A stretch of 64,000 bases of DNA from an uncultured Pseudomonadales bacterium (GTDB taxonomy: Bacteria; Patescibacteriota; Microgenomatia; UBA1400; MFAQ01). The notes beneath the pieces are model-generated. The model did no database searches. It had not been told where the DNA came from and saw nothing but the letters and a program-made list of their open reading frames with translations. The stretch lies in the NCBI GenBank assembly GCA_964564895.1, contig CAZMCB010000001.1, forward strand, positions 19,689-83,688. Reading direction: 5' to 3'. Below, piece by piece: positions 1 through 64,000 of the stretch (positions within the stretch are counted from its first letter, which is position 1; the number at the start of each line of letters is the position of its first letter). Made by a program: the position numbers and the translations under genes.

Positions 1-603
1 ACAGGCGACACCCATACTGATTTTGCGGGTAACGAAATGGAGTGAACGACGAGGAGACTCGTGATTGAAAAGAATTCCTCCGCAGACAAACATGCCATAA
101 GATTTTCTGTAACAGTCAATCATCATATGAGCATAGGCTTTGGCAATTCCGTAAGGATTGTTGGCAAAGATTGGAGTTTGTTCGTTAGCATGCTCAATTC
201 CTTCGACACCACCAAGGATTTCGCGGGAAGTGGCTTGATATACACGAGCCTTGGGGCAGAAACGTCTGACAGACTCAAAAACACGAAGAGGCCCTATTCC
301 TGTGACTTCAGCGGTGTAGAAAGGATGAGTCCAACTATCAGCAGGAACACTTTGTGCGGCGAAGTTGTAAACCTCATCTGGCTGATATTTGATCATCAAG
401 TGATCAAGAGATGATTGATCAACAAGATCGGCGGCTTCAAGAATTATTTTACCTTTGAGATGTTCGATATTGGGCTGATGAGTAGAGGTGGAGCGGCGAA
501 TTGTACCTACAATTTTGTATCCTTTTTCGAGAAGAAAGTCCGCGAGGTAGCTTCCATCTTGAGAAGTAACTCCGACAATTAGTGCAACTTTGGGTTGGGT
601 CAT
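1..603 (-). CDS. gmd: GDP-mannose 4,6-dehydratase. Only the N-terminal ~200 aa are in the window; the gene runs off the window start.
   Basis: My own minus-strand translation from the ATG at 601-603 reads MTQPKVALIVGVTSQDGSYLADFLLEKGYKIVGTIRR...QPDEVYNFAAQS...ILFNHESPRR. The Rossmann GxxGxxG, the QPDE(I/V)YNL-like motif and LFNHESPRR are diagnostic of GMD. It is absent from the ORF track because the frame is open to position 1. The + strand ORF 61..414 is its antisense shadow. Confidence 0.8.
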   Translation of the reverse strand, partial: MTQPKVALIVGVTSQDGSYLADFLLEKGYKIVGTIRRSTSTHQPNIEHLKGKIILEAADLVDQSSLDHLMIKYQPDEVYNFAAQSVPADSWTHPFYTAEVTGIGPLRVFESVRRFCPKARVYQATSREILGGVEGIEHANEQTPIFANNPYGIAKAYAHMMIDCYRKSYGMFVCGGILFNHESPRRSLHFVTRKISMGVAC

Positions 604-627
604 GGTTTATTTTACTAGATATTTTTA

Positions 628-1374
628 TTAATTCTTCTTCATTACAGAGAATATGGAGATTCCAAAAGGGTAATTTATCTGCTTCATCAGCCTTATTTCA
701 TTTACAAAAATGAAAGTTAGTAGTTTATTGATTATATTATTGTTCGCGACGTCATAATTGAGGTTTGAATCAAAGTCTCCTAGCTTGGAAAATGGTTTAA
801 TTCGACTTAAAAGACGTATTGCAACGATAGCTGGAGATAGAAAGAAATTGAAATAACTAATTTTCTCGATTTTCATTTTAGTTTTTTTTGCAAGAGACCT
901 AACCTTTCTTCGGACATAGCGTCGGAAGTGCCCTTGTTGAGCATCGTGCTCTGACCAAAGAAACTGAAGAGCAGGAACGGTCATGATAATTTTACCGTTT
1001 CTTTTCAATACTCTTTTTGCTTCACCAAGAACACTGGAATCATCCTTAATGTGTTCAAGCACATCAAGAAGTAAAACATAATCAAAAGTTTCATCTTTAA
1101 AGGGAAGTGTTTCAGCTTCAACTCTGATTATTTGTTTATGTCCTCGATTCTTTGCATATTCAACGGCCACAGATGAACTATCTACACCGTACAAATCAGG
1201 GTGAGAGAGATGATTATTGAGAAATGTAAGCGTCTCTCCTGTTCCACAACCAATATCTAGTATTTTAAGATTTCTTTCTTTTTTTATTTCTTGTCGGAGA
1301 ATCTCCCGACGACCTTCCCACCACCAGTGATGTTTTTCGATTCGATTGAAATGTCCTAATAATTTTTCGTCCAT
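628..1374 (-). CDS. Class I SAM-dependent methyltransferase
   Basis: Has the LDIGCGTGETL glycine-rich SAM motif and an acidic loop (GVDSS). It is about 250 aa, typical of Methyltransf_11/23 proteins. Confidence 0.75.
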   Translation of the reverse strand: MDEKLLGHFNRIEKHHWWWEGRREILRQEIKKERNLKILDIGCGTGETLTFLNNHLSHPDLYGVDSSSVAVEYAKNRGHKQIIRVEAETLPFKDETFDYVLLLDVLEHIKDDSSVLGEAKRVLKRNGKIIMTVPALQFLWSEHDAQQGHFRRYVRRKVRSLAKKTKMKIEKISYFNFFLSPAIVAIRLLSRIKPFSKLGDFDSNLNYDVANNNIINKLLTFIFVNEIRLMKQINYPFGISIFSVMKKN

Positions 1375-1412
1375 TTGTTGATTTTAAACATATCTATATC
1401 AATATAACCACC

Positions 1413-2615
1413 CTATTTGGCTACATGCCACCAAGGTTGAATCCAAAAATATGAAACCATGAGGCAAAATTGGAATACTAACAAAAGTAGGATAACTCGA
1501 AAATGCCACTTCCCAAATTTGGAAAATTCGGATAAACCTAGCGCATATGGAACAATAACACCAAAGGTATAAAAAGCTTTTAGAACATAGTCATAAGGAA
1601 TATAGATACTGTATTGAACTAAAGAGGCTAGGGCGATAAATAGATATGAAAATAATATTAGCCCTGTCACCTTATCTATTATAAGTAATTTGATTAGGCC
1701 AATAAAAGACATGATCAACAAAGGAAAGCCCAACAGCCAGAGACTGAAGGCTTTTTTGTGAAAAGGCACTACAGGAACTGTGGAGTATTCTCCATCATGC
1801 CAAAGCGTATTCCACAGACCTCCAGAAAATGAATACTTTCGAGCGTTAAAGATGTCTGCTTTAAAAATCCAGTCCAATCTAGTAAAAAACACAAAATCTC
1901 TTTTGGCTCCCTCACCGCCCATTGTGGCAATGTCTGGAGCCATAACCAATGGTTTCCCATACAAAGAGTTGTTTCTAATTAGAATTGGTGAAATCAATAA
2001 AAGAATAAACGCACCGGACAAGAATATTGTTTTAATTTTCTGAGTAAGAGAAATATTGCGATTTAGGAATATTGCCAAAATTAGAATTGGAATCAAGCTT
2101 AGCGATGTATATTTGGTATAGAAACCAAGGGCAATTACTAAAGTGGAGAAAAATATTTGTTTGAAAAAATCTCTCGGTTTTATTAATTTTGGAATGTTTA
2201 AAATCAGAAACAAAGAAAGGACAATCCACATACCAGACATAAACTCATTGGTGATTTGGGGAGCGAGATAGTTGGCCATAGGTAAACTCAAGAGGGCTAA
2301 GGTGGAAACTGTAGATTTGGAGAGTCTATAAACAATAATGGAAAGTGCAATAAAGACAAAAAAATTAAGAAATTGAGGATTTACGGAAACTGATTCAAAA
2401 ACAGCGCCAGCAGTATAGTACAGAGGGGTCTGAAGAAATTCCCAGTCTTGATATCCATTTGGTAAATTGTGATTGGTAGCTATCCAAGAAATATATGCTT
2501 GATGATCTAGCCCATCGAAACCAAAATCTGGATTGTAATGGGTGATATTGTGGAAATGAAAAACCAGAGAAACTAGAAAGATGAAACCAAGGAATATCTT
2601 CTCAATTTTCTTCAT
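1413..2615 (-). CDS. Polytopic membrane protein, putative GT-C glycosyltransferase (PMT_2/ArnT-like)
   Basis: 400 aa with more than 10 hydrophobic helices and no soluble domain. Its architecture matches the neighbouring ArnT/PMT-like genes. Confidence 0.45.
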   Translation of the reverse strand: MKKIEKIFLGFIFLVSLVFHFHNITHYNPDFGFDGLDHQAYISWIATNHNLPNGYQDWEFLQTPLYYTAGAVFESVSVNPQFLNFFVFIALSIIVYRLSKSTVSTLALLSLPMANYLAPQITNEFMSGMWIVLSLFLILNIPKLIKPRDFFKQIFFSTLVIALGFYTKYTSLSLIPILILAIFLNRNISLTQKIKTIFLSGAFILLLISPILIRNNSLYGKPLVMAPDIATMGGEGAKRDFVFFTRLDWIFKADIFNARKYSFSGGLWNTLWHDGEYSTVPVVPFHKKAFSLWLLGFPLLIMSFIGLIKLLIIDKVTGLILFSYLFIALASLVQYSIYIPYDYVLKAFYTFGVIVPYALGLSEFSKFGKWHFRVILLLLVFQFCLMVSYFWIQPWWHVAK

Positions 2616-2749
2616 GACTAAACAAAGTTAAGGCGATGATATAAAACACAGTAAAACTAATGATTAAAAATATTGTCTCTGGGCGGAGCCCCCTCGCACT
2701 TCGATATCCATAATCAATTCCGGAAAGTACTAAGGCAATAATGAAGGGT

Positions 2750-4285
2750 TTAAATAATTTCATAGAGATAAAAATTATCTTGATTGAGAATAAGCTTTAC
2801 ACCTTTAAGTTTTTCTAGAATCAAACCCTCATTACAGTTCATTGAGTGGTTTGTTATGATGTATTGCGTTTTGTCTGTAATGTTATTTTTAATAGTGTTT
2901 TTTATAATAGCTAATAGTATTTGAGCTTCTGTAACATCTTTTTCAGTAAGTAGCTTTGCATAAGCGACATCTGCAGATTCGTTGTATTCTCCTACCTTTA
3001 CTACTCCACACGCTATGAAATAATCTCCTGCCATAATGGAATAGTCATCGAGATAGTAACTTGCCCAGTAGTAGTTACTGCTCGGAAGTAATAAATAAGA
3101 ACTTTCCTTGGGGGCAAGTTTTTCAATATTTTGATAAAAAGAAACCTCTGTTTCATTTATTAAGACAGGTCCGCGGGATAGAATTCTGGTGTCGGCTGAG
3201 AGATATATAAATAGTAAGGGTAAAACAGAAAGTACTTTATAAATATTTCCTTTTTTAAATAACGATAAAAAGACTGCATAAAAAATAAATGTTGAAAGAG
3301 TGACAAGACCCACAAATCTCTCTGGCAAGAAATTCAAACCGATGAGTGGTTGAAAAGTAAATAATGCACCAATAATGAAAAGCGCCAGGGGTAGAGCAAA
3401 TTTTCTTCGATTTGTTTTAATCTCTTTTCTTTTGATGAATAAGACGATTACAGAAAATAAAAGAAAATATACTAACCAATATTTACCCGTTTCTTCTAAA
3501 AATGTTTTTTGAATTCTTTCGGCCTCATCCCCAAGAATCATAGGTTGAGAGGGAAAGATAATTTTAATTTTTTCAGCAATTGGGCTGATGATGGAAGAGG
3601 ATGCCATAGCTGTAAACGGAGGCAAAGATACTGGAAAGTAACGAATTATTTGGCAAAATCCAATTGCACAGGAAATAATTAGGACAATAACGGCCTTCTT
3701 GAGTGTTTTGATTTTGTTTTGATCAAGAATTATTTTGAGTAGAAAATAGAGGCCAACAACCAATCCATACGCCACTGAAGAAAAGTTGTGAACATAGAAT
3801 ATCAATCCCAAAACAAGTCCTAATAATATATTTTTAAAGCGAAATTCTTTACTAGTTTCTATAGCAAAAAAAGCAAACAGAATGATAAAGCTGGTGTAAT
3901 TGGCAAATAACATATATGCATAGCCAAGAAGATATGGAGAAATAATCACTGCTGACGCAAGAGCTACTGCAGTAAGGCGTGACTTGGTCAGATTAGTCAT
4001 TAATTTAGTCAGAAGTATGACGATAATCATGGAAATTATGGTAATAGCCGCGCGATATGCCATCATTGGATCTAAATTAAATATTCTAGAAATAAGTGCG
4101 GGGAAGGCTATCACTAGATAGCGATCTAAGAGGGAATAACTGATAACGTTTGGATTACTAAGGGCAAAATCACGAATGGCAGAAAGATAGAATGGTGTGT
4201 CAAAACCAGGAAGAAAAGGTTTAATCCAGAAAAAATTTATTGAAAGAAGAAATGAAAGAATTATTGGCAGCAAACTAATCACCAT
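2750..4285 (-). CDS. Polytopic membrane protein with a C-terminal extracytoplasmic domain, GT-C-like
   Basis: The ORF-track start at 4408 would overlap the epimerase by 134 nt. The internal Met (MVISLLPIILSF...) at 4285 gives an 11-nt overlap and starts at the first TM helix. Multiple TM helices are followed by a ~170-aa hydrophilic C-terminus. Confidence 0.45.
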   Translation of the reverse strand: MVISLLPIILSFLLSINFFWIKPFLPGFDTPFYLSAIRDFALSNPNVISYSLLDRYLVIAFPALISRIFNLDPMMAYRAAITIISMIIVILLTKLMTNLTKSRLTAVALASAVIISPYLLGYAYMLFANYTSFIILFAFFAIETSKEFRFKNILLGLVLGLIFYVHNFSSVAYGLVVGLYFLLKIILDQNKIKTLKKAVIVLIISCAIGFCQIIRYFPVSLPPFTAMASSSIISPIAEKIKIIFPSQPMILGDEAERIQKTFLEETGKYWLVYFLLFSVIVLFIKRKEIKTNRRKFALPLALFIIGALFTFQPLIGLNFLPERFVGLVTLSTFIFYAVFLSLFKKGNIYKVLSVLPLLFIYLSADTRILSRGPVLINETEVSFYQNIEKLAPKESSYLLLPSSNYYWASYYLDDYSIMAGDYFIACGVVKVGEYNESADVAYAKLLTEKDVTEAQILLAIIKNTIKNNITDKTQYIITNHSMNCNEGLILEKLKGVKLILNQDNFYLYEII

Positions 4286-5255
4286 CTTTACATAATAAAT
4301 TATTCGCCCAGCTTCGATTTTCAAGATACCATTCAACACTATTTTTAATTCCTTCTTCAAAGGATATTGATGGTTCCCATCCGAATAATTCCTTAGCCTT
4401 ATTTCCATTTGCTAAAGTATCTTTCATGTCAGCTTTTGAAAAAGCTTGGTATTCCACATTAGCTTTTTTACCTGAATATTTTTCTATTAAAGTAATTAAA
4501 TCTTTAAGTGAATACGACGCCAAGCCTCCACCCAAGTTGGTTATTTCGTAACCGACAGGTTTTAATGCCGAAATGGTGCCTCTAGCAATATCGTCAACAT
4601 AGGTAAAATCACGGGTTTGTGTCCCGTCGCCATTTACAGTTATCGGTTTGCCTTCAACAATATTATTAATGAATTTGAAAATAACCATATCTGGTCTTCC
4701 TGCCGGACCATAAACAGTGAAATAACGAACAATACTTATATCTAATCCATATAAATAATGATATGTATAAGCCATTACTTCAGCAGATTTTTTTGAAGCT
4801 GCGTATGGTGAAATTGGAGTATTTACGGGTAATGTCTCTAGAAAAGGCATCTCCTGCCCAGCGTATAAGGATGAAGTAGAAGCAAGAACCATTTTTTTGA
4901 CATCATATTTATTCATTAAATCCAATAGGTTTAGGGTTCCGATTGCATTTGTCCTCATATAGACAAAGGGGTCCTTCATGCTATATCTCACTCCTGCTCT
5001 GGCTGCCAAATTAATTACTCCATCAATTTTATTGTTTTTGAATATATTTTCTAAATCTTCGATATTTTCTATATCAATTTTTTCGAACTTAAAATTATTG
5101 TCTTTTTTAAGCAAATTCAAACGATGCTCCTTCAATTTAACATCGTAATAATCATTCATATTATCAACACCCAAGACTGTATCTCCACGCTTTAATAGCT
5201 GCTCACACACCTTGTGTCCAATAAATCCCGAGGAACCCGTGACTAATATATTCAT
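4275..5255 (-). CDS. NAD-dependent nucleotide-sugar epimerase/dehydratase (UDP-glucuronate / UDP-GlcNAc 4-epimerase family)
   Basis: MNILVTGSSGFIGHKVCEQLLKRGDTVLGVDN is an extended-SDR Rossmann motif. The YAASKKSAE YxxxK catalytic motif is present. 326 aa. Confidence 0.8.
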   Translation of the reverse strand: MNILVTGSSGFIGHKVCEQLLKRGDTVLGVDNMNDYYDVKLKEHRLNLLKKDNNFKFEKIDIENIEDLENIFKNNKIDGVINLAARAGVRYSMKDPFVYMRTNAIGTLNLLDLMNKYDVKKMVLASTSSLYAGQEMPFLETLPVNTPISPYAASKKSAEVMAYTYHYLYGLDISIVRYFTVYGPAGRPDMVIFKFINNIVEGKPITVNGDGTQTRDFTYVDDIARGTISALKPVGYEITNLGGGLASYSLKDLITLIEKYSGKKANVEYQAFSKADMKDTLANGNKAKELFGWEPSISFEEGIKNSVEWYLENRSWANNLLCKDGD

Positions 5256-5426
5256 TATTTTTATTATACCTATACTTAAATAGTATACTTATAAAGCTTG
5301 TCGAGTTTGTTTTATTGATAATGCATATATATGTATAAAATTAAATATTGTGTTTTTATGATTTCAATTAAAAAGTGGACCATATCATTTCTTGAATCTA
5401 TTTACACGAAGGTTTTTAAGCGCGAA
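5256..5426. promoter_or_regulatory. Divergent promoter region between the epimerase operon (-) and the flippase operon (+)
   Basis: A 170-nt, very AT-rich spacer with several TATAAT/TATACT-like hexamers between divergently transcribed genes. Exact -35/-10 boxes are not assignable. Confidence 0.3.
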
Positions 5427-6662
5427 ATGAGTGATAATGTGCGTACGTTTCTTAAAAATTTGTCTTTGTCAATTTTTGGAGGTGGAATCGCATCGGCTGC
5501 AATGATGGTAATAAATATTGGGGCAGGTAGAATGTTGGGTCCAAGTGGGTATGGAGAATATGGACTAGTTTTAGCAATCAGTCAAATTTTTATGGTTCCA
5601 ATAGTGCTTGGGCTTGATGTATCAGGAGTAAGGGCAATATCTTCCGTTGAATCAAGAAGGGAGAAATCATTAAATATTTCCAGTGTATTTCACTTTGTTG
5701 GTTTATCGTCTATAGTATTTATTTTTTTATATTTAGTGTTCAATAATTTTGTTTCAAAAATACTCAACATTGACAGAACAATTTTATTAATGTCGGCCAT
5801 ATATGCAATTGTTACTTCTTTTAAGGTAATTTCAGATAGTTTTGTACGAGCACTTTTACTATTTAAAACTCAGTTGTTTGCACGACTTGTGGAAATGATT
5901 ACAATCATCTTTCTTTTTTCGTTGTTCTTTTTAGTAATCGAAAAACAAAATTATACGAATTATTTAATTTCAATATTGGGAGGTTCAATTGTGTTTTGTA
6001 TTATATTGCTAGCTAAGTACTTACCATACCTAACTAAGTTTGATTTTAGTTACTTAAAAAAACAACTCTCATATAGTTCGGTTTTGTTGTTTGGTTCAAT
6101 CTTAGGAGCAATATATAATGTTCTAGAAAAAATGGTAATAGCTAGGTACTTGAGTGTTTTTGACTTAGGGATATATCTTGCATATTTCACCGCATCCTTA
6201 GGAATGATTGCACAATTAACACAAATGTTTGTTAATGTATTTTTTCCTTCAATAACAAAATCATCTAACAGATCTGTTTATTTAAAAGTTGAGAAAATTT
6301 TTCTTTCTCTATTTTTTCCGACATTATTATTAATATCTTGTCTGATATTTATAATAATCAATTTTTTTGGCAAAACATATGGAATGAATTATTATTATGT
6401 ATTCGGTTTTGGATTATTGGCTACAATGCAAATGCTGTTAGGAATAAATTACTATATTTTTGCTTCTTCCTCAAAAAAACTATATTTTACATATGTTAAA
6501 TATGTTGGTGCAATAAATTTTCTCCAGTTACTTGCATACGGAGCTATGATTTATTTTGATATCGTTTCAATTGATTTAATAATAGTAGTGTCAATGGTAA
6601 ATTCAATCGCAAACATTACATTTCAAAGGAAACTGATAATGAATAAGGATATTATGATATAA
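5427..6662 (+). CDS. Wzx-like oligosaccharide flippase (MOP superfamily, polysaccharide biosynthesis protein)
   Basis: The N-terminus NLSLSIFGGGIASAAMMVINIGAGRMLGPSGYGEYGLV matches the Wzx N-terminal pattern (...ARxLGPxxxGxY). About 12 TM helices. Start taken at M33 (5427); the ORF track extends to 5331. Confidence 0.65.
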   Translation: MSDNVRTFLKNLSLSIFGGGIASAAMMVINIGAGRMLGPSGYGEYGLVLAISQIFMVPIVLGLDVSGVRAISSVESRREKSLNISSVFHFVGLSSIVFIFLYLVFNNFVSKILNIDRTILLMSAIYAIVTSFKVISDSFVRALLLFKTQLFARLVEMITIIFLFSLFFLVIEKQNYTNYLISILGGSIVFCIILLAKYLPYLTKFDFSYLKKQLSYSSVLLFGSILGAIYNVLEKMVIARYLSVFDLGIYLAYFTASLGMIAQLTQMFVNVFFPSITKSSNRSVYLKVEKIFLSLFFPTLLLISCLIFIIINFFGKTYGMNYYYVFGFGLLATMQMLLGINYYIFASSSKKLYFTYVKYVGAINFLQLLAYGAMIYFDIVSIDLIIVVSMVNSIANITFQRKLIMNKDIMI

Positions 6663-6755
6663 AATCGACTATATTGTTGCATGGCAATCTTATATGGTGC
6701 GTGTTAACATTAAAATAAATTATCACCAAGTATCATCTTATTTACCTGAAAAGAT

Positions 6756-7940
6756 ATGAATGTAAAAAAATGTAGAATGTGTGGATCCCCAAAACTTTGG
6801 GAATGGCTTGATCTTGGGCACCATCCACATTCAGACCAGTTTAAAACATCGAGAGACGTAGAAGAAAAGACATACCCTCTTCGAGTTTGTTTATGTGAGA
6901 AATGTGGATTAAATCAACTAACCTATGTAGTTGACAAAGAAGAACTTTATGCAAAAGACTACCTCTATGAATCTTCAATTACGAAGACTGGTAATTCTCA
7001 CTGGGAAGAATTCGCCGATACAGTCCTAAAGAATGTAAAAATGCCTAAAGATGGTCTCGTTGTAGATATAGGTTCAAATGATGGTACTTTATTAATGAAG
7101 TTCCAAGCAAGAGGGTTTGATGTTCTTGGAATAGATCCCACTCCAGAGGTTACCGAAATTGCTAGGCAAAGAGGCATCCCAACAATCACAGATTTTTTCT
7201 GTAAACGAGCGATAAAGGGAAAGAGAGCAGAGTTGGTCGTTGGCACAAATGTATTTGCCCACATAGACGATTTGGATGATTTTATGAATAACATTTCTGA
7301 ATTACTTACCGAAAACGGAACCTTTGTTTTCGAATCTCCGTATTTTGCCGACTTTCTAGAAGGACTCGAGTATGACACGGTGTACCATCAGCATCTTTCC
7401 TATCTTTCGCTTAAGCCAATTATAAATTTTTTAGAAAAGTTTCAGATGGAGGTTTACGACATTAATCGCGTTGGTATTCATGGGGGTGGCTTCCGTGTAT
7501 ACATTTCTCGAAAGGGCAAATTTGAGATTAAACCAATTGTTAAGGAGATGATAGAATCGGAGTGTTGGGATAAAAAAGATCTAATTAAATTTGCAGTTGA
7601 TACAAAGAATAATCGTGATGAGCTTTTTGAATTAATATATTCGTTATACAAACAACGAAAAACAATAGCTGTGGTATCTACTCCAGCAAAAGGTATGACT
7701 CTACTTAATTACAGTGGAATTGGAAAATATATATCATTTGCAACCGACAAATCAAAATTAAAACAAGGAAGATATACTCCAGGAACTTTTATTAAAATAT
7801 ATTCTGATGATGAGCTATTAAGTAAACAGCCAGATTATGCATTACTCTTGGCTTGGAACTTTGGTAAGGAAATTATTAAAAATAATAGTGGTTATAAGGG
7901 AAAATGGATTATCCCGATACCAAAAATACAAATAATATGA
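6756..7940 (+). CDS. NDP-hexose C-methyltransferase (TylCIII/TcaB9-like; Methyltransf_13/14 architecture)
   Basis: N-terminal Cys4 zinc ribbon (CRMCGS...CEKCG), a central SAM motif VVDIGSNDGTLL, and a C-terminal ~120-aa domain. This three-part layout is typical of sugar C-3/C-methyltransferases. Confidence 0.65.
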   Translation: MNVKKCRMCGSPKLWEWLDLGHHPHSDQFKTSRDVEEKTYPLRVCLCEKCGLNQLTYVVDKEELYAKDYLYESSITKTGNSHWEEFADTVLKNVKMPKDGLVVDIGSNDGTLLMKFQARGFDVLGIDPTPEVTEIARQRGIPTITDFFCKRAIKGKRAELVVGTNVFAHIDDLDDFMNNISELLTENGTFVFESPYFADFLEGLEYDTVYHQHLSYLSLKPIINFLEKFQMEVYDINRVGIHGGGFRVYISRKGKFEIKPIVKEMIESECWDKKDLIKFAVDTKNNRDELFELIYSLYKQRKTIAVVSTPAKGMTLLNYSGIGKYISFATDKSKLKQGRYTPGTFIKIYSDDELLSKQPDYALLLAWNFGKEIIKNNSGYKGKWIIPIPKIQII

Positions 7941-8281
7941 TACATAAAACCCATAAGGATGAAAGAGGTATTATAAAAGATTTAATAATTGGAAAAGAAG
8001 GTGCGGCTACATATATTACGTTTGAAAAAGGAGCTATTCGAGGGAATCATCTTCATAAAAAAACCGTTCAGCATGATTTCATTCTTTCCGGAAGACTTAT
8101 ATGTTATTCAGGAGATAAAAAAATTATTCTTAAATCAGGAGAAATTATTACCCACTTAGCCAATGTTCCTCATGCTTATAAAGCTATTGAAAAATCAGAA
8201 ATGATCTCTTTAGTAAGTGGTCCAAGAAAAGGTGAAGATTATTCTCTAGATATGTACAAATTAATAAAACCTTTGGTATGA
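7937..8281 (+). CDS. Cupin-fold NDP-4-keto-6-deoxyhexose 3,4-ketoisomerase (FdtA/QdtA/WxcM-like)
   Basis: About 114 aa with RGNHLHKK, which matches the RGxHAH(K) active-site motif of FdtA-type isomerases. ATGA start/stop overlaps link it to the upstream and downstream genes. Confidence 0.55.
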   Translation: MIHKTHKDERGIIKDLIIGKEGAATYITFEKGAIRGNHLHKKTVQHDFILSGRLICYSGDKKIILKSGEIITHLANVPHAYKAIEKSEMISLVSGPRKGEDYSLDMYKLIKPLV

Positions 8282-9279
8282 GATGTTCAAGGCCGTCTGT
8301 TACAGAACTAGAAAAAAAGTTCGTCAACGAAGCTCTTGATTTAGGTGATATTGGCGTAGGAGAATTTATCTCTAAATTTGAGACATCCTGGGCGACATGG
8401 AACAAAAAAAAATATGGGGTTTCTTGTAATTCCGGAACAAATGCTATTTACCTTGCTTTGAAGGCTCTTAAAATTGGTCCGGGGGACGAAGTGATTGTTC
8501 CAGAGTTTACTATGATAGCTACTGCATGGGCTGTGTCATATACTGGAGCAAAACCGGTTTTTGTTGATTGTGGTGATGATCTCAATATGCTCGATACTTT
8601 TACGGTTACTGAAAAGACAAAAGCAATTATTACGGTTCCAATATATGGGAGAAAAGTTAAGGAAAGTGTGTATGCAAAAGCAAGAAATAATAATCTGTAT
8701 ATCATTGAAGACATGGCTGAAGCTCACGGAATAAATCCTAGAGGAGATATTGCCTGTTATTCATTCTATGGAAATAAAATTATTACCACAGGAGAAGGCG
8801 GTATGTGTATTACCGATAATGAGATGTGGGCATCAGAGATGCGGCTTTATGCAAATATGTACTTTGACAAAGAACGAAAAATGCTTCATCCCAAAATCGG
8901 TCATAATTTTCGTATGACAAACTTACAGGCAGCTTTCGGTTTGGCACAAGTGATGAGGATCGAAGAAATTCTAGCAAAAAGACGCCAAATTGAAAAGTGG
9001 TATGACACCTATATTCCAAGTAAAATGAAGATGCCTAAACGTGATGTTTTGTGGATGTATGATATTGATTGCGGTGATAAACAAGAGGAATATAAAAGTA
9101 AACTTGGAGAGATTGAGTCAAGATACTTTTTCAAACCAATGAGTATGCAACCAATGTACCTCGGAAAATATGATAATTTAAACGCATATAGGTGGTCTAA
9201 AAGAGGGCTGTATCTTCCAACATTTACCGATATGACCGAAGATGAAGTAAAAAATGTGTGCGAAAAATTATATAATTAG
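8278..9279 (+). CDS. DegT/DnrJ/EryC1/StrS-family PLP-dependent sugar aminotransferase
   Basis: SGTNAIYLALKALKIGPGDEVIVPEFTMIATA matches the AAT-I fold. YGNKIITTGEGGM contains the PLP lysine. Confidence 0.8.
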   Translation: MRCSRPSVTELEKKFVNEALDLGDIGVGEFISKFETSWATWNKKKYGVSCNSGTNAIYLALKALKIGPGDEVIVPEFTMIATAWAVSYTGAKPVFVDCGDDLNMLDTFTVTEKTKAIITVPIYGRKVKESVYAKARNNNLYIIEDMAEAHGINPRGDIACYSFYGNKIITTGEGGMCITDNEMWASEMRLYANMYFDKERKMLHPKIGHNFRMTNLQAAFGLAQVMRIEEILAKRRQIEKWYDTYIPSKMKMPKRDVLWMYDIDCGDKQEEYKSKLGEIESRYFFKPMSMQPMYLGKYDNLNAYRWSKRGLYLPTFTDMTEDEVKNVCEKLYN

Positions 9280-9315
9280 CAATTTAATATTTGCTTTGAA
9301 TCGCATAAAAATCAA

Positions 9316-10365
9316 ATGAAAGTAAGAATTGTGTGCTACGAAGATGTTGACACTTGGATTTTGGGTAAATTTGCAAAAAAACTTAATGAAGAGTTAACTA
9401 AACTTGGTGTAGATTCTGATATCGCAAAAGTACCAAACGGAAATGCCGATATCAACCATCACATCATTTATTTTTCTTACGATTGTCATAAAAATTCAAT
9501 TGATACTCTCATGATTACGCACATCGACTCACCTTTTAAACTTAAAATATTAAAAAAACAACTCGAATCTGCCAAATTGGGAGTGTGTATGTCACTCGAC
9601 ACAATGCAAAAACTGATTGATTCTGGAATACCAAAAGAAAAATTATATTATATAAACCCTGCGCACGATGAGGTTATCAATCCTAGAAAAATTGTGATTG
9701 GTATCTTGAGCAAGGTTCATGAAGATGGAAGAAAACAAGAAAATATATTATTAAGATTATGCAAAAAAATAAATCCTGACGATTTTAGTTTTAAAGTAAT
9801 GGGCTCTGGTTGGAATGAGATTGTAAATAAACTTAAGAGGATGGGGTTTAAGGTTGATTATTTCGAGAACTTTAACTATGACAGATACGTTGAGCTAGTT
9901 CCCACTCTCGATTATTTCTTTTACTTTAGTTTTGACGAAGGGTCGATGGCGTTCATGGATGCATTGTCTGCTGGAGTTCCCACCATCGTTACACCACAAG
10001 GATACCATTTAGATGCTATTGGAGGAATAAGTTATCCCGTCAGAACATTCGATGACATAGTTAAAACGTTCAATGATATTTCCAATAAACGCAAAGTTTT
10101 GGTAGACTCTGTTTCAAAATGGACATGGAAAAATTATGCAAAAGAACATATTCTTTTATGGGATCAATTATTATCAAACAAAAATATTGATATTCTATTG
10201 AAAAATAAGCTATTAAAAAGAAAATCTAATCCCCACAAACCAGAAAAACTTTTTAGTTATCTAAATATATTTAACAATATGTATACGATTAAAACAGCCA
10301 TTTTATATCTAACACCAAATTTTTTAAAAAATATTTGTAAGAATATATTTTCTAAAATATCATGA
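9316..10365 (+). CDS. Divergent GT-B-fold (GT4-like) glycosyltransferase
   Basis: FSFDEGSMAFMDALSAGVPTIVTP aligns with the GT4 EX7E motif ([21 protein letters not shown]), with D in place of the second E. Otherwise no recognisable motif. Confidence 0.4.
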   Translation: MKVRIVCYEDVDTWILGKFAKKLNEELTKLGVDSDIAKVPNGNADINHHIIYFSYDCHKNSIDTLMITHIDSPFKLKILKKQLESAKLGVCMSLDTMQKLIDSGIPKEKLYYINPAHDEVINPRKIVIGILSKVHEDGRKQENILLRLCKKINPDDFSFKVMGSGWNEIVNKLKRMGFKVDYFENFNYDRYVELVPTLDYFFYFSFDEGSMAFMDALSAGVPTIVTPQGYHLDAIGGISYPVRTFDDIVKTFNDISNKRKVLVDSVSKWTWKNYAKEHILLWDQLLSNKNIDILLKNKLLKRKSNPHKPEKLFSYLNIFNNMYTIKTAILYLTPNFLKNICKNIFSKIS

Positions 10366-11132
10366 ATATTTATAAGGACTATGCAGAGTATTACGACCTT
10401 CTATATGCGGATAAAGATTATTTAAAAGAAGCATGTTTTGTCAGCAAAGTATTGTCCAAATACTCAAAGGGGAAAGGGACAATTTTGGAACTTGGTTGCG
10501 GTACTGGGATCCACGCGACCGAGTTAGTTAAAAGAGGATTTCTTGTGGACGGAATTGATTCTAGTAAGGTCATGTTGGAGAGTGCAAAAAACAGGTTCGA
10601 TTACCTACCAACTGATTTGAAAAAAAACCTTTCTTTTTCTTATGGGGATATTCGAAAATATCGAAACAAAAAAAAATATGACTCAGTTGTTTCTCTATTT
10701 CATGTGACTAGCTACATGACTACTAACAAACATTTGAACGCAATGTTTGATACGGCAAATTTTCATCTCAATAAAAACGGAATATTTATGTTCGATTGTT
10801 GGTATGGTCCTGCAGTTCTCACCATTAGACCGAAAAAGAAAAATAAAATAATTGAAAATGAAAAAATTAAAATTGTCAGAACTGCTATACCAGAAATGCG
10901 TCCCAATGAAAACATTGTGGATGTAAATTATGATATTAATTTTATTGATAAACATACTAAAACAATTAATAAGATAAAAGAAATTCATTCTGTAAGATAC
11001 TTCTTTATGCCAGAAATTATCGAAGTATTAAAATTTAACAATTTCGATCTCATAGACGCCTGTGAACTAATTTCTAAAAAAAAACCAGGCTTTGAAACCT
11101 GGGGGGTCTGTTTTATAGCAAAAAAATCATGA
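10362..11132 (+). CDS. Class I SAM-dependent methyltransferase
   Basis: ILELGCGTGIHATELVKRGFLVDGIDSS contains the SAM motif I and an acidic post-I residue. Confidence 0.7.
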   Translation: MNIYKDYAEYYDLLYADKDYLKEACFVSKVLSKYSKGKGTILELGCGTGIHATELVKRGFLVDGIDSSKVMLESAKNRFDYLPTDLKKNLSFSYGDIRKYRNKKKYDSVVSLFHVTSYMTTNKHLNAMFDTANFHLNKNGIFMFDCWYGPAVLTIRPKKKNKIIENEKIKIVRTAIPEMRPNENIVDVNYDINFIDKHTKTINKIKEIHSVRYFFMPEIIEVLKFNNFDLIDACELISKKKPGFETWGVCFIAKKS

Positions 11133-11875
11133 TTAATGTAAAAAAATTTCTAGGTATTATTTCCGAAATTATAAATAAATTTCACGGTGAATCAAATAAA
11201 AAACCCCTCCATTATTTCAAAAACCCAATAAATAGATATATTAAGAAACCCATAACAGTATTTACGAGCATTACAGGAGACATGGATAAACTAATTGACG
11301 ACCAGGTGACTGAAGGAGCAAATTTTATTGCTTTTACTGACCAAAAAAGTAAAACATGGAAGACGTTTAAGCCTTACGATAAATTTAAAGACTATCGAAG
11401 GAATTCTAGAATCTATAAAATTATTCCTCATTTGTTTTTCGATACTGAATATTCGATTTGGATTGATGGAAATGTAAGACTAAAAGTACCAGCCCAAGAA
11501 GTGATTAATAAATTTCTACAACAAAAAGATATTGCTGTCTGGAAGCATCTTAATAGAGATTGTATATACGACGAAGCAGAGGCTTGTTTAATACAAGGAA
11601 AAGATACTCCAGAGGCACTTAATGAACAAATAAGTGAGTATAAAAAACGGGGTATCCCTGCACATGGTGGTTTGTACGCGGCGACAATAATTATTAGGAG
11701 ACACACAAAGAGGATTGGTGAATTAAATGAGAGGTGGTGGGCAGAATATACTAGGTATTCTCAAAGAGATCAAATAAGTTTTCCCGTTGCATTTCCTGCC
11801 GAAGAAATATGTTGTATTCCAGATGGAACAATGTGGAATAATAAATATTTTGAAAGAGTTAATCATAAAAAGTAG
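11129..11875 (+). CDS. DUF616 (TOD1/MUCI70-like) putative glycosyltransferase
   Basis: YKIIPHLFFDTEYSIWIDGNV and SQRDQISF match conserved blocks of the DUF616 family that I recall from plant TOD1 and bacterial capsule-locus proteins. Confidence 0.5.
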   Translation: MINVKKFLGIISEIINKFHGESNKKPLHYFKNPINRYIKKPITVFTSITGDMDKLIDDQVTEGANFIAFTDQKSKTWKTFKPYDKFKDYRRNSRIYKIIPHLFFDTEYSIWIDGNVRLKVPAQEVINKFLQQKDIAVWKHLNRDCIYDEAEACLIQGKDTPEALNEQISEYKKRGIPAHGGLYAATIIIRRHTKRIGELNERWWAEYTRYSQRDQISFPVAFPAEEICCIPDGTMWNNKYFERVNHKK

Positions 11876-11889
11876 TTATAATCCAATAA

Positions 11890-12462
11890 ATGAATAAGAA
11901 AAAACGCAAATATATAAATCTTGATATTGGCTGTGGTCAAAATAAAAAACTCGGGTTCAAAGGCTTAGATAAAATGAAAATGATTAATGTTGATATTGTT
12001 TGCGACCTTGAAAAAGAAAAAATACCACTTGAAGACTGTTCAGTTCAAGAAATTTATTCAATGCATTTTTTAGAACATACAAATAATTTGATCCAAGTCA
12101 TGGATGAAATATGGAGAGTCTCAACTAATGGAGCAAGGATTGTTTTAGCAGTACCATATTATAATTCTATTGGAGCATTTCGAGATCCCACACACAAAAG
12201 GTTTTTTACATACAATACTTTTGATTATTTTACAGATACAGTCGTGTTCCCTTCTTATTACACAAAAGCAAAATTTATCATAACAAAAAAGAGAATATTG
12301 TTTTATCCAGCAAATTCAAACATTAGAGGTATCATTCCAAAAATATTCAAATTACCTTTTCAGCTATTTGTAAATATATTTCCCAATCTTTACGAAAATT
12401 CTTTTTTGAAAATATTCCCTGCTAATGATTTATATGTTGAATTGAAAACAATTAAATTATGA
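11890..12462 (+). CDS. Small class I SAM-dependent methyltransferase
   Basis: LDIGCGQNKKLGF..D.. is the motif I. It is about 190 aa and lies in a sugar-modification context. Confidence 0.6.
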   Translation: MNKKKRKYINLDIGCGQNKKLGFKGLDKMKMINVDIVCDLEKEKIPLEDCSVQEIYSMHFLEHTNNLIQVMDEIWRVSTNGARIVLAVPYYNSIGAFRDPTHKRFFTYNTFDYFTDTVVFPSYYTKAKFIITKKRILFYPANSNIRGIIPKIFKLPFQLFVNIFPNLYENSFLKIFPANDLYVELKTIKL

Positions 12463-13277
12463 ACGAAGATTTCGTTAGCATATTAATTGTTTCATATAAT
12501 GCAGAGAGATATATACACAAGACAATTGAGAGTTGTCTAAATCAAACATATAAAAATATTGAGGTATTACTCCTTGATAATAACTCAAAAGATAAAACTG
12601 TAGAAATTTCAAGAAAAATTCAAAGAGAAGACAACAGATTAAAAATCTTCGTCGGTAAAACAAATTTAGGACCATACAATGGATTAAACTTTCTTTTGGA
12701 TAAGGCACAAGGAAAATACATAGCCATTCAAGACCACGACGATATCTGGTATCCAGAAAAGATTATGAAACAGATAAATTTTTTAAAAAAAAATAATAAG
12801 TATATTGCTTGTGGAACTAATACCTATTATTATTACGAGTCAAAAAAAATAATGGTTTTAAATAGCTACTCACTGGTTACAAATTTTGTTGACCATACGT
12901 CACTTGTGTTTAGAAACAAGATGTTTAGATATAACACAAATTTTTTATTAGCTGACGAACATTTTGAAAAAAAGATATTGGCCTACGCGGGGAAAATTGG
13001 TTGCATTCAAACAACTCTTACTATTCACAGGATTAAGGAAGATGGAACAAATTTGTCTTCTTATAGATTTAGGATCAACTTAAAAAATATTATGGAATAT
13101 TTCTTTATTAATGGCTTTAATATATCTAGTATAAATAATTTGTTATTTATGATGTTTATAAAAATTGTCCCAGAAAGCATAATTTGGAAGATGAAAAATG
13201 TGATTGCCTCAACAAAAGGAACAAGTATTAGTTTGTCAGATTTTGTATCAAAAAATCCAAAAATTGATTTTATCTAA
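12459..13277 (+). CDS. GT2 family glycosyltransferase
   Basis: ILIVSYNAERYIHKTIESCLNQTY...LLLDNNSKD is a GT-A N-terminal signature. It carries a DxD (DHDD). Confidence 0.75.
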   Translation: MNEDFVSILIVSYNAERYIHKTIESCLNQTYKNIEVLLLDNNSKDKTVEISRKIQREDNRLKIFVGKTNLGPYNGLNFLLDKAQGKYIAIQDHDDIWYPEKIMKQINFLKKNNKYIACGTNTYYYYESKKIMVLNSYSLVTNFVDHTSLVFRNKMFRYNTNFLLADEHFEKKILAYAGKIGCIQTTLTIHRIKEDGTNLSSYRFRINLKNIMEYFFINGFNISSINNLLFMMFIKIVPESIIWKMKNVIASTKGTSISLSDFVSKNPKIDFI

Positions 13278-13279
13278 GC

Positions 13280-14377
13280 TTAAAGTTCATCAATTTCCTT
13301 TGATAGAATTCTAGCAATATTATCCAGATCAAAATTAATATTTGCTTTCCGTTTAGCATTGTTTTCGACAAAACTTCTAAGTTTATGATTGGTAATTAGT
13401 CTAACAATATTATGAGAAAGTGCGTGTGAATTTTTAATCGGAACCAAAAGAGCGCTATTATCATTGAGAATATATATATTTTCCGGAATATTTGTGGCAA
13501 TTATCGGAAGCCCACAAGCCATTGCTTCCAAAATGGAATTACTCATTCCCTCAAATAATGTAGGAAGGACAAAAATATTTGATATCTTTAGTAGATAGGG
13601 AACATCATCTCTTTTTCCTAGAAAAATTATGTTATTTTTCGAATCGTAAAATTTTATTTGATTCTTAAGATTTTCTTTTTCTGAGCCATCCCCAACTAAT
13701 AATAGTTTTATATTCTTGTACTTTTTATAAACCTGCTCAAATGCTTCAAGAAGATATTTGTGACCTTTATTTATATGAAAATTTGCAACACAAATTATGA
13801 CTTTATCAGACTGTTTGATACCTAGCTTTGTTCTTAATTTGTAGTCTTTTGGAATACTATTATAATAATCAACATCGATACCGTTTGGAATAACGATAAT
13901 TTTGTTTTTCGATACTCCAATTTTGTGAACATAGAAATCTTTGACTGCTTCCGAGTTTGCAATATACTTATATACTAAACTCTTAGTAATTGTTTCAAAA
14001 AGCCTTGCTTGCCAATAGTTTTTGTGATTGTATGTAGTTCTTAAAAATGGTATTACTTTGCAATTAATAAATGATTGTACATACAGCCTCCCAATTAGAT
14101 CAGCGTGAAATAAATAAGTAATTATCAAGCTTGGGCTTATTTCTTTTAACTTTAGTTTTAATCGACGATATGAGAATAAATCAACCAGACTCTTCTGATT
14201 GATATTAATAACTCTGATACCTTTTTTTTCAAATTTATCAGCCAGACCCCCTCTTCTGTTTAGAGTGACTATTATGTGATTGAATTTCTTCATAAGAGGC
14301 AGAGTTCGAAGAAGCATATTTTCACAGCCACCACTGTCTAGTGATTGAATTAAGTGGACAATTGTTTTTTTAGACAT
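13280..14377 (-). CDS. GT4 family glycosyltransferase (GT-B fold)
   Basis: EGMSNSILEAMACGLPIIATN is an EX7E motif. Start taken at the internal Met (MSKKTIVHL) at 14377, which avoids a 47-nt overlap with the upstream methyltransferase. Confidence 0.8.
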   Translation of the reverse strand: MSKKTIVHLIQSLDSGGCENMLLRTLPLMKKFNHIIVTLNRRGGLADKFEKKGIRVININQKSLVDLFSYRRLKLKLKEISPSLIITYLFHADLIGRLYVQSFINCKVIPFLRTTYNHKNYWQARLFETITKSLVYKYIANSEAVKDFYVHKIGVSKNKIIVIPNGIDVDYYNSIPKDYKLRTKLGIKQSDKVIICVANFHINKGHKYLLEAFEQVYKKYKNIKLLLVGDGSEKENLKNQIKFYDSKNNIIFLGKRDDVPYLLKISNIFVLPTLFEGMSNSILEAMACGLPIIATNIPENIYILNDNSALLVPIKNSHALSHNIVRLITNHKLRSFVENNAKRKANINFDLDNIARILSKEIDEL

Positions 14378-15440
14378 GTGTTCCAATACAAGTAATACCT
14401 GCCTCAGGATGTTCAAATGATTTTATATTATTGAGTTTTGCTTCTTTGAACCATTTTTCTATTTCTTCTGAATAATAGTAATTACTCTTTGGAGTTGCTA
14501 ATACATCAAAGGCATCATTTAGCTTCATGTTGAAAGAAAAATTTTCATAATAGAAAAAGGGCATCTTTTTCAACTTTAGTGACTTACAAAATATGTTCCA
14601 TAAGTGAACTATTGTTGCCGGGATGTAGCAAAGTTTGTATAAGATCGGTTTGGGAATTAATCGACTGATAACTCTAAGTGGCTCATACAAATATATGGCT
14701 CTATTATTGTTTCGACGACTGTAGACCCAGATTAACATTTTTCCATTTTTCTTTAAAACTTTGATGAGTTTTTTGAAACCCTCCTTCGGTTCTGGGATAT
14801 GATGTAATACTCCAATACTGTAGGCAATATCTATCTCGTCTTTAAGTGGTAAAGCATAAATATCCGCTTGGACAATAGCAACATTCACGTATGATTTCGT
14901 CATCTCGTAGGCGACCTCGACACTATCCCCAAGATCAACTCCAAACGCCACCTTGGCCCCTCCTAGGGCCGCCCATTTTGTAAATCTACCAGAACCACAA
15001 CCGATATCCAATGTTACCTTTCCTTTAAAATCGTTTTGTTTAATAAATGGCGATAAAAAGTGGTAGAAATTGTTTTTCTCAAAAGTGTTCTCTTTGTATA
15101 TATTTGTCCACTCGTACGCAAAACTATCGGCAGTTTTCCGCTGATGTTTTTCAAATGAGGATTTTTGTTTTGTATCCTTTACAACACGTTTCCATTCACT
15201 CACAATATTAGGAGGAAGAATGTTTTTGTATTTATTTAAAAATGAATATTTTCTCTGAAGAATGTCGATTTTTTCTTGACCAGTCAGCATTCTAGGAATA
15301 CCTCCAATAACTGGGTACCAAGAACTTTTTCCAAGCAAAACCCCATCAACAACTTCGTCTTCATCTCTATTAAATACTTTAAGTATTAGTTCTTTGTTTT
15401 CTGTTGGATCTGATAGATATTTGAAATACGATAGTTTCAT
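14370..15440 (-). CDS. SAM-dependent methyltransferase with an N-terminal Trm112-like domain
   Basis: An N-terminal YPVIGGIPRML Trm112/DUF343-like segment is followed by LDIGCGSGRFTKWAALGGAKVAFGVD (motif I). Confidence 0.65.
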   Translation of the reverse strand: MKLSYFKYLSDPTENKELILKVFNRDEDEVVDGVLLGKSSWYPVIGGIPRMLTGQEKIDILQRKYSFLNKYKNILPPNIVSEWKRVVKDTKQKSSFEKHQRKTADSFAYEWTNIYKENTFEKNNFYHFLSPFIKQNDFKGKVTLDIGCGSGRFTKWAALGGAKVAFGVDLGDSVEVAYEMTKSYVNVAIVQADIYALPLKDEIDIAYSIGVLHHIPEPKEGFKKLIKVLKKNGKMLIWVYSRRNNNRAIYLYEPLRVISRLIPKPILYKLCYIPATIVHLWNIFCKSLKLKKMPFFYYENFSFNMKLNDAFDVLATPKSNYYYSEEIEKWFKEAKLNNIKSFEHPEAGITCIGTHV

Positions 15441-17329
15441 GAAAAATATTCTCTAAACCATAATTCTAATGTTAGAAGTGCCCAAATTCTGGAAGAATAA
15501 TTGGTGTTTGTATTCTGATGTTCTTTAAGCATCCACTTAATATACTCTTTACTGAACATCCCTCTGGATATTGCTTTGTCTGAAAGCAAAATATCTTCAG
15601 TATATTTTGCAAGGTCGTTTTTGAACCATGTTTCAATTGGAATTCCAAAACCCATCTTTGGTCTAAACATTACCTCATCTGGAACTAATCCTCGGAGAGC
15701 TTCTTTAAGAATATATTTTTTGTTGTTTAATCCTTTTAACTTCAAACCAAACGGAATTTTAGCTGTTAATTCTAGAAACTCATTGTCGAGAAATGGTGAT
15801 CGACCTTCTAGAGAAGCGGCCATACTGGCAATATCCACTTTTACCATCAAATCGTCTGGTAAATAACTATTAAAATCAGCGAAAAGCGTTTGGTCTAACT
15901 TATTATCTGTTCCTGATTCATTAAACTTATCGGCAATAATTTTGTAGCTATTATTCTTTCCTATTTTTTCTTTGAATTCATCTGTATAAAGTTTTTCCTT
16001 TGAGTCGTTGTCAAAATAACAGATATAGTTCATGTATCTTTCTCGATAATCTTGATTTATGGATTTTGAAAATCGATTGACTCTATCAAAAAATGTTGAC
16101 TTAATTGATCTATTAACGTAATCTGTTATGGGAATAGCCATCTTGTTGATTAATTTAAATTTGTCATACCAGAGAGCAAATTTTTGAACACTGTATCTTC
16201 CATAGCCAGCAAAATTTTCATCTCCCCCATCTCCGTTTAGCGCCACTGTAACATGCTCCTTTGTAAGTTTGCTTAGATAATATGTGGCTAATCCACTGCT
16301 ATCAGCATAAGGCTCCTCGTATTGCCGTACTAACCAAGGAAGAATTTCTATCGTTTCTGGTTTGACTACAAATTCGGTATGATCGGTATTAAATTTGTCG
16401 GCAACAATCCTGGCATATTTTGATTCATCAAATTTCTTTTCTTGAAATGAGATTGTAAAAGTTTTAACTTTATTAACTGAATTCTTACTCATCAAAGCGA
16501 CGACAGCACTTGAATCAATACCGCCTGATAAAAATGCACCAACAGGAACATCTGAAGCTAACATGCGAATCTTTACAGATTCATCCAATTTATCCAAAAC
16601 CCTCTTCTTCCAATCAACCTCACTTAAATCTAGCTTTTCTGAGTAATCTAGTTTCCAGTATCTTTTGTTGATTAGTTTTTTTGTTTTTAGATCCAAATGT
16701 ATGAAATGAGCCGGTTCAAGTTTTTTAATATCTTTAAACCCTGTAAGAGGTGAAGGTACATATTGAAGAGTTAGGTAATGATGTATGGCAAGATAATCGG
16801 GTTCCTTTTTATACTCTTTTTGTGTGAGAATCGCCTTTAACTCCGAAGCAAACATAAACACATTGTCATCAATGTAATATTTGAATGGTTTCTTCCCCAC
16901 TCTATCTCTAGCACAAAATACTGTCTTTTCTTTTTCGTCATAGATGGCAAAAGAAAACATCCCTCTTAAATGATCGAGGCACTTAAAACCATATTTATCA
17001 TATAGTGCCATGATTACTTCTGTATCCGAGTGAGAGTCAAACTTATATCCTATCTTTAACAGTTTAGATTTTTCGTCTAAGTAATTATAAATTTCACCAT
17101 TGAATACTATCCAGTATCTTTTTAGATAATTCATTGGCTGGTGGCCTAATGGAGAAAGATCGATGATGGATAGCCTCCGATGACCTAGCCCTACTCTTCT
17201 ATCAGAAGAGATGTAAACACCATCGTCGTCAGGACCGCGATGTTTAATCGACTCTGACATCTGCTCAACTTGAGAAGCAGAGACTTCTTTGTCTTTTGCA
17301 AAATAGATTTTCCCAACAATTCCACACAT
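15437..17329 (-). CDS. Asparagine synthase (glutamine-hydrolysing) family amidotransferase, AsnB/WbpS-like
   Basis: MCGIVG is the N-terminal Ntn nucleophile. SGGIDSS is the PP-loop ATP pyrophosphatase motif. 630 aa. Confidence 0.9.
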   Translation of the reverse strand: MCGIVGKIYFAKDKEVSASQVEQMSESIKHRGPDDDGVYISSDRRVGLGHRRLSIIDLSPLGHQPMNYLKRYWIVFNGEIYNYLDEKSKLLKIGYKFDSHSDTEVIMALYDKYGFKCLDHLRGMFSFAIYDEKEKTVFCARDRVGKKPFKYYIDDNVFMFASELKAILTQKEYKKEPDYLAIHHYLTLQYVPSPLTGFKDIKKLEPAHFIHLDLKTKKLINKRYWKLDYSEKLDLSEVDWKKRVLDKLDESVKIRMLASDVPVGAFLSGGIDSSAVVALMSKNSVNKVKTFTISFQEKKFDESKYARIVADKFNTDHTEFVVKPETIEILPWLVRQYEEPYADSSGLATYYLSKLTKEHVTVALNGDGGDENFAGYGRYSVQKFALWYDKFKLINKMAIPITDYVNRSIKSTFFDRVNRFSKSINQDYRERYMNYICYFDNDSKEKLYTDEFKEKIGKNNSYKIIADKFNESGTDNKLDQTLFADFNSYLPDDLMVKVDIASMAASLEGRSPFLDNEFLELTAKIPFGLKLKGLNNKKYILKEALRGLVPDEVMFRPKMGFGIPIETWFKNDLAKYTEDILLSDKAISRGMFSKEYIKWMLKEHQNTNTNYSSRIWALLTLELWFREYFS

Positions 17330-17332
17330 AGA

Positions 17333-19246
17333 TTATCTTAACCTCCAAATCTTCACTCCACCATAATCATATTCAAGTGGATAAATATTAAACTTGTCAA
17401 GTTTGGCCCCGAAATAATTCACATCGCGCCACCACTCTCTCGTTGAGTATATTCCTTCAAATTTGTTTGATGAATACATTACATACGTAGGAGAGTGAAA
17501 AAATATTAAAGATGGGTAACAAATAGATTTGAATCTTTTAATTTTTGCTCTTGCATCGTTTACATATACAGAAAGACTCTCTACATTTCCATAAATAATG
17601 TCAAAATCTGATAATAAGCTTTTTACTTTGTTTATTTCTGATGCAACAATATCTGATTCACATATATTTACCTCATTTTGTTCGATAATATTTTCTGACA
17701 AAAAGAAATCCTTGTTTGGGGATATTAATTTTCTTTCTCCAAAAAACCATATTATTTGATTGTTTGCTTGCTGACTTATAAATATTGATTCTTTTGGGGT
17801 ATTTGTTTTTATCCACTCTGCTGCTTCCATTTCCTCTGGTGAAGTCAAGGATTTCTTACCCACTGCGACAACAAAACTACCATAAATTGAAATTATGATT
17901 AAAAATACAATAAAGATATTTGTTATTTCTGATAATTTAATTTTTTTTAAGAAATAGGCAGTAAAAAGCAAAATTATTACATCGAAAAACACCCAAGACC
18001 TTTCAGGCAGTATTCCAATATTCATTCTAGGAAGAATTTCCGATAATGAAAAAAATATAATTCCAGCAAAAAGTAATGACGTTTGAATTTTAGTGAGTTT
18101 ACGTATCTTTGTAAATGAAATTGAAAGTATAAGTATCCATCCGACTATGATTGGTGAAAGATAATAACCGTAATACATGGCTATCGATTTCCATCCTATC
18201 CATGCAACAAACATATTATCAGCAGAAAGATCCGTACTCAAAAACCACCACTTCCAGCTAAAGTTATTTATCAAATTACTAATGACTTTATTCACTAAGC
18301 CAATTGCGTAGCTTACAGAAAAAATATTGGAGTAAGCGATCCATCCCAATAGCAAAGCAACAAGACAAATCAAAAATATAATTAATTTGTCTTTTTTATC
18401 TCCATTAATCAAATATTTAATAATTATTTTTGCAACAGAAAACAAAACAATTAATACCAAAATTGCAAATAGTTCATGATACAAAAGTCCCACAATAGAA
18501 ATCCAAAAAATTACTATTAAATCACGAAGATTTTTTTTCGTAGAAAAATATGTATTTAGGAAATAAAACAGTATTGGCATAAGAATCAACAAAATACTTT
18601 GAGCCCTAGGTATATCAATTTCCATATTGATTACTGGCACTGCAAGGGTGCTAGCAAGAAGTAATCCTCGTAAGAATTTATCTTTATTATCTTTTGTAAA
18701 AAGATATACGGAAAAAAGTAAACTTGATTGGGCAATAATCAAAACTATTGGGAATAATACATATGGATCGACAGAAGAGACTACTGAAAAAATAGTCAAT
18801 GAGGCATTGAATAGTGGTCTGTAGCTAGAGACAATTGAACCGCTGATCAAATTTTCTCTGACACTGACGATATTACTGTAACTATCCCATTCCGGAATGG
18901 TGAAATATATTGAGTAAAAAACAAGATGTAAAGCAAGATAAGCAAGGAACCAAAAGAATATTCCTTTTATTTTTAATTTTCCAAATTCGAAGATTTTCTT
19001 TTTTGTTAGTAAACCTAAGCCCAGCCAGACAAATGTCAAAACTCCTATTACAGAATAATAATTAATATCAAGTTTGAGTAAATTTAAAATGTAAAAAAGA
19101 GGAGTGATGATAGTGAAGAAGGATACCAACCAAGACAGCCACCTTCCGGACAATCCATCTTCTCTTTTCCAAAACAATCGACCTATCATGTCGGTAGCAC
19201 CGATTAAAATTAGAAATCCTAATATACCTTTTAATATTTCTATCAT
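17333..19246 (-). CDS. Large polytopic membrane protein with a C-terminal extracytoplasmic domain, GT-C-like
   Basis: About 14 TM helices in the N-terminal 470 aa, then a ~170-aa hydrophilic tail. No named motif recognised. Confidence 0.4.
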   Translation of the reverse strand: MIEILKGILGFLILIGATDMIGRLFWKREDGLSGRWLSWLVSFFTIITPLFYILNLLKLDINYYSVIGVLTFVWLGLGLLTKKKIFEFGKLKIKGIFFWFLAYLALHLVFYSIYFTIPEWDSYSNIVSVRENLISGSIVSSYRPLFNASLTIFSVVSSVDPYVLFPIVLIIAQSSLLFSVYLFTKDNKDKFLRGLLLASTLAVPVINMEIDIPRAQSILLILMPILFYFLNTYFSTKKNLRDLIVIFWISIVGLLYHELFAILVLIVLFSVAKIIIKYLINGDKKDKLIIFLICLVALLLGWIAYSNIFSVSYAIGLVNKVISNLINNFSWKWWFLSTDLSADNMFVAWIGWKSIAMYYGYYLSPIIVGWILILSISFTKIRKLTKIQTSLLFAGIIFFSLSEILPRMNIGILPERSWVFFDVIILLFTAYFLKKIKLSEITNIFIVFLIIISIYGSFVVAVGKKSLTSPEEMEAAEWIKTNTPKESIFISQQANNQIIWFFGERKLISPNKDFFLSENIIEQNEVNICESDIVASEINKVKSLLSDFDIIYGNVESLSVYVNDARAKIKRFKSICYPSLIFFHSPTYVMYSSNKFEGIYSTREWWRDVNYFGAKLDKFNIYPLEYDYGGVKIWRLR

Positions 19247-20394
19247 TTATTTAGTAGAGCAATATATTTATCAATCGAGGTATCCCAGCTAAACTTGTAT
19301 TTTACTTCTTCCCTTGCTTGATTTCCCAATTTGGTTCTCAATTCTTTATTATGTGCTAACTGTGCAATTTTATCAGCGAGAATACTTGAATTTCTGGCAG
19401 GAATTAGTATTCCGGAACTATCGCTGATGATTTCTTTTGTTCCACCAACATTGGTAGCAATAATTGCCTTACTGCAGATAGCTGCTTCGATAACGCTTGT
19501 GGGCAGACCCTCAGTGTAGCTAGGATTCACGACAATATCACTTGTTTTTAGAATACCAATTAGTCCTTCTTTGTTTTTTTGACCAAAGAAAATTACTTTG
19601 TTTGCTATCTTTAAATCTTTTGCTTTTTCTTCTAAATTTATTTTTTGAGGACCTGAACCAACTATGAATAATACCCAATTATTAATTTTTAATTTTGATA
19701 CTGCTGACAACAAATCAGGCACTCCCTTTCCGTCTATTAATCTGCCTGTGTAGACAATTTTTACTAGATCTTTGAATTTATTTAAAATTCCTTTGTCTGG
19801 TGCAATATTTTCTATTTCATCAATCTCGATGCCCCTGAAAATTACATGGTACTTCCTATTGGGATATATTTTTTTGCAAAACTCAGCTGAAGCCTTGGAG
19901 TTGGCAACTACAATGTTGGCTTTCTTGAGAATTAATCGACCACAAGTATTGTCAAATAGTTTGGCGATAAATGAGTGAAGCTTGTTTGAAAGTTGAACGA
20001 AGTCTGAACCATGCTCTATATGCATCCATTTTATTTTTCTTTTTTGAGAGTAAGTAAGTGCCATCAGGGAAGTAAAAAAGAATCTGGTTCGAGAGATAAC
20101 TAAATCAAAATTTTTTTTATATAACTCATTTATCAAATTTCGATAATCTTTTTGCCAGAACTTCGGCAAAAACCAATTGGGTATTAATTCGAAGGCTGGG
20201 AATCTAACAATGTTAACGTTTTTATAGCGAAGATCTCTTTCAGGAGTATCTATAGGCAATCTGGGAGTAAAAACCGTAATCTCATATCCCCTTTTAGATA
20301 TGAACTTATTAAACTCGTCTGCATGACTTTCTAAACCACCGACATGAGGAAAATAGTAGGGACAGAATACTAAAATTTTCCCAAGAATTTTCAT
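19243..20394 (-). CDS. GT4 family glycosyltransferase
   Basis: EGLPTSVIEAAICSKAIIATNVGG is an EX7E motif. The N-terminus MKILGKILVFCPYYFPHVGGLE is typical GT4. Confidence 0.8.
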   Translation of the reverse strand: MKILGKILVFCPYYFPHVGGLESHADEFNKFISKRGYEITVFTPRLPIDTPERDLRYKNVNIVRFPAFELIPNWFLPKFWQKDYRNLINELYKKNFDLVISRTRFFFTSLMALTYSQKRKIKWMHIEHGSDFVQLSNKLHSFIAKLFDNTCGRLILKKANIVVANSKASAEFCKKIYPNRKYHVIFRGIEIDEIENIAPDKGILNKFKDLVKIVYTGRLIDGKGVPDLLSAVSKLKINNWVLFIVGSGPQKINLEEKAKDLKIANKVIFFGQKNKEGLIGILKTSDIVVNPSYTEGLPTSVIEAAICSKAIIATNVGGTKEIISDSSGILIPARNSSILADKIAQLAHNKELRTKLGNQAREEVKYKFSWDTSIDKYIALLNK

Positions 20395-20738
20395 CTCTTC
20401 TTATTTTTGGTAATTTTCTTCACTGCCATCTTCCTTACCAAAATTTCAACATTCTTTTGTAATCTATTTGTTCGAACATGATTCTGAAACATAACGTAGG
20501 AAATAATGGCAAGAGCAGCAAAAGTTGCTAAATCAAATAGTCTAACGAAAAATAAATTGTTGACCAATGGCTCTATTAGTTTGGGGAAAAAAGTAATGAA
20601 AAGTAACCCACCCCAGATAATCACCCAAACCAGAGCACCTTTTGAACCTATTTCATTTTTCTTCCAATATAGAAAAACATTGTAGAGCATCAAAAAAGAA
20701 AACACAAAAACCAGAAGTTGAACGCCTATTATGGACAT
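20391..20738 (-). CDS. Small 3-4 TM membrane protein (DUF2304-like?)
   Basis: 115 aa, strongly hydrophobic, with a basic C-terminal tail. It sits between a GT4 and sugar-nucleotide genes. The family assignment is tentative. Confidence 0.4.
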   Translation of the reverse strand: MSIIGVQLLVFVFSFLMLYNVFLYWKKNEIGSKGALVWVIIWGGLLFITFFPKLIEPLVNNLFFVRLFDLATFAALAIISYVMFQNHVRTNRLQKNVEILVRKMAVKKITKNKKR

Positions 20739-20756
20739 AACTATATTCTATCTTAC

Positions 20757-21614
20757 TTATTGACCGTTGGCTTTTCGAAACACCTTGTTAACCCTGTCCA
20801 TGGCTTTCATGAGTTTAGGCTCAAAACCCATTTTTTCAGAGTCGTAAATGATCGCCTTTGTGTCTTTAGGGAAACACTTGCCTCCGTAACCTCTGCTTTC
20901 GGGAAAAACAAGGGTGTGATTTTTGTTTATTCTTGGATCTGCAAGCCAACACTCTCTTAGCTCGTTGTAATCTACTCCATATGTCTTCGCAATATCGAAC
21001 CATTCGTTACAAAAAGTAACTTTCATGGCAAAAAAACTGTTTTCCATATACTTTGTAAGAACTGCGGTCATCAAATCTACTTGGAAATATTGAGTATCGA
21101 CTCCCATTCTTCTTTTGAATACATCTACGCAAAAAGACGTGTCTTTTTTTTCTCCACCGAATACTTGCCAAGTATGTGCTTCCATGTTCGCGGGATCTGG
21201 GTATTTCCAAGCTGGCGTAAAGTATTTTGATTCACCCATGTATTCAGGGCTAAAAACAAATTTCTTGAACTTTTTACCTAATTCTGCCATCTCACTTGGA
21301 GGCATAGTTGACTTTACAAGAATTACCCCTTTGAAATTGATTTCTTTTGAAAGCCAAGTAAGAGTATCCCTTACGAGACTAGTATCTGCTTTTCCATTTG
21401 CAGTTTCGTTTGTAGGAACACTGATAACGGCTAGGTCTAGATCTTTGAAACTATTTTTATCTGTGAAATTGTATTCCTGTGCACTCATCTCTGAGGCGAA
21501 CTTTTTACCTTCTTCATTAATGAATGGATCATAAATCGCAGCAACCTCAGATTTGAACAATCGATGAATTCCCTTACCTACAACTCCATATCCAATAATG
21601 CCTATTTTGTACAT
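20757..21614 (-). CDS. UDP-glucose/GDP-mannose dehydrogenase-family protein, short form lacking the C-terminal NDP-sugar-binding domain
   Basis: MYKIGIIGYGVVGKG is the NAD Rossmann motif. The central block KYMENSFFAMKVTFCNEWFDIAKTYGVDYNELRECWLADPRI resembles the UDPGDH dimerisation domain. GGKCFPKDTKAI matches the catalytic-Cys motif GGSCFPKD. The protein ends ~36 aa after that Cys, at 285 aa. Confidence 0.6.
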   Translation of the reverse strand: MYKIGIIGYGVVGKGIHRLFKSEVAAIYDPFINEEGKKFASEMSAQEYNFTDKNSFKDLDLAVISVPTNETANGKADTSLVRDTLTWLSKEINFKGVILVKSTMPPSEMAELGKKFKKFVFSPEYMGESKYFTPAWKYPDPANMEAHTWQVFGGEKKDTSFCVDVFKRRMGVDTQYFQVDLMTAVLTKYMENSFFAMKVTFCNEWFDIAKTYGVDYNELRECWLADPRINKNHTLVFPESRGYGGKCFPKDTKAIIYDSEKMGFEPKLMKAMDRVNKVFRKANGQ

Positions 21615-21618
21615 GAGC

Positions 21619-22287
21619 CTAATTATAGTACCATCCAGGGATTTGTAATAGTATTTTTATTGCATCAAAAAGAGAGACTCCCTTGTATTTATCAATATAA
21701 ATTGTATCTACCTCTATCTCTTTATAATCGAGATGGTTTTTTCCTACCCTTGTGGCAATTTCTGTTTCAACTCCATATCGTGTAGAACGCCACTTTATTT
21801 GTTTGTAGACAGACTTATTGAATCCTAGATAGCCACAAAGAAATTCTTTTCTATTGATATCAAATAGAAACCTCAAAATGCTTTTGGCAATAATATTCCC
21901 CCATTTTCTGACAAAAGGCATTTCACCATTTAGCTTTCTATAACCAAAAACTAAATCGTGGTTAATTAATTCTTTCTCGAAATCTCTGAGGTGTTTAGGG
22001 TTATGTTGGCCGTCGGCGTCGATAAAAATTACAGCATCAGCTTTTAGTTTCCATGCCATAGACACTCCGGTTCGCATTGCAGCACCCTTACCGAGATTTA
22101 TTGCATGAGACAAAAGGAATACTCTTTTGTTGTTTTTAAATTTTTTGTTTAATACTTTCCAAGTATCATCTGTCGAACCATCGTCAATAACTACTAAATC
22201 ATTATTTGTATTCTTTAGAACTCTATTGATAGTATCAACTGCTCGAAAATTTTCATTGAAAGCCGGAATGATAATTATTGTTTTCAC
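21619..22287 (-). CDS. GT2 glycosyltransferase, polyprenol-phosphate sugar synthase-like (DPM1/GtrB-like, short)
   Basis: IIIIPAFNENFRAV...VVIDDGSTDDT and FIDADGQH are GT-A DPM1-like motifs. A 4-nt overlap links it to the upstream GT-C gene. Confidence 0.7.
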   Translation of the reverse strand: MKTIIIIPAFNENFRAVDTINRVLKNTNNDLVVIDDGSTDDTWKVLNKKFKNNKRVFLLSHAINLGKGAAMRTGVSMAWKLKADAVIFIDADGQHNPKHLRDFEKELINHDLVFGYRKLNGEMPFVRKWGNIIAKSILRFLFDINRKEFLCGYLGFNKSVYKQIKWRSTRYGVETEIATRVGKNHLDYKEIEVDTIYIDKYKGVSLFDAIKILLQIPGWYYN

Positions 22288-23777
22288 TTTGGATTGTTCT
22301 TAAAAATATAAATGTTGAAGGCACCTTTTTGGAGAACTTCGATTGGCTTCAGTTCTGATTCGTATTCTCTATCTTCCATAATAATTATCTTATATTTTGG
22401 AACTTGATCCGAAGAATTTTCATTTAGTATCCATCCAAAATATTCATTTGCTTGGCATTTAATCGGAAGACGCCCATAAATCCTGTACATAAAACACCAT
22501 CCGGCGTATTGGGGGTAAGTGGAACCACCGATTTCGGGTATTTCAACAGAGAATGATTCATCATTTATGACGCTCATTGTTTCAGATATTATCTGACTTC
22601 TGACAGTGAGACCGAACCTTGATTGATTGATGGTCAATACGGCAAAACTGTTGATTAGAATATAACCTCCCAACAATATTGTTGAAAGTCTTAATGGTAT
22701 TTGAGAAAGAAATAATCCAACGATAATTGCAAATAAAGCAAAGAAACTAACTAAAAAATATTCACAACTGGGACTGGGATAAAAAAGAAAGGCTGCAAGT
22801 ATCGATAAGGTAGTAAAAAATAAAATGCGTAAATTCTTTTCTCTTTTTTGTTTTATAAATAGCCATCCCAAAATAATTGTTGAAATAACAGATAGTTGCC
22901 AGTAACCTTTTGTCATGCCTGGGTGGACTCCTAAGAGCATTTCGTCTTGGATGGTCGTATATGGCTTGATAAACCAGAAACGACTTAAGGCTGTACCGAT
23001 TGATCGATAATTTCCAGAGATAACAGAGGAGTCAAATGACAAGCCATCTTCTTTTGAAGAAAATACGTAGCGAACAGGCCCTAATAGATTGTCGAAGTTG
23101 TGACTAATATCGAAAACGATCATCGGAGAAACGATAATAAGATATGCGGATATAGATAAAAACCATGATTTAAGAGAAATCTTTTTGATATTTTTGAGAA
23201 CGATAAATAGAACTAACGGCCAGAAAGCGACGAGAGATAAATGAATATGCAGAGAGATCGCCATCAAGGCGGAAGTCAGGACAAACCAACGAGAGTCCTT
23301 GTCGGCTTTGTAGAGTGAGTATAGAAGCCATACCGAGATAAATGGAATTGGTGTAGGATTCCAGAAACGTCGATCGAATATATTCATAAGTGCTGAAAAA
23401 CCATAGATAAGCAGGGCGAAAGTGGCTGCCTTTTTAGAGAATATTTTGGAGGTGATGTAATAGATGCTGAAACTGGTGGCTATACCCAGAAGAGGAGAGA
23501 AGATAGCCAGACTAACCAAATCCCCTCCTGAAAGCTTAAAGAGAATGGCATTGAGATAAGTAAAGGCGGGACCAAGATAGAAACCAAAATTACTGGCGCT
23601 AACGCCAATCCAGATAGGGTGGAAATTGAGCACTTGGGACCAAGCGAGAAATGCTTGGTATTCTTCGTCGAAGTTAAAACTAAACCAGTCTACGGCATTC
23701 CAAAGACGAAGAGCACAAAAAGCTACTATCAGAATACCAATCAATACTTTTGTAAAATTGAGCTTTGGCTTGGCCAT
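22284..23777 (-). CDS. GT-C glycosyltransferase, PMT/ArnT-family (GT39/GT83-like)
   Basis: Polytopic, with about 11 TM helices. The N-terminal loop FNFDEEYQAFLAW carries a D-E acidic pair, as in ArnT/PMT. A C-terminal soluble domain is present. Confidence 0.55.
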   Translation of the reverse strand: MAKPKLNFTKVLIGILIVAFCALRLWNAVDWFSFNFDEEYQAFLAWSQVLNFHPIWIGVSASNFGFYLGPAFTYLNAILFKLSGGDLVSLAIFSPLLGIATSFSIYYITSKIFSKKAATFALLIYGFSALMNIFDRRFWNPTPIPFISVWLLYSLYKADKDSRWFVLTSALMAISLHIHLSLVAFWPLVLFIVLKNIKKISLKSWFLSISAYLIIVSPMIVFDISHNFDNLLGPVRYVFSSKEDGLSFDSSVISGNYRSIGTALSRFWFIKPYTTIQDEMLLGVHPGMTKGYWQLSVISTIILGWLFIKQKREKNLRILFFTTLSILAAFLFYPSPSCEYFLVSFFALFAIIVGLFLSQIPLRLSTILLGGYILINSFAVLTINQSRFGLTVRSQIISETMSVINDESFSVEIPEIGGSTYPQYAGWCFMYRIYGRLPIKCQANEYFGWILNENSSDQVPKYKIIIMEDREYESELKPIEVLQKGAFNIYIFKNNPK

Positions 23778-23788
23778 AAGTTAGTTTA

Positions 23789-25975
23789 TCATTTTGGTTT
23801 TTGTATCCAATAGATTAAGACCAGTACCGGCAACATAATATATGCCAACATAACTCCACGAGGATAATAACCAGTGGTAACTAAAGGTAGATGTGCAAAA
23901 ACGAAAAATATAAATAGACAAAACATGACTGTCTTAACTGATAGTCTGACCTTCTTAGAACAAAAGACTTGGATGAGAAAAATTCCAAACAATACTAATA
24001 CTGAAATATCTATCCCCGAAGGAATCATAATTTTGAAATTTTCAAAAATATTTGATTGGGAAACCATGGCTGCTGTGGTGTTTGATTGATAATACTGTGC
24101 AGCTGAGCCAATATTTAGGCCACCCATAACGGCATTGAGCACTATGAGAATCAAAGCAGTTCCTGATGGGATAAGGAATCGAATAATTTGTTTGAATTCT
24201 AGTTTGTTTCTTATTAGAAATATCAACATAAAATATGGAACAAAATATATTAAATTTGGAGTTCTAAACATCAAAGTCATTGCCCAGATAATTCCTGAAA
24301 CGACAAACCAAAGAGTGATTTTTGTTTTTTCTATAAACGGCAGTAATGCTAGCCATGAAATAGCAAGAAGTGCTAGAGGCCATGTATAGACTTCGGACAG
24401 AGGAACCATACTTCGTATAAAGAGACTGTTTACATGAAGATACAGATACCAATAAACACTTGAAAATAATACAACAGTAGTAAATGTTTCTAAAACGCTT
24501 GTTTTCTTTTCATATATGAATATGCAAAAAAGTGCAGTCGACATGAATAAAAGCAGACTGGATTGAAGAATCCAGTATGAAAAGGTATCTAAAAATATGT
24601 TTCCATCACCGAATGCGACCATGGTTAGGGATTTGAAATATAGAAATAGAGGCTTAGAGGTAACTACTGTTGGCTCTACAAATAGGGTTTTATTTTGAGC
24701 AATATCTCTGGCCCAAGAAAAATATGTAAGCTGATCATGGCCGACCAGATAAAGCTCTGTTCCATCCCGTAAAGATGGAGATACTAACAACAAGGATGGA
24801 AAAATAACAATGAACATCCAAAGAAAAATAATTATCGATTGGCTTTGACCAATTTTGATGAGATTTTGGAGTAGTTTACGAATAATGCCAGAAGAATAAA
24901 TAATTATTAAAACGAAAAAGGCAATTTTCATTATTACCATGTTGTTGTCTAGAGCAAAAGCGTTTTTGGAGAACTTAAGGAATCCTGTTCCGACAATCTT
25001 TAGAAGAACAAAGGCTATAGAACAATTTATCGCGATTTTAAAAATGTCAGAAATAATATTCCTTATTGAGATTTGATGACGAATAAATGATAAGGATTTT
25101 ATAAAAGCATTTGAAACCAAAAAACATATATATATTCCGAAAAATATTAATAGTGAAATATATCCGAATTTTCCGATTAATTGAAAAAGTTTTGGTTGGA
25201 AAAAATCTGTAGATACTATTTTTTGAGTGTTATTATCGTTTATGAAAAGTGATATCTTTGCCTCGGATTCAGAGATTGAATTAACATTGAAACTTCTGGC
25301 ACAGTCTAAGAAATTATCTTTATCGTTATTACACTCATAGTTTGAAAATGATAAATCAAGACTATCATCTGAAAAATTATCTATTTTAATTTCTTTTTCC
25401 TCTTTGGAAAAACCATGATTTGTATTTCCTATAGATACATTACCTTGGTATTTGATTGTAAACGAGATACTGTCAGAACCTGATTTTTCTCGTAATAACT
25501 TAATTTTTTGAGAGTTTAAATAGAATGATGATGTGAAAGGATATTTGTTTTCAAGGCGATACTCTTCCCAAATTGCGGAGTTACTTTTACTTTTTCCATA
25601 AACATTGTAGGACAGGCTATTAAAACCACTTAATCTCCATTTTTGGGAACTTGATGAGGAGTTAAAATCTATTTCTCTTTCATATCGAGAAATCGATGAA
25701 TTCTTGAACGGGAAATCTAGTGAAAACATGCATTCATCAGAAGCATTTGGAAGCCTAATACATGTTGGAATGCCATATGTTACTCGACTAAAATAGTTTG
25801 ACCCAATAATTAGTCCTAAAAAAATTATCCAAACAAATTGGAATTTGAAAAAGTATTTTGGAAAAACAATACGAGACATTTTGGACCAGAGTAAAACAAA
25901 TAGAACCAGAAAAAGCCAGGACATAATTACCCAGAATGTTGTCAACTCAACCACTGAATGTAGATTAAAAAACAT
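23789..25975 (-). CDS. Large membrane protein: N-terminal TM, ~230-aa Ser/Asn-rich extracytoplasmic domain, then a ~450-aa polytopic domain
   Basis: 728 aa. Hydrophobicity pattern only; no recognisable catalytic motif. Confidence 0.4.
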   Translation of the reverse strand: MFFNLHSVVELTTFWVIMSWLFLVLFVLLWSKMSRIVFPKYFFKFQFVWIIFLGLIIGSNYFSRVTYGIPTCIRLPNASDECMFSLDFPFKNSSISRYEREIDFNSSSSSQKWRLSGFNSLSYNVYGKSKSNSAIWEEYRLENKYPFTSSFYLNSQKIKLLREKSGSDSISFTIKYQGNVSIGNTNHGFSKEEKEIKIDNFSDDSLDLSFSNYECNNDKDNFLDCARSFNVNSISESEAKISLFINDNNTQKIVSTDFFQPKLFQLIGKFGYISLLIFFGIYICFLVSNAFIKSLSFIRHQISIRNIISDIFKIAINCSIAFVLLKIVGTGFLKFSKNAFALDNNMVIMKIAFFVLIIIYSSGIIRKLLQNLIKIGQSQSIIIFLWMFIVIFPSLLLVSPSLRDGTELYLVGHDQLTYFSWARDIAQNKTLFVEPTVVTSKPLFLYFKSLTMVAFGDGNIFLDTFSYWILQSSLLLFMSTALFCIFIYEKKTSVLETFTTVVLFSSVYWYLYLHVNSLFIRSMVPLSEVYTWPLALLAISWLALLPFIEKTKITLWFVVSGIIWAMTLMFRTPNLIYFVPYFMLIFLIRNKLEFKQIIRFLIPSGTALILIVLNAVMGGLNIGSAAQYYQSNTTAAMVSQSNIFENFKIMIPSGIDISVLVLFGIFLIQVFCSKKVRLSVKTVMFCLFIFFVFAHLPLVTTGYYPRGVMLAYIMLPVLVLIYWIQKPK

Positions 25976-25995
25976 CTGGTTTATTAGTACGGAGG

Positions 25996-27039
25996 CTAGA
26001 CTAACTTTTTAATAATTGGAATTTTTTTAATGAGATAGATACTTAAAAAGCTAAAGAACACACAAAGAACAATTAGTCCACCTAACCACAAAATGTAATT
26101 TGAAGAAAAAGCAGAAATAAAGAAATTTGTATTTTTGAAATATAGTAACCAAAGAGGATGAATTAAATAAACTCCTAATGATAATTCTGAGAGAGATGCA
26201 ATTTTTTTGAATGATGAAAGTCGCTTATTACTTAAATTGATAACAATATAGAAGAGAAAATTTGCAGCAAGAATTACAGGGACTGAAAAATGCTTTACAA
26301 AAACCAGAACCATTTCTTGGCTCGTGTAAAGAAAAAATGTTTTTCTTGTTATCAATACGCCGAGAAATAGTAACAGAGATGATAATGCGATCAATAATAC
26401 TGGGTGTTTAGGTGGTGATTTTTTTCCTATCCAGTATCCTGCTATGTAATAGCCTAGATATGGGAGAAACCAGTTAAAAATATTGCTAACCTGAGGAAAT
26501 CCAAAAAATGAATAAAGAATTAGATAAGCTGCAGAACAAAGAAAAAGAAAGGGAACAATAATATTTAGATTCTTGTTTAATACGTATTTTTTAATTAATG
26601 GAGTAAAGAGATAAAGACCAAACATAACATTAATAAAATACAGATGATACTCTGTTCCCGAGCGCCAAAGATTGTCGATAAAATCAAGAGGATTTGCAAG
26701 AGACGCCATCCCTTTATTTAGTACGTAATAGACTAGACACCAAAAAATGTAAGGAATTAAAATTCTACTCAGCCTTCGACGATAAAATTCTTTTGGATTA
26801 TTAGATAAATCTGAGTTTAATAAAAAATATCCACTAATCATGACAAAGACAGGAGTCCCCCATTTAAGCATCCAGTTTAGGCCATTGGTAATTAACCACC
26901 AATGATAGCCAACCAAATCAAGCTTGTAATAGATTAGAGAGGTAACATGCATGACAACAACTGCGGTCGCGGCAATAACCCTAATAAGATCGGCTGAAAT
27001 CTTTCTTTCTTTTTGGCTTGTTTGTATCTGTGTAGTCAA
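25996..27039 (-). CDS. Acyltransferase family 3 (OatA/OafA-like) membrane O-acyltransferase
   Basis: KISADLIRVIAATAVVVMHVTS matches the acyltransferase_3 N-terminal RxxxxDxLRxxA...H motif. About 10 TM helices. Confidence 0.65.
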   Translation of the reverse strand: MTTQIQTSQKERKISADLIRVIAATAVVVMHVTSLIYYKLDLVGYHWWLITNGLNWMLKWGTPVFVMISGYFLLNSDLSNNPKEFYRRRLSRILIPYIFWCLVYYVLNKGMASLANPLDFIDNLWRSGTEYHLYFINVMFGLYLFTPLIKKYVLNKNLNIIVPFLFLCSAAYLILYSFFGFPQVSNIFNWFLPYLGYYIAGYWIGKKSPPKHPVLLIALSSLLLFLGVLITRKTFFLYTSQEMVLVFVKHFSVPVILAANFLFYIVINLSNKRLSSFKKIASLSELSLGVYLIHPLWLLYFKNTNFFISAFSSNYILWLGGLIVLCVFFSFLSIYLIKKIPIIKKLV

Positions 27040-27048
27040 TTTTGTCTT

Positions 27049-28185
27049 TTAGCCAATAAAGTAACCCCTTGTAAAGAAGCCGATGGAAAGTATGGAAAGA
27101 ATGATGCAAAAGGCGTAGTAAATATAACTGACAAAAGGATGGCGCTTATCTAGCCAAGAAGCTAAGAAAATAAACATAGGAAAGAGAACTACAGCGTATC
27201 TAGGAAGACTTGAGAGAGTACCGGTGAGAGTAGGTAGAATGTAAGAGAAGGAACAAAAAATCCAGTACGAGGGACGGATTTTTTTGATTGAGAAGATGAG
27301 AAGCATAAGAATCAATAATCCAACAAGGAATTCTAGAATGACAGAGAAATAGGTGGAGCTCCAAGGGTCGACTGTAAAAATCATCTTGATGTATCGGTAA
27401 AAAACTTGATAGAGAAGAATCAGCTTGTCTGTAGTTCGGCCCGGAACGTAGTGCTGATAATTAATGAAGAAGAAGGCGTCCCCTGTCATGCGGAACTGGT
27501 AGTACATATAGGAGAGCAAGCCGATGGGAGGAGTAGCAAGCCAGAGAATCTTGGGCTTAAGGAAGGTCTTTATCCCCTCTCCATAAGTGTTGAAATACTC
27601 GATGATGAGAGCAAACCAGATGAAGATGCCTGTGACTCTTGTGGCCGATAGGATTGCGGCTGCGATACAGGCTAAGGGGAAATTCTTTTTGCGAGCGAAG
27701 TAAAAAGATAGAACAGCAAGAAGTAAAAAGGTAGACTCGTTGTAAACACTGCCGAAATAAAATGATGTAGGAAAAATGAGGATGAGAAATAGCGTGTATT
27801 TAGCAATCTTTGCCGAGTAATCAAGCCTTATCAGCTTGTACAAGAAAAAGAGGGCGAAAATAAATGAGAGACTGGATACAATGAGGCCGGAGACGGTAAA
27901 ATTTCCGATCAATGGATTGATTTGCTTTATGAGCCAAGGGTAAACTGGGAAAAAAGCGTAGACCTTGTCTGTTTTGGTTAGAGTGCCGTAGTCGTATTTG
28001 GCAATGCTTTGATAGTGAAGGCCGTCGAAATTGGACCACATGGTAAGCAGATCACCAGTGGACGCTTTTGGAGTGAGATTGGTGAAAGTAGTGCTGGGTT
28101 TGAGAACGAACATGGCGAGAACAGCAACAAGAAAAATGAGAGTGCGCCAGATGAGGAATTTTTTGAATATGTTTCCGAGAGACAT
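27049..28185 (-). CDS. GT-C-like membrane protein (DUF2029/PIG-V mannosyltransferase-like)
   Basis: WSNFDGLHYQSIAKYDYG...AFFPVYP resembles the WDGxxYxxIAxxGY...AFFPLYP block of PIG-V/DUF2029 proteins. Polytopic. Confidence 0.5.
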   Translation of the reverse strand: MSLGNIFKKFLIWRTLIFLVAVLAMFVLKPSTTFTNLTPKASTGDLLTMWSNFDGLHYQSIAKYDYGTLTKTDKVYAFFPVYPWLIKQINPLIGNFTVSGLIVSSLSFIFALFFLYKLIRLDYSAKIAKYTLFLILIFPTSFYFGSVYNESTFLLLAVLSFYFARKKNFPLACIAAAILSATRVTGIFIWFALIIEYFNTYGEGIKTFLKPKILWLATPPIGLLSYMYYQFRMTGDAFFFINYQHYVPGRTTDKLILLYQVFYRYIKMIFTVDPWSSTYFSVILEFLVGLLILMLLIFSIKKIRPSYWIFCSFSYILPTLTGTLSSLPRYAVVLFPMFIFLASWLDKRHPFVSYIYYAFCIILSILSIGFFTRGYFIG

Positions 28186-28267
28186 GGTTAAGATTGATTA
28201 TATCGCTTGGAGATGTTTTGGGTGGAGAGGATTTGATTTCGGGTATTGTTTGGTGTTAAATGAATGT

Positions 28268-28606
28268 ATGGGAAAATATATTGTTCGTAGATACGAAAAT
28301 CTAAACGGTAAGGATCTTATTAAGGAATTCTTTTTAAAATGCTCTACGGCTCAACAAGCAAAAATATCTCGTCAAATATTTCATCTTGAGTTTTACGGTA
28401 TCTCGAGACTAAATCCAACTCTTAAAAAAGTTGCTGGAACAAATTTATGGGAAATGAGAAGCCTTGGAAAGGATAATATTAGAATATTCTGTGCTCAGGA
28501 TAATAATTCAATAATTTTATTGCACATAATTATTAAGAAATCACAAAAAACAAGTCAAAAAGATTTATCAATTGCAATTAAAAGATATAGTGATTTATTT
28601 GATTAA
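28268..28606 (+). CDS. Type II toxin, HigB/RelE-superfamily (phage Gp49-like, PF05973-like)
   Basis: The 112-aa version starts at MGKYIVRRYEN. WEMRSLGKDNIRIFCAQDNNSIILLHIIIKKSQKTSQKDLSIAIKRYSDL matches the Gp49/HigB-like pattern (..E.R...IRI.......I.LLH...KKSQKT....I..A..R). The ORF-track frame extends upstream to 28031 and overlaps the neighbouring gene. Confidence 0.7.
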   Translation: MGKYIVRRYENLNGKDLIKEFFLKCSTAQQAKISRQIFHLEFYGISRLNPTLKKVAGTNLWEMRSLGKDNIRIFCAQDNNSIILLHIIIKKSQKTSQKDLSIAIKRYSDLFD

Positions 28607-28633
28607 ATATATCTTTTATGATATATTAACTTT

Positions 28634-28924
28634 ATGAGAAAACTAAAATTATTTTCTGACCTATTTAAAGAGATGTTGCAAGATCCCGAATTCAAAAAGG
28701 AGTGGGAGAAGCTAGAACCTCAGTATCAACTTGAACACGAAATTATTAAGGCGAGAATTGAAAGCAAATTGACTCAAGAGGAATTGGCTAAAAAAATGGA
28801 TACTACTCAAGCAGCAATTTCCCGAATTGAGTCTGGCTCAGTAAGCCCTTCAATTAATACCGTCAATAGAATCGCGATGGCTTTCGGGAAGAAATTGGAA
28901 ATTAGATTTGTGTCGCCTGATTAA
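28634..28924 (+). CDS. XRE-family HTH antitoxin (HigA-like)
   Basis: LTQEELAKKMDTTQAAISRIESGSVSPSINTVNRIAMAFGKKLEI is a classic HTH_3/XRE domain. It lies 27 nt downstream of the toxin, in toxin-then-antitoxin (HigBA) order. Confidence 0.75.
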   Translation: MRKLKLFSDLFKEMLQDPEFKKEWEKLEPQYQLEHEIIKARIESKLTQEELAKKMDTTQAAISRIESGSVSPSINTVNRIAMAFGKKLEIRFVSPD

Positions 28925-29927
28925 CTTTGCGATAGACATCTAGCGTGGCTTTGGCTGTTTTGGACCATGTGAACGTATCGGCTTTGGCCTTGGCTATTTC
29001 GATTTGATTTTGTTTTTCTTTGGGGGTGAGTGAGAGAGCTTTTTTGATAGCTTTTTCCATAGACAGTAGCTTTCTAGGATTGAAAGTGATGGCTCCTTCG
29101 TGATAGATCTCAGGGAGACTGCTGGTACTGGAGCTTGCGACCAAGCAACCTGCAGTCATGGCTTCAAGAAGTGGTAAACCAAAACCTTCATAAAGTGATG
29201 GTTGGACATAAAGAGTGCTTAATCTGTAGAGAGCACTGAGATCTTCATTTGATACAAAGCCTGGCAGTATTAGATGCTTGTAGACCTTGAGGCGAACCAT
29301 ATCGATAAGCTCGGGGTGAACTGGTTCTTTGATTTCTTGGAGCATTCCTTTGCCTACAATCACGAGAGGAATATCTAGCCTATCTGTGACTTCGGCGAGG
29401 GAGGGAAGATTTTTATTAGGATTTGGGCCGCCAGCAACGGTGAGAATGAATTTGTTGGGGAGATTGAGTCTTTTTTTGACCTCTTTTAATTTTTCTTCGG
29501 AGATGTCTTTTTTATAAATCTGGTCGATGGCGAGTGGGGTGACAAAAATCTTTTCCGAGGGGACTCTGAAGATTTTTTCGATATCGTTTTTGGAGCTAAC
29601 TGAGTCGGTGATGATGGCAGAAACTGACTGGAGTGAGAGCCATTGTCTGGCTAGGTTTATCGTACCCTTGATGCCTTTGGGGTAGCGACTGGATAGAACT
29701 AGAGGAGTGAGATCGTGGATGGTAACAATGGTGGGCTTTTCTTTTTTGAGCGGAAGAGTGGCGTAGAAAAGATCGAAGAAAGGATAGTGAATGATATCGG
29801 GATTTTTGTCTGTAAGAGTCACATCTGACAATTTCTCAAGTGCCTTGGCTAGATTGTCGGCATAGAAGCCAACTCCCCTACCTTTAGAGTGATCACCGCT
29901 GTTTAGAAAAACTTTGATTTTATTCAT
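28902..29927 (-). CDS. GT4 family glycosyltransferase
   Basis: YEGFGLPLLEAMTAGCLVASSSTSSLPE is an EX7E motif. Its 3' end overlaps the convergent antitoxin gene by 23 nt. Confidence 0.8.
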   Translation of the reverse strand: MNKIKVFLNSGDHSKGRGVGFYADNLAKALEKLSDVTLTDKNPDIIHYPFFDLFYATLPLKKEKPTIVTIHDLTPLVLSSRYPKGIKGTINLARQWLSLQSVSAIITDSVSSKNDIEKIFRVPSEKIFVTPLAIDQIYKKDISEEKLKEVKKRLNLPNKFILTVAGGPNPNKNLPSLAEVTDRLDIPLVIVGKGMLQEIKEPVHPELIDMVRLKVYKHLILPGFVSNEDLSALYRLSTLYVQPSLYEGFGLPLLEAMTAGCLVASSSTSSLPEIYHEGAITFNPRKLLSMEKAIKKALSLTPKEKQNQIEIAKAKADTFTWSKTAKATLDVYRKVNQATQI

Positions 29928-29965
29928 TAGTTATATGGGAATTATAGTATAAAATTGAGTTTAGA

Positions 29966-31120
29966 TTGAAAAAAGTAATATTGATTTGTTTTTTGATCTT
30001 CGGCGTTTTTCTTAGTGTTTGTTTTGCTGCTTTTTCTTATATTTTTATTGACGAACCTTTGCTTATCATGCTGGGGCAGAGTAAACCAGTGATTTTGGAT
30101 TTGGTTTCCTCACTTCACAAATATGTGTCTCTTGATTTGGCCAATATGATTGGCTTGGCTATCTTAATATTACTTTGTGTAATTGCCTTGATTTTAGTCA
30201 TGTCAAAAAAGGCGGTGAGCATGAGACTGGTCTACTTATCTATCTTTATCCCTGCGATTCTAGTATTTGCCTACCCTATCTTAAGCCGCGATATTTTTAG
30301 CTATATGTATTATGCCAAGATGGTTTTGATACAACATCAAAATCCTTACCTTGTGGCGCCAATGGCGAACTGGGGTGTGGATATGTGGGTTGGATTTCTT
30401 CATAATGTGGAACGAGTTTATGTATACGGACCAGTGGCACTTCTTATAAATCTTGTACCTATGGCTTTGATCGGAGCGGAGCGATTTTTGGTAAATATGT
30501 ATGTACTAAAAGCTGTTAGCTTGGCGTTTTTCTTGTTTGGAGGTTGGTTGTTTTTACGAATTAGTAAAAACCGTAACTTGGTATTGGTGCTGTGGTTACT
30601 CAACCCTTACATAATCAATGAATTTTTGATTAATGGTCACAATGATCTTTTTATGGTTGTTTTCTTTTGGCTGGCAGTATATCTAAAACAAAAGTCAAAA
30701 ACAGTTCTTTCTCTACTGGCTTGGGCTTTGTCTGTGGCTACCAAGTATGTTTCGGGAGTGCTACTACCGGTATTTTTTATGCCAAAAAAACTGCAGAGAC
30801 TGTTTGGACTGATGGCAATTGTAGTAATCGGAGGATATTTTACCTATCACGGATACTTGCCTTGGTACTACTCTTGGATGTACTTCCTCTTGCCTTACCT
30901 CAAGCTTAATAAGATGCAGATTATCTCGCTTCTTTACTTACAGCTTGCCTTAGTACTGACTTACTCTGGATTTTTACAAAACGGACTTTGGGGGACATAC
31001 TCTAGTAGCCAGATAATTGTAGCTATCGTGAGATCAGTCAAAATATTTACACCTTTATTTGTAATCGCTACAGTTTATCCCTTCTTTATGGAAAGACTCA
31101 AACTTCGTCGACCTTCTTAA
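29966..31120 (+). CDS. Polytopic membrane protein, DUF2029/GT87-like putative glycosyltransferase
   Basis: SRDIFSYMYYAKMVLIQHQNPYLVAP resembles the DUF2029 D..Y..A......G.NPY block. About 11 TM helices. Confidence 0.45.
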   Translation: MKKVILICFLIFGVFLSVCFAAFSYIFIDEPLLIMLGQSKPVILDLVSSLHKYVSLDLANMIGLAILILLCVIALILVMSKKAVSMRLVYLSIFIPAILVFAYPILSRDIFSYMYYAKMVLIQHQNPYLVAPMANWGVDMWVGFLHNVERVYVYGPVALLINLVPMALIGAERFLVNMYVLKAVSLAFFLFGGWLFLRISKNRNLVLVLWLLNPYIINEFLINGHNDLFMVVFFWLAVYLKQKSKTVLSLLAWALSVATKYVSGVLLPVFFMPKKLQRLFGLMAIVVIGGYFTYHGYLPWYYSWMYFLLPYLKLNKMQIISLLYLQLALVLTYSGFLQNGLWGTYSSSQIIVAIVRSVKIFTPLFVIATVYPFFMERLKLRRPS

Positions 31121-31970
31121 GTTCCCAGAGCTTCATGTAAGAGAAAGCGTGATGAAGACCAGAGTAAAGTGAGAAAACAAAGCCTGGGAATCCATCCAAG
31201 AAACCACGATGGCGGAAATAGAGAGTGATGAAGGTGCCTGCTGGTTTGAAAAATAGAAAACTAATGGTGTTTAACAAATTAACTTTGAGTCCTTGCTCGT
31301 TGTAGAATCTGGCCTGCAGACTAGAGTAGCGATTTTCTCTAAGTAAGTATCTGCTGAAGTCTGGGGTGGCGTAGTGATCGAGATCTGTTTTGAGCCAGCC
31401 TACCACTCCATCTACTTTCATCTGCTCATGAACATCTTTGGCTGGAAGAGTGGCTTTGCCTTTTTGAAAAAGCCTAATGACTGGGTCTGGGTACTGTCCT
31501 GTGTTTTTGAGGTATCGGGTGAGAAAAAAGTTTTTTCTGGGAAGCCAGTAAGCCGAGGCTGGTTTTTCAAGTTTCTTGGGTTCTGGGAAAATCTTGACTA
31601 TTTTGTTTACTTTTCTTCTAAGGGGACTGATCCAATTGTCGTAGCCTGTGTACTCTCCTTTTAAGAGACTGATTATTTCATTTTTCATCTGCTTAGTAAT
31701 TCTTTCGTCGGCGTCTAGCTGGAGAATCCAGTCTGATTTGGCTTTGGCGATGGCTTTGTTTTTGGTGATGTGGAAAATTTGCTCGTGGGGCTCACTGAAC
31801 ACCTTTGCTCCTAAACCCTCGGCTAACCCTTTGGTTTTGTCGGTACTTTGCTCGTCTACTATGATGATTTCGTCTACCCAGCCTTTGACGGATTTGAGAC
31901 AGTCAACAATGTTTGACTCTTCGTTGAAAGTGGCTAAAACAACTGAGATGGTTTGAGTTTTATTTTTCAT
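31098..31970 (-). CDS. GT2 family glycosyltransferase
   Basis: ISVVLATFNEESNIVDCLKSV...IIIVDEQSTDKT and LDADE are GT-A motifs. Confidence 0.75.
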   Translation of the reverse strand: MKNKTQTISVVLATFNEESNIVDCLKSVKGWVDEIIIVDEQSTDKTKGLAEGLGAKVFSEPHEQIFHITKNKAIAKAKSDWILQLDADERITKQMKNEIISLLKGEYTGYDNWISPLRRKVNKIVKIFPEPKKLEKPASAYWLPRKNFFLTRYLKNTGQYPDPVIRLFQKGKATLPAKDVHEQMKVDGVVGWLKTDLDHYATPDFSRYLLRENRYSSLQARFYNEQGLKVNLLNTISFLFFKPAGTFITLYFRHRGFLDGFPGFVFSLYSGLHHAFSYMKLWELKKVDEV

Positions 31971-33598
31971 TTGGTTGAGGAAAACTTGAACATAATATCT
32001 CCTGAAGGTGATTTTATCGTGTTTATTAGTTTTGTATCATCGACTTTTTCTTCGGCAGAGATGAGAAGAGCATTTGGAATTTTCATATCTTCCTCGTAGT
32101 TTATGGCTCTGAATTCATATTTACCCAACTTTCTGCCTGTAGAAAAACCGTATTTATCTGGATCGGAATATTTGATGTCTTCTTGAAGCCTTTCTGGAGA
32201 ATATTTAGTGAAAAAGGCAATTAGGATGTATGGCTGATCATAACGATCGGAGATAATTATTTTGTCGTACTTATCGTAGTTCTCTTTTGTGTATTCGGCA
32301 ATTTGATCGAAGCCATATTGCCAAGCAAAAGGAAGCCTCTCTGGATACTCAACATAGTACATATTGAGGTAGCGGGTGAAGTTGTATGAACAAATAGCGA
32401 CAACAAGAACAGTAACAAGGATAAATAGTTTGGGAAGATTCTTTTTTATAAATTTGAAAAATTCAAACAAACCTACTGCTGTAATTATGCTTAGTGGAAT
32501 CGCCATGTTTTGGGCTCTTAGGGCGTGAGGAGACTGATAAGTAATGGAGGCGGCAAGAGGAGCAATCAAGAGCCAATAAAGTAAAACAAATTTACCTTTT
32601 GAATCAAACCTTAGAATATTTAAGATTCCAAGAAAGAAAAATGGTAATAGAGAAAGAAGCGATTGACCCATCTCGGGAACTTTGCTTCTGGCTATTGCAT
32701 CACCATTGGTGAAGAGAAAATCCGGAGAAAAATGACTCAGATAATTGTGAGTAAAGCGCATGCCATAAGTGAAGTATTTGTTATGGAATATATTTGTCCA
32801 ACCTCCTGCACCTTTGTGTTCATTTCGGAAATTTTCAGCTTCCCATACTGGGCCATTATCAGAGAAGATAGATACACCTGAGAATCGAGACTGACCCGCA
32901 GTTGAAAACATTTGAAACACAATAGGAAGTGCAAGAACAATAGATAATACAAGAGCAGAAAGAGTAATTTTGAGATTTGTTTTTGAAAAAAGCCTCTTTA
33001 CTTTATCAAAGTAGATGATGGCAAAGACAATAAAAAGAACTGGGGAGATAATTCTGGCTGAGTGATAAGTGTACAGAGATAGAACTGTGGAAATTCCAAA
33101 GACAAAAAGATATTTTGGTTTTTCAAATGATTTGAGAAAGAAAATGGTGGATAAGAGAATGAAGAAAGTGGCGACATTTACTTCCCAACCTCCTCGAGAA
33201 AACTGTAGATGCCAAGGAGAAGTGGCGAGGACAAGGGCTGCAATCTCTGGTAAATATTTTCTTTCAGAAAATAAACGTTTGGTGAGTAAAAATATTAAGA
33301 AAACACTAGCAATGCCAAGAAGAGCACTGGGGAGACGAACTGACCAGACAGAAAGACCCATCACTTTGACAAAGGGAAGGACGATATAAAAATATAGTGG
33401 TGGTTTGTAATCATCAAATGATCTAAAGACCAAAGGCCAAGCGACTCCATGCTCGTCTTTGCCTGTTTCAATTAAAGACCAAGCGTTGTAACCTATGGCT
33501 GCTTCGTCGGCATTGAGACCAGCTGGATGAATGTCAAGAAATGCAAGACGCAAAATGGCGGCGAGAATTAGAATGGCAATAATTAGTTTATTTTTCAT
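31967..33598 (-). CDS. ArnT/PMT-family GT-C glycosyltransferase (paralog 1 of 3)
   Basis: GLNADEAAIGYNAWSLIETGKDEHG...PLVFRSFDDYKPPLYFY matches the ArnT/PMT first-loop signature. 543 aa, polytopic with a C-terminal domain. Confidence 0.7.
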   Translation of the reverse strand: MKNKLIIAILILAAILRLAFLDIHPAGLNADEAAIGYNAWSLIETGKDEHGVAWPLVFRSFDDYKPPLYFYIVLPFVKVMGLSVWSVRLPSALLGIASVFLIFLLTKRLFSERKYLPEIAALVLATSPWHLQFSRGGWEVNVATFFILLSTIFFLKSFEKPKYLFVFGISTVLSLYTYHSARIISPVLFIVFAIIYFDKVKRLFSKTNLKITLSALVLSIVLALPIVFQMFSTAGQSRFSGVSIFSDNGPVWEAENFRNEHKGAGGWTNIFHNKYFTYGMRFTHNYLSHFSPDFLFTNGDAIARSKVPEMGQSLLSLLPFFFLGILNILRFDSKGKFVLLYWLLIAPLAASITYQSPHALRAQNMAIPLSIITAVGLFEFFKFIKKNLPKLFILVTVLVVAICSYNFTRYLNMYYVEYPERLPFAWQYGFDQIAEYTKENYDKYDKIIISDRYDQPYILIAFFTKYSPERLQEDIKYSDPDKYGFSTGRKLGKYEFRAINYEEDMKIPNALLISAEEKVDDTKLINTIKSPSGDIMFKFSSTK

Positions 33599-35198
33599 CT
33601 GTTTTGGTTTTTACTATTCTGTAGGCAACGAACCCGTCGGGGAATTTAATTTCTTCAAATCTTTCTATGGCAGGATTATTTTTGTCGAACTCGTTTTTTA
33701 TGTTTCCGATGGTGCCAATAAAAGTAGTATTTTGCTGGTTAGATATTTCGCTGTCACTAAACTGATGAAACTCGATATTATCTAGCTTGGCAACATGCCC
33801 GACGTCAAAGCCCCCACTAATAAAGGAGTTTTGTCTTTGATAGGAGGCGGGATCGTAACGAGAATAAAAAAGGTAGAAAATGTATGGCTGACCATTAACG
33901 TCGGTCATAACTACAATATTTGATTTGTGATCATTGATAAAGCGAACCGCCTCCTTGTAGCCGAACTGGAACTCATGGGCATAAGTATAGTTTGCATGAA
34001 CTAAGAGCAAGTCCACCATATATATAGTAGTGACTAAGGTGAGGAGAGAAATAAGAATAAATAGTGACTTTAATTTAGTAAAGGCGAAAAAGAGTCCTGA
34101 ACCGATGATAATTGATAAGGGAATAACCATAAATAAAGTTCTTACTGTGGAGTACTCCGAAAGAGTGAGGGCTCCAGGGATCGGAGAGAGTAATAAAAGC
34201 CCGATGATAAGAACACTGATTCTTTTGTTGGCGAATCTCATAAGGAATACAAGGCCCAGAACTAGAGCAATAAAATCAAATGGTTGAAGAACTCCAAGAT
34301 TTGGAAAATGTCCCCTCTCATTGACTGTCATACCTTCGTAGAATAGAAGTTTAGGAGACAAGTGATTTAGGTAACGACCAGCAATAAGACGAGTCATTAA
34401 CTGAGGTTTGTTTTCTATGATGCTCGTTGATATTTCTGGTTCGTAGGAGAAAATACTAAGTCGTTTTAACCTGTTCCCCGCATCACCAAAAGACGAGGAA
34501 ATAAAAATTGAAAGTACAGCTGCCACTGCAATAACTGTAATAGTGATATTAATTGGTTTTTTGAAGTACTGCCCTAGCTTGCTGAAGAAACTTTCTCGAA
34601 ATACGATAATGATGAAAAGAATCAGAAGAGGGGTGAGCATCTTGGCTGCTTGGTAAGTGATGAGGGTTAGAACCGCCAAAATTATTGAGTAATTTAGGAA
34701 TTTTCCGGACTTTATATATCGAACTAAAAAGTAAATTGAAAAAAGGAGCATGGTGGTAAAAACATTGGATTCCCAAGCACCTCGGGACAGATGAATATGA
34801 AGTGGCATGATGGCAAGGGCGAGGGCTGCGAACTGAGCTAAAAGAGATTTCTTCTTCTCATCTTCAAACAGCTCTCTTGTTAAAAGAAAAACACCAAAGA
34901 TAGCTAGTATTCCAAATAGGACACTTGGTAGACGAACAGCAAATTCGGAAAGACCAAAAATGGCAATAGAGGGAATAGCTAAATAAACATATAACCCTGG
35001 CTTGTAATCGCCGAAGCTTTTGAAAACAATGGGCAGAAACTTACCAAACTCGTCTTTGCCGGTTTTGAGAACTGAGAAGGCATTGTAACCTAGGGCGGCC
35101 TCATCCCAAGTGAGTGCATTGGGAATTGATCCAACCTCGTAAAGTCTAAGGAAGGCTCCAAGAACTAGGGCAAGAATAAGGATGATGTACTTTTTCAT
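33588..35198 (-). CDS. ArnT/PMT-family GT-C glycosyltransferase (paralog 2 of 3)
   Basis: LTWDEAALGYNAFSVLKTGKDEFGKFLPIVFKSFGDYKPGLYVY is the same motif block as its neighbours. Confidence 0.7.
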   Translation of the reverse strand: MKKYIILILALVLGAFLRLYEVGSIPNALTWDEAALGYNAFSVLKTGKDEFGKFLPIVFKSFGDYKPGLYVYLAIPSIAIFGLSEFAVRLPSVLFGILAIFGVFLLTRELFEDEKKKSLLAQFAALALAIMPLHIHLSRGAWESNVFTTMLLFSIYFLVRYIKSGKFLNYSIILAVLTLITYQAAKMLTPLLILFIIIVFRESFFSKLGQYFKKPINITITVIAVAAVLSIFISSSFGDAGNRLKRLSIFSYEPEISTSIIENKPQLMTRLIAGRYLNHLSPKLLFYEGMTVNERGHFPNLGVLQPFDFIALVLGLVFLMRFANKRISVLIIGLLLLSPIPGALTLSEYSTVRTLFMVIPLSIIIGSGLFFAFTKLKSLFILISLLTLVTTIYMVDLLLVHANYTYAHEFQFGYKEAVRFINDHKSNIVVMTDVNGQPYIFYLFYSRYDPASYQRQNSFISGGFDVGHVAKLDNIEFHQFSDSEISNQQNTTFIGTIGNIKNEFDKNNPAIERFEEIKFPDGFVAYRIVKTKTDEK

Positions 35199-36868
35199 GG
35201 TAACGATACAATTATAAAGGCTGGAGTACCATCAAGAAAATTAATCGTTTTTAGAATTTCTGCGTTTTCCGGGACGTGTTTTGGTGCGGTGATGAGAAGA
35301 CTATTTTGGGTACTGACTACTTCTTTGCTTTCGAGAGTGAGACTGTCAATTGATGAATCCGGAATATCTTTCTCGTTTACAAAATAATACTTTCCAATTC
35401 TATCCACCCAGTACCACTCAGATTGATAAAACCTAGTGGTAATATTTTTGTCTTGAAGGACCTCAGGACTTATCCTATTTGAAAATAAGTAAAAGATGTG
35501 TGGCTCACCGTATTTTTTGGTGATGAAAATTTTATCGTAGCTATCTTCGTTTTCTTTGGCGAAATTAATGGCTTCTTGTGTGCCGAATTGCCAAGATTCT
35601 GAGTATTTAATTGGATACTCGAAAAAATATTTATTAAGGTAAGTACCAAAGCAAACTAAGGTGAGTAAAACCAAGACACTTGAAGCAGTTTTTGATTTTT
35701 GCGAAATTTTCCAGAGTGCTAGGGTCGAAATGATTACGATTACGGGAATCATAATAATAGGACGGATTGCTTGGGGCGGATCTGCAGTAAGAGACGCGGC
35801 AAGCGGAGAAAAAATTAACCAAGCAAGAAGAAATTGTGATGTTTTTTCTTTCCTGAGATTAATAAGAATCAGCAGTGTTCCAAAATACAAAAGCAACATA
35901 ATAGGAAGTGTGATCATGTTTGTGTTAGGAATGGCAAACTGCCATTGGGGACCATCGCTTTGAGTAAAGAAGGGAGGTAAAAGGTAGCTAAAGTAGTTGG
36001 CGGCTAGAGCGGAAACAAAATAGACAGGTCTGTTGTGAACAAGCGTGGGTAATGGAGCCGGAAGAGTACTTTCTGTTCGTTTTTGACCAATTTGGAAAAC
36101 AGCGTTTTCGGACAAAATCTTGACTTGGTCGTACCTTGCGGTACCTTCTCCTCCGATGGTTTGGAAAACAACTAAAAACACAAAAAGAGAAAATATGATC
36201 GTAGAAACTATTGAAATGAGATTTATTTTTGGTTTTATTTTGAAAATTATGATTGCGGCTAAGAGCATAGGAAGAACAAACACTCTGGCAGAGTTGTATG
36301 TATGCATCGATAGACCAAGAAGAAGAGCTGAAATAATGAGAGAGACCGGGTTTTGTTTTGATCTTAATAAAAAGTAAAAACCATAAATTATTAGTGTGAG
36401 AGCTAGATTGGCTTCAAATGCTGGCCGTGACATGAAAAAATGCCAAGGAAGAATGGACAACAAAAAGGACGAGAGTAAGGCTAGGCTTATCTGCGTTCCA
36501 AAGAGAGTGATTTTCTTGTCTGGGAAAAGTTCTTTTACCAGTAGATATATTCCATACAAAGCAAAAAGACCGGCAATCATAGAAACAAAACGAACTGCAA
36601 AAGCGTTGAGACCAAAGATAGCGATTGGAAGAATTGATGAGTAGATATATACAGGAAGTTTGTAATCTCCAAATGCCCTGAAAATTAGAGGAAAACTTTT
36701 GCCCCATTCGTCTTTGCCTGTAGTGAGAATAGAGTAAGCATTGTATCCATGGCTGACTTCATCCCAGTTTAGACTGGGAGGATTTCCAGTAAAGTTAACT
36801 AGCCTTACTACAATAGAAGCTATAAAAACTAGAGCGAAAACAATTTTAACTATGTGTTTCTTGAACAT
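35195..36868 (-). CDS. ArnT/PMT-family GT-C glycosyltransferase (paralog 3 of 3)
   Basis: LNWDEVSHGYNAYSILTTGKDEWGKSFPLIFRAFGDYKLPVYIY is the same motif block. Confidence 0.7.
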   Translation of the reverse strand: MFKKHIVKIVFALVFIASIVVRLVNFTGNPPSLNWDEVSHGYNAYSILTTGKDEWGKSFPLIFRAFGDYKLPVYIYSSILPIAIFGLNAFAVRFVSMIAGLFALYGIYLLVKELFPDKKITLFGTQISLALLSSFLLSILPWHFFMSRPAFEANLALTLIIYGFYFLLRSKQNPVSLIISALLLGLSMHTYNSARVFVLPMLLAAIIIFKIKPKINLISIVSTIIFSLFVFLVVFQTIGGEGTARYDQVKILSENAVFQIGQKRTESTLPAPLPTLVHNRPVYFVSALAANYFSYLLPPFFTQSDGPQWQFAIPNTNMITLPIMLLLYFGTLLILINLRKEKTSQFLLAWLIFSPLAASLTADPPQAIRPIIMIPVIVIISTLALWKISQKSKTASSVLVLLTLVCFGTYLNKYFFEYPIKYSESWQFGTQEAINFAKENEDSYDKIFITKKYGEPHIFYLFSNRISPEVLQDKNITTRFYQSEWYWVDRIGKYYFVNEKDIPDSSIDSLTLESKEVVSTQNSLLITAPKHVPENAEILKTINFLDGTPAFIIVSLP

Positions 36869-38119
36869 TTATTGTATTATTTTGCCTCTATTCTTGGAAG
36901 AGAGTAGGTCATAAATTAGATAAATACTGGTAGCGGCAAAGAGACTTCTGATGGCACTCTTGAAGAAAAAAATATTTGTTTTGGCTGCGATCAGTTTATC
37001 AATGCCTTGGAATTTGTTTAGTTCTTGATTGAGTACCGCAAACATTCCAACTGATAATGAGTTATCAAATGTAAGAATAATAATTAGATAACAGCCAAGA
37101 AGAGTTAGATCTAGCCATAGATTTCTCCAGTTGTTGGAAATCAGCTCAATGATGATAAAAGGAGAAACCCAGAGGAACCATTGAGGATGAAAATGAGTAA
37201 CTGAAAAAAGTATTAGGAAATATCCGAGATAATATTTCCAAAGTTTTTGAATTAAATTTTTGTTTCTTAGAGCATGAAAAACTAACAGAACAAAGCCGAG
37301 GATATACGGGTAAAGCCCTTCACCCCCCGAGACCATCCATTGCATATAAAACATTTTTTGGGACTGAGGGCTAAAGACCATATTCCTGAACGCGGGAGAG
37401 GTAATGTAGGGTGCAATAGTGATAATGTATGGAACTAGGCCGAAAAATAGTATTTTTGCTCTATTCCAAAATCCTTTGGCGGCTAGAACTACAAAGGGTA
37501 ATAAGAAAATTGGATATTGTTTGTAGGCAGTACCTATACCAATCATTACAGCCGCCCAACCAAGCTTGTTTTTCTTGGCAAACACCAGCGAAAGAACAGT
37601 AAATATTGCAGGGATAATATCAAAGACCCCCATGGAGAAAGTGGCATAGAAAGTGACTGGATTGAAAAGCCAGAGGAGAAAAGCCCATTTCTTTTGTTTT
37701 TCTTTGTCAAATAGTGAGGCAAGTACAAAAGCCATGGCAATATCGATAAAGAGATATGGAAGCTTGAGAACAATAAGATACAGCGATAGATTTGGTTGAA
37801 AAATAGAACCACCATTCATGAGATCTGTAAAAAAGCTCTCGGGAATTATGGCACTAGCTCCCTTAAGAAAAGTCCCTAAAGTGAAATATGTAAGAGGAGG
37901 ATATATAAAAATATCTTCGACCTTAAAGTGCTGTACAAGTGGATGATCGGAGGGGAGATTGGCTAGATGATCATAAATGTTGGTAACATTTTTGAATCCG
38001 AAAAAATAACTAGACAGAGACTGACCAACAATATCGGCCTGAAAAGTAGATCCAGCGATAAACAAGCGCATGGCGACTGCAAGAATCAATAATAAAATTA
38101 ACTTTTTTGAAAGCTTCAT
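36869..38119 (-). CDS. Polytopic membrane protein, DUF2029/GT87-like
   Basis: 416 aa with about 11 TM helices. It directly abuts the upstream ArnT paralog with no spacer. Confidence 0.45.
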   Translation of the reverse strand: MKLSKKLILLLILAVAMRLFIAGSTFQADIVGQSLSSYFFGFKNVTNIYDHLANLPSDHPLVQHFKVEDIFIYPPLTYFTLGTFLKGASAIIPESFFTDLMNGGSIFQPNLSLYLIVLKLPYLFIDIAMAFVLASLFDKEKQKKWAFLLWLFNPVTFYATFSMGVFDIIPAIFTVLSLVFAKKNKLGWAAVMIGIGTAYKQYPIFLLPFVVLAAKGFWNRAKILFFGLVPYIITIAPYITSPAFRNMVFSPQSQKMFYMQWMVSGGEGLYPYILGFVLLVFHALRNKNLIQKLWKYYLGYFLILFSVTHFHPQWFLWVSPFIIIELISNNWRNLWLDLTLLGCYLIIILTFDNSLSVGMFAVLNQELNKFQGIDKLIAAKTNIFFFKSAIRSLFAATSIYLIYDLLSSKNRGKIIQ

Positions 38120-38928
38120 CTTTTTATTTTTTTAATTAGTTTTTGCCATTTTTGACCGACAAAGAGAACTGCATTTAGGACGCTTGATCCAAACTTGCCA
38201 TGGTAAATCTCGGCTGACTTAGCTAAGGGACTGGAAAGATGTGAGCTAAAACTGCCACTAGCACCATGAGCATGCATAACAACGGCTTTGGGATAGAAGA
38301 AGACTGGAAGATTGAATTTTTTTAGACGGCGACAGTACTCGATATCTTCGTAGTAAAGGAAAAATCGCTCATCAAGACCGCCAACTTGATTAAAGGTGGT
38401 TCGAGGAATAAGAAAGGCAGCCATAACGGCGATGTCGACCTTAGTAGTTTTGTTTCCTGGGTAATATTTGTTGAAACAGCGTTTGCATCCGAAAAAATAA
38501 TGTTTGATAGCGTTACCTATCGTTGGGAACTTGTAGCAGGATGGCTGTATCTTGCCATCATTGTAGAGAAGCTTCGGGGCAACAGCTCCAAGGACAGGAT
38601 GTGCCTCTGCAAATTCAAATAATAATTTGAGAGCGTTGCCTTTTATTCTTGTATCAGGATTAATGACCAAAATATGCTTACCTTTGGAAGCTCTAAACCC
38701 TTTGTTGATGGCTTTGGAAAAGCCAACATTCTCAGTATTGATTAGTACTGTTGGCTTGAGGGAGTGGTTTCTAGCAATCTGCGCCCCTTTATCCATTGGG
38801 TAGTTGTCGACGACAATAATTTCTTTGTTTAGACCATCTTTGGATTTTTTGATGGAGTCAAGGAAGGGACCGATGGTGTCTTCGGAGCGATAGCCTACAG
38901 TAATAATCGAGAGATCAATTTCCTTCAT
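38116..38928 (-). CDS. GT2 family glycosyltransferase
   Basis: LSIITVGYRSEDTIGPFLDSI...IIVVDNYPMD is a GT-A N-terminus. Confidence 0.75.
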   Translation of the reverse strand: MKEIDLSIITVGYRSEDTIGPFLDSIKKSKDGLNKEIIVVDNYPMDKGAQIARNHSLKPTVLINTENVGFSKAINKGFRASKGKHILVINPDTRIKGNALKLLFEFAEAHPVLGAVAPKLLYNDGKIQPSCYKFPTIGNAIKHYFFGCKRCFNKYYPGNKTTKVDIAVMAAFLIPRTTFNQVGGLDERFFLYYEDIEYCRRLKKFNLPVFFYPKAVVMHAHGASGSFSSHLSSPLAKSAEIYHGKFGSSVLNAVLFVGQKWQKLIKKIKR

Positions 38929-39796
38929 ATTTTTTGTTTACTAAAGACAGAACTTCGCTGTCTTTTTTTGTGAAATTTGTTTTTTGATGATTGGAAAATT
39001 TTCTAAAAAAAGCGGCGAGAATCACCTTTATGTAGCCGGGGTGTTTTAATGCATGTGCAAATAGATATTTTCTATGTGAGGAGACAAGATCTGGGTCAGT
39101 GATATTTATCCAGTTGAAGAGAAGTTCGTTTCTTTGTTTGATTAGACTGAGATAGCTAGGTTTTATTTTTTTGGCTGTGGATTCATGCTCGTGATACACA
39201 ACTGAGTCTTTGTCCCAGATGATTTTGTAGCCTGATTTCCAAGCTCGGTAACCAATATCTATGTCTTCCCAGTAAAAAGGAGCGTAAACCTCATTTAAAC
39301 CGCCAAGTTTGTCCCAAATACTTCTTTTGAAAATTGCACTTCCACCAGACGCCCAAGCGGAGAAGTAAGGATGATCTTTGTCTTCACCTCTTGTGAATTG
39401 AATCTTGCCATCGTGAGATACCAAAGGCCAAGAAGATTCATTCTCATTGAAAGACACAGCAAATACTTTCTCATCTTCAAAAAAGTGAAGAGTATTTTTT
39501 AGATAGCCTTTTTCTGGTCTAACGTCGTTGTTTAGAAGGACAATGTATTCTGAGTTGGACTTGGCTACTCCTTGATTGACTGGTTTGGTGAAACCAAGAT
39601 TGGTTTTGTTTTTGACGATTATTACTTCTGGATATTCTTTTTTGAGCCATTCAATCGTACCGTCTGTACTGCCATTGTCGATAATGATTACCTTATGTAG
39701 ATAATCTGAGTTATTGAATACCTGAGGTAAGTGCTTCTCTAGTAAGTACTTGCCGTTGAAGCTCGGGATTACAATATCGATTGTAGGTTTTGCCAT
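38915..39796 (-). CDS. GT2 family glycosyltransferase
   Basis: IDIVIPSFNGKYLLEKHL...IIIDNGSTDGT and LLNNDV are GT-A motifs. Confidence 0.75.
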   Translation of the reverse strand: MAKPTIDIVIPSFNGKYLLEKHLPQVFNNSDYLHKVIIIDNGSTDGTIEWLKKEYPEVIIVKNKTNLGFTKPVNQGVAKSNSEYIVLLNNDVRPEKGYLKNTLHFFEDEKVFAVSFNENESSWPLVSHDGKIQFTRGEDKDHPYFSAWASGGSAIFKRSIWDKLGGLNEVYAPFYWEDIDIGYRAWKSGYKIIWDKDSVVYHEHESTAKKIKPSYLSLIKQRNELLFNWINITDPDLVSSHRKYLFAHALKHPGYIKVILAAFFRKFSNHQKTNFTKKDSEVLSLVNKKYEGN

Positions 39797-39837
39797 CTGT
39801 TAAGAGTATACCAGCCACGGTGATAGAATTATAAATA

Positions 39838-42117
39838 GTGATTAGAAAGTTAATAAAATACTGGCCTTTTGTATTTATTGGTTTGGTTTGTTTGGTTTAT
39901 TTTTGGGAAGTATTTTTGAAGGGAATGGTACCTTTCCCCGGCGATATCTTGGTCGGAGCCTATTTCCCCTGGCTAGAAAGTAAATGGGGCACGGCAACCG
40001 GCGTTCCATTTAAGGCAAATCCATCTACTCCTGACGTTTATTCTACGTTTTATCTGTGGAAAAGTTTGGCCGCCGAAAGCATTAGAAATCTCCAATGGCC
40101 ACTTTGGAACCCCTACTCATATTCTGGTTATCCCCTATTGGCTAACTTTCATTCTGGTGCTTTGTATCTTGGAAATTTATTGATGGTAGTGCTTGGAGAT
40201 ATTAATGGATGGTCGGCCTTGATTATTTTTGGAGTAGTAGGGTCTTTTACATCCATGTATCTGATGCTTAGGCAGTTAAAGATGACGACACTTGCGGCTT
40301 TGCTTGGTGGCTTTGCTTATGCCTTTTCTGGATTCTCAATTAGCTGGTCTCAGTTTATAAACGCTCCTCAGGCAATGGTTTGGCTACCTTTGTTAATAAT
40401 GTGTATTGATAAATATTTTGAGGACAATAAATTAAAACACTTATTCTGGCTGCCATTTTTGTTTTTCTTGTTTATAACTGCAGGACATTTCCAGATTACT
40501 GTCTACGGCTCGGCGATTTTATTGTTGTTTGTATTATGGAAAGCGGCTTCGAAAAAAAATATCAGCAAGACTTTTATATTTATTCCGATATTACTGATTA
40601 CTATTGGATTTTCAGCTATGCAGATTCTTCCAACAATGGAAATGGCTAAACAAGGAATCCGCTCGAATGATCGTGTTTTGGAAGACCGAAATTATGGACT
40701 TTCCCCAATGCGAAATTTAATAAACCTTTTTGCACCTGACTTTTTTGGAAACCCAGTTAAAGCAAATTTTTGGGGATTTTTTAATTATCATGAAACTATC
40801 TTTTATGCTGGACTTCTGACGACTTTAGTAATGATCTGGGCTTTGTTTCTTTGGAAAAAGATTTCTGCAACGACAAAGTTTTTTTGGATTATCGCTATTG
40901 TGGCACTGCTGTTTGGTTTTGATACCCCATTTGGTAGAGCGATTTATTTATGGAAAGTTCCGGGGTTATCTACGAGTGATGCGGGAAGAATAGCTTCTGT
41001 GTTTGTACTGGGGAGTAGCGTGGTCCTTGCTGGAGTAGTTGACAATTTGGAAAAATGCTCCAAAAAAGCAATTGTTTCTTTCTTGGTATTGAGCGCAGTA
41101 ATTTTTGGAAGTTTATTTATACTAGCGGACAAGAGTCAGGTGTTGTGGGGCAAGTTCTCGACTGGAATCTTGACTGAGGAAATAAAAAGAATGGTGGCAT
41201 TGAGAAACTTGGTTTTCCCCGCCGGTCTTTTTGCTCTGATCATTGGCTCGGTAGTACTTTTGAGAAATAGAAGGGTACTTTTTGTAAGTAGTTTGATTGC
41301 GATCATGATTTTGGATATGTTTAGATTTGGATGGAAATACACTCCGTTTGTTCCAAAACTTTATGTGTATCCTGATACCCCAATGACACTTTTCCTTAAA
41401 GAAAAAAATTCCGAGGAAATAATGAGAATAGATCGTGAAAAAGCTGAGATAATGCCAAATGCGACGTGGATGGCATATAGACTAATGAGCCCATCGGGAT
41501 ATGACCCAATGGCACTTCGAGATTATGTTTCGGAGTTTAATGGAATTTTGAATCACAAACCAAATTCGAGTCTTTCTCGATACTCAGAAATTGAACAGTA
41601 TGACGCGGAGGCTTTGGGAAAATTCAATGTGAAGTACTTACTGGCAGTGAAAAAAGAAAAGGATGAAGGATCTTTGGAAAAATATATCAATCCATTAATT
41701 GATCTGAAAAAATGGAAGAGTGTATTTGAGTCTAGCTCTTCTGCTGTACTTGAAAATACTGAGTATAAGGAAAGAGCAAGAATTGTGGATGCTAATGGTG
41801 AAGAGGCTATCGGAAAGGCTACGATAAAAGAGTATCAAAATGAAAGAGTCGTAATTGACTTTAGTAACGAGACTGGAGAAAAACTGCTTCTTTCGGATAC
41901 TTATTACTCTGGATGGAAGGCTACTATTAATGGTAGACAGACAAAAATTGGGAATGAGATAAAACCATTTAGATCTGTTGATATTAGAGGAATAAGTGAG
42001 GGTGAAGTATTGTTTGAATATAAACCAGATTCGTTTAGAATTGGATTATGGATAAGTATCTTAAGTGTTATTACTTGGATAGGTTTGTTTGTATTTAAAA
42101 AAAGAGATGAAAAATAA
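39838..42117 (+). CDS. YfhO-family polytopic membrane protein (putative GT-C glycosyltransferase)
   Basis: GMVPFPGDILVGAYFPW...LQWPLWNPYSYSGYPLLANF resembles the YfhO N-terminal pattern (G..PFGGD...QYYP....LWNP..G.P). 759 aa. Confidence 0.55.
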   Translation: MIRKLIKYWPFVFIGLVCLVYFWEVFLKGMVPFPGDILVGAYFPWLESKWGTATGVPFKANPSTPDVYSTFYLWKSLAAESIRNLQWPLWNPYSYSGYPLLANFHSGALYLGNLLMVVLGDINGWSALIIFGVVGSFTSMYLMLRQLKMTTLAALLGGFAYAFSGFSISWSQFINAPQAMVWLPLLIMCIDKYFEDNKLKHLFWLPFLFFLFITAGHFQITVYGSAILLLFVLWKAASKKNISKTFIFIPILLITIGFSAMQILPTMEMAKQGIRSNDRVLEDRNYGLSPMRNLINLFAPDFFGNPVKANFWGFFNYHETIFYAGLLTTLVMIWALFLWKKISATTKFFWIIAIVALLFGFDTPFGRAIYLWKVPGLSTSDAGRIASVFVLGSSVVLAGVVDNLEKCSKKAIVSFLVLSAVIFGSLFILADKSQVLWGKFSTGILTEEIKRMVALRNLVFPAGLFALIIGSVVLLRNRRVLFVSSLIAIMILDMFRFGWKYTPFVPKLYVYPDTPMTLFLKEKNSEEIMRIDREKAEIMPNATWMAYRLMSPSGYDPMALRDYVSEFNGILNHKPNSSLSRYSEIEQYDAEALGKFNVKYLLAVKKEKDEGSLEKYINPLIDLKKWKSVFESSSSAVLENTEYKERARIVDANGEEAIGKATIKEYQNERVVIDFSNETGEKLLLSDTYYSGWKATINGRQTKIGNEIKPFRSVDIRGISEGEVLFEYKPDSFRIGLWISILSVITWIGLFVFKKRDEK

Positions 42118-43429
42118 ATATCTAAATATATTTCTGATTGGGCTGATTTTGGTTTTTGGACTATGGCTTAGAACTTACAACCTAGGAAACAGATATACCT
42201 TTGAATGGGACCAAGACGATGATGCAGTGAAGGTAATGAAGATACTTGAGGGACAACCAACTTTGATTGGCCCTAGAGTAGCAGGACCAGACAGTTTTTT
42301 TGTAGCTCCTTGGCATTATTATTTCCTTGCTCCTTTTTATGCTGTGGGTGGAGGGGATCCAATTTCTGGTGCTTGGGCTAGTGTACTTGTGGGTGTGGTA
42401 ACGGTGTTGGCATATTATTTCGTGGGGTCACGACTATGGGGAAGGAAGGAAGGGCTTATAGCGGCCTGGGCTGGAGCCGCGGCGTACTCTATCGTTAGTT
42501 GGAATGTGATGTATACACCTTTGCTTTCGATAATAGTGTTTTTCTTGGGAAATAGATTGCTTGAAGGGAAAAAATATTTTTGGCTCGCAATTGCTTTGGC
42601 TATCTTTGCAGGAACAACACATTTGGTGCCTGCGACTCTTTTAATTATGATTTTAGCAATTTACTTTTTGATCAAAAAAAAGCCACCGGTCAAGAATATT
42701 GTTTTGGGATTTTTGATTGGTATGATTTGGCTGGTACCTTTGATTCTTTTTGATCTACGACACGATTTCTTAATATTTAATAAAGTAATTCTCTTTTTCA
42801 CAGCTAAAGGTGAGTATCACGAAGGAGTATTTAACCTTTTGGCGTGGAGAGCCTTTTACCGAGGATTTACATTGATGGGTGGAGATGGATCAAACAGTTT
42901 TTGGTATATCTTTGAAAGGGTCTTTTTGGCAGCAACTGTAATTTTAGGAATTGTGATGACAAAAGAAAAACAAAAGAAAATTTGGTATTCGCTGTGGTTT
43001 ATTTTCCCCGCTATCGTTTTGCTCTTTTATTGGAAAAATATTCCAGAGTATTATTTTGGAGTCCCTTTTGCCCTTCTTCCACTTTTCTTAGCTATTTTGT
43101 CTAGAAAATTTAAGACAGTGATTATTGCTTTTCTGATTGTTGGCTCAGCAATTCAGATAAATAGAGTATTGAACCATGAAGCTTGGGTAAGTATTAATGA
43201 CAAAAAAGAGGTTGTTTTCTTTATGAGTGAGTATACAAAAGACAAACGTTTTAATTTCTCCTATGATGTTCCTTTTGGAGAAGAGATTGGGTATCCATAT
43301 CTCTTTAAATGGATGAAGCATGAACCGGAAAATATACCTGAGGCCAAGCTATATACTCTTAGCCGAAAACCAACTGCAACAGAAAATGTAATTTATTCTA
43401 AAAAAGGACTTAGCATCATTCAAAGATAA
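42089..43429 (+). CDS. Polytopic membrane protein, PMT_2/ArnT-like GT-C
   Basis: 446 aa. FEWDQDDDAV is an acidic first loop. Polytopic. The alternative start at 42107 would reduce the overlap with the upstream gene. Confidence 0.5.
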   Translation: MYLKKEMKNKYLNIFLIGLILVFGLWLRTYNLGNRYTFEWDQDDDAVKVMKILEGQPTLIGPRVAGPDSFFVAPWHYYFLAPFYAVGGGDPISGAWASVLVGVVTVLAYYFVGSRLWGRKEGLIAAWAGAAAYSIVSWNVMYTPLLSIIVFFLGNRLLEGKKYFWLAIALAIFAGTTHLVPATLLIMILAIYFLIKKKPPVKNIVLGFLIGMIWLVPLILFDLRHDFLIFNKVILFFTAKGEYHEGVFNLLAWRAFYRGFTLMGGDGSNSFWYIFERVFLAATVILGIVMTKEKQKKIWYSLWFIFPAIVLLFYWKNIPEYYFGVPFALLPLFLAILSRKFKTVIIAFLIVGSAIQINRVLNHEAWVSINDKKEVVFFMSEYTKDKRFNFSYDVPFGEEIGYPYLFKWMKHEPENIPEAKLYTLSRKPTATENVIYSKKGLSIIQR

Positions 43430-45310
43430 ATGAAAAAAATACTATTAATCGCAGCCGCTCTTTTCTTTTTCATTGCTCCTCTCACTTATCATCCAGATAA
43501 TAAAGCGGTTTTGTTTTGGGCCTCTCAAGATAATGGCAAGGTGTGGAATATTTGGGAGTATGGTGAAAAAAACTTGAAGCCCGACCAACAGTTTAACTAT
43601 CCCCCTCTTCATTTTTATTTGGATAAATTGCAGTACGCTATTTCAAAACCCTTGGGCGGTGAAGGTTATGTAGAGTGGCTTGGTTCATCCAACAAAGAGG
43701 ATTTCTTTAACCCTTTGTTGGCTCGCTATATGATGGCAACAAAATTTCCTTTGATACTTTTTGCTTTGGTTGCAGGATACCTAATCTATCTACTTGCTAA
43801 ACATTTTGGTTTGAGTGAGAAACGATCAAGAGTGGCTGCTGCAATTTGGTTTTTTAACCCTATCACCTTATACAGTATCCCGATAATGGGACAAAACGAT
43901 GTTATGGCCATTGTGTTTTTTCTTGCTGGCTGGCTTTTGCTTTCAAGGAAACCTGTTATTGCAGCAGTGATATTTGGTTTGGCATCATCAATAAAAACAT
44001 ACCCTCTGATTTGGCTCGCGTTTTTGTTGCCGGCTACAAAAAACATATCTCGGAAACAAAAGGTGGGAGTGTTTTTGCTTAGTGTTTTTGTTTATGTTAT
44101 GACGCTGGTTCCTTTTTTACACAATTCCACTTTCTTAAGCGCTGGCTCAAATTCAGAGATAAATAATAGATTTTTGATTCCTCAGATTAGTATTGGATTC
44201 GATCAAGCAATTTATGTAATCCCTTTACTATTGTCTGTTGTTTTCTTTGCAATAAATTCTTCTCCTGCAGCCATACTTCTAACCGCCAATCTTATACTTT
44301 TGGGGTTCTCTCATTTTCATCCGCAATGGTATACGTGGACGATTCCATTTTTCGCACTATGGATAGTGTCTTGTAAAAATAGAGACAACATTCTTGCGGC
44401 AATTCTTTTATCTATCGTGACAATCGGCTCTTGGATGGCTGTAGTGTTTCTGTTTGCAGATAAATGGCTTACTGTGGGGATTTTGTCTGTTGCCAATCCT
44501 TCTTTGGGAAATTTACCTGTTTTACGCGAGTTTCTATTAGCACGCGGCTTTGATGTAAATTTATATAATAATTTGGCTCAGACCGCTTTGGCTGCTGTTG
44601 GATTGATTTCTTTGATAGCATTGCTATCAAGAAAATTTTCTGACGAGAAAGCTGAGTTTTCATTGAAGTTTATTGATCGTTTGGGGAAATGGTGGAGTGA
44701 AGTTCCTCGAGTATTAAGAATATTTTTATCTTTATTACTTGCTGGTGGATTGATGATAATCTGGATTGGTCTGACACAACTAATTCCAGCACCATCTTCG
44801 ACGAAACCAATTACAAAAAATAACTACCTAGAAATTAATAATAAATTAATTGGAAGTATAGAAACGAAACAAAATAATTTTTATCGATTTGATTTGGCTT
44901 TTAGCAATCCAAAACAAAGAAATGTCGGGAAATACCTTGTATCTCTTTATGAAAATGGAAACAGCCTACATAAACAAATAATTTCTGGAATGAACATTGG
45001 TGAGGACACAGTAATTCGTTTTGATTTGGCGGATGTTCAAGAAAATTCTAACAATCGCACCTATGAAGTTGTTGTTGAGGCTATTGAGGGCACAAAGAGT
45101 GCTTCTTCATCAAGAAATGAAGCAGGATATATATCCGCGAGTGTTATTGAGCCAAATACTCAAAATTCTTTGGAAGTACAAGAGTTTTTTAAACCCTCTC
45201 AAAATTTAAATAATATATTTGAGAAAACAGTAGCTGTTGTCCAAAATATTTTCAGCCAAGTTCCTTGGTACTACGTACTGATCGTTGGTCTAATCTGTCT
45301 TGGAGTTTAA
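43430..45310 (+). CDS. Polytopic membrane protein (DUF2029-like) with a C-terminal extracytoplasmic domain
   Basis: 626 aa. The N-terminal ~450 aa are polytopic, with FNPITLYSIPIMGQNDV. The C-terminal ~170 aa are hydrophilic. Confidence 0.45.
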   Translation: MKKILLIAAALFFFIAPLTYHPDNKAVLFWASQDNGKVWNIWEYGEKNLKPDQQFNYPPLHFYLDKLQYAISKPLGGEGYVEWLGSSNKEDFFNPLLARYMMATKFPLILFALVAGYLIYLLAKHFGLSEKRSRVAAAIWFFNPITLYSIPIMGQNDVMAIVFFLAGWLLLSRKPVIAAVIFGLASSIKTYPLIWLAFLLPATKNISRKQKVGVFLLSVFVYVMTLVPFLHNSTFLSAGSNSEINNRFLIPQISIGFDQAIYVIPLLLSVVFFAINSSPAAILLTANLILLGFSHFHPQWYTWTIPFFALWIVSCKNRDNILAAILLSIVTIGSWMAVVFLFADKWLTVGILSVANPSLGNLPVLREFLLARGFDVNLYNNLAQTALAAVGLISLIALLSRKFSDEKAEFSLKFIDRLGKWWSEVPRVLRIFLSLLLAGGLMIIWIGLTQLIPAPSSTKPITKNNYLEINNKLIGSIETKQNNFYRFDLAFSNPKQRNVGKYLVSLYENGNSLHKQIISGMNIGEDTVIRFDLADVQENSNNRTYEVVVEAIEGTKSASSSRNEAGYISASVIEPNTQNSLEVQEFFKPSQNLNNIFEKTVAVVQNIFSQVPWYYVLIVGLICLGV

Positions 45311-46371
45311 ATAAGAGACTTAATCTTTTTTGAGAATTGATCTGTAGAGAAACTCTCAGATCTTTCACTAAGATTTGAGAAAATAGTCGCAAGTTTTTTG
45401 GGGTTGTTGATTAGAACACTAGTTTCTTTGGCCATTTCTTCTGGAGTATTGCAAAGAACACCAGTGTCAGGGGTTATTATTTCTTTTTGGCCACCTTTGG
45501 CAATAACAACTGGTATACACCCGGCCGACATTGCTTCGACTGTGGTCATACCAAAGTGCTCGACTTTTTCGGGGTCTGTTTCTTCGTCTATTTCAAACCC
45601 TGCGGCGTGCCAAAAAAACTTAGACTTGGCATAGAGAGATTTTAATTTATCAAAGTCAGGATTTACTAAAAATTTGATTGATAGAGAGCCGGCTTGTTTT
45701 TTGAGAAGCGCTAGAGTGTCCGAGGTGTTGTTGCTTCCTCCCGCTAGAAATAGCTCGTAATCGGGATTAGTTTTGTTTAGGATACTGAATGCTTTGATCA
45801 GTACATCTTGGCGCTTTGAGTGACTGGGAGAATCAAATCTGGCAACAGAGAGAATGATGTTTTCTTTTGTACCTTTTTGGAAACTTGCGGTATCAATAGG
45901 AGGATAAAGCACAAAACTTTTTGTTTTGGGGAGGTGCTTTTCGTGTACAGCAGCAGTGAAACGTGAGTTGTAGACAAATTTGTTGACGAATAAAGTTTTG
46001 ATGGCATTAGTGAATGAACCACCTCCTAGTGTTTTGAAGGGAACTTGAAAATGAACTAAATTGTTTCGAGAAAAAAGGAAAGGCAAACTACCATCGCTTA
46101 CCCAAAATATTAATCCATAGCGCATAGTAAAAAACAGTTTTTTGAAGAAGGAAGTTTTTTGAGTAAAAATATCAAAGGCTTTTTTGTTTAGCTTTAAACC
46201 TTCTAAGTTTAGACCGAATCTCTCTTCTGCTTTTTTTAGAGTGTCTGAGTCTTTCCATGCAATCTCTACTCGGAATCCTAAATTAATTAACTGAGCTGCA
46301 AACGTAAGAGAATAGCGCTCTCCTCCGCCAAGAGTGTCTAAATATGGATCGAAAATTATGGCTTTTTTCAT
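45307..46371 (-). CDS. GT4 family glycosyltransferase
   Basis: EHFGMTTVEAMSAGCIPVV is an EX7E motif. Start taken at MKKAIIFDPYLDTLGGGE (46371), a classic GT4 N-terminus. The ORF-track start at 46410 overlaps the upstream gene. Confidence 0.75.
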   Translation of the reverse strand: MKKAIIFDPYLDTLGGGERYSLTFAAQLINLGFRVEIAWKDSDTLKKAEERFGLNLEGLKLNKKAFDIFTQKTSFFKKLFFTMRYGLIFWVSDGSLPFLFSRNNLVHFQVPFKTLGGGSFTNAIKTLFVNKFVYNSRFTAAVHEKHLPKTKSFVLYPPIDTASFQKGTKENIILSVARFDSPSHSKRQDVLIKAFSILNKTNPDYELFLAGGSNNTSDTLALLKKQAGSLSIKFLVNPDFDKLKSLYAKSKFFWHAAGFEIDEETDPEKVEHFGMTTVEAMSAGCIPVVIAKGGQKEIITPDTGVLCNTPEEMAKETSVLINNPKKLATIFSNLSERSESFSTDQFSKKIKSLI

Positions 46372-46372
46372 T

Positions 46373-47818
46373 TTATTTTTCAAATCGATAAAGATATAAG
46401 GGGTATTCACTAACCCTCCACATATTGGTTATTGTACTGCCTTTGAATGACTCTATCTCCCATGCTTGGTCGTTTCTAAGGACCTCTGGGTCTTCGGTTG
46501 CAGAAACTACATACAAGACCTCACTTTGAGGGAATTTATCAAAGGGGTATAGAGTCATGCCATTTATAAGAGCCATGTCACGAAAACGTTGACCATAGAG
46601 ATTAGAGTCTGGACTAGCTAGTGCAGCTACGTTGGTCTTGGGATTTTGTTCTAATATAATATGTTTTGTGACGTTTCTAACCGCCTCTATGTCTCCTTGC
46701 CATGTGTAGCTTTTGAGAAGATTTACGGCGCTATTTAGGCTAATGACTAGTAGTATTCCAAGTATTATTTTGCCGTAGATATTTTTATAAAGGGAGAAGA
46801 AACGCAGAAAGAATAATATCGCTAGAGGCACTTGAGCATACTGATAATGGGGATAAGTAACAGTAACAAAACCAAAGAAAATAAAGGAGACAAGAAGTGA
46901 GAGGAAGGAGTAACTTAGATATTTGTCTTTTCTGTGGACCAAGAATATCCCGACGAAAATTAAAAAGAAAATTATGGTGACAAAAAGATTATTTGGAACG
47001 AAGTAATTTGAAAAGACAACTAAAGAGTTCCAGAGCCTCTCAAAAAAGCCAGCAAAAGAAAGAGACATAAATGATTTTTCATTGGCTGAAAGGAAGGCCG
47101 TAGAGTTAAAGAAAAAATGATTCTTCATCTCGAATAATACAAAGGGGATGATGGCGAAAGAGAAACCGAGTAGTGTGAGGAAGATTTTTTTGATGGCTCC
47201 TTTGGTTCCTTTGTAAAGAAGTGGAAGAAAAATAATAATCGGTAATACCACGATTGCCGCTAAATAATGATGATAAAGAGCAGCACCTAGTGATAGACCT
47301 CCAAGAAAAACGAGAATCGGATTTTTAAACGATAGTGAGAAAACAAAAACACTTAACCAAAAGATAATGGGGTTTGGATTCCAAGCCCATCTGGAGGCAA
47401 CCATGACTGGCGAAAGGCTAGCAATTAGCAAAGATAGAAACAATGCTTTTTTGGTTTTTCCAAATGTTTTTACTATCACAATTGTTAGAAGTAACCAACC
47501 AAGTACACCATAGAACGCGGCCATGTAGGCAGGCCCTAAGGGATCAAAATTTGTAAGAACTGTAGCGGGCATGTACATGTAGTAACTTAGCGATGGGAAC
47601 ATTTCCAGTCTGTCTTCGGAAATAGGACCAACAAAAGTAATTTGTTTGAGATCCCAGATACGATGCATATCAACTAGAGCTCTGGACTCATCCCAGATAA
47701 AACGAGAGTTTTTTTCGAGATTGTAGGTATAAAGAAAAACAACTAAAAAACCTAAAACAAAAAAGAGCCAGTATTTTTTTATAAAGGAAATTATTTTGTT
47801 CATTTTTCTTTTTGCCAT
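46373..47818 (-). CDS. Polytopic membrane protein, PMT_2/ArnT-like GT-C
   Basis: 481 aa. IWDESRALVDM is an acidic first loop. About 12 TM helices. Confidence 0.5.
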   Translation of the reverse strand: MAKRKMNKIISFIKKYWLFFVLGFLVVFLYTYNLEKNSRFIWDESRALVDMHRIWDLKQITFVGPISEDRLEMFPSLSYYMYMPATVLTNFDPLGPAYMAAFYGVLGWLLLTIVIVKTFGKTKKALFLSLLIASLSPVMVASRWAWNPNPIIFWLSVFVFSLSFKNPILVFLGGLSLGAALYHHYLAAIVVLPIIIFLPLLYKGTKGAIKKIFLTLLGFSFAIIPFVLFEMKNHFFFNSTAFLSANEKSFMSLSFAGFFERLWNSLVVFSNYFVPNNLFVTIIFFLIFVGIFLVHRKDKYLSYSFLSLLVSFIFFGFVTVTYPHYQYAQVPLAILFFLRFFSLYKNIYGKIILGILLVISLNSAVNLLKSYTWQGDIEAVRNVTKHIILEQNPKTNVAALASPDSNLYGQRFRDMALINGMTLYPFDKFPQSEVLYVVSATEDPEVLRNDQAWEIESFKGSTITNMWRVSEYPLYLYRFEK

Positions 47819-48621
47819 TCCTCTAGCAGATCTTGATCAACTTTTTTGTATGTATCAGATAGCGATGGTTTTCTCTGAGCTTCCCAAAGACGCTCGTAGG
47901 TCAAGAACTTACTGAACATCTGGTAGATAATCTCTATCCAGCCTTCGGTACCATCTCGCCATAGCCCCTGCTTTACTGCACGATACCAAAACTCGGTGAG
48001 CATAATGCGGATAAAGCGCCAACCTTTCATGGGAGGATGACCAGCATCAAGAAGCATCTGGGCTTCCATCTTTGACCACTTCATCGTATTAGGTACTTTT
48101 TCATCGATGTTTTTGTGGGAAAGATGAACCATCTGATGACGCAGATCACCTATGGGACCCACGATCTTAGGCTGCTCATGAAGCTTACCTTCCCAGCGCT
48201 TAAGGGCGGTCTTTTTCATGAGACGCAGGACTCTCGGATCTCCCCAGTGATTAAGGTGTTTGCCTAAAAATATTTCGTAGCGACTAATGGTGTAGGCCTG
48301 GAACTGTGGTTCTTCTATTGTGGCCATTATTTCCCTCGCGAGCTTAACAGGAATGCGTTCATCCGAGTCGAGGTATAGCAACCATTCTCCTTTGGCTTCT
48401 TTGGCACCGCTATTGCGCCATTTGGAAAAACTATCCCCCGTTTCATGAACAACTTTGGCACCTAATTTGAGACAAATATCGACTGTGTTGTCTGTGGAGC
48501 CAGTATCGACGACAATGACCTCTGAGACGAACTGTGAGGTCTTGATCGCTGGTATTATTTCGTCTGCAACATTTTTGGCAAGGATAATGATGGATAGTTT
48601 TTTCATATTTTTTTGATCCAC
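47800..48621 (-). CDS. GT2 family glycosyltransferase
   Basis: LSIIILAKNVADEIIPAIKTS...VIVVDTGSTDNT and LDSDE are GT-A motifs. Confidence 0.75.
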   Translation of the reverse strand: MDQKNMKKLSIIILAKNVADEIIPAIKTSQFVSEVIVVDTGSTDNTVDICLKLGAKVVHETGDSFSKWRNSGAKEAKGEWLLYLDSDERIPVKLAREIMATIEEPQFQAYTISRYEIFLGKHLNHWGDPRVLRLMKKTALKRWEGKLHEQPKIVGPIGDLRHQMVHLSHKNIDEKVPNTMKWSKMEAQMLLDAGHPPMKGWRFIRIMLTEFWYRAVKQGLWRDGTEGWIEIIYQMFSKFLTYERLWEAQRKPSLSDTYKKVDQDLLEEWQKEK

Positions 48622-49514
48622 GATCCGCCACCTAAGTTTCTTGAAAAAAAGTCTCGGACGGCTTGTTTCTGGGCTTTGGTTCCAATAAATAATTTCTTGA
48701 TTGCTTCTCTTATGAGCGCAAACTTGGTTCTGGGTTTAGCGTAGTCCATGCCAAAGAGAAGGCGATTTCTGGTTAGGAAATAATCGTTTAAAGGCGAGCC
48801 AATACCAGAGCTTTGGGCCACCTTGTGCCATAGCTTGATCTCGGAATCGATGATTAACTTGTAGCCGGCTTTCTTAATACGCATACCCAGATCGGAGTCT
48901 TCGAAGTATAAACAGTATCGCTCGTCAAAAAGACCCACCTTCCTTAAGATATCGGCTTTGGTGATAAATAAACAACCAGTAATAAAATCGGTTTCTCTCT
49001 GACCATCGAACTGACCTTTGTCTACTTCATTTACCCCAATGTGCTTGGCATAGATATTGTCCCAGTCGTACTCCCCTCCTGCATACCAGATGACTTTTCC
49101 TAACTCGTCTTTTTTGTACTTGTCTTCGAACTCAAAGCCTTTGGCAAAATAGATCAAACCACCCACAACTCCCGTCGAGTCATCAGAGATGGGTGAGGCT
49201 AATATCTTTAGTATTAAGTCTTCGGGAACGACTGTGTCGTTGTTTATGAGAACAATGATGTCTACACCATCAGCCAATGCTTTTTTGAAACCTAGATTGT
49301 TTCCTGCAGCAAAGCCTACATTTCCTGGGCTTTCGACGTAAACTGCTTGAGGATATTTTTCTAGTTTTTCTTTGAGCTCATCTGATCTGTCATTATCTAC
49401 AACGTAGACTGTAGAGGTGACCCCTAAAGGAAGAGTGTTTTTCTCGAGCTGCTTAACTACTTCCAAGGTATCTTCTATGCTATGGAAACTGACAGTGATA
49501 AAGCCTATTTTCAT
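48603..49514 (-). CDS. GT2 family glycosyltransferase (WbbL/rhamnosyltransferase-like architecture)
   Basis: FITVSFHS...VVDNDRSDE and LINNDTVV are GT-A motifs. 303 aa. Confidence 0.7.
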   Translation of the reverse strand: MKIGFITVSFHSIEDTLEVVKQLEKNTLPLGVTSTVYVVDNDRSDELKEKLEKYPQAVYVESPGNVGFAAGNNLGFKKALADGVDIIVLINNDTVVPEDLILKILASPISDDSTGVVGGLIYFAKGFEFEDKYKKDELGKVIWYAGGEYDWDNIYAKHIGVNEVDKGQFDGQRETDFITGCLFITKADILRKVGLFDERYCLYFEDSDLGMRIKKAGYKLIIDSEIKLWHKVAQSSGIGSPLNDYFLTRNRLLFGMDYAKPRTKFALIREAIKKLFIGTKAQKQAVRDFFSRNLGGGSWIKKI

Positions 49515-49783
49515 TGATTAATTATAGTGTATATCAAAGCTGACCAATCTTTCCATCTCAATATATTTCCTTGTACTGTTCATCTACACATTTCTCACTA
49601 ATGCATTGGTCGCTGTAGTCTTCTTTCTCATACTACGTGGTCTCAATCTAGGCAGTTGTCAAGCATGCCTATTTCGCCACTCTTTATAAGAATTCGAAAG
49701 AATCCTACGACGCGCATGCGATGCAACTCGTTTGAAATGGTAGATTTCACAGTTTTATGCGGAAATATATTGGATTCTACGGA

Positions 49784-50701
49784 CTATTTAGTCAGCTTGC
49801 GGCGGAGCTTGAGGAGGAAGCGTTTGGCTTTGGAGGGCTGGTCTTGGATGAGGACGGTGAGATACCAGTACTGAAGCTCTTTGAATTTTTCTAGGAAAAG
49901 CTTTTGCCAGATGGGAGTGAGGTAGCCGGGGCGTTTTGGTTCGTGACCTTCGGCCTGCCAGACCTTGAGATAGACAAGCATGATCGAAAACATCTGCAAG
50001 AAAGCCAAGACTAGTCCGTGCAAGCCATCCTTGTAGCCATCGCCAGCAAAGAAGCGACTGATAAATTCACTGATTGGTTTGCCAATAAGATCCTTAACGT
50101 CGAATTTGTAGCCAGAGTTTTGCAACTCTTTGGCTTGCTGAGTGGAGTAGCGAAGAGCTCTCTCAAAATACTCGTCTATAGAGTTGTAATGAAAATGCTC
50201 GATGGCTAAAGATTCCTCAGCTTCTAAATTGATACCGGTTCCTGAAGTGATTGGAATTGAGTGAATTTCATTTTGCCATTCTACGGCTCCTTTTTTGAAA
50301 AATCTGATGTTGTAATCTGGCCACCAACGAGAATGCTCGGTCCATTGACCAAAGATAATATTTTTTCTTGGTACCCTTACAAAATCTACTTTATCTTCTT
50401 CGGTAATTTCGATAAGTTTTTTGGCTAGAGACTTGGGAATTCGCTCGTCGGCGTCAAGTATTAGTACCCAGTTACCAACGGCTTTACTGATAGCAAAGTT
50501 TCTTGCTGGCTCGACGTAACCAACCATTTTATGGTCGTAGATTTTATCAGTGTATTTTTTGGCGATATTGACGGTGTCATCAGCAGATTCCATATCAACA
50601 ACGATTATTTCATCAGCGAACTGGAGTGACTCGAGACAAGCAGCAATATTTTTTTCTTCGTTTCTGGTGTTTATTACTGCTGAGATATTTATTTTGGACA
50701 T
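49784..50701 (-). CDS. GT2 family glycosyltransferase
   Basis: ISAVINTRNEEKNIAACLESL...IIVVDMESADDT and LDADE are GT-A motifs. Confidence 0.75.
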   Translation of the reverse strand: MSKINISAVINTRNEEKNIAACLESLQFADEIIVVDMESADDTVNIAKKYTDKIYDHKMVGYVEPARNFAISKAVGNWVLILDADERIPKSLAKKLIEITEEDKVDFVRVPRKNIIFGQWTEHSRWWPDYNIRFFKKGAVEWQNEIHSIPITSGTGINLEAEESLAIEHFHYNSIDEYFERALRYSTQQAKELQNSGYKFDVKDLIGKPISEFISRFFAGDGYKDGLHGLVLAFLQMFSIMLVYLKVWQAEGHEPKRPGYLTPIWQKLFLEKFKELQYWYLTVLIQDQPSKAKRFLLKLRRKLTK

Positions 50702-50702
50702 A

Positions 50703-53700
50703 TTAAAGAGTTTTGTAGATATTAATTTCGGCTGATTCGAAAATTCTGACCATAGGCATAGAACACGGACTGAGTCTCATTAGATTGAGAGGTGTCTCGT
50801 ATATATATTTTATTTCATTTTTTGCAAGAAAGTTTTTTGCCCAGTCTAGATCAGTCGTGTTATAGAAACGCTGGATATCTTTTGCCCTTTGCTGATAGTT
50901 GTAACCAGTGATATCAAGGTTTATGGTATCGGAAAGGAACTCTGGCTGGCCAGAGAGAGCAGAGATGTAAGCTGTGGAGTTGTAAGCATATAGTGGTTTG
51001 GGGGGAAGAATATGACCAGCTAATTGATTGTCAAAGTATGGGGCCAAGACAACTCCTTTTGGTTGAGTCTTTAAAAATTCTAGAGCACGAAGCTCGGTGT
51101 AACTCACCCTTGAGGATGGCTTGAAACTAGTGTGTTCTCCGATTGAACCAATGGTGGTTAAAAGCGTACAAAGAACTAACAATACAATCATCAATATTTT
51201 GACAAAACGAGAATGTATTTTATTTATATAAAACATTACTCCCCTGCCGGCAAAGAGACCAAAAACAAATAACGAGTAATACATAAACTGAATACTGTTC
51301 CAAGGATTGTACTTTTGGGTAAGAATCATAGGGATTAAAATGCCAACTAGAGAGATAGCTATAAGTATTCTCTGAGAGAGGAAAGAGTTTTTGCCTTTTA
51401 TTATTTGCCAAACTCCAAAGAGACGAGTGCCAATATTGCCAATGAGGAAAACTATTACTCCGAGAAGATTAACTATTAATAATTTTATGGTTGATCCCGT
51501 GGCTTCATAAGCTTGCCAAGCATTGGCGACCTTTTCAAAGTTTAATCTGTCGCTTGAAGCAAACATGCTCTTGATAAACCAGAAGGGAGAAAATTCAAAT
51601 GGGAAACCAGCAGATGAGCTAAAAGGTAACGTAATGAGAACCCCTAACAATCCGATTAATATAAGGAACAACCATTGACCAGTTAACAAAAGACCGGCAG
51701 AGAGAAGGATGAATGCATAAACCTTTGTCTGCGCCAGAAGACCTCCAAAAAACACAATTCCAGCAAACTTTAGAGTGCTTTTCTTCTCAAAGTATTTTTC
51801 AAGAAGGAAAAGAGTGACAAGCAAAAAGAGAACTGAGAGAGCATACGGTGGATTAAGGAAAATGGAAAAAGATTGATTTGCCCAGAAGGCAGATTCACCA
51901 CCAAAAATGCTATTTCCGGAAAGAAGTGATGGAAGGAATCCGAGAGATCCCGCAAGGTAGACAAATAATAAGGAAATTATTATTTCTATCTCTTTGAACT
52001 TCCATAGTCTTAGGAGCTTGATGATGAAAAAAGTAAGGAGAATGGCTATCACTAGAGGCAAAAAGAAAAAGAATATTTGAGATGATGGAATATGTGTAAA
52101 TCGAACCAAAAGACCGGCAAAATAATCAAAAACAAAATGATAATTCCCCAACTTCTCCCCTGCCAACTGAGGGTGAGATAAAGATAGAGGATTTTCGGCT
52201 ATCTTTTCGATGAGTGAGAGGTGAAAGACTGCATCATGAGAGTTTGAACCCCAGTAACCCAGTCCAAAGGGGTAAAGCTTGCTATCTTTGTAGACTGCAA
52301 TTAAGGGAATTAGTGAAATTAGTGATCCAATTCCAAAAGTTTTGTTTATCAAAAAACAAAAAATTATGACAAGTAAAACAATTGTAATTTGAAAAATCGG
52401 TTTTGAAAATAGAGATGTAAAAGGAGTCTTTGGGGCAACAGTCCAAGCCACCTCGTTTTTCTTTGTTGTTTCTTTAATGTTTTTAAAGTCTGTGTGCGGT
52501 ACAGCAATATTTGAGAAAGTTATCGTTTTTGGAGTAAGGGCTATTTTTTTGTCTCCATTTACTAAGGCGATATTCCAAATATCACTTTTTTCATCATAAA
52601 GAGTCTCGTACTTTTCTAAATCAATGTTTAAAGCGAGAGCGGTTTCTGGATTTTTGACCGAGTCAATCTCGGCTGGAATTTCGGCGGAAATTCCGTAGTA
52701 TTGATTTGGAGTGGCAATATAGTCTTCGTAAATTTCACGATTGTATACTCTGAAGTCAATTATCTTTGTTTGGCCATTTTGAGCCTTTAGGCCTAAGCGA
52801 TAAAAGGGGGTTTGGTACCATATCACTTCACCAGGTTCGTTACTTGTGGGGTCTGCGGTGCGGTAAAAATACACTGGGCTGCTTTCCGGATATAGAGATT
52901 TCATCCAGTCACCAAAATATTCTAAGCTTACAAAACGAATATTATATTTTTCCTGATTGGCTTTTATGGTGGAGTAAATATGTCTTATTTCTGGAAGATA
53001 ATCTCCGGTAAGAACATCATTTTCTAGACCGATATTGATATATGTAAATTTATTTAGATCTTTTTGAGTGTAAAGCGCGAAAACATGATCAAAAAAACTC
53101 GATGATTGGCCAACCATTTGATACTCATTTGGCTGTATCGAATAAAGGGAAGTCCTTTCGGGATTAATTATATTGAAAAGATCTCGTTGGGCGAAACGCA
53201 CAACTGGAATATTGACTCGATTTTTGAAACTCTCGGCTGGAATAAGTGAGTTATTTTTGTCTGGGAAATATGGACTTCCGATATAGCCTCCCCAAAGTCT
53301 TGTACCTCTCATCTGATATTGATCATCAAGAATCATAGCAGTCTGAACAGAGTATTTAGTTTTTAGATAATCGAGAGAAAAACTATCAAGATGCCAAGCC
53401 CCGACAGTGCGAGGGAAGAAACCAAAACGCTCCTTAAACGAGCTCATAAAAGCATCAATGATAAGAAGTCTTTGATCTGGTGTGTATCCTGAAAGGAAGG
53501 TTTCATTAATACCGCCTCCTGAATAAATATTCACCTTTTGGGTTAGCTTGGGAGTAACTTCGAGCAAGCCCCCTAGTGAAACTAACTTATCTGGACCAAT
53601 TAGTTCGCTGAAAAAAGCAGAAATTGTGGCGTCATTTACAGCATCAAAACGAAGTAGCCATGTGGATGGTAAACCAGAATGAGAGGACTCTTCATATAAT

Positions 53701-53864
53701 TTAATTGGAATATCTAAAGGTTTTTGAGTTTTACTTAGCCATCCTTCGGATCCCCTGACAGGATTAGTAAGGGTGACGAAAGTAGGACCGGTATATGCCA
53801 GAGACTTAATTGGAAAAATAAAAAAGAAAAATATTGATAGAAATAAAAATAGCTTCTTAATCAT
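50703..53864 (-). CDS. Giant fusion protein: signal peptide, ~480-aa extracytoplasmic domain (possible carbohydrate-active/esterase-like fold), then a ~570-aa polytopic GT-C-like membrane domain
   Basis: 1053 aa. The N-terminus MIKKLFLFLSIFFFFIFPIKSLA is a signal peptide. A hydrophilic stretch runs to about residue 490, followed by about 14 TM helices and a ~150-aa C-terminal tail. Confidence 0.5.
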   Translation of the reverse strand: MIKKLFLFLSIFFFFIFPIKSLAYTGPTFVTLTNPVRGSEGWLSKTQKPLDIPIKLYEESSHSGLPSTWLLRFDAVNDATISAFFSELIGPDKLVSLGGLLEVTPKLTQKVNIYSGGGINETFLSGYTPDQRLLIIDAFMSSFKERFGFFPRTVGAWHLDSFSLDYLKTKYSVQTAMILDDQYQMRGTRLWGGYIGSPYFPDKNNSLIPAESFKNRVNIPVVRFAQRDLFNIINPERTSLYSIQPNEYQMVGQSSSFFDHVFALYTQKDLNKFTYINIGLENDVLTGDYLPEIRHIYSTIKANQEKYNIRFVSLEYFGDWMKSLYPESSPVYFYRTADPTSNEPGEVIWYQTPFYRLGLKAQNGQTKIIDFRVYNREIYEDYIATPNQYYGISAEIPAEIDSVKNPETALALNIDLEKYETLYDEKSDIWNIALVNGDKKIALTPKTITFSNIAVPHTDFKNIKETTKKNEVAWTVAPKTPFTSLFSKPIFQITIVLLVIIFCFLINKTFGIGSLISLIPLIAVYKDSKLYPFGLGYWGSNSHDAVFHLSLIEKIAENPLSLSHPQLAGEKLGNYHFVFDYFAGLLVRFTHIPSSQIFFFFLPLVIAILLTFFIIKLLRLWKFKEIEIIISLLFVYLAGSLGFLPSLLSGNSIFGGESAFWANQSFSIFLNPPYALSVLFLLVTLFLLEKYFEKKSTLKFAGIVFFGGLLAQTKVYAFILLSAGLLLTGQWLFLILIGLLGVLITLPFSSSAGFPFEFSPFWFIKSMFASSDRLNFEKVANAWQAYEATGSTIKLLIVNLLGVIVFLIGNIGTRLFGVWQIIKGKNSFLSQRILIAISLVGILIPMILTQKYNPWNSIQFMYYSLFVFGLFAGRGVMFYINKIHSRFVKILMIVLLVLCTLLTTIGSIGEHTSFKPSSRVSYTELRALEFLKTQPKGVVLAPYFDNQLAGHILPPKPLYAYNSTAYISALSGQPEFLSDTINLDITGYNYQQRAKDIQRFYNTTDLDWAKNFLAKNEIKYIYETPLNLMRLSPCSMPMVRIFESAEINIYKTL

Positions 53865-55368
53865 GTTTTAGTCGAAAGTAACTGAGAGTATCTTTGATAA
53901 AAGATTTTCCCTCAACTAGAATAATTGTTCCAAAATAGACACTAGCTGAAATTAAACCAATAATTATTAGTCGAGTGAAAGAGTTTCCGTATTGAATCGT
54001 AAATACTAAAAATGAAGACATCAAAAATGTTGCTGCCAATGGAGTTTTTAGAATGTTTAATAAATTGAAGTGAACATATTTTCTTGCCAAAAGAATGGTC
54101 ACGAAAGAAGAAGTGGCAATGATAGCGACTGCATATGAAACTCCAAGGTACCCAAATTTAAGAGATAAGAATGGCATGGTAAGCCATGTAAGACCGGTCC
54201 ACATAAGCATTAGTTTGAAGGTGGACTTGATGTGACCTGTTGCGTTTAAAAGGTTGGTGAGACTAGTGGAAATACTCGCCCAAGCGGAGTTGTATAGATA
54301 AATATACAAAGGAATTAAAGCGGGAAGCCATTTGGCATATTTAGGAATCAGGTTTACTAGAGGTAAGGCAAAAAATCCCATACCAACCAAAATTGGGAAG
54401 GCAGCCAGACACATGTATTTCAGGCTGACCTCTACGGCTCTTGCGAGTCTATCTTTATCATGTTGGAGTCTTGCGAAAGTTGGGAAACTAACTTTTGTGA
54501 GGTTGTCCATGACAATTCTTAATGGGAGACCAGCCCAACGACTTGCCCAGCCGATATAACCCAGACCTGTTGTTCCGATTATCCTTGTAAGAATAATCGT
54601 CATGCCGTCGTCTTTTAGTACAGCAAGGAATGTATTGGCTTGATATGGAAGACCAAAACGAAGGAGAGATTTTAATGATTCTTTGTAGATACCAATTACT
54701 GGCTTCCAAGGATAGACAATATACATCGTGATAAGTCCAACGAAACCTCTAGCTAGGACGGCAAAAGAAAAGGAGGATACGCCGAAACCTTTCCAAGCAA
54801 AATATACGGCTACTACATTGAAAGCTAAGGTTTCAAGTATCTGAGGAAGAATTAGTTTATTAAACTTGATTTCTCTCTCGAGCATGATTGAAGGAATTGT
54901 TTTGAGCGAACTAAGGAAAAGTGAAATACCCATGGCATAGAGAAGATACATACCTGACTGGTCAATGTTGTATTGGGTACGGATTAAAGATCTTAGTAAA
55001 AACAAAACCAAAAGAAGTAAAAATACTAAAATTTGCTGAATGGTGAAAGTAGTTGCCAAGTCTTTTTTGGTGATGGCTTCCTTTTTTTGAATAAGGGCTG
55101 CAGCAAGACCAATATCTGAGAAATATGCCAAGAAATTTACAACTGAAGAAACTAGATAAAATATTCCGTATATATTTGGATCAAGAAAGATTGTGAGGGC
55201 GAGCGTTGCAAGAAAAGTTATTATCTGAACAATAAAGGTTCTAGATATTAGAGCCAAAACACCAGACACGGATCGACGTTTTATTTCGTTTACCTCCATA
55301 GAGACTCCTGGTTCAGCGACGTTTTCCACGAATTTGAAGTTTTGATTGTTTGATAATAAGGAAGACAA
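53857..55368 (-). CDS. Wzx-like flippase / polysaccharide biosynthesis protein (MOP superfamily)
   Basis: RRSVSGVLALISRTFIVQIITFLATLALTIFLDPNIYGIFYLVSSVVNFLAYFSDIGLAAALIQKK is a canonical Wzx N-terminal block. About 12-14 TM helices. The alternative start at 55299 (MEVNEIKRR) avoids overlap with the upstream gene. Confidence 0.65.
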   Translation of the reverse strand: MSSLLSNNQNFKFVENVAEPGVSMEVNEIKRRSVSGVLALISRTFIVQIITFLATLALTIFLDPNIYGIFYLVSSVVNFLAYFSDIGLAAALIQKKEAITKKDLATTFTIQQILVFLLLLVLFLLRSLIRTQYNIDQSGMYLLYAMGISLFLSSLKTIPSIMLEREIKFNKLILPQILETLAFNVVAVYFAWKGFGVSSFSFAVLARGFVGLITMYIVYPWKPVIGIYKESLKSLLRFGLPYQANTFLAVLKDDGMTIILTRIIGTTGLGYIGWASRWAGLPLRIVMDNLTKVSFPTFARLQHDKDRLARAVEVSLKYMCLAAFPILVGMGFFALPLVNLIPKYAKWLPALIPLYIYLYNSAWASISTSLTNLLNATGHIKSTFKLMLMWTGLTWLTMPFLSLKFGYLGVSYAVAIIATSSFVTILLARKYVHFNLLNILKTPLAATFLMSSFLVFTIQYGNSFTRLIIIGLISASVYFGTIILVEGKSFIKDTLSYFRLKHD

Positions 55369-57019
55369 TAGAAATCCAAGCTACTAATGAAATTATATTG
55401 GATATTCGACGAACGGGAGTGTCTAGGTATTTAATGGTAAGGAAGTGGTCCCCTGCTGGGACAAAGACTTTCATAGCACCGTACTGATCGAGAATTACGT
55501 CAACTGGCTTGTTGTCTATAGAAATATCCCAGCCCGGATAATAGAAGACATTTATATTGATGAAGCTATCGATGTCTGAGCTTATGCTTGCTTTGGTGTT
55601 GAAAGGATTGGAATCAGTGATGTTTATTTGTGCAGCTTGAAGAATCGATGTCACTCTGGCGCTGGGAACATCTGTGGGTCTTGTTGCATTAACTGGCAGG
55701 GGCATGTAGTTTTCGGTGTAATCAAGATATTCCGAGGAGACTTTTTCACCTGATTGAAGGACCTGATTAGGTAAGTATCTTCTTAAGAAATAATTATCGG
55801 GAGTGGCGGTAATTTCTCCTGGGCGAAAGTAGGCGACGGTAAGAGAAAATGAGGCAATTATTATTATCGAAGAAAAAATTGCTAAAAGTTTTCCGGAAAT
55901 ATTTTTTATGAAAAATACAAAGAGAACGGCTGAGAGAATAGTGGTAATAGAAAGTAATCTCCAAGGGAACTGTATGGCGTTGGTAAAGGGAAAAATATTC
56001 CAGATAAATGAGGACCTGATATTCATCATAAAAATAACAAAGAAGGTGGCGAGGATTGTGGCTATCAAGTATCCTTTTTCTGCTTTTTTATTTCTTACAG
56101 ACTTAATGATTAATAAAACAATAGCTGCAAGAAGTACGACCAAATTTACTATGCCAATTTGGAAAGACATATCATCATATGGTCCCCAGTTTGAAGCTCC
56201 ATAACCCCATGGTGAGTATATTAGTTGCCAGATAAAGGGGAAATGATCGTAAAGATTGAAAGGAAGAACTTCTTTGATAAAACCTTTTTCAGCAAAAACT
56301 GGAATCAAATAATATGAGGTGAGGAGAAAGGATGAAAAAAGACCAGCAAAAACACTTAATATAAATTTGTAATTTCTACGAAGAAGCTCGACCAAGAAAT
56401 AAATGCCAACTAATATTGGTAGCCCAAAAGCGGTAGACGGTTGATGGGAAAGGATAAGTAAAGAAACTGAAATGCCTAAAAGTAGGATATTTTTTAGATT
56501 TTGTTTTTCTTTTAGCCTAGCTAGACTGTATAAAATCCAAGGGAAAATGGCTAAAGCAAAGGACTCTCCGATTGTGCCTCTGACATAAACATCAATCGCT
56601 CTATAAGGGGTATAGGTGTAAAGAACGGCAGCGGCTAAAGAGGCAAAAGAAGTGGTGTATTTTTTGGCAAAAAGATACATACCAAATGCGCCAATGAAAA
56701 GAGATAAGGCTAAAGTAAGAGTGTAAGAATAAAAAAGTGAAAAGCCGACCTTATTAAATAGGTATCCTATGTAATATGGAAGCTGATAATTGAACTCTGG
56801 ATATGGAGAGCCATAAGTAAAATGAACATCCAAAGCCCAACGTGGAGGAAACTGGCCCAGATCAATGGTTTGGATATACTGATGGAGATTTACTATCTGA
56901 GATTCATCGTGGAAAGTAAAACTAAAAGGAGTAACTAGCTTGATGGCAGCCGGAATAATTGCCAGAATCAAAAGAATGGGAATAATTTTGGATAGTTTAT
57001 CGAGTATTTTTTTTATCAT
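55313..57019 (-). CDS. Polytopic membrane protein, HDD...PxRW...GYGxPxFNYY...PYY family (paralog A), putative GT-C
   Basis: FTFHDESQIVNL...FPPRWALDVHFTYGSPYPEFNYQLPYYIGYLFN. 568 aa with a C-terminal soluble domain. Confidence 0.5.
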   Translation of the reverse strand: MIKKILDKLSKIIPILLILAIIPAAIKLVTPFSFTFHDESQIVNLHQYIQTIDLGQFPPRWALDVHFTYGSPYPEFNYQLPYYIGYLFNKVGFSLFYSYTLTLALSLFIGAFGMYLFAKKYTTSFASLAAAVLYTYTPYRAIDVYVRGTIGESFALAIFPWILYSLARLKEKQNLKNILLLGISVSLLILSHQPSTAFGLPILVGIYFLVELLRRNYKFILSVFAGLFSSFLLTSYYLIPVFAEKGFIKEVLPFNLYDHFPFIWQLIYSPWGYGASNWGPYDDMSFQIGIVNLVVLLAAIVLLIIKSVRNKKAEKGYLIATILATFFVIFMMNIRSSFIWNIFPFTNAIQFPWRLLSITTILSAVLFVFFIKNISGKLLAIFSSIIIIASFSLTVAYFRPGEITATPDNYFLRRYLPNQVLQSGEKVSSEYLDYTENYMPLPVNATRPTDVPSARVTSILQAAQINITDSNPFNTKASISSDIDSFININVFYYPGWDISIDNKPVDVILDQYGAMKVFVPAGDHFLTIKYLDTPVRRISNIISLVAWISIVFLIIKQSKLQIRGKRR

Positions 57020-58697
57020 GTGGAGCTACGGCAATAACTAAACTCAATAATAACGAAATAAAAGTAATGATGTTTGCTACTTCTCTCGTGCGGGTATTTT
57101 CAAAGTACCCTTGGACTAGTGTAATACCTTTATCAAAAGTAAGTGTGATTTCTCCATGGTCTTCCCCAATCTGATATACCGTGGGTGTAACACTGCTGTT
57201 TAAATACACTTTCCAGTCTGGAAAGGCTGAGATGGGGAATGAAACCGTTGCCTGACCAAAAGAAACATCTACGTCTGCTGAAAAATAAGCTGATCTTTTC
57301 TGGAAATTTTTTACTTCTGCTAATCCGGAAAGTACTACTGGATTGCTTGGAGCTATCTTTTCGGGAACGGAGACCATAGATAAAGGACGATAATCAAAGA
57401 AGGCAGATTTTTGGCTTTGTTCGAACACTTTTCCTGATAGATAAGTTTCGTCTGTAGCACTTGGACTAGACTTATCAAACTTGAAGAAACGAAAATTTAG
57501 AAATAACAAAGCAAAAACGAGAAGTAGGGTGAGTAGTTTTTGAGTTTTTTGTCCGAATGAGCTAATAAAAATGGCCAAAACTACAGCGGAGCTAAGCGCA
57601 ACTAAGCCTAAAAATCTCCAAGGGAACTGGACGAAAGATAGAGGTGCAATTAGCTCCCAAATAGCGATAGATCTTATGGTTGTGAGGAAAATAGCAAAAA
57701 GGGCAAAACAAAAAAATGTAATTAAGAGAATTTTGGAGGTTTTTGAAAGTGACTTTCTTTTGATAAATAAAAATATCGGTGTAACGACTAAAGCTAACGT
57801 CTGAACTATACCAACAGCAAAAGAGATCTTGTCGTTTGGACCAAACTCACTGGCACGATATCCCCAACTTTGTTTGATAAACAGTTGAGATAGAGTAGCA
57901 AAATGAGCTCGAAAATCAAAATAACCACTAGTAAGGAATCCGGTATCTACCAAGTTATTTTCGAAAATTACTGGTAGTAAGAAAAATGAGGCAATACCTA
58001 AACCAAGCACAGCAGAACTAAAAAGTAGTGAAAAAGATTTGATTTTTTGTTTGTTTATAAAAATCATGATGATGGCAAATACGGCGATGAAGGGGGAAGA
58101 AATTAAAGTGGTGATGTTGTGAGTACTAAGGAAAAGACCTAGGATTAGCGAGAGAAAAGCAAGATTAATTTTGGTTTTGTTGATAATTAATTTTGTGATT
58201 CCGAATAGAACTAACGGCAATAGTGCCAGAGCGAAATTTTCGGCGAGAGCTCCCCTTACAAAAATTTCAAGAGCACGAAAAGGAACCAAAATATAGGCAA
58301 CCCCTCCAATGAAGCTTGGCAGAATTGGAACAAACTGTGAAAGGAATATAAACATGGCGATTCCAGCAAGAGCTATCGAAATAAACATGACTATTTTGAC
58401 TGAATCAATTAGAGAAAAACCAAGATTGTTAAAAATTGCACCGACGTAATATGGAGTGGCAGAGTAATAGTTAAACATGGGTTGACCGTATCCATAACTC
58501 ATGTCTGGGGACCAACGACAAGGAATTTGACCATCATTTAGGCAACGTTTCATTTCGTAAAGTCGCATAACTTGTAAGTCGTCGTGCATAGAGAAAAAGC
58601 CTGGTTTGAAAATATTCCAAGAAACTAAAACGGAAATTAATAGCAGGCCGATGATGGCAATTAACTTTTTATTCATGTTTTCTTTTGAAGATGGCAT
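56997..58697 (-). CDS. Polytopic membrane protein, same family (paralog B)
   Basis: FFSMHDDLQVMRLYEMKRCLNDGQIPCRWSPDMSYGYGQPMFNYYSATPYYVGAIFN. Confidence 0.5.
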   Translation of the reverse strand: MPSSKENMNKKLIAIIGLLLISVLVSWNIFKPGFFSMHDDLQVMRLYEMKRCLNDGQIPCRWSPDMSYGYGQPMFNYYSATPYYVGAIFNNLGFSLIDSVKIVMFISIALAGIAMFIFLSQFVPILPSFIGGVAYILVPFRALEIFVRGALAENFALALLPLVLFGITKLIINKTKINLAFLSLILGLFLSTHNITTLISSPFIAVFAIIMIFINKQKIKSFSLLFSSAVLGLGIASFFLLPVIFENNLVDTGFLTSGYFDFRAHFATLSQLFIKQSWGYRASEFGPNDKISFAVGIVQTLALVVTPIFLFIKRKSLSKTSKILLITFFCFALFAIFLTTIRSIAIWELIAPLSFVQFPWRFLGLVALSSAVVLAIFISSFGQKTQKLLTLLLVFALLFLNFRFFKFDKSSPSATDETYLSGKVFEQSQKSAFFDYRPLSMVSVPEKIAPSNPVVLSGLAEVKNFQKRSAYFSADVDVSFGQATVSFPISAFPDWKVYLNSSVTPTVYQIGEDHGEITLTFDKGITLVQGYFENTRTREVANIITFISLLLSLVIAVAPHDKKNTR

Positions 58698-60405
58698 AAA
58701 GGCAAAGTGGAAGAAAAATAATTGTCAGGATATTTCCAACAAGACGAACTGGTGAGTTTGTAAGACGAGCATAGATTTGGTGTTCTCCTTTTGGAACTTT
58801 GAAAGTAATTAAGCCTAACTCATTGTTGTGATCTATGGCAACCTTTTTGCCGTCGACTTTGACTACCCAACCTGGAAAATCAAAAAGAGATAGAGTAACA
58901 GTGGTGTCTTCTGAGTTTTGTAGTGTAAAGCGTTGCCAGTTTGTCCCTTTAGTGAAGAAAAGAAAATCAGCAAAACCATTGGATACTACCGGAAGGTTTG
59001 GTGCGGGGCTGGTGGGTGGATGAGAAGCAAAAATTGGGAGGTAGTCGTAGATACTTGTGGTCATCTGTTTGTCCCAAGTGATTCCGGAGTATTTTTCTTC
59101 AATTGTTATATTGAACCATTTTGAAGGAGTGAAAAAAGAGAGATTTAGAAGCACTAAAAAGATAATCGTTGTTCCAATGATTATTAACGATTGCTTTGTC
59201 TTTTGACCTACTAGGATAGAGCCTGCGATTACGGCAAAAAAAGTATTTGCCAGTACTAAAAAGCGCCATGGGAATTGAAGGTATACAAGAGGAGTGGCTA
59301 TTGTCCAGATAAAGGAAGATTTTTCGTGGGTCATGAAGGAAGTAAAAAGACCAAGAATAAAAAATGTTAGAACAATAGAGAATATTTTTTTATCTTTTCG
59401 AGCGTATTTGAGAAAAGCAATAACTAAAGCTGTAAGTACAAAAATAATGATAATAGGCCCAAAGAAAAAAGATAGATCATCATGAGGACCAATAACTGAT
59501 GAGCCAACTCCCCAAAAAGTTGAGGTAAATAGCTGACTGATGGATACGAAATGTGCCCGATAATCAAAGTATCCTCCTAACATTGTTTCTGTGTGAGCAA
59601 ATTGTTTTTCCAGTACTACGGGCAGGAAGAAGAAAGCAGCAATAAGTCCTCCCCAGACTAGTGATAGACCAAATTTGAATATATGAACTAGCGTTGTTTT
59701 GTTGATTCTGAGCTTGTCGTATTGAAAAAGAAAAACTAAAAACAATATCACTAATGCTGGAGAAAAAATGAGGGTGCTTATATTGTGACTTAGTATTAGT
59801 AAACCGAAAGAAAGAGCTAGTAAAGCTGATTTTTTTATGGTGAACTCTTTGGCTAGATTGTATGAAGCAAGAATTACAAGAGGAATAAACACAAAGGCCC
59901 ATGACTCACCCATAGCACCACGAGAGTAAAGATCGGATGCTCGATATGGAGCATAAGCATAGATTAGCGCCGATAATACTCCACCCCACCTACCCCAAAG
60001 TCTATTTCCGAGCAAAAACATAGCTAAATTTCCAAGTATCAGGGAAAGAATAAAACCCAATTTGACTGAATCAAAAACACCAACCCCCAAAAGATTCGCA
60101 GCGGCCATGACGTAATAACTAAATGGTCCGTAGTAATTAAACTGAGGATAACCGTAGGCATAACCCATGCTAGGTACCCACCGACAAGGAATCTGAAAAT
60201 CTTTGATGCACTTGACCATCTCGGTCACACGGATTGCTTGCATATCATCGTGCATGGCGAATGTACCGGGCCTAAAAAGAGAGGTGACAGTAGGAAGAGT
60301 AAGAACAACAACTAAGAAAGGCAATAACCATTGCTTGTTTTTTAGGAAAAAATTTTTTAAGCGATCCTTAATACTCATAGAATTGCAGAGCCTCCGCGGT
60401 GCCAT
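58669..60405 (-). CDS. Polytopic membrane protein, same family (paralog C)
   Basis: TFAMHDDMQAIRVTEMVKCIKDFQIPCRWVPSMGYAYGYPQFNYYGPFSYYVMAAAN. Confidence 0.5.
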   Translation of the reverse strand: MAPRRLCNSMSIKDRLKNFFLKNKQWLLPFLVVVLTLPTVTSLFRPGTFAMHDDMQAIRVTEMVKCIKDFQIPCRWVPSMGYAYGYPQFNYYGPFSYYVMAAANLLGVGVFDSVKLGFILSLILGNLAMFLLGNRLWGRWGGVLSALIYAYAPYRASDLYSRGAMGESWAFVFIPLVILASYNLAKEFTIKKSALLALSFGLLILSHNISTLIFSPALVILFLVFLFQYDKLRINKTTLVHIFKFGLSLVWGGLIAAFFFLPVVLEKQFAHTETMLGGYFDYRAHFVSISQLFTSTFWGVGSSVIGPHDDLSFFFGPIIIIFVLTALVIAFLKYARKDKKIFSIVLTFFILGLFTSFMTHEKSSFIWTIATPLVYLQFPWRFLVLANTFFAVIAGSILVGQKTKQSLIIIGTTIIFLVLLNLSFFTPSKWFNITIEEKYSGITWDKQMTTSIYDYLPIFASHPPTSPAPNLPVVSNGFADFLFFTKGTNWQRFTLQNSEDTTVTLSLFDFPGWVVKVDGKKVAIDHNNELGLITFKVPKGEHQIYARLTNSPVRLVGNILTIIFLPLCLYAIFKRKHE

Positions 60406-61867
60406 CTATCCTAGCCGGCTTGGGATATTCTTTGATTAATTTCAAACGTTCCACAATTGAAGGCTGCATGTGATTTCTGGATTTGTTGATTACAAAGTAT
60501 CTTTTGTTTTTTGGATCTGTGTTTACTAAACCTTCAGGAATAGTGATAATCGAAGGATTGGAACCGACGATGGTGATATTGCTGTGACCGTTGGTGTAGA
60601 TTTGAAGGCCATCAGGAAGAGTACCAAAAAAACCTTCAGTAAAAACCACTACGTTCTCCCCTTTTGATTCTTGTTCGATTAAATATGCTGCAACTTCTTT
60701 TTGGCCCCAGCCTGCAGTCCATTCCTCAAGATACCCATTGCGCATATCGAAGGAAAGAGGGGCTTTGGTTGGTGTAAAAACACTAAGAATAGAAAAAACT
60801 AATGGCACAACTACAAGAATAAACGACGAAAGTTTAATTAGAATCCCTTTTCGAGTAACTAACCAGTTTAGGCCGATACTAATAATTGGTACAAGAGGTA
60901 AAACAGCAAACAATGCGTAACGACTGGTGTAAACCTTTGCAATGGAACCTTGGGCGACAAGAGGGAGAAGTGAAACCAACAGTAGAAAGAGCGATGTCAA
61001 ACGGGTTTTTTTGGGAATGAAGCCAAAAATTAGAGCAAGTAATAGTGTTGGTGAAAAAAGTAACCATAACCAGTTTATGGTTTTTGCTAAATTATTTAGA
61101 AGAGGGTCTAGTGGATGCCTTAGGATCTCTTGCCAAGTAAATAAATAGTCTTGATTTCGAGCTCCAATCATTTGGAATGCCGGCCCAAGACGAAGAATGC
61201 CATACATCAGCTGAGAAATTACGATAACTGCAAACAAACCTAGACAGAGATTAACGAAAGATTTTAGTTTGTCAGCTTTGGGGCGAAAAAAGAAAACTAA
61301 AGCGACCGCGAGCCAAGCGTAAAAGAAAATCGCGGGCGATTTTGTAAGAAGCCCTCCACCAAGAGCAAATCCTAAAATCATGGCGTGGTCGAGTTTTCTG
61401 GTTTTGGCAAAAAGAGCAGAAAGGCCAAGCGACCAAACACCAAACATGGCTAGCATTGAGTCTGCGAGTGCCATCCGATCGAAAAACACTGAAAATGGAA
61501 GTACCGAATACGTAAGAAGAGTAAGAGCGACAACAAGAAAATTTCCAAAAAGAACATACGAGAGAAAACCTAGACCTAACAGAGTACCAAAGCCTGTAGC
61601 TACGGAAACAAGGCGACCAGCAACCAATGGATCATCTGTTAGTTTAAAAAATGGAATAGTGGCCCACATAAAGAGTGGTTGTTTACCATCTGTTTGGGGT
61701 AAAAATCTAAGGCTCGCTTCGTTTTTCATGACCTGAGACCAGCGAATATAGATGGCTTCATCAACGAAAACAGGAATATTATTTAGCTTTGAGAGTCTTA
61801 AAAAAAAGAACAAGCCAAAAGCCAGAAGAGAAATAAGAATTATCCAGAATGTTTTATTTTTGATCAT
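60368..61867 (-). CDS. ArnT/PMT_2-like GT-C glycosyltransferase
   Basis: NNIPVFVDEAIYIRWSQ is a DE first-loop motif. The N-terminal 370 aa are polytopic and a C-terminal ~120-aa soluble domain follows. A 14-nt overlap links it to the upstream DPM1-like GT2. Confidence 0.6.
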   Translation of the reverse strand: MIKNKTFWIILISLLAFGLFFFLRLSKLNNIPVFVDEAIYIRWSQVMKNEASLRFLPQTDGKQPLFMWATIPFFKLTDDPLVAGRLVSVATGFGTLLGLGFLSYVLFGNFLVVALTLLTYSVLPFSVFFDRMALADSMLAMFGVWSLGLSALFAKTRKLDHAMILGFALGGGLLTKSPAIFFYAWLAVALVFFFRPKADKLKSFVNLCLGLFAVIVISQLMYGILRLGPAFQMIGARNQDYLFTWQEILRHPLDPLLNNLAKTINWLWLLFSPTLLLALIFGFIPKKTRLTSLFLLLVSLLPLVAQGSIAKVYTSRYALFAVLPLVPIISIGLNWLVTRKGILIKLSSFILVVVPLVFSILSVFTPTKAPLSFDMRNGYLEEWTAGWGQKEVAAYLIEQESKGENVVVFTEGFFGTLPDGLQIYTNGHSNITIVGSNPSIITIPEGLVNTDPKNKRYFVINKSRNHMQPSIVERLKLIKEYPKPARIDGTAEALQFYEY

Positions 61868-62615
61868 ACAATCCTTTTAGATCATTAATTTTGACGCTTA
61901 AAATTTGTTTTAACATGTCAGTTGATTCCTTGAAAAACCTTTTGTCCTTCCCTGTAGAGGTGTCTTCGTCTTTCCACTCAACATCGACTTCCTTTAAACG
62001 ATTGCCGTATTTTTCGGCTAAGAAAAGTAGTTCGACATCAAACGCAGAAACCGACCATCCCTTGGAGATTTTTTTATCTGACATAACGGAAAGTTTGGGA
62101 AAAATTTTCTTGGCGACTGCCGTATTAAAAGCTTTGAAGCCACACTGTGTATCGACAACATCACGGAGTAAGAATAAACCTCGTACAAAGCGAAAACCCC
62201 ACGAAGTGAGCTGACGGTACCAAGGAAAGTTGGCTCTGGCTTTGCCACGAGAACCAAAAACAACGGTGTAGCCTTCATCGAACCAAGGGAGTAGTTTTTC
62301 TACTTCTTTGAGAGGAGTTGATTGATCCATGTCGGTAAAAAGGACGATTTCACCTTTGGCAGCTTTTATGCCGGCGTAAACTGCTTTGGCCTTGCCACCA
62401 TGTGGATTAGGAAGGACTCTAAACCCCGAATGACTTCTGGCGAAAGTTTGCGCAATCTCTCGGCTGCCATCGGTAGAACCATCGTCACTGATGATCACTT
62501 CGTAGTCGTAGCTAACTTTTTTGAGATATGTGTAAACTTCTTCAAGAACTCCCCTATCAAGATTTTCTTTTTCGTTGAAGTTTGGGATGACAATCGATAG
62601 TTTTATTGCTGACAT
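61854..62615 (-). CDS. GT2 polyprenol-phosphate glycosyltransferase (DPM1/ArnC/GtrB-like)
   Basis: LSIVIPNFNEKENL...VIISDDGSTDGS...FTDMDQSTP are DPM1/ArnC-type motifs. 253 aa, soluble. Confidence 0.8.
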   Translation of the reverse strand: MSAIKLSIVIPNFNEKENLDRGVLEEVYTYLKKVSYDYEVIISDDGSTDGSREIAQTFARSHSGFRVLPNPHGGKAKAVYAGIKAAKGEIVLFTDMDQSTPLKEVEKLLPWFDEGYTVVFGSRGKARANFPWYRQLTSWGFRFVRGLFLLRDVVDTQCGFKAFNTAVAKKIFPKLSVMSDKKISKGWSVSAFDVELLFLAEKYGNRLKEVDVEWKDEDTSTGKDKRFFKESTDMLKQILSVKINDLKGLYDQK

Positions 62616-62618
62616 AGT

Positions 62619-63158
62619 TTATTTGAATACCTGGGCCTTGTAATATTTTAACTCATCTATCGACTCGAGAATGTCATCGTGAGCTCGATGAGTTTCTTCT
62701 TTGTGAAAGGCAGGAAGGGATGGATACCAACGAAGAGCTAGTTCTTTGATGGTGGTCACATCAATAATGCGATAGTGTACAAAGGCAGCAAGGCGAGGCA
62801 TATGTAGTCTTAAAAATTCACGATCAATATGAACTGAGTTTCCAGCTAATAAAGCCGTATTTGAAGGGCTGATTTTTTTGAGAAATTGGAGAGTTTGTTC
62901 CTCGGCTTCAGCTAAAGTGATTTTTGAGTCGTGTATTTCGTTTAGAAGGCCTGACTCGGCAAAGTGTTCTTGATTCCATGCAATCATGTTATTTAGAACT
63001 GAGCTTGGCTGGTTGATAACCAGATCAGGACCTTCGGCTAAAACATTTAATTCTCCGTCTGTCACTATCGTCGCAATCTCAACGATCTGATCTTTTTCAG
63101 GATTGAGCCCTGTCATTTCTAGATCTATCCAGATTAATTTTCCGTTGGTACTGCTCAT
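62619..63158 (-). CDS. orn: Oligoribonuclease (DEDDh 3'-5' exoribonuclease)
   Basis: LIWIDLEMTGLNPEKDQIVEIATIVTD is Exo motif I (DxE). GNSVHIDREFL is Exo II. YRIIDVTTIKEL...HRAHDDI is Exo III with the catalytic His. 179 aa. Confidence 0.85.
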   Translation of the reverse strand: MSSTNGKLIWIDLEMTGLNPEKDQIVEIATIVTDGELNVLAEGPDLVINQPSSVLNNMIAWNQEHFAESGLLNEIHDSKITLAEAEEQTLQFLKKISPSNTALLAGNSVHIDREFLRLHMPRLAAFVHYRIIDVTTIKELALRWYPSLPAFHKEETHRAHDDILESIDELKYYKAQVFK

Positions 63159-64000
63159 CTTGTGTGTTCTAGTTTGTATATTTTTAAGTAATCAATTTGC
63201 CATGTAGAAACAACGTGTGATGGTCCAAAAACTGCTATCTGCCAGTCTGGATTACCTTCAGGTTGACATTTTTCTCCGTCTTCACAGATGACGAAAAGCT
63301 GATCAACAATCTTGTCTTCCCCTCTTACTAGCTTGGCCTGTTTGTTTTCTAGGAAGTAGCGATAGGATTCATCGTAGTTATTTTTGGAAATCAGTCCAAA
63401 GTTAAACTCCTGCCCTTGGGATTCTTGAATAATAAGGTCGGCAGCTTGCTCTGTCCTTCTTAGCTGGTAATTGGGATTGCCGAAAGCTGGGCTGGTGCGA
63501 AGAGCATTGAAAACAAGAATAGCAAAGAGAGTGATAAATACCCATTTAAAAACCGGATTCATCTTAACTACCGACGAGAAGAGTGCTCCAGAAAGTAGAA
63601 AAACAGCTGGGTATACCAGTCCTAAGTAGTGAATATATATTGGCTGATTGTAAAGACTCAAGCCTAAAATGGTAAATAATATCCAAGAAGTAATAATCTG
63701 GATGGATGGTTTTTTGCGGTTTATCAGAATATAAAACGCTGAAATTGCACAAAGGATAATAGTAACGATCAATTTTGGTTTTTCATTTCCGGTGAGGAGA
63801 GAACTTTGGGTGAAAGAGAAAAGAGTAAAGGGCTTTGTGAGTGAGTCGGCGAGATTGAATACTCCGGACTTGGCTGAGAGCATCGCCTTAAGTGCAGAGA
63901 GATTCATACCAGAGTGCTTAAGATCAAAGAGAACCAAAGGAGACATGAAAGCTAAGAATATTAAAACGGCAAATATCGTGTGTTTTGTAAAAGATTTTGC
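63155..64000 (-). CDS. Membrane protein with a C-terminal soluble domain. The 5' end runs off the window end.
   Basis: The frame stays open upstream of the listed Met at 63946 (...HTIFAVLIFLAFMSPLVLF, inside a TM helix), so the gene probably starts beyond 64000. It has at least 4 TM helices and then a ~110-aa hydrophilic C-terminus. Confidence 0.45.
   Translation of the reverse strand, partial: AKSFTKHTIFAVLIFLAFMSPLVLFDLKHSGMNLSALKAMLSAKSGVFNLADSLTKPFTLFSFTQSSLLTGNEKPKLIVTIILCAISAFYILINRKKPSIQIITSWILFTILGLSLYNQPIYIHYLGLVYPAVFLLSGALFSSVVKMNPVFKWVFITLFAILVFNALRTSPAFGNPNYQLRRTEQAADLIIQESQGQEFNFGLISKNNYDESYRYFLENKQAKLVRGEDKIVDQLFVICEDGEKCQPEGNPDWQIAVFGPSHVVSTWQIDYLKIYKLEHTR

Follow-up and report, generated by a model that had tools for sequence, protein, structure and literature searches.

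The 64,000 nucleotides of DNA that were analysed (the window) probably hold the greater part of a supercluster for surface-glycan assembly, as is typical of Microgenomates (CPR/Patescibacteria, Woesebacteria-like), in which the glycan would be assembled stepwise on the extracytoplasmic side from polyprenyl-phosphate sugars. We give this reading a probability of about 0.6. Using a cutoff of at least 150 amino acids, 50 open reading frames (ORFs) were obtained, 24 of which encode polytopic proteins according to hydropathy. A total of 18 GT-C genes were supported and 3 more (o2, o3, o16) were possible, in agreement with the roughly 21 GT-C-like polytopic proteins counted in an earlier note on this DNA. 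Of the supported genes, which occupy 46.5% of the window bases, 11 scored above the Pfam gathering threshold and 7 were assigned on other evidence. PMT_2 was the commonest family in the window. By their family assignments the membrane ORFs belong to GT-C-type enzymes and not to permeases, and apart from the two Wzx flippases no membrane ORF of the window matched a transporter family. An acidic (Asp/Glu) motif in the extracytoplasmic first loop, after TM1, was kept in essentially all GT-C-type membrane ORFs. All GT-C ORFs were full length and intact with the sole exception of o50, which is cut by the window edge. There is little space between genes and their ends overlap, in the manner of operons.

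Several subfamilies were recognised (strands are given as + or -). PMT_2 was matched by o20 (22284-23777, -; 40.3 bits versus a threshold of 26.1), with the motif FNFDEE after TM1, by o47 (60368-61867, -; 33.9 bits) and by the three tandem paralogs o28, o29 and o30 (31967-36868, -; 35-45 bits), which share 28-33% identity and carry the motifs DEAxxGYNA and DYKPPLY. A second tandem triplet, o44, o45 and o46 (55313-60405, -; 27-35% mutual identity), matched PTPS_related with 30-58 bits, a family included in the GT-C clan CL0111 (PMC7801869), and carries an HDD...PCRW motif. The GT87 family was represented by o31 (36869-38119, -; 28.3 bits versus a threshold of 25) and by the GT87/PIG-U-like o36 (43430-45310, +; 37.6 bits). 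An MptA/B-type mannosyltransferase was recognised in o26 (29966-31120, +) by TIGR03459 (MptA-like, E 1e-8), and PF26314 (MptA_B_family) was present in a 94%-identical homolog. The mycobacterial enzymes of the GT87 and MptA/B families act on lipoglycans. The YfhO family, with a precedent in extracellular teichoic-acid glycosylation (PMC5836110), was represented by o34 (39838-42117, +; 54.9 bits).

More divergent members were assigned by other means. The PMT_2-type protein o35 (42089-43429, +) reached a sub-threshold 19 bits and was linked to o20 by BLAST (E 1e-14). Without a Pfam match of its own, o38 (46373-47818, -) was connected by BLAST to o35, o20 and o28 and carries the motif FIWDES; the family of o20, o35 and o38 aligned to o28-o30 with an hhalign probability of 97.5%. 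At the right window edge, the C-terminal part of a PMT_2-type GT-C (o50, 63155-64000, -) was found in a frame that is open to base 64000 and continues beyond it; it matched o35 by BLAST, its LVLFDLKH corresponds to the middle region of o35, o38 and o20, and its homologs in relatives are annotated as PMT/PMT_2. The GT-C-fold enzyme o21 (23789-25975, -) belongs to a rare family without a Pfam model, with a PA14-like beta domain inserted at residues about 68-255 and yeast Pmt4 as its top structural match. A probable GT-C, o23 (27049-28185, -), matched PMT_2 with 24.3 bits versus 26.1 (E 4e-5) and carries the motif NFDGLHY. It is the weakest member of the seven GT-Cs assigned by other evidence.

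For the three possible GT-Cs, hhalign profile matches reached probabilities of 71-86%, to be read against up to 62% for a reversed-sequence decoy. The polytopic 400-aa protein o2 (1413-2615, -; at least 8 TM helices, FGFDGLDH after TM1) found no match in Pfam, NCBIfam or PDB, and aligned to PMT_2-type profiles with 71-85%, colinear from the N-terminus; it is possibly a GT-C or, alternatively, possibly a Wzy-like polymerase. In o3 (2750-4285, -), about 12 TM helices are followed by a C-terminal TPR with a weak Fis1_TPR_C match. Its alignments to PMT2b (73%), PTPS (57%) and YfhO (45%), with no PDB match, make it possibly a GT-C, as is the 637-aa o16 (17333-19246, -; 13 TM helices, weak DUF6541 and DUF6798 matches), which aligned to PMT2a with 86%, its EWD placed on the loop-1 Asp.

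The GT-C enzymes are accompanied by candidate donor synthases. The GT2 o19 (21619-22287, -), which overlaps o20 by 4 bases, gave a full-length match to NCBIfam PpgS that stayed under the equivalog cutoff (E 6e-20), and it also resembles AglJ. The GT2 o48 (61854-62615, -) had DPMS (5mlz, E 3e-16), ArnC and GtrB as best PDB matches and lies directly upstream of o47, the pair being adjacent in 36 of 48 loci. Both adjoin GT-C genes, in line with the earlier proposal of polyprenyl-phosphate donors. In the proposed pathway, cytoplasmic Leloir enzymes (9 GT2, 4-5 GT4, sugar-nucleotide tailoring enzymes, methyl-, acyl- and amidotransferases) would make lipid-linked precursors, and o19 and o48 would provide polyprenyl-phosphate-monosaccharide donors. 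The MOP/Wzx proteins o5 and o43 would carry lipid-linked sugars to the membrane's outer face, where at least 18 GT-C-fold enzymes of at least 7 subfamilies would add sugars singly, every enzyme being specific for a particular linkage or acceptor. Because only these two donor-synthase-like GT2s stand against roughly 18-21 GT-Cs, a sequential, linkage-specific pathway fits better than combinatorial use, although so few synthases for about 20 GT-Cs also weigh against the pathway proposed here. A few lipid-linked donors likewise supply many GT-Cs in mycobacterial LM/LAM/arabinogalactan synthesis and in the ER-lumen ALG/GPI steps. The interpretation of the earlier note was supported in part: its family assignments held, whereas combinatorial glycosylation and the suggested acceptors (protein, S-layer or lipoglycan) are conjectural.

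The same counts of 9 GT2 and 2 Wzx were obtained as before, and the 4-5 GT-B proteins reported correspond to 4 GT4 and a further, weak GT-B-like protein. The left edge carries the N-terminal 201 aa of a GDP-mannose 4,6-dehydratase (1-603, -; GDP_Man_Dehyd, E 6e-63), a partial Gmd whose frame is open to base 1 and whose gene exceeds the window. It is followed by the SAM-dependent methyltransferase o1 (628-1374, -; Methyltransf_11, E 1e-22), the NDP-sugar 4,6-dehydratase/epimerase o4 (4275-5255, -; Epimerase and GDP_Man_Dehyd, E 1e-61) and the first Wzx-type (MOP) flippase o5 (5331-6662, +; Polysacc_synt, E 6e-17). A sugar-tailoring block (6756-9279, +; Methyltransf_14/13, Cupin_2, DegT_DnrJ_EryC1) comprises a C-methyltransferase (6756-7940), a cupin (7904-8281) and a DegT aminotransferase (8278-9279). 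Next to it lie the weak GT-B-like o8, the methyltransferase o9, the TOD1/MUCI70 GT-like o10, the methyltransferase-like o11 and the GT2 o12 (9316-13277, +). In this left 13 kb the GC content is lower, and none of the sampled related loci, which extend only 10 kb from o42, holds a homolog; the region may have been acquired horizontally as an O-antigen-like unit of its own. Further on, we found o13 (GT4), o14 (methyltransferase) and the AsnB-type amidotransferase o15 (13280-17329, -; Glycos_transf_1, Methyltransf_11, Asn_synthase with E 1e-96), then o17 (GT4), a small DUF2304 membrane protein (20391-20738) and o18 (19243-21614, -), a short UDP-Glc/GDP-Man dehydrogenase-family protein with the same length of 285 aa in the related locus L006. 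The O-acyltransferase o22 (25996-27039, -; Acyl_transf_3, E 7e-40), the GT4 o25 (28902-29927, -; Glycos_transf_1), the GT2 o27 of the o41/o39 family (31098-31970, -; Glycos_transf_2, 28% identity to o41), the rhamnosyl/EpsD/GlfT1-like GT2s o32 and o33 (38116-39796, -) and the GT4 o37 (45307-46410, -; Glycos_transf_1), a conserved backbone member with homologs in 48 related loci, complete the set. The single O-acyltransferase, five methyltransferases, AsnB and the tailoring enzymes (DegT, NDP-sugar dehydratase, cupin, partial Gmd, the dehydrogenase-like protein) listed earlier were all present. Pfam revealed no initiating phosphoglycosyltransferase, no Wzy or WaaL and no chain-length regulator in the window, which weighs against the preferred pathway. 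Nearly every gene is glycan-related, as had been stated, the only exceptions being a HigB(Gp49)/HigA(HTH_3) toxin-antitoxin pair inserted inside the cluster (28268-28924, +; E 5e-15 and 8e-15) and the RNase_T/DnaQ-like exonuclease o49 (62619-63158, -; E 3e-31), which sits within the operon at a position kept in 21 loci.

Comparison with the closest relatives, Microgenomates/Woesebacteria (CPR), revealed a conserved backbone in the order GT2(DPMS/ArnC-like)-PMT_2-PTPS x1-3-Wzx-o42-GT2. The operon segment Wzx(o43)-o42-GT2(o41) is the invariant heart of the system; neither backbone nor core featured in the earlier note. The second Wzx-type (MOP) flippase o43 (53857-55368, -; Polysacc_synt_3, E 6e-50) overlaps o42 by 8 bases, and the o42 homolog is immediately preceded by a Wzx gene in 57 of 57 loci. 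The previously unannotated o42 (50703-53864, -) is a 1053-aa fusion of a signal anchor, an extracytoplasmic DUF3863-like (beta/alpha)7-barrel (~25-480), a GT-C TM domain (~485-915) with matches to AftA, ALG12 and ArnT, and a C-terminal globular domain. The barrel was ruled out as a canonical CE4 deacetylase because no His is invariant in it. Three GT2s follow (o39, o40, o41; 47800-50701, -), and in 56 of 60 loci o42 is directly followed by an o41-type GT2. In the PDB, o41 came closest to GmaR (E 9e-19) and SunS, which glycosylate proteins or peptides, a hint that the acceptors may be proteins and not a polysaccharide. Most likely, o42 would be the recipient of the Wzx-flipped substrate.

This arrangement allows a different view of the core, which we regard as unlikely: Wzx might flip a polyprenyl-diphosphate oligosaccharide en bloc, with o42 acting as polymerase, ligase or oligosaccharyltransferase in place of Wzy, WaaL or PglB, its barrel trimming or deacetylating the glycan, and the remaining GT-Cs only decorating the product. 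The strict Wzx-o42 coupling and the absence of Wzy or WaaL Pfam matches from the window speak for it. However, o42 matched the monosaccharide-donor enzymes AftA, ALG12 and ArnT equally well or better, a WWDYG motif was found nowhere, STT3 gave no Pfam match, no His is invariant in the barrel, and no initiating phosphoglycosyltransferase (WecA- or WbaP-type) was among the Pfam matches of the window. Moreover, the DPMS-like o48 in the operon fits an extracytoplasmic three-component system for monosaccharides, such as the one in which a MOP-superfamily flippase works with a GT-C that bears a carbohydrate-binding module (PMC11127046). We also consider it unlikely, and slightly more so, that the GT-Cs are mainly Pmt- or TMTC-like protein O-glycosyltransferases, one surface protein (S-layer protein, pilins, adhesins) per paralog, rather than builders of one large polysaccharide or lipoglycan. 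The prevalence of PMT_2, which nevertheless also contains ArnT-type lipid and glycan glycosyltransferases, the Pmt4 match of o21, the relationship of the invariant o41 to GmaR and SunS and the C-terminal TPR of o3, as in TMTCs (PMC7801869), are consistent with it. On the other hand, lipoglycans or teichoic acids are the substrates of characterised GT87, MptA/B and YfhO members, two Wzx with many elongating GT2/GT4 and sugar-tailoring genes point to a lipid-linked oligo- or polysaccharide, and the window holds no candidate acceptor protein gene.

The GT-C genes are far denser than in ordinary O-antigen and capsule loci, in agreement with the earlier note, but their density is not entirely unprecedented, since the mycobacterial emb/aft cell-wall cluster is comparable, if somewhat lower. 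It is not peculiar to the window either, the backbone being conserved across Microgenomates: 30 related metagenome loci contained 4-10 GT-C genes per 23 kb, that is 0.30 per kb versus 0.28-0.33 in the window. Around the core, PTPS-type genes varied from 1 to 3 copies per locus, the close relative L006 lacked o22 and HigB/HigA, o34 was absent from the 79% relative, being missing in L002 and L009, and one relative carried an extra PMT_2 gene. Divergence was mosaic in o16, o36 and o42, and extracytoplasmic segments differed among close strains. The centre of o16 (residues about 200-450) is hypervariable, its identity with the L006 homolog falling to 38-60% from 88% in the flanks, and so is the C-terminal half of o36 (30-58% identity to the L009 homolog). 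Such turnover, together with the tandem triplets and the toxin-antitoxin pair inside the cluster, would also suit a largely redundant reservoir of diverged or decaying paralogs, few of them functional at once, which duplication and recombination would maintain in the face of pressure from phages or hosts. We judge this very unlikely, as the ORFs are intact, the acidic loop-1 motifs are kept and the genes are packed like operons; the paralogs diverged long ago (27-35% identity), and relatives carry orthologs of each one with 78-98% identity, which indicates purifying selection on each copy. Some paralogs could nevertheless be inactive. The set of GT-C genes around the core changes from strain to strain by gain, loss, duplication and local diversification, and this should result in a strain-specific surface glycan.

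The 50 ORFs of at least 150 amino acids in the window (o1–o50; GC content about 35%) are closely packed, many of them overlapping, and 24 of them were found polytopic by a hydropathy scan. The gene list of the earlier note was borne out by Pfam scans of all ORFs, which yielded nine GT2, four GT4 and one weak GT-B-like glycosyltransferase, two Wzx flippases (o5, matching Polysacc_synt, and o43, matching Polysacc_synt_3), one Acyl_transf_3 protein, five methyltransferases, AsnB, DegT and an NDP-sugar dehydratase. Further small genes encode a cupin, a DUF2304 membrane protein and a GDP-mannose 4,6-dehydratase that is truncated at the left edge. Non-glycan genes are limited to a HigB/HigA pair and an RNase_T exonuclease.

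The same note had counted about 21 GT-C-like enzymes. Eighteen GT-C genes were supported, covering 46.5% of the bases, while the remaining three (o2, o3, o16) are possible members only, with which the share rises to 54%. Families of the GT-C clan CL0111 were matched above the gathering threshold by 11 membrane proteins when all window ORFs were searched with Pfam: PMT_2 by o20, o28, o29, o30 and o47, GT87 by o31 and o36, YfhO by o34, and PTPS_related, which belongs to this clan (PMC7801869), by o44, o45 and o46. YfhO has been described as a GT-C enzyme of extracytoplasmic glycosylation (PMC5836110). Matches of o23 (PMT_2, 24.3 bits versus a threshold of 26.1), o35 and o16 to clan families stayed below threshold, and o2, o3, o21, o38, o42 and o50 gave no Pfam match to a family of the clan. 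Additional assignments came from other comparisons. For o26 the MptA model TIGR03459 was matched with an E-value of 1e-8, and a 94%-identical homolog carries PF26314 (MptA_B_family). BLAST linked o35 and o38 to o20, and this family in turn aligned to o28–o30 with an hhalign probability of 97.5%; the PTPS trio o44–o46 reached 95.6% against the o28–o30/o20-type family. The frame of o50 is open to base 64000, so that it is not a 263-aa protein, and its sequence identifies it as the C-terminal part of an o35/o38-type enzyme. A GT-C fold was observed in the predicted 3D structures of the two largest Pfam-negative proteins. Using a crude hydropathy scan, 6–15 transmembrane segments were predicted across all 21 candidates, compared to the eight or more expected of the superfamily; o50 is cut by the window edge. 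The acidic first-loop motifs expected of such enzymes were present, as DE, DD or HDD-type motifs 5–15 residues past TM1 in the PMT_2, PTPS and YfhO types, although motifs this short are of low specificity. Permease or transporter identity of the membrane ORFs was discarded, since non-GT-C membrane families were matched only by the two Wzx proteins and the acyltransferase.

The three possible members gave no match above threshold in Pfam, NCBIfam or PDB. Against in-house PMT_2-type profiles, o2, o3 and o16 obtained hhalign probabilities of 71–86%, colinear along the catalytic N-terminal region, and for the Wzx and acyltransferase controls the same profiles gave no more than 1.1%. A reversed-sequence decoy, however, reached 62%, and the three proteins were therefore counted as possible GT-C enzymes only. 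Searching o2, o3, o16, o21 and o42 against PDB sequences with phmmer produced only noise, and hhalign with shallow in-window alignments placed none of these five proteins.

A metagenome scan with o42 as anchor yielded over 499 relatives, and 80 loci were retained from these. The closest genome match was Microgenomates group bacterium GW2011_GWA2_44_7, with 79% identity to o45. The 30 loci with a length of 20 kb or more contain 4–10 GT-C-like genes per 23 kb (mean 6.8, or 0.30 per kb), and the window (0.28–0.33 per kb) is level with them. The conserved backbone order was GT2 (o19-type), PMT_2-type (o50), RNase_T, GT2 (o48), PMT_2 (o47), one to three PTPS genes, Wzx, o42, three GT2 genes, GT4 and then a variable set of GT-C genes. 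In 21 related loci the RNase_T/DnaQ-like exonuclease o49 (62619-63158, minus strand) occupies the same slot, flanked by a PMT_2-type GT-C gene and the gene of the DPMS-like GT2. From the fixed backbone order and the equal density we infer that the island is a trait of the lineage, its core being fixed and its periphery variable.

Relatives at 79–95% identity are colinear with the window and show whole-gene differences. In two relatives at 79% (L002 and L009, about 20177-21551) the YfhO gene o34 (39838-42117, plus strand) is missing, and an additional PMT_2 gene of 381 aa lies between the o47 and o46 homologs. Another relative, L006, has neither the acyltransferase o22 nor the HigBA pair. In L006 (8861-12190) the homologs of o23 and o21 have no counterpart of o22 (25996-27039, minus strand) between them, and this strain difference could alter glycan acylation. 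The HigB(Gp49)/HigA(HTH_3) toxin-antitoxin pair (28268-28924, plus strand) lies between the GT4 gene o25 and the GT-C gene o23; as it is absent from L006, which is 92–98% identical, we regard it as a recent insertion. Divergence within genes was mosaic when compared to close relatives. In o16 (17333-19246) residues of about 200–450 are 38–60% identical with flanks at 88%, the C-terminal half of o36 (43430-45310) is at 30–58%, and o42 is 80% identical versus 91–97% for its neighbors. The pattern in o16 and o36 may reflect recombination, or diversifying selection, acting on extracytoplasmic parts.

The left part of the window (1-20000) differs in composition, with a GC content of 28–33% versus 37–43% further right, and homologs of o2–o11 were found in none of the 87 loci fetched. 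It resembles a Wzx/Wzy-dependent cluster and could represent an O-antigen-like unit that was acquired separately and makes a C-methylated amino-deoxy sugar. Four A9 runs are located in this AT-rich part, one in the DegT gene (8404), two in a methyltransferase gene (10668, 11076) and one in a GT2 gene (12785), and probably reflect base composition. Phase variation was considered unlikely, as these tracts are the only homopolymer runs of the window and no meaningful tandem repeat was detected in it. A tRNA-flanked or RNA-associated island was likewise rejected, with neither tRNAs nor Rfam matches in the window. To the right of this part, the DUF2304 membrane protein (115 aa; 20391-20738, minus strand) is encoded between the GT4 gene o17 and the dehydrogenase-like o18, one gene from o19, and is kept in L006. 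It is a candidate small flippase or lipid-linked-sugar partner. The neighboring UDP-glucose/GDP-mannose dehydrogenase-family protein o18 (285 aa; 20757-21614, minus strand) is without the C-terminal domain; having the same length in L006, it was taken as a conserved short form and not as a pseudogene.

Two families stand out among the proteins without Pfam assignment. In the family of o21, a GT-C-fold protein with an inserted PA14-like beta domain, the first-loop acidic residue D414 is invariant, and 25 members scanned with Pfam gave no family. The only distant (50%) full-length o21 homolog from a word-indexed search, in L003 (jgi 3300046703 Ga0494758_0000027, 1-22307), adjoins a serine recombinase and defence genes (SduA_C, DndB) and not glycan genes, so that the o21 family may be mobile. 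The second family is that of the fusion protein o42. Its GT-C transmembrane domain matched AftA (15.9 over 431 residues), ALG12 (15.9), ArnT (15.3), STT3B (15.1) and PglB (14.6). The first loop of this domain contains the invariant residues G534, G536, G539, N541, H543, D544 and H548 with GHD as core, D544 being the invariant acidic residue. In the N-terminal barrel R72, D74, E102, R132 and D160 are invariant. The Asp-His-His metal triad that CE4 deacetylases carry on their (beta/alpha)7 barrel was not found in this domain; the barrel is without conserved His and is therefore no canonical CE4 enzyme. A Wzx homolog lies directly upstream of o42 in 57 of 57 loci, and an o41-type GT2 directly downstream in 56 of 60. 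Reading o41 as a GtrB-type donor synthase was dropped, as GmaR and SunS are the proteins it matches best. In five related loci (L041, L047, L068, L073, L085) two neighboring ORFs each match o42, and the fusion protein may be duplicated or split there.

GT-C enzymes draw on lipid-phosphate-linked sugars at the outer face of the membrane. Two GT2 proteins of the window are putative synthases of such donors: o48, with archaeal DPMS, ArnC and GtrB as best matches, and o19, with PpgS and AglJ, each encoded directly upstream of a PMT_2 gene. All these synthase matches lie under the NCBIfam equivalog cutoffs, and both proteins are without C-terminal transmembrane helices. The other GT2 proteins resemble ordinary elongating enzymes or the protein/peptide-glycosylating GmaR and SunS. 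As few donor synthases face many GT-C enzymes, and these fall into at least seven subfamilies, the closest analogy is a sequential, linkage-specific extracytoplasmic assembly from lipid-phosphate sugars, which would be comparable to the mycobacterial LM/LAM/arabinogalactan or the ER-lumen ALG steps. The mycobacterial machinery (Emb, Aft, Mpt, PimE; PpgS, Ppm1) likewise employs many linkage-specific GT-C enzymes and few polyprenyl-phosphate sugars outside, its GT-C genes lie in clusters that also hold GT2 and GT4 genes, and the MptA/B-family (o26), GT87 (o31, o36) and PpgS-like (o19) members are alike. Unlike it, the window belongs to a CPR phylum without mycolate or arabinogalactan context, has Wzx flippases, and is dominated by PMT_2, PTPS_related and YfhO types, with no matches to Emb, AftA-D or Arabinose_trans. 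The emb/aft region, with about six GT-C genes in about 30 kb, has a lower density, but the clustering is comparable and tempers a claim of uniqueness for the window.

How the triad of Wzx, o42 and GT2 would take part in this assembly can be read in different ways. The flippase o43 may flip a diphosphate-linked oligosaccharide that is transferred en bloc by o42. The adjoining LLO-type flippase, the GT-C fold and a C-terminal globular domain resembling AglB-S2 are features o42 has in common with STT3/PglB/AglB; in contrast to these, it carries an extra N-terminal DUF3863-type barrel. A WWDYG-like motif and an STT3 Pfam match are absent from o42 as from every window ORF of at least 150 aa, and a canonical oligosaccharyltransferase was excluded for lack of this motif. 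With Wzx/Wzy O-antigen or capsule clusters the window shares two Wzx, sugar-nucleotide tailoring, Leloir glycosyltransferases, an O-acetyltransferase and methyltransferases; by contrast, nearly half of its DNA is GT-C, and such clusters normally hold none or one. No match to Wzy_C/O-antigen ligase (Wzy, WaaL), to the initiating transferases Bac_transf and Glycos_transf_4, or to Wzz was found among the window ORFs; Wzy, initiating phosphoglycosyltransferase and chain-length regulator may lie outside the window, and o2 could be a divergent Wzy.

Alternatively, o43 may flip a monophosphate sugar as common supply for the five GT-C enzymes of its operon. Synthase GT2, flippase and GT-C occur together in the three-component systems GtrA/GtrB/GtrV and CsbB/GtcA/YfhO and in the GT136 system, whose GT-C enzyme has a carbohydrate-binding module (Kelly et al., 2024; PMC11127046), much as o21 has a lectin-like domain. 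The window has the synthase-like o48 and o19 and a YfhO member, and a MOP-superfamily transporter is encoded in the operon of o48. It differs in that the operon combines one synthase and one MOP transporter with five GT-C enzymes instead of one each, and no GtrA-family flippase was matched in the window, leaving the Wzx-type MOP protein o43 and, as only small membrane protein, the DUF2304 protein as candidate flippases. Multi-GT-C versions of the three-component systems would be a related analogy. More speculatively, and at a probability of roughly one in five, the triad would be a new Microgenomates-specific glycan export and attachment machine, in which a GT-C fused to an extracytoplasmic domain of glycoside-hydrolase/deacetylase fold replaces Wzy/WaaL/PglB-type enzymes, remodels a Wzx-flipped lipid-linked glycan and transfers it to the cell surface, the variable GT-C set writing a strain-specific surface code by which these epibiotic, ultra-small bacteria attach to hosts or evade phages.

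The enzyme families themselves are known. The size of the cluster and its conservation throughout the lineage, the invariant Wzx-o42-GT2 core, the o42 fusion and the PA14-bearing o21 family appear undescribed, and no description of GT-C-dense islands in CPR was found in the literature searched. With o42 and o21, two GT-C families left unannotated by Pfam became visible; Wzx-o42 provides an anchor for locating such islands in metagenomes, and the operon from o48 to o41 a testable gene set. CPR/Patescibacteria have genomes of about 1 Mb, probably live attached to other cells, and little is known of their surface chemistry. A 64-kb tract, nearly half GT-C, with a conserved backbone and strain-variable parts across Microgenomates, means that a large share of a minimal genome is spent on glycan assembly at the outer face, and glycans of this kind could plausibly underlie host recognition, phage resistance and the stability of the envelope.

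Follow-up and report, generated by a model that had tools for sequence, protein, structure and literature searches.

A conserved pairing of a sugar C-methyltransferase with a probable CapF-like cupin, and a candidate route to a GDP-activated C-methyl-branched amino sugar

Three consecutive genes, encoding a sugar C-methyltransferase (C-MT), a small cupin and a sugar aminotransferase, raise the question of which sugar they make and on which nucleotide it is carried. An earlier note on this DNA had predicted a 3-amino-3,6-dideoxy and/or C-methyl-branched deoxyhexose and had left the carrier open. Our analysis favors a GDP-activated, C-methyl-branched 4-amino-4,6-dideoxyhexose destined for a surface glycan, a reading to which we assign a probability of about one half. 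The following features of the window (the whole 64-kb stretch of DNA that was analyzed) bear on the question.

1..603, minus strand: N-terminal part (201 codons) of GDP-mannose 4,6-dehydratase (Gmd), running off the window start (six-frame translation)
4275-5255, minus strand: SDR epimerase with an STSSLY epimerase motif, best matching UDP-sugar 4-epimerases
5331..6662, plus strand: Wzx-type flippase, first gene of the plus-strand block (Pfam Polysacc_synt 5.7e-17, Polysacc_synt_3 4e-16)
6756..7940, plus strand: NDP-hexose C-methyltransferase of the TylC3/TcaB9/KijD1/MtmC family, 394 aa, with Zn-ribbon, SAM domain and C-terminal domain
7937..8281, plus strand: small single-domain cupin, 114 aa, with an HxH...Q...H metal-type motif; proposed epimerase partner of the C-MT
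8278..9279, plus strand: PLP-dependent DegT-family sugar aminotransferase, 333 aa (PF01041 1.2e-73)
9316..10365, plus strand: 349-aa protein with a weak Glyco_trans_1_4 match (1.4e-3)
10362..11132, plus strand: class-I methyltransferase, DesVI/TylM1-like, with a 4-nt overlap with the preceding gene
11129-11875, plus strand: TOD1/MUCI70-like glycosyltransferase-like protein (PF04765 2e-23)
11890-12462, plus strand: small methyltransferase (Methyltransf_11 2e-5)
12459-13277, plus strand: GT2 glycosyltransferase (Glycos_transf_2 2e-35)

The three-gene cassette sits inside a huge surface-glycan locus. The junction between the C-MT and cupin genes (7937-7940) reads AATAATATGATAC and that between the cupin and aminotransferase genes (8278-8281) reads GGTATGAGATG, each an ATGA overlap of start and stop codons, so that the linkage proposed in the earlier note is borne out in the sequence and a single translationally coupled operon for the C-MT and the sugar aminotransferase is supported. 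The longest cupin ORF starts at 7904, as does the publicly annotated gene (P0121, 125 aa), which would give a 37-nt overlap with the C-MT gene; in orthologues that are 72–78% identical the cupin is 114 aa long, with a start corresponding to 7937. The flippase gene keeps its position in the related loci L001 and L004.

The C-MT has the full architecture of the TylCIII/TcaB9-type sugar C-methyltransferases to which it had been assigned. Pfam detects the Zn-binding domain PF08421 above its cut-off (1.8e-18), a class-I SAM domain (PF13489, 3.9e-15) and the C-terminal C-methyltransferase domain (PF08484, 2.6e-35); the CxxC...CxxC cysteines are C6, C9, C47 and C50, and the SAM motif is DIGSNDG. The closest solved relatives in the PDB, MtmC (1.7e-70), KijD1 (3e-60) and TcaB9 (approximately 1e-57), align from end to end, and the protein has more than 5,800 homologues. 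Among 25 relatives the residues Y210-H211-Q212-H213, H169, C9, C47 and C50 are invariant. We take the sugar pocket of TcaB9 to be formed by Tyr76, His181, Tyr222, Glu224 and His225, with KijD1 offset by +2 in the alignment. The invariant H169, Y210 and H213 are the equivalents of His181, Tyr222 and His225, and a Tyr is retained in the Y69/Y71 region of the pocket alignment. The subfamily differs in having an invariant Gln212 where TcaB9, KijD1 and MtmC have the Glu of a Y-x-E-H motif (YHQH versus YDEH or YHEH). Every solved relative is a C-3 methyltransferase acting on a 4-keto sugar, and by analogy the C-MT would methylate C-3 of an NDP-4-keto-6-deoxyhexose. The NovU-type enzymes of the same family are C-5 methyltransferases, and the sequence would be compatible with C-5 methylation as well.

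The cupin was examined against the proposal that it is FdtA-like. The string RGNHLHKK on which that proposal drew is present in the protein, but the window cupin matches only Cupin_2 in Pfam (2e-8), with no match to FdtA (PF05523) at E≤0.01. Within the cupin family all 67 members match PF14667, and 39 of the 67 match FdtA weakly (best 3e-6). A profile search of the PDB ranked CapF (4e-5) above a WxcM-like protein (1e-3) and QdtA (0.02), making CapF the best nucleotide-sugar cupin, and the C-terminal domain of CapF was the first fold match to a model of the cupin in two independent structural searches (17–19% identity); FdtA and QdtA structures were not among the top 50–60 fold matches. Across 67 sequences H38, H40, Q45 and H79 do not vary, and they lie at canonical metal-cupin positions; in an alignment with oxalate decarboxylase the His pair falls on the Mn-binding HxH and Q45 on the Glu ligand. 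The conserved His pair that the earlier note had looked for is thus present, though it is not specific to FdtA. An FdtA-type 3,4-ketoisomerase is not supported as an identity for the cupin, RGNHLHKK being an ordinary cupin metal motif and the fold being closest to CapF.

In Staphylococcus aureus CapF the cupin epimerizes a UDP-4-keto sugar in a Zn-dependent reaction, and its site reads K285-G286-x-H288-x-H290 (PMC5393024). The window cupin has R35-G36-N37-H38-L39-H40, which follows the same (K/R)-G-x-H-x-H pattern, and is probably a CapF-like, metal-dependent enzyme. By analogy with CapF it may epimerize a center next to the 4-keto group, and both this reaction and the metal are predicted on that basis; the exact reaction is a guess, because a C-3 epimerase would be chemically redundant with a C-3 methyltransferase.

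The cupin gene lies directly 3' of the C-MT gene in 25 of 28 related loci, and because the gene order recurs in this way the arrangement is not due to chance. Most hosts are candidate-phyla-radiation bacteria or nanoarchaea, and the pair extends through Saccharibacteria, Parcubacteria, Peribacteria and Nanoarchaeota, among others. The two proteins also occur as fusions (three full-length and two partial), and a cupin-SDR fusion repeats the epimerase-plus-reductase pairing of CapF. An aminotransferase follows the cupin directly in 12 of the 28 loci, at a gap of 0–43 nt and in very different phyla. In 11 loci that have the cupin no aminotransferase was found nearby, and there the cupin stays with the C-MT. 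The aminotransferase is optional; in loci without one the pair is accompanied by SDR reductases, a pattern consistent with one 4-keto intermediate common to both arrangements, with amination in the one and reduction in the other. These data point to a conserved and previously undescribed partnership, with natural fusions, between the C-MT and a CapF-like cupin.

The identification of the third gene as a DegT aminotransferase holds, with the context of the PLP lysine, SFYGNKIITTGEGG, retained. Its match to the Caulobacter GDP-perosamine synthase Per (3bn1; 1.9e-61, 211 bits), in which FGNKIITTGEGGM is conserved, exceeded that to the 3-aminotransferase QdtB (4.6e-35, 125 bits). The best NCBIfam match was the LegC family (1.6e-58, below cut-off), and none of the C-MT, cupin and aminotransferase reached an NCBIfam equivalog cut-off. 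LegC is another GDP-sugar 4-aminotransferase. The enzyme is thus closest to GDP-perosamine synthase, a likeness that would suggest amination at C-4. Note that GDP-perosamine (C-4) and GDP-mycosamine (C-3) synthases are 69–73% identical and inseparable by sequence (PMC8944477), so that the likeness to Per supports GDP but does not fix C-4.

The Gmd reported at the window start is real; it is a minus-strand gene (603 to 1) truncated by the window edge. It matches the PDB Gmd structures 1rpn (9e-51) and 1db3 (2e-50), and the fragment shares 100% identity with the Gmd ORF (341 aa) of L004, a syntenic locus. In the window Gmd is 6 kb from the cassette and on the opposite strand. The Gmd of L004 adjoins a second SDR, and may also serve another GDP-deoxyhexose. 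A Bdellovibrionales MAG carries a 77%-identical cassette in which Gmd is directly upstream of the C-MT and overlaps it, and Gmd lies within 10 kb of the cassette in 13 of the 28 related loci. Among the large ORFs scanned in the window we found no nucleotidyltransferase and no NDP-glucose 4,6-dehydratase, in agreement with the earlier report that RmlA/RmlB genes are missing from it. The NDP-sugar epimerase that had been drawn into the pathway exists as the SDR epimerase at 4275-5255, which best matches UDP-sugar 4-epimerases and probably lies outside the pathway. GDP is clearly favored, and is the likely carrier, because of the Per-like aminotransferase and the presence of Gmd in or adjoining the cassette.

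The genes downstream of the aminotransferase suggest how the sugar may be modified and used. No PDB relative was found for the 349-aa protein, which is conserved 3' of the aminotransferase in L001 and L004; in Saccharibacteria and Parcubacteria loci the gene at the equivalent position clearly encodes a GT4 enzyme, and the 349-aa protein may be a divergent glycosyltransferase of GT-B type that serves the new sugar specifically. The top solved methyltransferases for the next ORF (10362-11132) were DesVI (3bxo, 1.3e-14), TylM1 (3pfg, 1.1e-10) and CalS10 (1e-7), and homologues adjoin the cassette in L001, L004, L018, L022 and L029. It resembles the N,N-dimethyltransferases DesVI and TylM1 over its N-terminal 150 residues, including the YDLxY...DY..EA start, and is a putative amino-sugar N-methyltransferase; it differs in that the scores are modest (1e-14 to 1e-10) and that DesVI and TylM1 act on dTDP-3-amino sugars. 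The remainder of the chain (11129..13277), with 4-nt overlaps at 11129 and 12459, is syntenic in L004.

From these assignments we propose the following pathway. Gmd would convert GDP-mannose to GDP-4-keto-6-deoxy-D-mannose. The C-MT would remove the proton beside the 4-keto group and add the methyl group of SAM there, at C-3 by analogy with its characterized relatives. Like the C-MT, the cupin would work on the 4-keto sugar through enol(ate) chemistry, setting a neighboring stereocenter: C-5 once the methyl group is in place or, less plausibly, C-3 ahead of methylation. The Per-like aminotransferase would then exchange the 4-keto group for an amine, which the DesVI-like enzyme would methylate, and the GT-B-like protein would install the sugar, with export by the Wzx flippase. 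The most likely product is GDP-4-(methyl)amino-4,6-dideoxy-3-C-methylhexose, with the skeleton of sibirosamine and kansosamine. The substrate, the order of steps, the carbons that are methylated and aminated, and the cupin reaction and its metal are all predicted; the gene identities, overlaps, C-MT–cupin pairing and fusions, CapF fold resemblance and Gmd linkage were computed directly. Of the products named in the earlier note, the C-methyl-branched amino deoxyhexose is a sensible prediction and the 3-amino-3,6-dideoxy sugar is unsupported, because an FdtA-type ketoisomerase role for the cupin is unsupported as well.

A potential concern is whether the three enzymes act on one sugar. The C-MT and cupin could make a neutral, virenose- or evalose-like 3-C-methyl-6-deoxyhexose that is finished by an SDR, with the aminotransferase and N-methyltransferase separately drawing on the Gmd product to make an ordinary N-methylated sugar of the perosamine type. 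The many loci in which the C-MT–cupin pair has SDRs nearby and no aminotransferase would fit this division, as would the extra SDR beside Gmd in L004 and the additional 4-ketoreductase activity of MtmC, the best solved relative of the C-MT (cited in PMC3539893). The ATGA coupling of all three genes argues against it, as do the close placement of the aminotransferase behind the cupin in 12 loci and the plus-strand chain 5331-13277, in which Pfam detected no ketoreductase gene, and we regard separate pathways as unlikely.

It is also quite improbable that the scheme of the earlier note operates on GDP, with the cupin as 3,4-ketoisomerase, an aminotransferase resembling mycosamine synthase acting at C-3, and the methyl group elsewhere (for example C-5), to give a 3-amino-3,6-dideoxy C-methyl hexose. 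The D-x-R-G and R-G-N-H-x-H-K-K-x-x-Q motifs of the cupin do recall FdtA and QdtA, as do the weak FdtA matches among its relatives and the WxcM-like and QdtA hits of the profile search; the C-3 and C-4 aminotransferases are inseparable by sequence; DesVI and TylM1, the closest relatives of the N-methyltransferase, act on 3-amino sugars; and a metal-bound enediolate could in principle serve isomerization and epimerization alike. Against this scheme, the window cupin misses the FdtA model, and CapF comes first in both fold searches; moreover, methylation at C-3, the site used by all solved relatives of the C-MT, would make C-3 quaternary and rule out a later 3-keto intermediate. The cupin also keeps to the C-MT in the 11 loci in which no aminotransferase was found near it, and is fused to the C-MT and not to the aminotransferase. 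The broader proposal, a 3,4-ketoisomerase acting on GDP-4-keto-6-deoxymannose in a C-MT–cupin unit that makes GDP-linked branched 3-amino sugars, widespread on candidate-phyla-radiation and nanoarchaeal surfaces, is distinctly improbable. In the polyene field a ketoisomerase for this substrate is reported never to have been found.

We consider it very unlikely that the carrier is dTDP or another nucleotide, with the 4-keto substrate supplied by RmlA/RmlB encoded elsewhere in the genome. We know of no characterized C-MT of the TylC3/TcaB9 family that uses anything other than a dTDP-sugar, and the window covers 64 kb of the genome; the window nevertheless contains Gmd, which in L001 is the immediate neighbor of the C-MT, the nearest relatives of the aminotransferase are GDP-sugar enzymes, and the scan of large ORFs in the window yielded no RmlA/RmlB, the lone candidate SDR having an epimerase motif. 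That the cupin is a small phosphomannose isomerase supplying mannose-6-phosphate for GDP-mannose and inactive on nucleotide sugars is highly improbable: a 78%-identical relative is publicly annotated as 'mannose-6-phosphate isomerase-like' and reduced genomes could be expected to need a mannose-6-phosphate route, but the cupin is fused or constantly adjacent to the C-MT rather than Gmd, its invariant N-terminal D-x-R-G is common to the CapF, RmlC-like and QdtA nucleotide-sugar cupins, and similarity to PMI chains is marginal (E 0.016–0.025, profile search).

What is known of C-methyl-branched sugars comes mainly from antibiotics of actinomycetes and from a small number of pathogen glycans. The cassette, read as a source of a C-methyl-branched 4-amino sugar, points to a GDP-based route to a sugar of the sibirosamine/kansosamine type. 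Were this to be confirmed, ultra-small microbes that depend on hosts would commonly display branched deoxysugars on their surfaces, and the enzymes would be new tools for glyco-engineering on GDP-sugars.

Comparison with known systems places each enzyme near a characterized family. The C-MT shares with TylC3, TcaB9, KijD1 and MtmC the three-domain architecture, full-length alignment (1e-57 to 1e-70) and pocket His/Tyr residues; unlike these enzymes of antibiotic deoxysugar pathways, its subfamily occurs in surface-glycan loci of uncultivated bacteria and archaea, has an adjoining and sometimes fused small-cupin partner, and has a GDP-sugar, not a dTDP-sugar, as its probable substrate. The cupin resembles that of CapF (Cap5F) in fold, in site motif and in having relatives fused to an SDR, but stands alone with C-MT-fused relatives, whereas in CapF an SDR carries the cupin as its C-terminal domain; nucleotide and sugar also differ, the CapF substrate being a UDP-4-keto-6-deoxy sugar. 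With FdtA, QdtA and WxcM it shares small size, a place in a nucleotide-sugar pathway and the D-x-R-G and R-G-x-H-x-H-K motifs; those proteins work on dTDP-sugars and are paired with 3-aminotransferases, whereas the window cupin falls below their family model and its His pair corresponds to metallo-cupin ligands. The aminotransferase is like Per/RfbE (Caulobacter 3bn1, 3dr4) in its near-full-length alignment (2e-61), PLP-lysine context and presumed Gmd-product precursor, and unlike it in being approximately 35 residues shorter and in the presumed C-methyl branch of its substrate.

The view in the earlier note that a branched amino sugar would be unusual in an envelope glycan was overstated, given the precedents of virenose in Coxiella burnetii LPS, 3-C-methyl-D-mannose in the Helicobacter pylori O-antigen and N-acyl-kansosamine. 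Virenose has been proposed to arise on GDP, by way of Gmd and a TylC3-like enzyme; the virenose paper makes no mention of a cupin partner (PMC3539893). Virenose, 3-C-methyl-D-mannose and D-evalose, all C-3-methyl-branched hexoses of surface glycans, are neutral and carry no amino group, and better match the aminotransferase-free loci L013-L027 than the window. The predicted product has the same 4-amino-4,6-dideoxy-3-C-methyl skeleton as sibirosamine, found in sibiromycin, and as N-acyl-kansosamine of the Mycobacterium kansasii lipooligosaccharide, which is a cell-envelope example of such a sugar. For sibirosamine and kansosamine the presumed carrier is dTDP and the presumed epimerases are of the RmlC type, unlike the window cassette with its evidence for GDP and a CapF-like cupin. 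The sibirosamine set, reportedly described by Li et al. in 2009, consists of a 4,6-dehydratase, an epimerase, a C-methyltransferase, a 4-aminotransferase and an N-methyltransferase, the same as that predicted here, so that the two are alike in predicted product and enzyme set.

The genes for the sugar C-methyltransferase, the cupin, and the aminotransferase are arranged in the same orientation behind a flippase gene:

5331-6662 (+), Wzx flippase gene, ahead of the C-methyltransferase
6756-7940 (+), C-methyltransferase ORF, 394 aa
7937-8281 (+), cupin ORF, 114 aa
8278-9279 (+), aminotransferase ORF, 333 aa

The ATGA overlaps proposed in the earlier note were confirmed at both junctions (7937-7940 and 8278-8281), with the start codon overlapping the preceding stop. 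Further 4-nt overlaps were identified from the coordinates at 10362, 11129, and 12459, and because such overlaps recur along the gene chain, the region 6756-13277 looks like a single tightly packed operon. At its longest, the cupin ORF begins at 7904, as does the public gene call for it (P0121, 125 aa); orthologues at 72–78% identity are 114 aa in length and start at the position equal to 7937, which is the start used here. The ORF at 10362-11132 best matches DesVI (1.3e-14) and TylM1, both of which N,N-dimethylate amino sugars. The ORF at 9316-10365 has only a weak GT-B glycosyltransferase match, and a clear GT4 enzyme is found at the equivalent position in Saccharibacteria and Parcubacteria loci. 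Both ORFs probably belong to the cassette pathway. G+C content is 28–35% across the cassette region (4001-14000) compared to 36–43% in the rest of the window (26001-64000), and the nearest relatives of the cassette are from different phyla; the section of the locus that holds the cassette may be variable and subject to horizontal exchange.

As judged from its sequence, the C-methyltransferase carries the complete sugar C-methyltransferase architecture, with a zinc domain (PF08421, 1.8e-18), a class-I SAM domain, and the family-specific C-terminal domain (PF08484, 2.6e-35) in Pfam. It aligns end to end with the solved structures of MtmC (1.7e-70), KijD1 (3e-60), and TcaB9 (about 1e-57), consistent with its proposed TylCIII/TcaB9-type identity; all of these relatives are sugar C-methyltransferases, and the clustering with non-sugar methyltransferases that would have argued against this identity is thus not what we found. 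The family is very large, with more than 5,800 homologues at E<=1e-10, many of them approximately 60% identical; in a plasmid collection, homologues reach only about 36% identity. Residues Y210-H211-Q212-H213 are invariant among 25 relatives (C-methyltransferase alignment A1). The same stretch is Y-D-E-H in KijD1 and Y-H-E-H in MtmC, such that the solved dTDP-sugar enzymes have Glu whereas the window subfamily has Gln. YHQH was ruled out as a hallmark of cupin-dependent methyltransferases because cupin-fused relatives carry YHEH or YLDH. The Glu-to-Gln change is therefore not tied to the cupin partnership, and in the aligned sequences the Gln212 change is subfamily-specific.

The cupin had been labeled FdtA-like, and this label did not hold. 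Its sole Pfam match is Cupin_2 (2e-8), with no FdtA match at E<=0.01, and no NCBIfam model matched. In a 67-sequence alignment the residues D8, R10, G11, I13, D15, R35, H38, H40, Q45, G52, H79, R97, and D105 are invariant; the His pair whose conservation had been in question (H38 and H40) is thus retained throughout. In the alignment to oxalate decarboxylase, this pair falls on the Mn-binding H-x-H and Q45 on the Glu ligand position; by this alignment, RGNHLHKK is the metal motif of cupins in general rather than a signature of FdtA. A profile search against solved structures matched oxalate decarboxylase (5e-15), KdgF (1e-7), CapF (4e-5), and RmlC-like proteins (8e-4), followed by WxcM-like proteins (1e-3) and QdtA (0.02). 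The best five alignments of an N-terminal sub-profile were oxalate decarboxylases. PF14667 was matched by all 67 family members (best 6e-11), FdtA weakly by only 39, and the RmlC family by 12. From the 67-sequence alignment, AlphaFold2 produced a confident model (pLDDT 92.6). CapF occupied ranks 1–4 in the Foldseek search with this model, and FdtA/QdtA chains were absent among the top 50–60 fold matches in each of two fold searches. FdtA identity is accordingly ruled out by the Pfam, PDB profile, and fold searches. In CapF, the cupin domain epimerises a UDP-4-keto-6-deoxy sugar in a Zn-dependent reaction, with a pocket lined by K285, G286, and H288 and Zn coordinated by H290 (PMC5393024). We consider CapF-like to be the best lead for the cupin, not proof, because CapF outranks other small cupins by modest margins. 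No cupin homologue was found in the plasmid collection.

The aminotransferase was verified as a DegT-family enzyme (PF01041, 1.2e-73). Among solved structures it is closest to GDP-perosamine synthase from Caulobacter (211 bits, 1.9e-61), and it keeps the PLP-lysine stretch; the 3-aminotransferase QdtB scored 4.6e-35. The top NCBIfam model, below cut-off, was LegC, another GDP-sugar 4-aminotransferase. These two similarities favour a GDP-sugar as the putative substrate. They do not settle amination at C-4 versus C-3, because, according to a review of polyene glycosylation, GDP-perosamine and GDP-mycosamine synthases are 69–73% identical without a distinguishing motif (PMC8944477). In the same review, a 3,4-ketoisomerase for GDP-4-keto-6-deoxymannose is said not to have been identified.

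Several observations bear on the nucleotide carrier, which the earlier note had left open. The GDP-mannose 4,6-dehydratase (Gmd) reported at the window start is present as its N-terminal 201 codons on the minus strand (603-1). The short-chain dehydrogenase (SDR) at 4275-5255 had been assigned as an NDP-sugar epimerase, and this is borne out by its active-site stretch, STSSLY (the epimerase form) rather than TDE, and by its best fit to UDP-sugar 4-epimerases. Although its top PDB match is named dTDP-glucose 4,6-dehydratase, an RmlB-type identity was rejected on the basis of this motif and the next matches, UDP-GlcA and UDP-Glc 4-epimerases. No nucleotidyltransferase was found among the large ORFs scanned in the window. 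In a Bdellovibrionales MAG with a 77%-identical cassette, the nearest named one, the C-methyltransferase gene is immediately preceded, and overlapped, by a Gmd gene (8e-91 to solved Gmd). Taken together, these data indicate that the carrier is likely GDP.

When one genome per species was scanned, 27 related loci were found, to which the 90%-identical, syntenic metagenome locus L004 was added to give 28. Most are from Saccharibacteria, Paceibacterota/Parcubacteria, Peribacteria/Peregrinibacteria, and Nanoarchaeota, with single loci from Halobacteriales, Desulfobacula, and Pirellulaceae. The cupin directly follows the C-methyltransferase (gap 0–114 nt) in 25 of the 28; the aminotransferase directly follows the cupin in 12 and is nearby in 2 more. 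Gmd at >=40% identity is found within 10 kb in 13/28 loci, and an N-methyltransferase homologue in 5/28. Two aminotransferase-free Peribacteria loci were looked at in detail (L013 and L020): in each, a classical SDR lies upstream in divergent orientation, L020 also has extended SDRs downstream, and in the Halobacteriales locus an SDR comes straight after the cupin. At E<=1e-3, an exhaustive profile search of 1.84 billion representatives recovered 3,020 relatives of the cupin. The best matches included three full-length C-methyltransferase-cupin fusions (P0271, P0278, and P0296), two partial ones, one cupin-SDR fusion, and cupins fused to other methyltransferases. The pairing frequency, the fusions, and the aminotransferase-free loci with SDRs indicate that the conserved unit is methyltransferase plus cupin, with a variable last step of amination or reduction. 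As a module of sugar-modifying enzymes, the cupin appears to be mobile. In the cupin relatives P0306, P0325, P0361, P0346, and P0392, the fusion partners are class-I methyltransferases of a generic kind, one of the FkbM type, a short-chain dehydrogenase, and, in a single protein, an HNH nuclease domain. In loci L011 (346-1551) and L015 (13633-14850), another C-methyltransferase gene, a more distant paralogue (33–39% identity), lies on the opposite strand within 10 kb of the first; two distinct branched sugars may be produced in some organisms. In the Bdellovibrionales MAG, the glycan locus also contains an inserted AbiEi/AbiEii toxin-antitoxin (abortive infection) pair (L001 3331-4600, equal to L002 6011-7280), just upstream of the flippase and the Gmd-C-methyltransferase-cupin-aminotransferase operon.

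We consider a complete pathway running from Gmd through the C-methyltransferase, cupin, and aminotransferase to the N-methyltransferase to be the most likely reading, with a probability of about 50%. Gmd would supply GDP-4-keto-6-deoxymannose. The C-methyltransferase would form an enolate beside the 4-keto group and then methylate, at C-3 by analogy with all solved relatives; C-3 inversion by TylC3 has been reported (PMC3539893). The cupin would epimerise an adjacent centre through enediolate chemistry assisted by a metal. Methylation leaves C-3 without a proton, and a cupin that works later than the methyltransferase would therefore be limited to C-5, the position at which EvaD and TylK act in vancosamine and mycarose synthesis; as a C-3 epimerase it would need to precede the methyltransferase. 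The perosamine synthase-like enzyme would then aminate C-4 and the DesVI-like enzyme N-methylate the amine, after which the sugar would be transferred and flipped. The predicted product is GDP-4-(methyl)amino-4,6-dideoxy-3-C-methylhexose. Gene identities, synteny, fusions, and the fold match were computed, and from them we infer substrates, order, regiochemistry, and metal.

The foremost alternative, itself improbable, is a split pathway in which the C-methyltransferase and cupin produce a neutral sugar and the aminotransferase and N-methyltransferase a plain perosamine derivative. Ranked after it, and also doubtful, is the ketoisomerase cupin with a 3-amino product originally proposed: the aminotransferase is not typable for C-3 versus C-4, and isomerisation at a metal-enediolate site is conceivable in principle. 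A non-GDP carrier is very unlikely given the Gmd and SDR data, and a phosphomannose isomerase role for the cupin is the most improbable of all.

The window is one enormous glycan locus, with no housekeeping genes in its 64 kb. It contains many GT-C-type membrane glycosyltransferases (PMT_2, GT87, YfhO, PTPS_related) together with GT2 and GT4 enzymes. Two flippases are also encoded, along with an acyltransferase and an AsnB-like amidotransferase. GT-C paralogues of 416–759 aa, several in tandem, lie amid GT2/GT4 genes at 22284-23777, 31967-36868, 36869-38119, 39838-45310, and 55313-61867, an unusual density for one such stretch. Just downstream of the cassette, amid GT4 genes, are the AsnB-type glutamine amidotransferase (15437-17329, -) and a 356-aa methyltransferase (14370-15440, -); this pair recurs in L001 and may modify a uronic acid of the same glycan, by amidation or in some other way. 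A UDP-glucose/GDP-mannose dehydrogenase-like ORF at 20757-21614 (-) is only 285 aa and covers the central domain along with a portion of the NAD domain. It lacks the C-terminal UDP-binding domain, the next ORF (20391-20738) being a DUF2304 protein and not the missing part, and may be a truncated gene or pseudogene.

The GDP-based route to a C-methyl amino sugar appears undescribed, as do the near-obligate, sometimes fused partnership of C-methyltransferase and CapF-like cupin and the wide spread of this pair in candidate-phyla-radiation bacteria and DPANN archaea. No description of the pairing was found in the literature, by searches that were incomplete and not aimed directly at it. Branched C-methyl sugars are rare but known in envelope glycans, and the sugar class is not new given the precedents of virenose (Coxiella) and 3-C-methyl-D-mannose (H. 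pylori). Sibirosamine shares the 4-amino-4,6-dideoxy-3-C-methylhexose skeleton, and the same skeleton as that of the predicted product is found in N-acyl-kansosamine, a cell-envelope sugar of M. kansasii.

Follow-up and report, generated by a model that had tools for sequence, protein, structure and literature searches.

An exchangeable toxin-first Gp49/HigB and XRE/HigA cassette with a putative self-repressed antitoxin promoter between its genes, in a fixed slot of a glycan locus

The gene pair and its surroundings

The stretch of DNA analyzed, 64 kb in all, is referred to as the window (W where it is listed with related loci, which are numbered L001 and so on). It contains a toxin gene of the Gp49/HigB type and an antitoxin gene of the XRE type on the same strand, separated by 27 nt (Table 1). 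The toxin open reading frame (ORF) starts with the ATG at 28268 and ends with the stop codon at 28604-28606. A toxin-first HigBA pair at a strand switch had been proposed in an earlier note on this DNA. The gene order and families were matched by Pfam and by the solved SpHigB/SpHigA pair, and the strand switch was borne out by the two minus-strand neighbors. The 23-nt overlap between the antitoxin and GT4 genes, which was also found in L001 and L002, coincides with the right edge of the cassette: the alignment of GT4 to loci lacking the pair ends at amino acid 333 of 341, and the identity between the window and L001 is regained at approximately 28880.

Table 1. Features at the toxin-antitoxin locus, with positions numbered along the window
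Feature	Position	Strand	Description
Upstream neighbor gene	27049-28185	minus	Divergent from the pair
DNA replaced in some relatives (approximate extent)	28211-28942		Replaced by ~92 nt where GT-C and GT4 adjoin (blastn)
Toxin promoter-like site	28233-28261	+	TTGATT (28233-28238), 17-nt spacer, TTAAAT (28256-28261)
Invariant 25-nt motif	28238-28262	+	TTCGGGTATTGTTTGGTGTTAAATG; spans toxin promoter spacer and -10 hexamer
Toxin gene	28268-28606	+	112 aa; Gp49/HigB type, RelE/ParE superfamily
Antitoxin-only promoter-like site	28599-28627	+	TTGATT, 17-nt spacer, TG-n-TATATT; found by consensus scan
Candidate operator	28606-28627		22-nt palindrome AATATATCtT-TT-ATGATATATT; covers spacer and -10 of antitoxin promoter
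Antitoxin gene	28634-28924	+	96 aa; XRE-type helix-turn-helix
Convergent overlap	28902-28924		23 nt; 3' ends of antitoxin and GT4 genes (ORF coordinates)
Downstream GT4 gene	28902-29927	minus	Convergent with the antitoxin gene

Almost all of the other Pfam-matched genes within 628-62615 were glycan-related. Within the limits of the annotation, the pair can therefore be called, as proposed, the only nonglycan module of the island; approximately nine ORFs lack a Pfam match. An RNase_T gene is present at 62619-63158. A step in GC content was observed at 27039/27049, which suggests that the region arose as a mosaic. Neither Rfam families nor tRNA genes that could serve as integration landmarks were found within the 64-kb window, and no third gene of the kind seen in TAC systems accompanies the pair by ORF coordinates.

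The toxin frame is open upstream as far as a TTG at 28031, as the earlier note had stated, but the ambiguity of the start that was drawn from this did not stand. Four homologues are exactly 112 aa long with 100% coverage, the frame in L001 and L002 is shut by a TGA 13 to 15 codons before the ATG, and the conserved upstream DNA of L003 lies in a different frame from the toxin. From the homologue lengths and the upstream stop codons of the relatives, the start can be placed at 28268 and is not really ambiguous. The 191-aa ORF from 28031 was ruled out by these lengths, the closed frames and the DNA-level nature of the upstream conservation, and the same evidence excluded the upstream motif as a coding N-terminal extension (DFGYCLVLNEC). 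Where the longer ORF runs into the minus-strand neighbor, it covers the 5' end of that gene and not, as had been thought, its 3' end.

Families, folds and catalytic residues

The founding members of PF05973, gp49/gp48 of phage N15 and the Tad-Ata pairs of Paracoccus plasmids, are toxin-first with a helix-turn-helix partner and, unlike the present pair, are phage-borne and plasmid-borne, respectively. There are tens of thousands of Gp49/HigB and XRE pairs, acting by an established mechanism; the pair described here is an ordinary two-gene toxin-antitoxin (TA) module of this very common family.

Both profile searches that had been suggested as checks gave matches above the curated Pfam cutoffs and far above chance. 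The toxin matched Gp49 (PF05973) over profile positions 1-89 of 90 with 57.5 bits (E=1.4e-15; cutoff, 23.9 bits), and the antitoxin matched HTH_3 over residues 37-89 with 55.1 bits (E=7.5e-15; cutoff, 23 bits). The toxin also matched phrog_2523 (E=1.5e-16) and SpHigB (6AF3), the latter with E=5.6e-5 for the single sequence and 7e-14 for the profile. The blocks WEMR, IRIF and ILLHIIIKKSQKT, which had been cited for the Gp49 assignment, were located at W61-R64, I71-F74 and I83-T95, respectively.

The best PDB sequence match for both proteins was the HigBA pair of Streptococcus pneumoniae (6AF3/6AF4; PMC7984235), which shares with the present pair the toxin-first order, the XRE antitoxin and the long C-terminal toxin helix at approximately 25% identity. 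The AlphaFold model of the toxin (pLDDT 90.6) comprised a strand at residues 5-8, helices at 17-24 and 27-43, four strands and a helix at 97-111. In Foldseek comparisons, the best structural matches, each with a TM score of 0.74, were SpHigB (6AF4) and M. tuberculosis HigB1 on the ribosome (7NBU), followed by VcHigB2, RelE and YoeB. The model predicts a RelE-type fold, in which helices flank an antiparallel sheet, and ends in a long helix of the kind that marks Gp49-like toxins, such a helix having been reported for these proteins (PMC9098466).

The residues expected to carry the activity were deduced by comparison to both templates. R68, R73 and K92 of SpHigB correspond to R64, R72 and K90 of the toxin. 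The pocket of M. tuberculosis HigB1 (Rv1955, the TAC toxin; 7NBU/7AWK; PMC9098466), which has the same Gp49-type fold at only approximately 15% identity, comprises E66, R68, N73, R77, K95, Q98 and K99, and these map to E62, R64, N70, R72, K90, Q93 and K94. All seven were invariant in the toxin and 11 homologues. HigB1 binds the A site and cleaves mRNA on the ribosome and so provides the mechanistic template; the M. tuberculosis TAC additionally depends on a third gene, for a SecB-like chaperone, which the present pair lacks. The prediction for the toxin is a ribosome-dependent mRNA endonuclease, in line with a family described as toxin-first, ribosome-dependent and mRNA-degrading (PMC11980606). 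By homology, it would enter the ribosomal A site and cleave mRNA by means of E62, R64, R72, K90, Q93 and K94. Wherever dS was computable, dN/dS was 0.04 to 0.17, with 0.12 to 0.17 for the toxin, which corresponds to purifying selection.

One position of the pocket is altered. The toxin has Ile88 where SpHigB has F90 and M. tuberculosis HigB1 has F93; most homologues have Phe here, with Ile or Val in the two nearest relatives. Mutation of F90 lowered the activity of SpHigB (PMC7984235), and M. tuberculosis has three Gp49-type HigB toxins, of which HigB2 and HigB3 were nontoxic on testing (PMC9098466). These data speak against an active toxin and, together with a toxin promoter that matches consensus more poorly than that of the antitoxin (see below), could be taken to mean that the toxin is attenuated or inactive and that the pair, rather than inhibiting growth, now serves chiefly as a transcription factor and its small partner. 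We consider this improbable, as every charged residue of the catalytic pocket is invariant, the toxin is under purifying selection, and the candidate operator is unique in the window with no local regulon visible.

The antitoxin consists of a conserved N-terminal segment (approximately residues 1-35) followed by the XRE helix-turn-helix domain. Its residues 22-90 aligned to residues 21-89 of SpHigA (6AF3_B; E=1.4e-6). Its score against the NCBIfam HigA equivalog TIGR02607 was 18.3, under the cutoff of 47.7, which places it outside this narrower HigA family. Of 84 related loci, 23 have a homologous antitoxin directly 3' of the toxin, and nearly every locus with a toxin identity of at least 37% is among them; the toxin-first order was seen in every examined related locus that has a homologous antitoxin. 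By homology, the antitoxin would dimerize and neutralize the toxin by binding it in a complex of the HigB-(HigA)2-HigB type.

Promoter-like sites and the intergenic palindrome

Two promoter-like sites were found, and they differ in quality. The site preceding the toxin is the weaker match to consensus and was missed by the consensus scan because the second position of its -10 hexamer is T. The toxin ATG follows the TTAAAT by 6 nt. This stretch is kept in W, L001, L002, L005 and L006, and in L003 it is conserved at the DNA level, out of frame. The second site lies at the gene junction, its TTGATT sharing nucleotides with the stop and the final codon of the toxin gene, and the antitoxin ATG again follows the -10 box by 6 nt. 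It occurs at the same position in L001, L002, L005 and L006, and in most relatives whose two genes are set apart by a gap its counterpart is TTGAC(A)-16/18-TATCAT/TATATT, 3 to 11 nt ahead of the ATG. In the AT-rich DNA of the window alone the match was not significant (p=0.17 versus shuffles); across loci, p was <=0.033 at 14 of 21 junctions, these loci being partly related by descent. Since both ATGs lie 6 nt past a -10 box, both mRNAs are probably leaderless.

A palindromic operator had been expected upstream of the toxin in 28186-28267. No palindrome was found there, the best inverted repeat having p=0.83 versus shuffles; the palindrome is instead intergenic, at 28606-28627. A weak direct repeat at 28208-28235 was not conserved. 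The intergenic palindrome is unique in the 64-kb window, where no chance matches would be expected, and is marginal when judged from the window alone (p=0.04). A palindrome immediately before the antitoxin ATG reached p<=0.05 in 13 of 21 loci, compared to 1 of 21 upstream of the toxin, although again these loci are partly kin. The junction is also the best-conserved DNA of the cassette (91% identity over 121 nt), the palindrome is enclosed by a promoter-like -35/-10 in most loci, and the palindrome arms co-vary across loci with the recognition helix of the antitoxin, QA[AVI] going with GATAT and QAK with GGTAT. In L021 and L084, where the genes overlap and an SD is present, the palindrome lies upstream of the toxin in the canonical layout, and in L084 it has the same ATATCATATATGATAT sequence. 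The case for an intergenic promoter and operator rests on conservation across loci that are partly kin.

A hairpin or terminator at the junction, with 11-nt perfect arms at 28579-28589 and 28608-28618, was considered and rejected: its z score was -1.76, 15 of 200 shuffles folded equally well, and L001 does not preserve it. Nothing resembling a terminator was detected anywhere in 27900-29100. With no terminator between the two genes, transcription from the toxin promoter is likely to run on into the antitoxin gene, and the two-promoter picture may overstate the independence of the two genes. A second copy of the palindrome, as would mark a local antitoxin regulon, was not found in the 64 kb, and half-site counts were at chance; with the operator sequence unique in the window, no local regulon is visible.

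This arrangement departs from a type II TA operon autoregulated from a single promoter in that the palindrome and the second promoter-like site lie between the genes. From the comparative sequence data, we infer that the pair is not a simple autoregulated operon. The toxin would be read from the palindrome-less site and the antitoxin from its own better-matching second promoter. As the palindrome overlies that promoter, we further infer that the antitoxin is autorepressed, its dimer most likely binding the 22-nt palindrome and so repressing its own synthesis. The extra promoter would hold the antitoxin in excess of the toxin, and this is proposed to solve the dosage problem of a toxin-first order.

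Known systems resemble this layout in part. The pneumococcal antitoxin binds palindromes in the promoter upstream of higB, whereas the palindrome here is intergenic. In HigBA2 of A. baumannii, as here, an XRE antitoxin comes after a toxin with a Gp49 domain, and the antitoxin acts as a repressor, the role expected of it in the present pair; unlike the latter, HigBA2 is plasmid-borne, has its operator at the operon promoter and uses the toxin as a corepressor, and its predicted internal higA promoter was inactive (PMC5906591), which counts against an internal promoter here. MqsRA of E. coli belongs to different protein families (MqsR/MqsA), but it is likewise toxin-first, with antitoxin promoters inside or behind the toxin gene that uncouple antitoxin transcription. 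The mqsA promoters were described as constitutive (PMC6918082), whereas the antitoxin promoter here is overlaid by the palindrome. The locus offers a clean comparative case, a toxin-first module with an intergenic operator and antitoxin promoter whose canonical sister loci have this same operator ahead of the toxin, and the comparison bears on how toxin-first modules maintain an excess of antitoxin.

Divergence of the cassette and its slot in the glycan locus

A difference in composition from the flanking genes, raised earlier as a check, was found, the pair being richer in AT than its flanks: the toxin has a GC content of 0.28 and a GC3 of 0.19, compared to 0.42-0.43 and 0.45-0.51 for its neighbors, and it is AT-richer than the flanks in five genomes. 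The pair also diverges more. Amino acid identity to L001 was 96% for acylT, 93% for GT-C and 95% for GT4, compared to 63% for the toxin and 73% for the antitoxin, and synonymous differences were 0.75 to 0.80 for the pair versus 0.21 to 0.54 for the flanks. The trees conflict, the flanks grouping W with L001 and the antitoxin grouping L001 with L002 (91%). Faster protein evolution alone was rejected as the cause of this divergence, as saturation extends to the synonymous sites and the flanks give a conflicting tree.

The slot itself is variably filled. Relatives have diverged alleles of the pair there, have the pair accompanied by another gene, or lack it altogether; L085 holds two cassettes, and the same GT-C/GT4 junction occurs without the pair in L087, L088 and L099. 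When window positions 28100-29000 were compared to L087 and L088 by blastn, only 28103-28210 and 28943-29000 aligned around the slot, and the vacant slot contains an apparent decayed copy of the toxin promoter. The divergence, the conflicting trees and the vacant slots indicate a replaceable cassette that is not evidently an island stabilizer. It behaves like selfish or accessory DNA that recombination exchanges inside a mosaic glycan locus, rather than a dedicated part of glycan synthesis. What appears mildly notable is that a swappable cassette with an apparently self-repressed antitoxin promoter occupies a fixed slot of a large cell surface sugar cluster. Overall, we hold with considerable confidence that the pair is an intact type II Gp49/HigB and XRE/HigA cassette with an intergenic, probably self-repressed antitoxin promoter, exchangeable at a fixed slot.

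The earlier note had suggested instead an addiction module guarding the glycan island, in which loss of the region would remove the labile antitoxin and leave the toxin to kill or arrest the cell. Type II TA modules of this family do stabilize plasmids, as HigBA2 did for an unstable plasmid in A. baumannii (PMC5906591), the pair is held at the same place while GT-C identity falls from 93% to 55%, and the GC step suggests that the region is of mosaic origin. We nevertheless regard this function as doubtful and its proposal as without support from the locus. The pair is the least conserved element, with a history unlike that of the flanks; relatives retain GT-C/GT4 and their neighbors without it, the decayed-looking toxin promoter pointing to a tolerated deletion; and the glycan gene content itself varies among relatives (extra ORFs; PMT_2 at 48%), which means that the island is not kept unchanged. 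A replaceable cassette in a mosaic glycan locus argues more generally against reading such pairs as island stabilizers.

A role in phage defense by abortive infection, in which infection would reduce the antitoxin or release the toxin in some other way and the toxin would stop translation before the phage cycle is completed, was judged unlikely. If it applied, the location among genes for surface glycans, the phage receptors, would be a meaningful co-location of anti-phage traits. In its favor, toxins of the RelE/ParE superfamily including gp49 are discussed as defense toxins (PMC11980606), the turnover of alleles at a fixed slot resembles that of defense hot spots, the closest relatives (W, L001, L002, L003, L005, L006 and L085) all lie amid glycosyltransferase genes at no fewer than three sites, and the 25-nt promoter motif also precedes conflict-type genes (RhuM-Fic/DOC and Bro-N). 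However, no system model of PADLOC-DB 2.0 fits, the toxin giving only a weak, partial match of its C-terminal half to the C terminus of NsnC (E=3.3e-5, residues 59-107) and the antitoxin giving generic helix-turn-helix matches, and no other defense genes were found within the 64-kb window. No close relative was found among IMG/VR viral contigs, the best full-length match being 34%, and a phage origin of the subclade was rejected on the same grounds. Moreover, glycan clusters form a large, recombination-prone share of these small genomes, so that co-location may be passive. The term remnant, applied earlier to such a system, is also unfitting because both genes are complete and purifying selection acts on them.

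The 25-nt motif is unique in the window, with no chance matches expected, and its exact pattern was found at 19 sites in 18 metagenome loci, of which 12 precede Gp49 and XRE pairs, 6 precede RhuM-Fic/DOC genes and 1 precedes a Bro-N gene. A speculative interpretation, to which we give little weight, is that these three kinds of gene are interchangeable "conflict" cassettes of Patescibacteria-like genomes that are shuffled into fixed surface-glycan slots behind a common leader, TTCGGGTATTGTWTGGTGTTAAATG, which would be a regulatory site, a recombination arm or both. To our knowledge, cassette exchange of such a kind has no prior description, and if true it would tie toxin and defense genes to variation in receptor glycans. 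That one promoter motif stands ahead of toxin-like genes unrelated to each other is a hint that accessory genes may be jointly controlled or exchanged in this little-studied group of bacteria.

Identity of the pair and start of the toxin gene

The pair was assigned securely to the Gp49/HigB plus XRE class, a known kind whose sequence, fold and gene order it shows. The ORFs proposed by an earlier note from sequence (a 112-aa toxin, a 27-nt gap and a 96-aa second ORF on the same strand) were recovered, as were the sequence blocks quoted from the toxin, and both suggested HMM searches gave matches: the toxin to Pfam Gp49 (PF05973; E=1.4e-15, 57.5 bits, cut-off 23.9) and the antitoxin to HTH_3 (E=7.5e-15). 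The sole PDB sequence match of the toxin was S. pneumoniae HigB (6AF3; E=5.6e-5 for the single sequence, E=7e-14 for an 11-homologue profile), and the top PDB match of the antitoxin was HigA, the partner chain in 6AF3 (E=1.4e-6). The AlphaFold model of the toxin (pLDDT 90.6, pTM 0.84) has a RelE-type sheet and a long C-terminal helix. In a Foldseek search of the PDB, S. pneumoniae HigB was the top match and ribosome-bound M. tuberculosis HigB1 (7NBU) came second, both at TM 0.74, with V. cholerae HigB2, RelE, YoeB and ParE lower.

The catalytic pocket of M. tuberculosis HigB1 consists of E66, R68, N73, R77, K95, Q98 and K99, equivalent to R68/R73/K92 in S. pneumoniae (PMC9098466). The corresponding residues of the window toxin, E62, R64, N70, R72, K90, Q93 and K94, showed no variation among the 11 aligned homologues; the one departure in the pocket is Ile88, where the aromatic F90 (S. 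pneumoniae) or F93 (M. tuberculosis) is found. The Gp49-type family comprises ~22,000 members, toxin-first and acting by ribosome-dependent mRNA degradation (PMC11980606). The predicted mode of action of the module is that of S. pneumoniae HigBA and M. tuberculosis HigB1. Single-sequence HMMER against 1.84 billion cluster representatives gave 459 toxin matches at E<=1e-3, and a genome scan gave >423 relatives across many phyla, the closest named ones being in Candidatus Collierbacteria, Gottesmanbacteria, Daviesbacteria and unclassified Patescibacteria MAGs, which makes an origin of the window in this group probable. One related locus, L005 (CAYGCQ010000001.1), belongs to a MAG labelled 'uncultured Pseudomonadales'; since its pair, promoter motif and neighbours (ferredoxin, B12-radical SAM and GT2) match those of the Candidatus Collierbacteria locus L006, this label looks doubtful.

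The strand switch reported at the pair was confirmed. The long frame open from 28031 had been described as overlapping the 3' end of the left neighbour; as that gene is on the minus strand, the overlap is with its 5' end. The toxin start, previously considered ambiguous, was assigned to 28268. This assignment is supported by four toxin homologues of exactly 112 aa aligned end to end, by a TGA 13-15 codons 5' of the ATG that closes the frame in the related loci L001 and L002, and by conserved DNA upstream of the toxin in a third, L003, which is out of frame with it. Upstream of this start, conservation is at the DNA level.

Coordinates of features at the pair and in related metagenome loci
Feature	Locus	Position	Strand	Remark
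GT-C gene, divergent neighbour	window	27049-28185	-	ORF coordinates
Toxin promoter-like site, TTGATT-17-TTAAAT	window	28233-28261	+	ends 6 nt before toxin ATG
25-nt motif TTCGGGTATTGTWTGGTRTTAAATG	window	28238-28262		spans toxin promoter spacer and -10
Toxin gene	window	28268-28606	+	ATG 28268, stop 28604-28606, 112 aa
Promoter-like site, TTGATT, 17 nt, TG-n-TATATT	window	28599-28627		ends 6 nt before antitoxin ATG
Candidate operator palindrome, AATATATCWT-NN-ATGATATATT	window	28606-28627		in gene junction
Antitoxin gene	window	28634-28924	+	96-aa ORF, 27 nt after toxin
GT4 gene, convergent	window	28902-29927	-	23-nt overlap with antitoxin
25-nt motif	L085	297-321, 1197-1221
25-nt motif	L087	2296-2320
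25-nt motif	L088	9273-9297
25-nt motif	L090, L092, L095, L101
Pair-less GT-C/GT4 junction	L087	4443-4541
Pair-less GT-C/GT4 junction	L088	11423-11521
Pair-less GT-C/GT4 junction	L099	8320-8382

Promoter-like sites and candidate operator

No Shine-Dalgarno sequence precedes the toxin or the antitoxin gene. Since several operon-first genes in the window likewise have a -10 box only a short way before the start, we infer that both transcripts are leaderless. A TATAAT-like box lies 6-13 nt before the start, with no Shine-Dalgarno sequence, at the operon-first genes at 28185 (-), 29927 (-), 29966 (+) and 39838 (+), and transcripts with no leader or a very short one may be widespread in this genome.

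A search for an operator upstream of the toxin, in 28186-28267, had been suggested; none was found, the best inverted repeat there giving p=0.83 against shuffles. The best-conserved DNA of the cassette is the junction from toxin stop to antitoxin ATG, with 91% identity over 121 nt among the window, L001 and L002, the coding parts being ~50-80% identical. The palindrome at this junction has one mismatch in the window, is unique there (0 chance matches expected) and is enclosed by the promoter-like site. Junctions were compared across 21 loci with the same antitoxin type, which are not phylogenetically independent. In 19 of them the genes are 11-69 nt apart. This gap contains a -35-like TTGAC(A), which in many cases overlaps the toxin stop, and a palindrome that spans the spacer and the -10; the antitoxin ATG comes 3-11 nt past the -10. 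The palindrome reached p<=0.05 against shuffles at 13/21 junctions versus 1/21 regions upstream of the toxin, and the promoter-like site reached p<=0.033 in 14/21 loci. In L021 and L084, the genes overlap, a Shine-Dalgarno sequence is present, the junction promoter is missing and a palindrome is instead upstream of the toxin; that of L084, ATATCATATATGATAT within TTGACA...TATAAT, is identical to the window-type junction operator.

The palindrome arms vary among loci, paired arms changing together, and their sequence follows that of the antitoxin recognition helix: T[TS]QA[AVI]IS occurs with GATATC-type arms, TTQAKIS with GGTATA-type arms, and T[KQ]QS with GTGATA, GTTATA or ATGCTA arms. Such co-variation would be expected of an operator bound by an antitoxin dimer, with the reservation that the loci are not independent. 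The predicted architecture, which departs from the canonical single operator upstream of the first gene, is well supported by the comparison between loci. It resembles the non-canonical layout of toxin-first mqsRA, for which antitoxin-specific promoters are documented (PMC6918082). In the Gp49-type A. baumannii HigBA2, however, a predicted internal promoter was inactive.

Across 18 metagenome loci, which include the L001 contig and several copies of a single allele, 19 sites carry the 25-nt motif unchanged. The genes that follow it are of three unrelated kinds: Gp49+XRE pairs at 12 sites, RhuM-Fic/DOC genes at 6 and a Bro-N gene at 1. The Bro-N and RhuM genes behind the motif have their first 9 codons (MTKTKSKEM) in common. 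The motif includes GGTATT-N4-GGTGTT with a 10-nt period. The invariance of a promoter spacer before unrelated genes suggests either a shared regulator site or a shared recombination arm. Just 5' of the motif, L001 and L006 carry a REP-like element, GAGATTGCCACG-hairpin-CTCGCAATGACG, which is absent from the window. Its REP/MITE-like copies (L001 4860-4953, two in tandem; L006 5919-5958) have conserved ends and a variable hairpin and, in two distinct genomic locations, directly adjoin the toxin promoter on its 5' side. L090 and L092 have a similar 'ggtctcgcaatga' 5' of the motif.

Evidence for replacement and loss of the cassette

Divergence between the window and L001
Gene	Amino acid identity	Synonymous differences per site
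Acyltransferase	96%	0.21
GT-C	93%	0.54
GT4 (C-terminal 83 aa)	95%	0.35
Toxin	63%	0.80
Antitoxin	73%	0.75

Nucleotide identity drops at ~28190 and recovers at ~28880, and the last ~8 codons of the window GT4 fall in cassette-side DNA. The flanks group the window with L001 (GT4 tail 95% identical, versus 78% to L002), whereas the antitoxin groups L001 with L002 (91% identical, versus 69-73% to the window). The flanks are themselves mosaic, the PMT_2 gene left of the pair being only 48% identical to that of L001. Further states of the GT-C/GT4 slot were found by a metagenome scan with the toxin promoter motif: a Bro-N gene plus a pair with a 42%-identical toxin in L085, and a pair beside a 55%-identical GT-C in L096. 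L087, L088 and L099 have no pair, GT-C and GT4 being separated by only 64-100 nt. In L087, the left flank is still present at the vacant slot and is followed by a decayed look-alike of the promoter motif. Such a look-alike is present in L088 as well, which suggests that the pair was deleted from both slots. Taken together, the divergence of the pair, the disagreement between trees, the varied slot states and the mosaic flanks point to a fixed slot at which alleles are replaced and lost by recombination.

The dN/dS was 0.04-0.17 wherever dS was defined, so selection maintains the pair genes. A compositional difference, raised as a check in the earlier note, was found: in 5/5 genomes checked, AT content is higher in the toxin than in its flanks (GC3 0.18-0.33 versus 0.40-0.59). 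The proposed role as a stabiliser of the island received no support from these results. No described defence system matched the pair, no close phage relative was found, and there was no RNA family or tRNA near the pair. Among selfish cassette, defence and stabiliser, the evidence leans to a selfish cassette.

Glycan setting

The glycan setting was borne out: of the genes with a Pfam match in 628-62615, almost all are glycan-related. These include GT2, GT4, PMT_2/GT-C, GT87, YfhO and PTPS_related membrane proteins, two flippases, sugar-modifying enzymes, methyltransferases, an acyltransferase and an AsnB-like amidotransferase. Composition steps at 27039/27049, from the acyltransferase (GC 0.32, GC3 0.27) to GT-C (GC 0.42, GC3 0.51), and window GC is ~0.30-0.35 over 5-27 kb and ~0.36-0.44 over 27-64 kb, which suggests a mosaic of two origins for the glycan cluster. 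Mosaicism reaches the glycan genes (window 22284-27039 versus L001 1139-3639), where PMT_2 is 48% and the adjoining acyltransferase 96% identical; between them, the window has an extra 728-aa ORF (23789-25975) with no Pfam hit. Two tandem paralogue arrays of large membrane glycosyltransferase-like genes were observed (31967-36868 and 55313-60405), one of three consecutive PMT_2 genes and one of three consecutive PTPS_related genes. The UDP-glucose/GDP-mannose dehydrogenase-like ORF 20757-21614 (-), of only 285 aa, gave a partial match to the N-terminal domain and none to the C-terminal domain, and may be truncated. Large ORFs of the cluster lacking a Pfam match are 50703-53864 (-; 1053 aa), 17333-19246 (-; 637 aa) and 2750-4408 (-; 552 aa).
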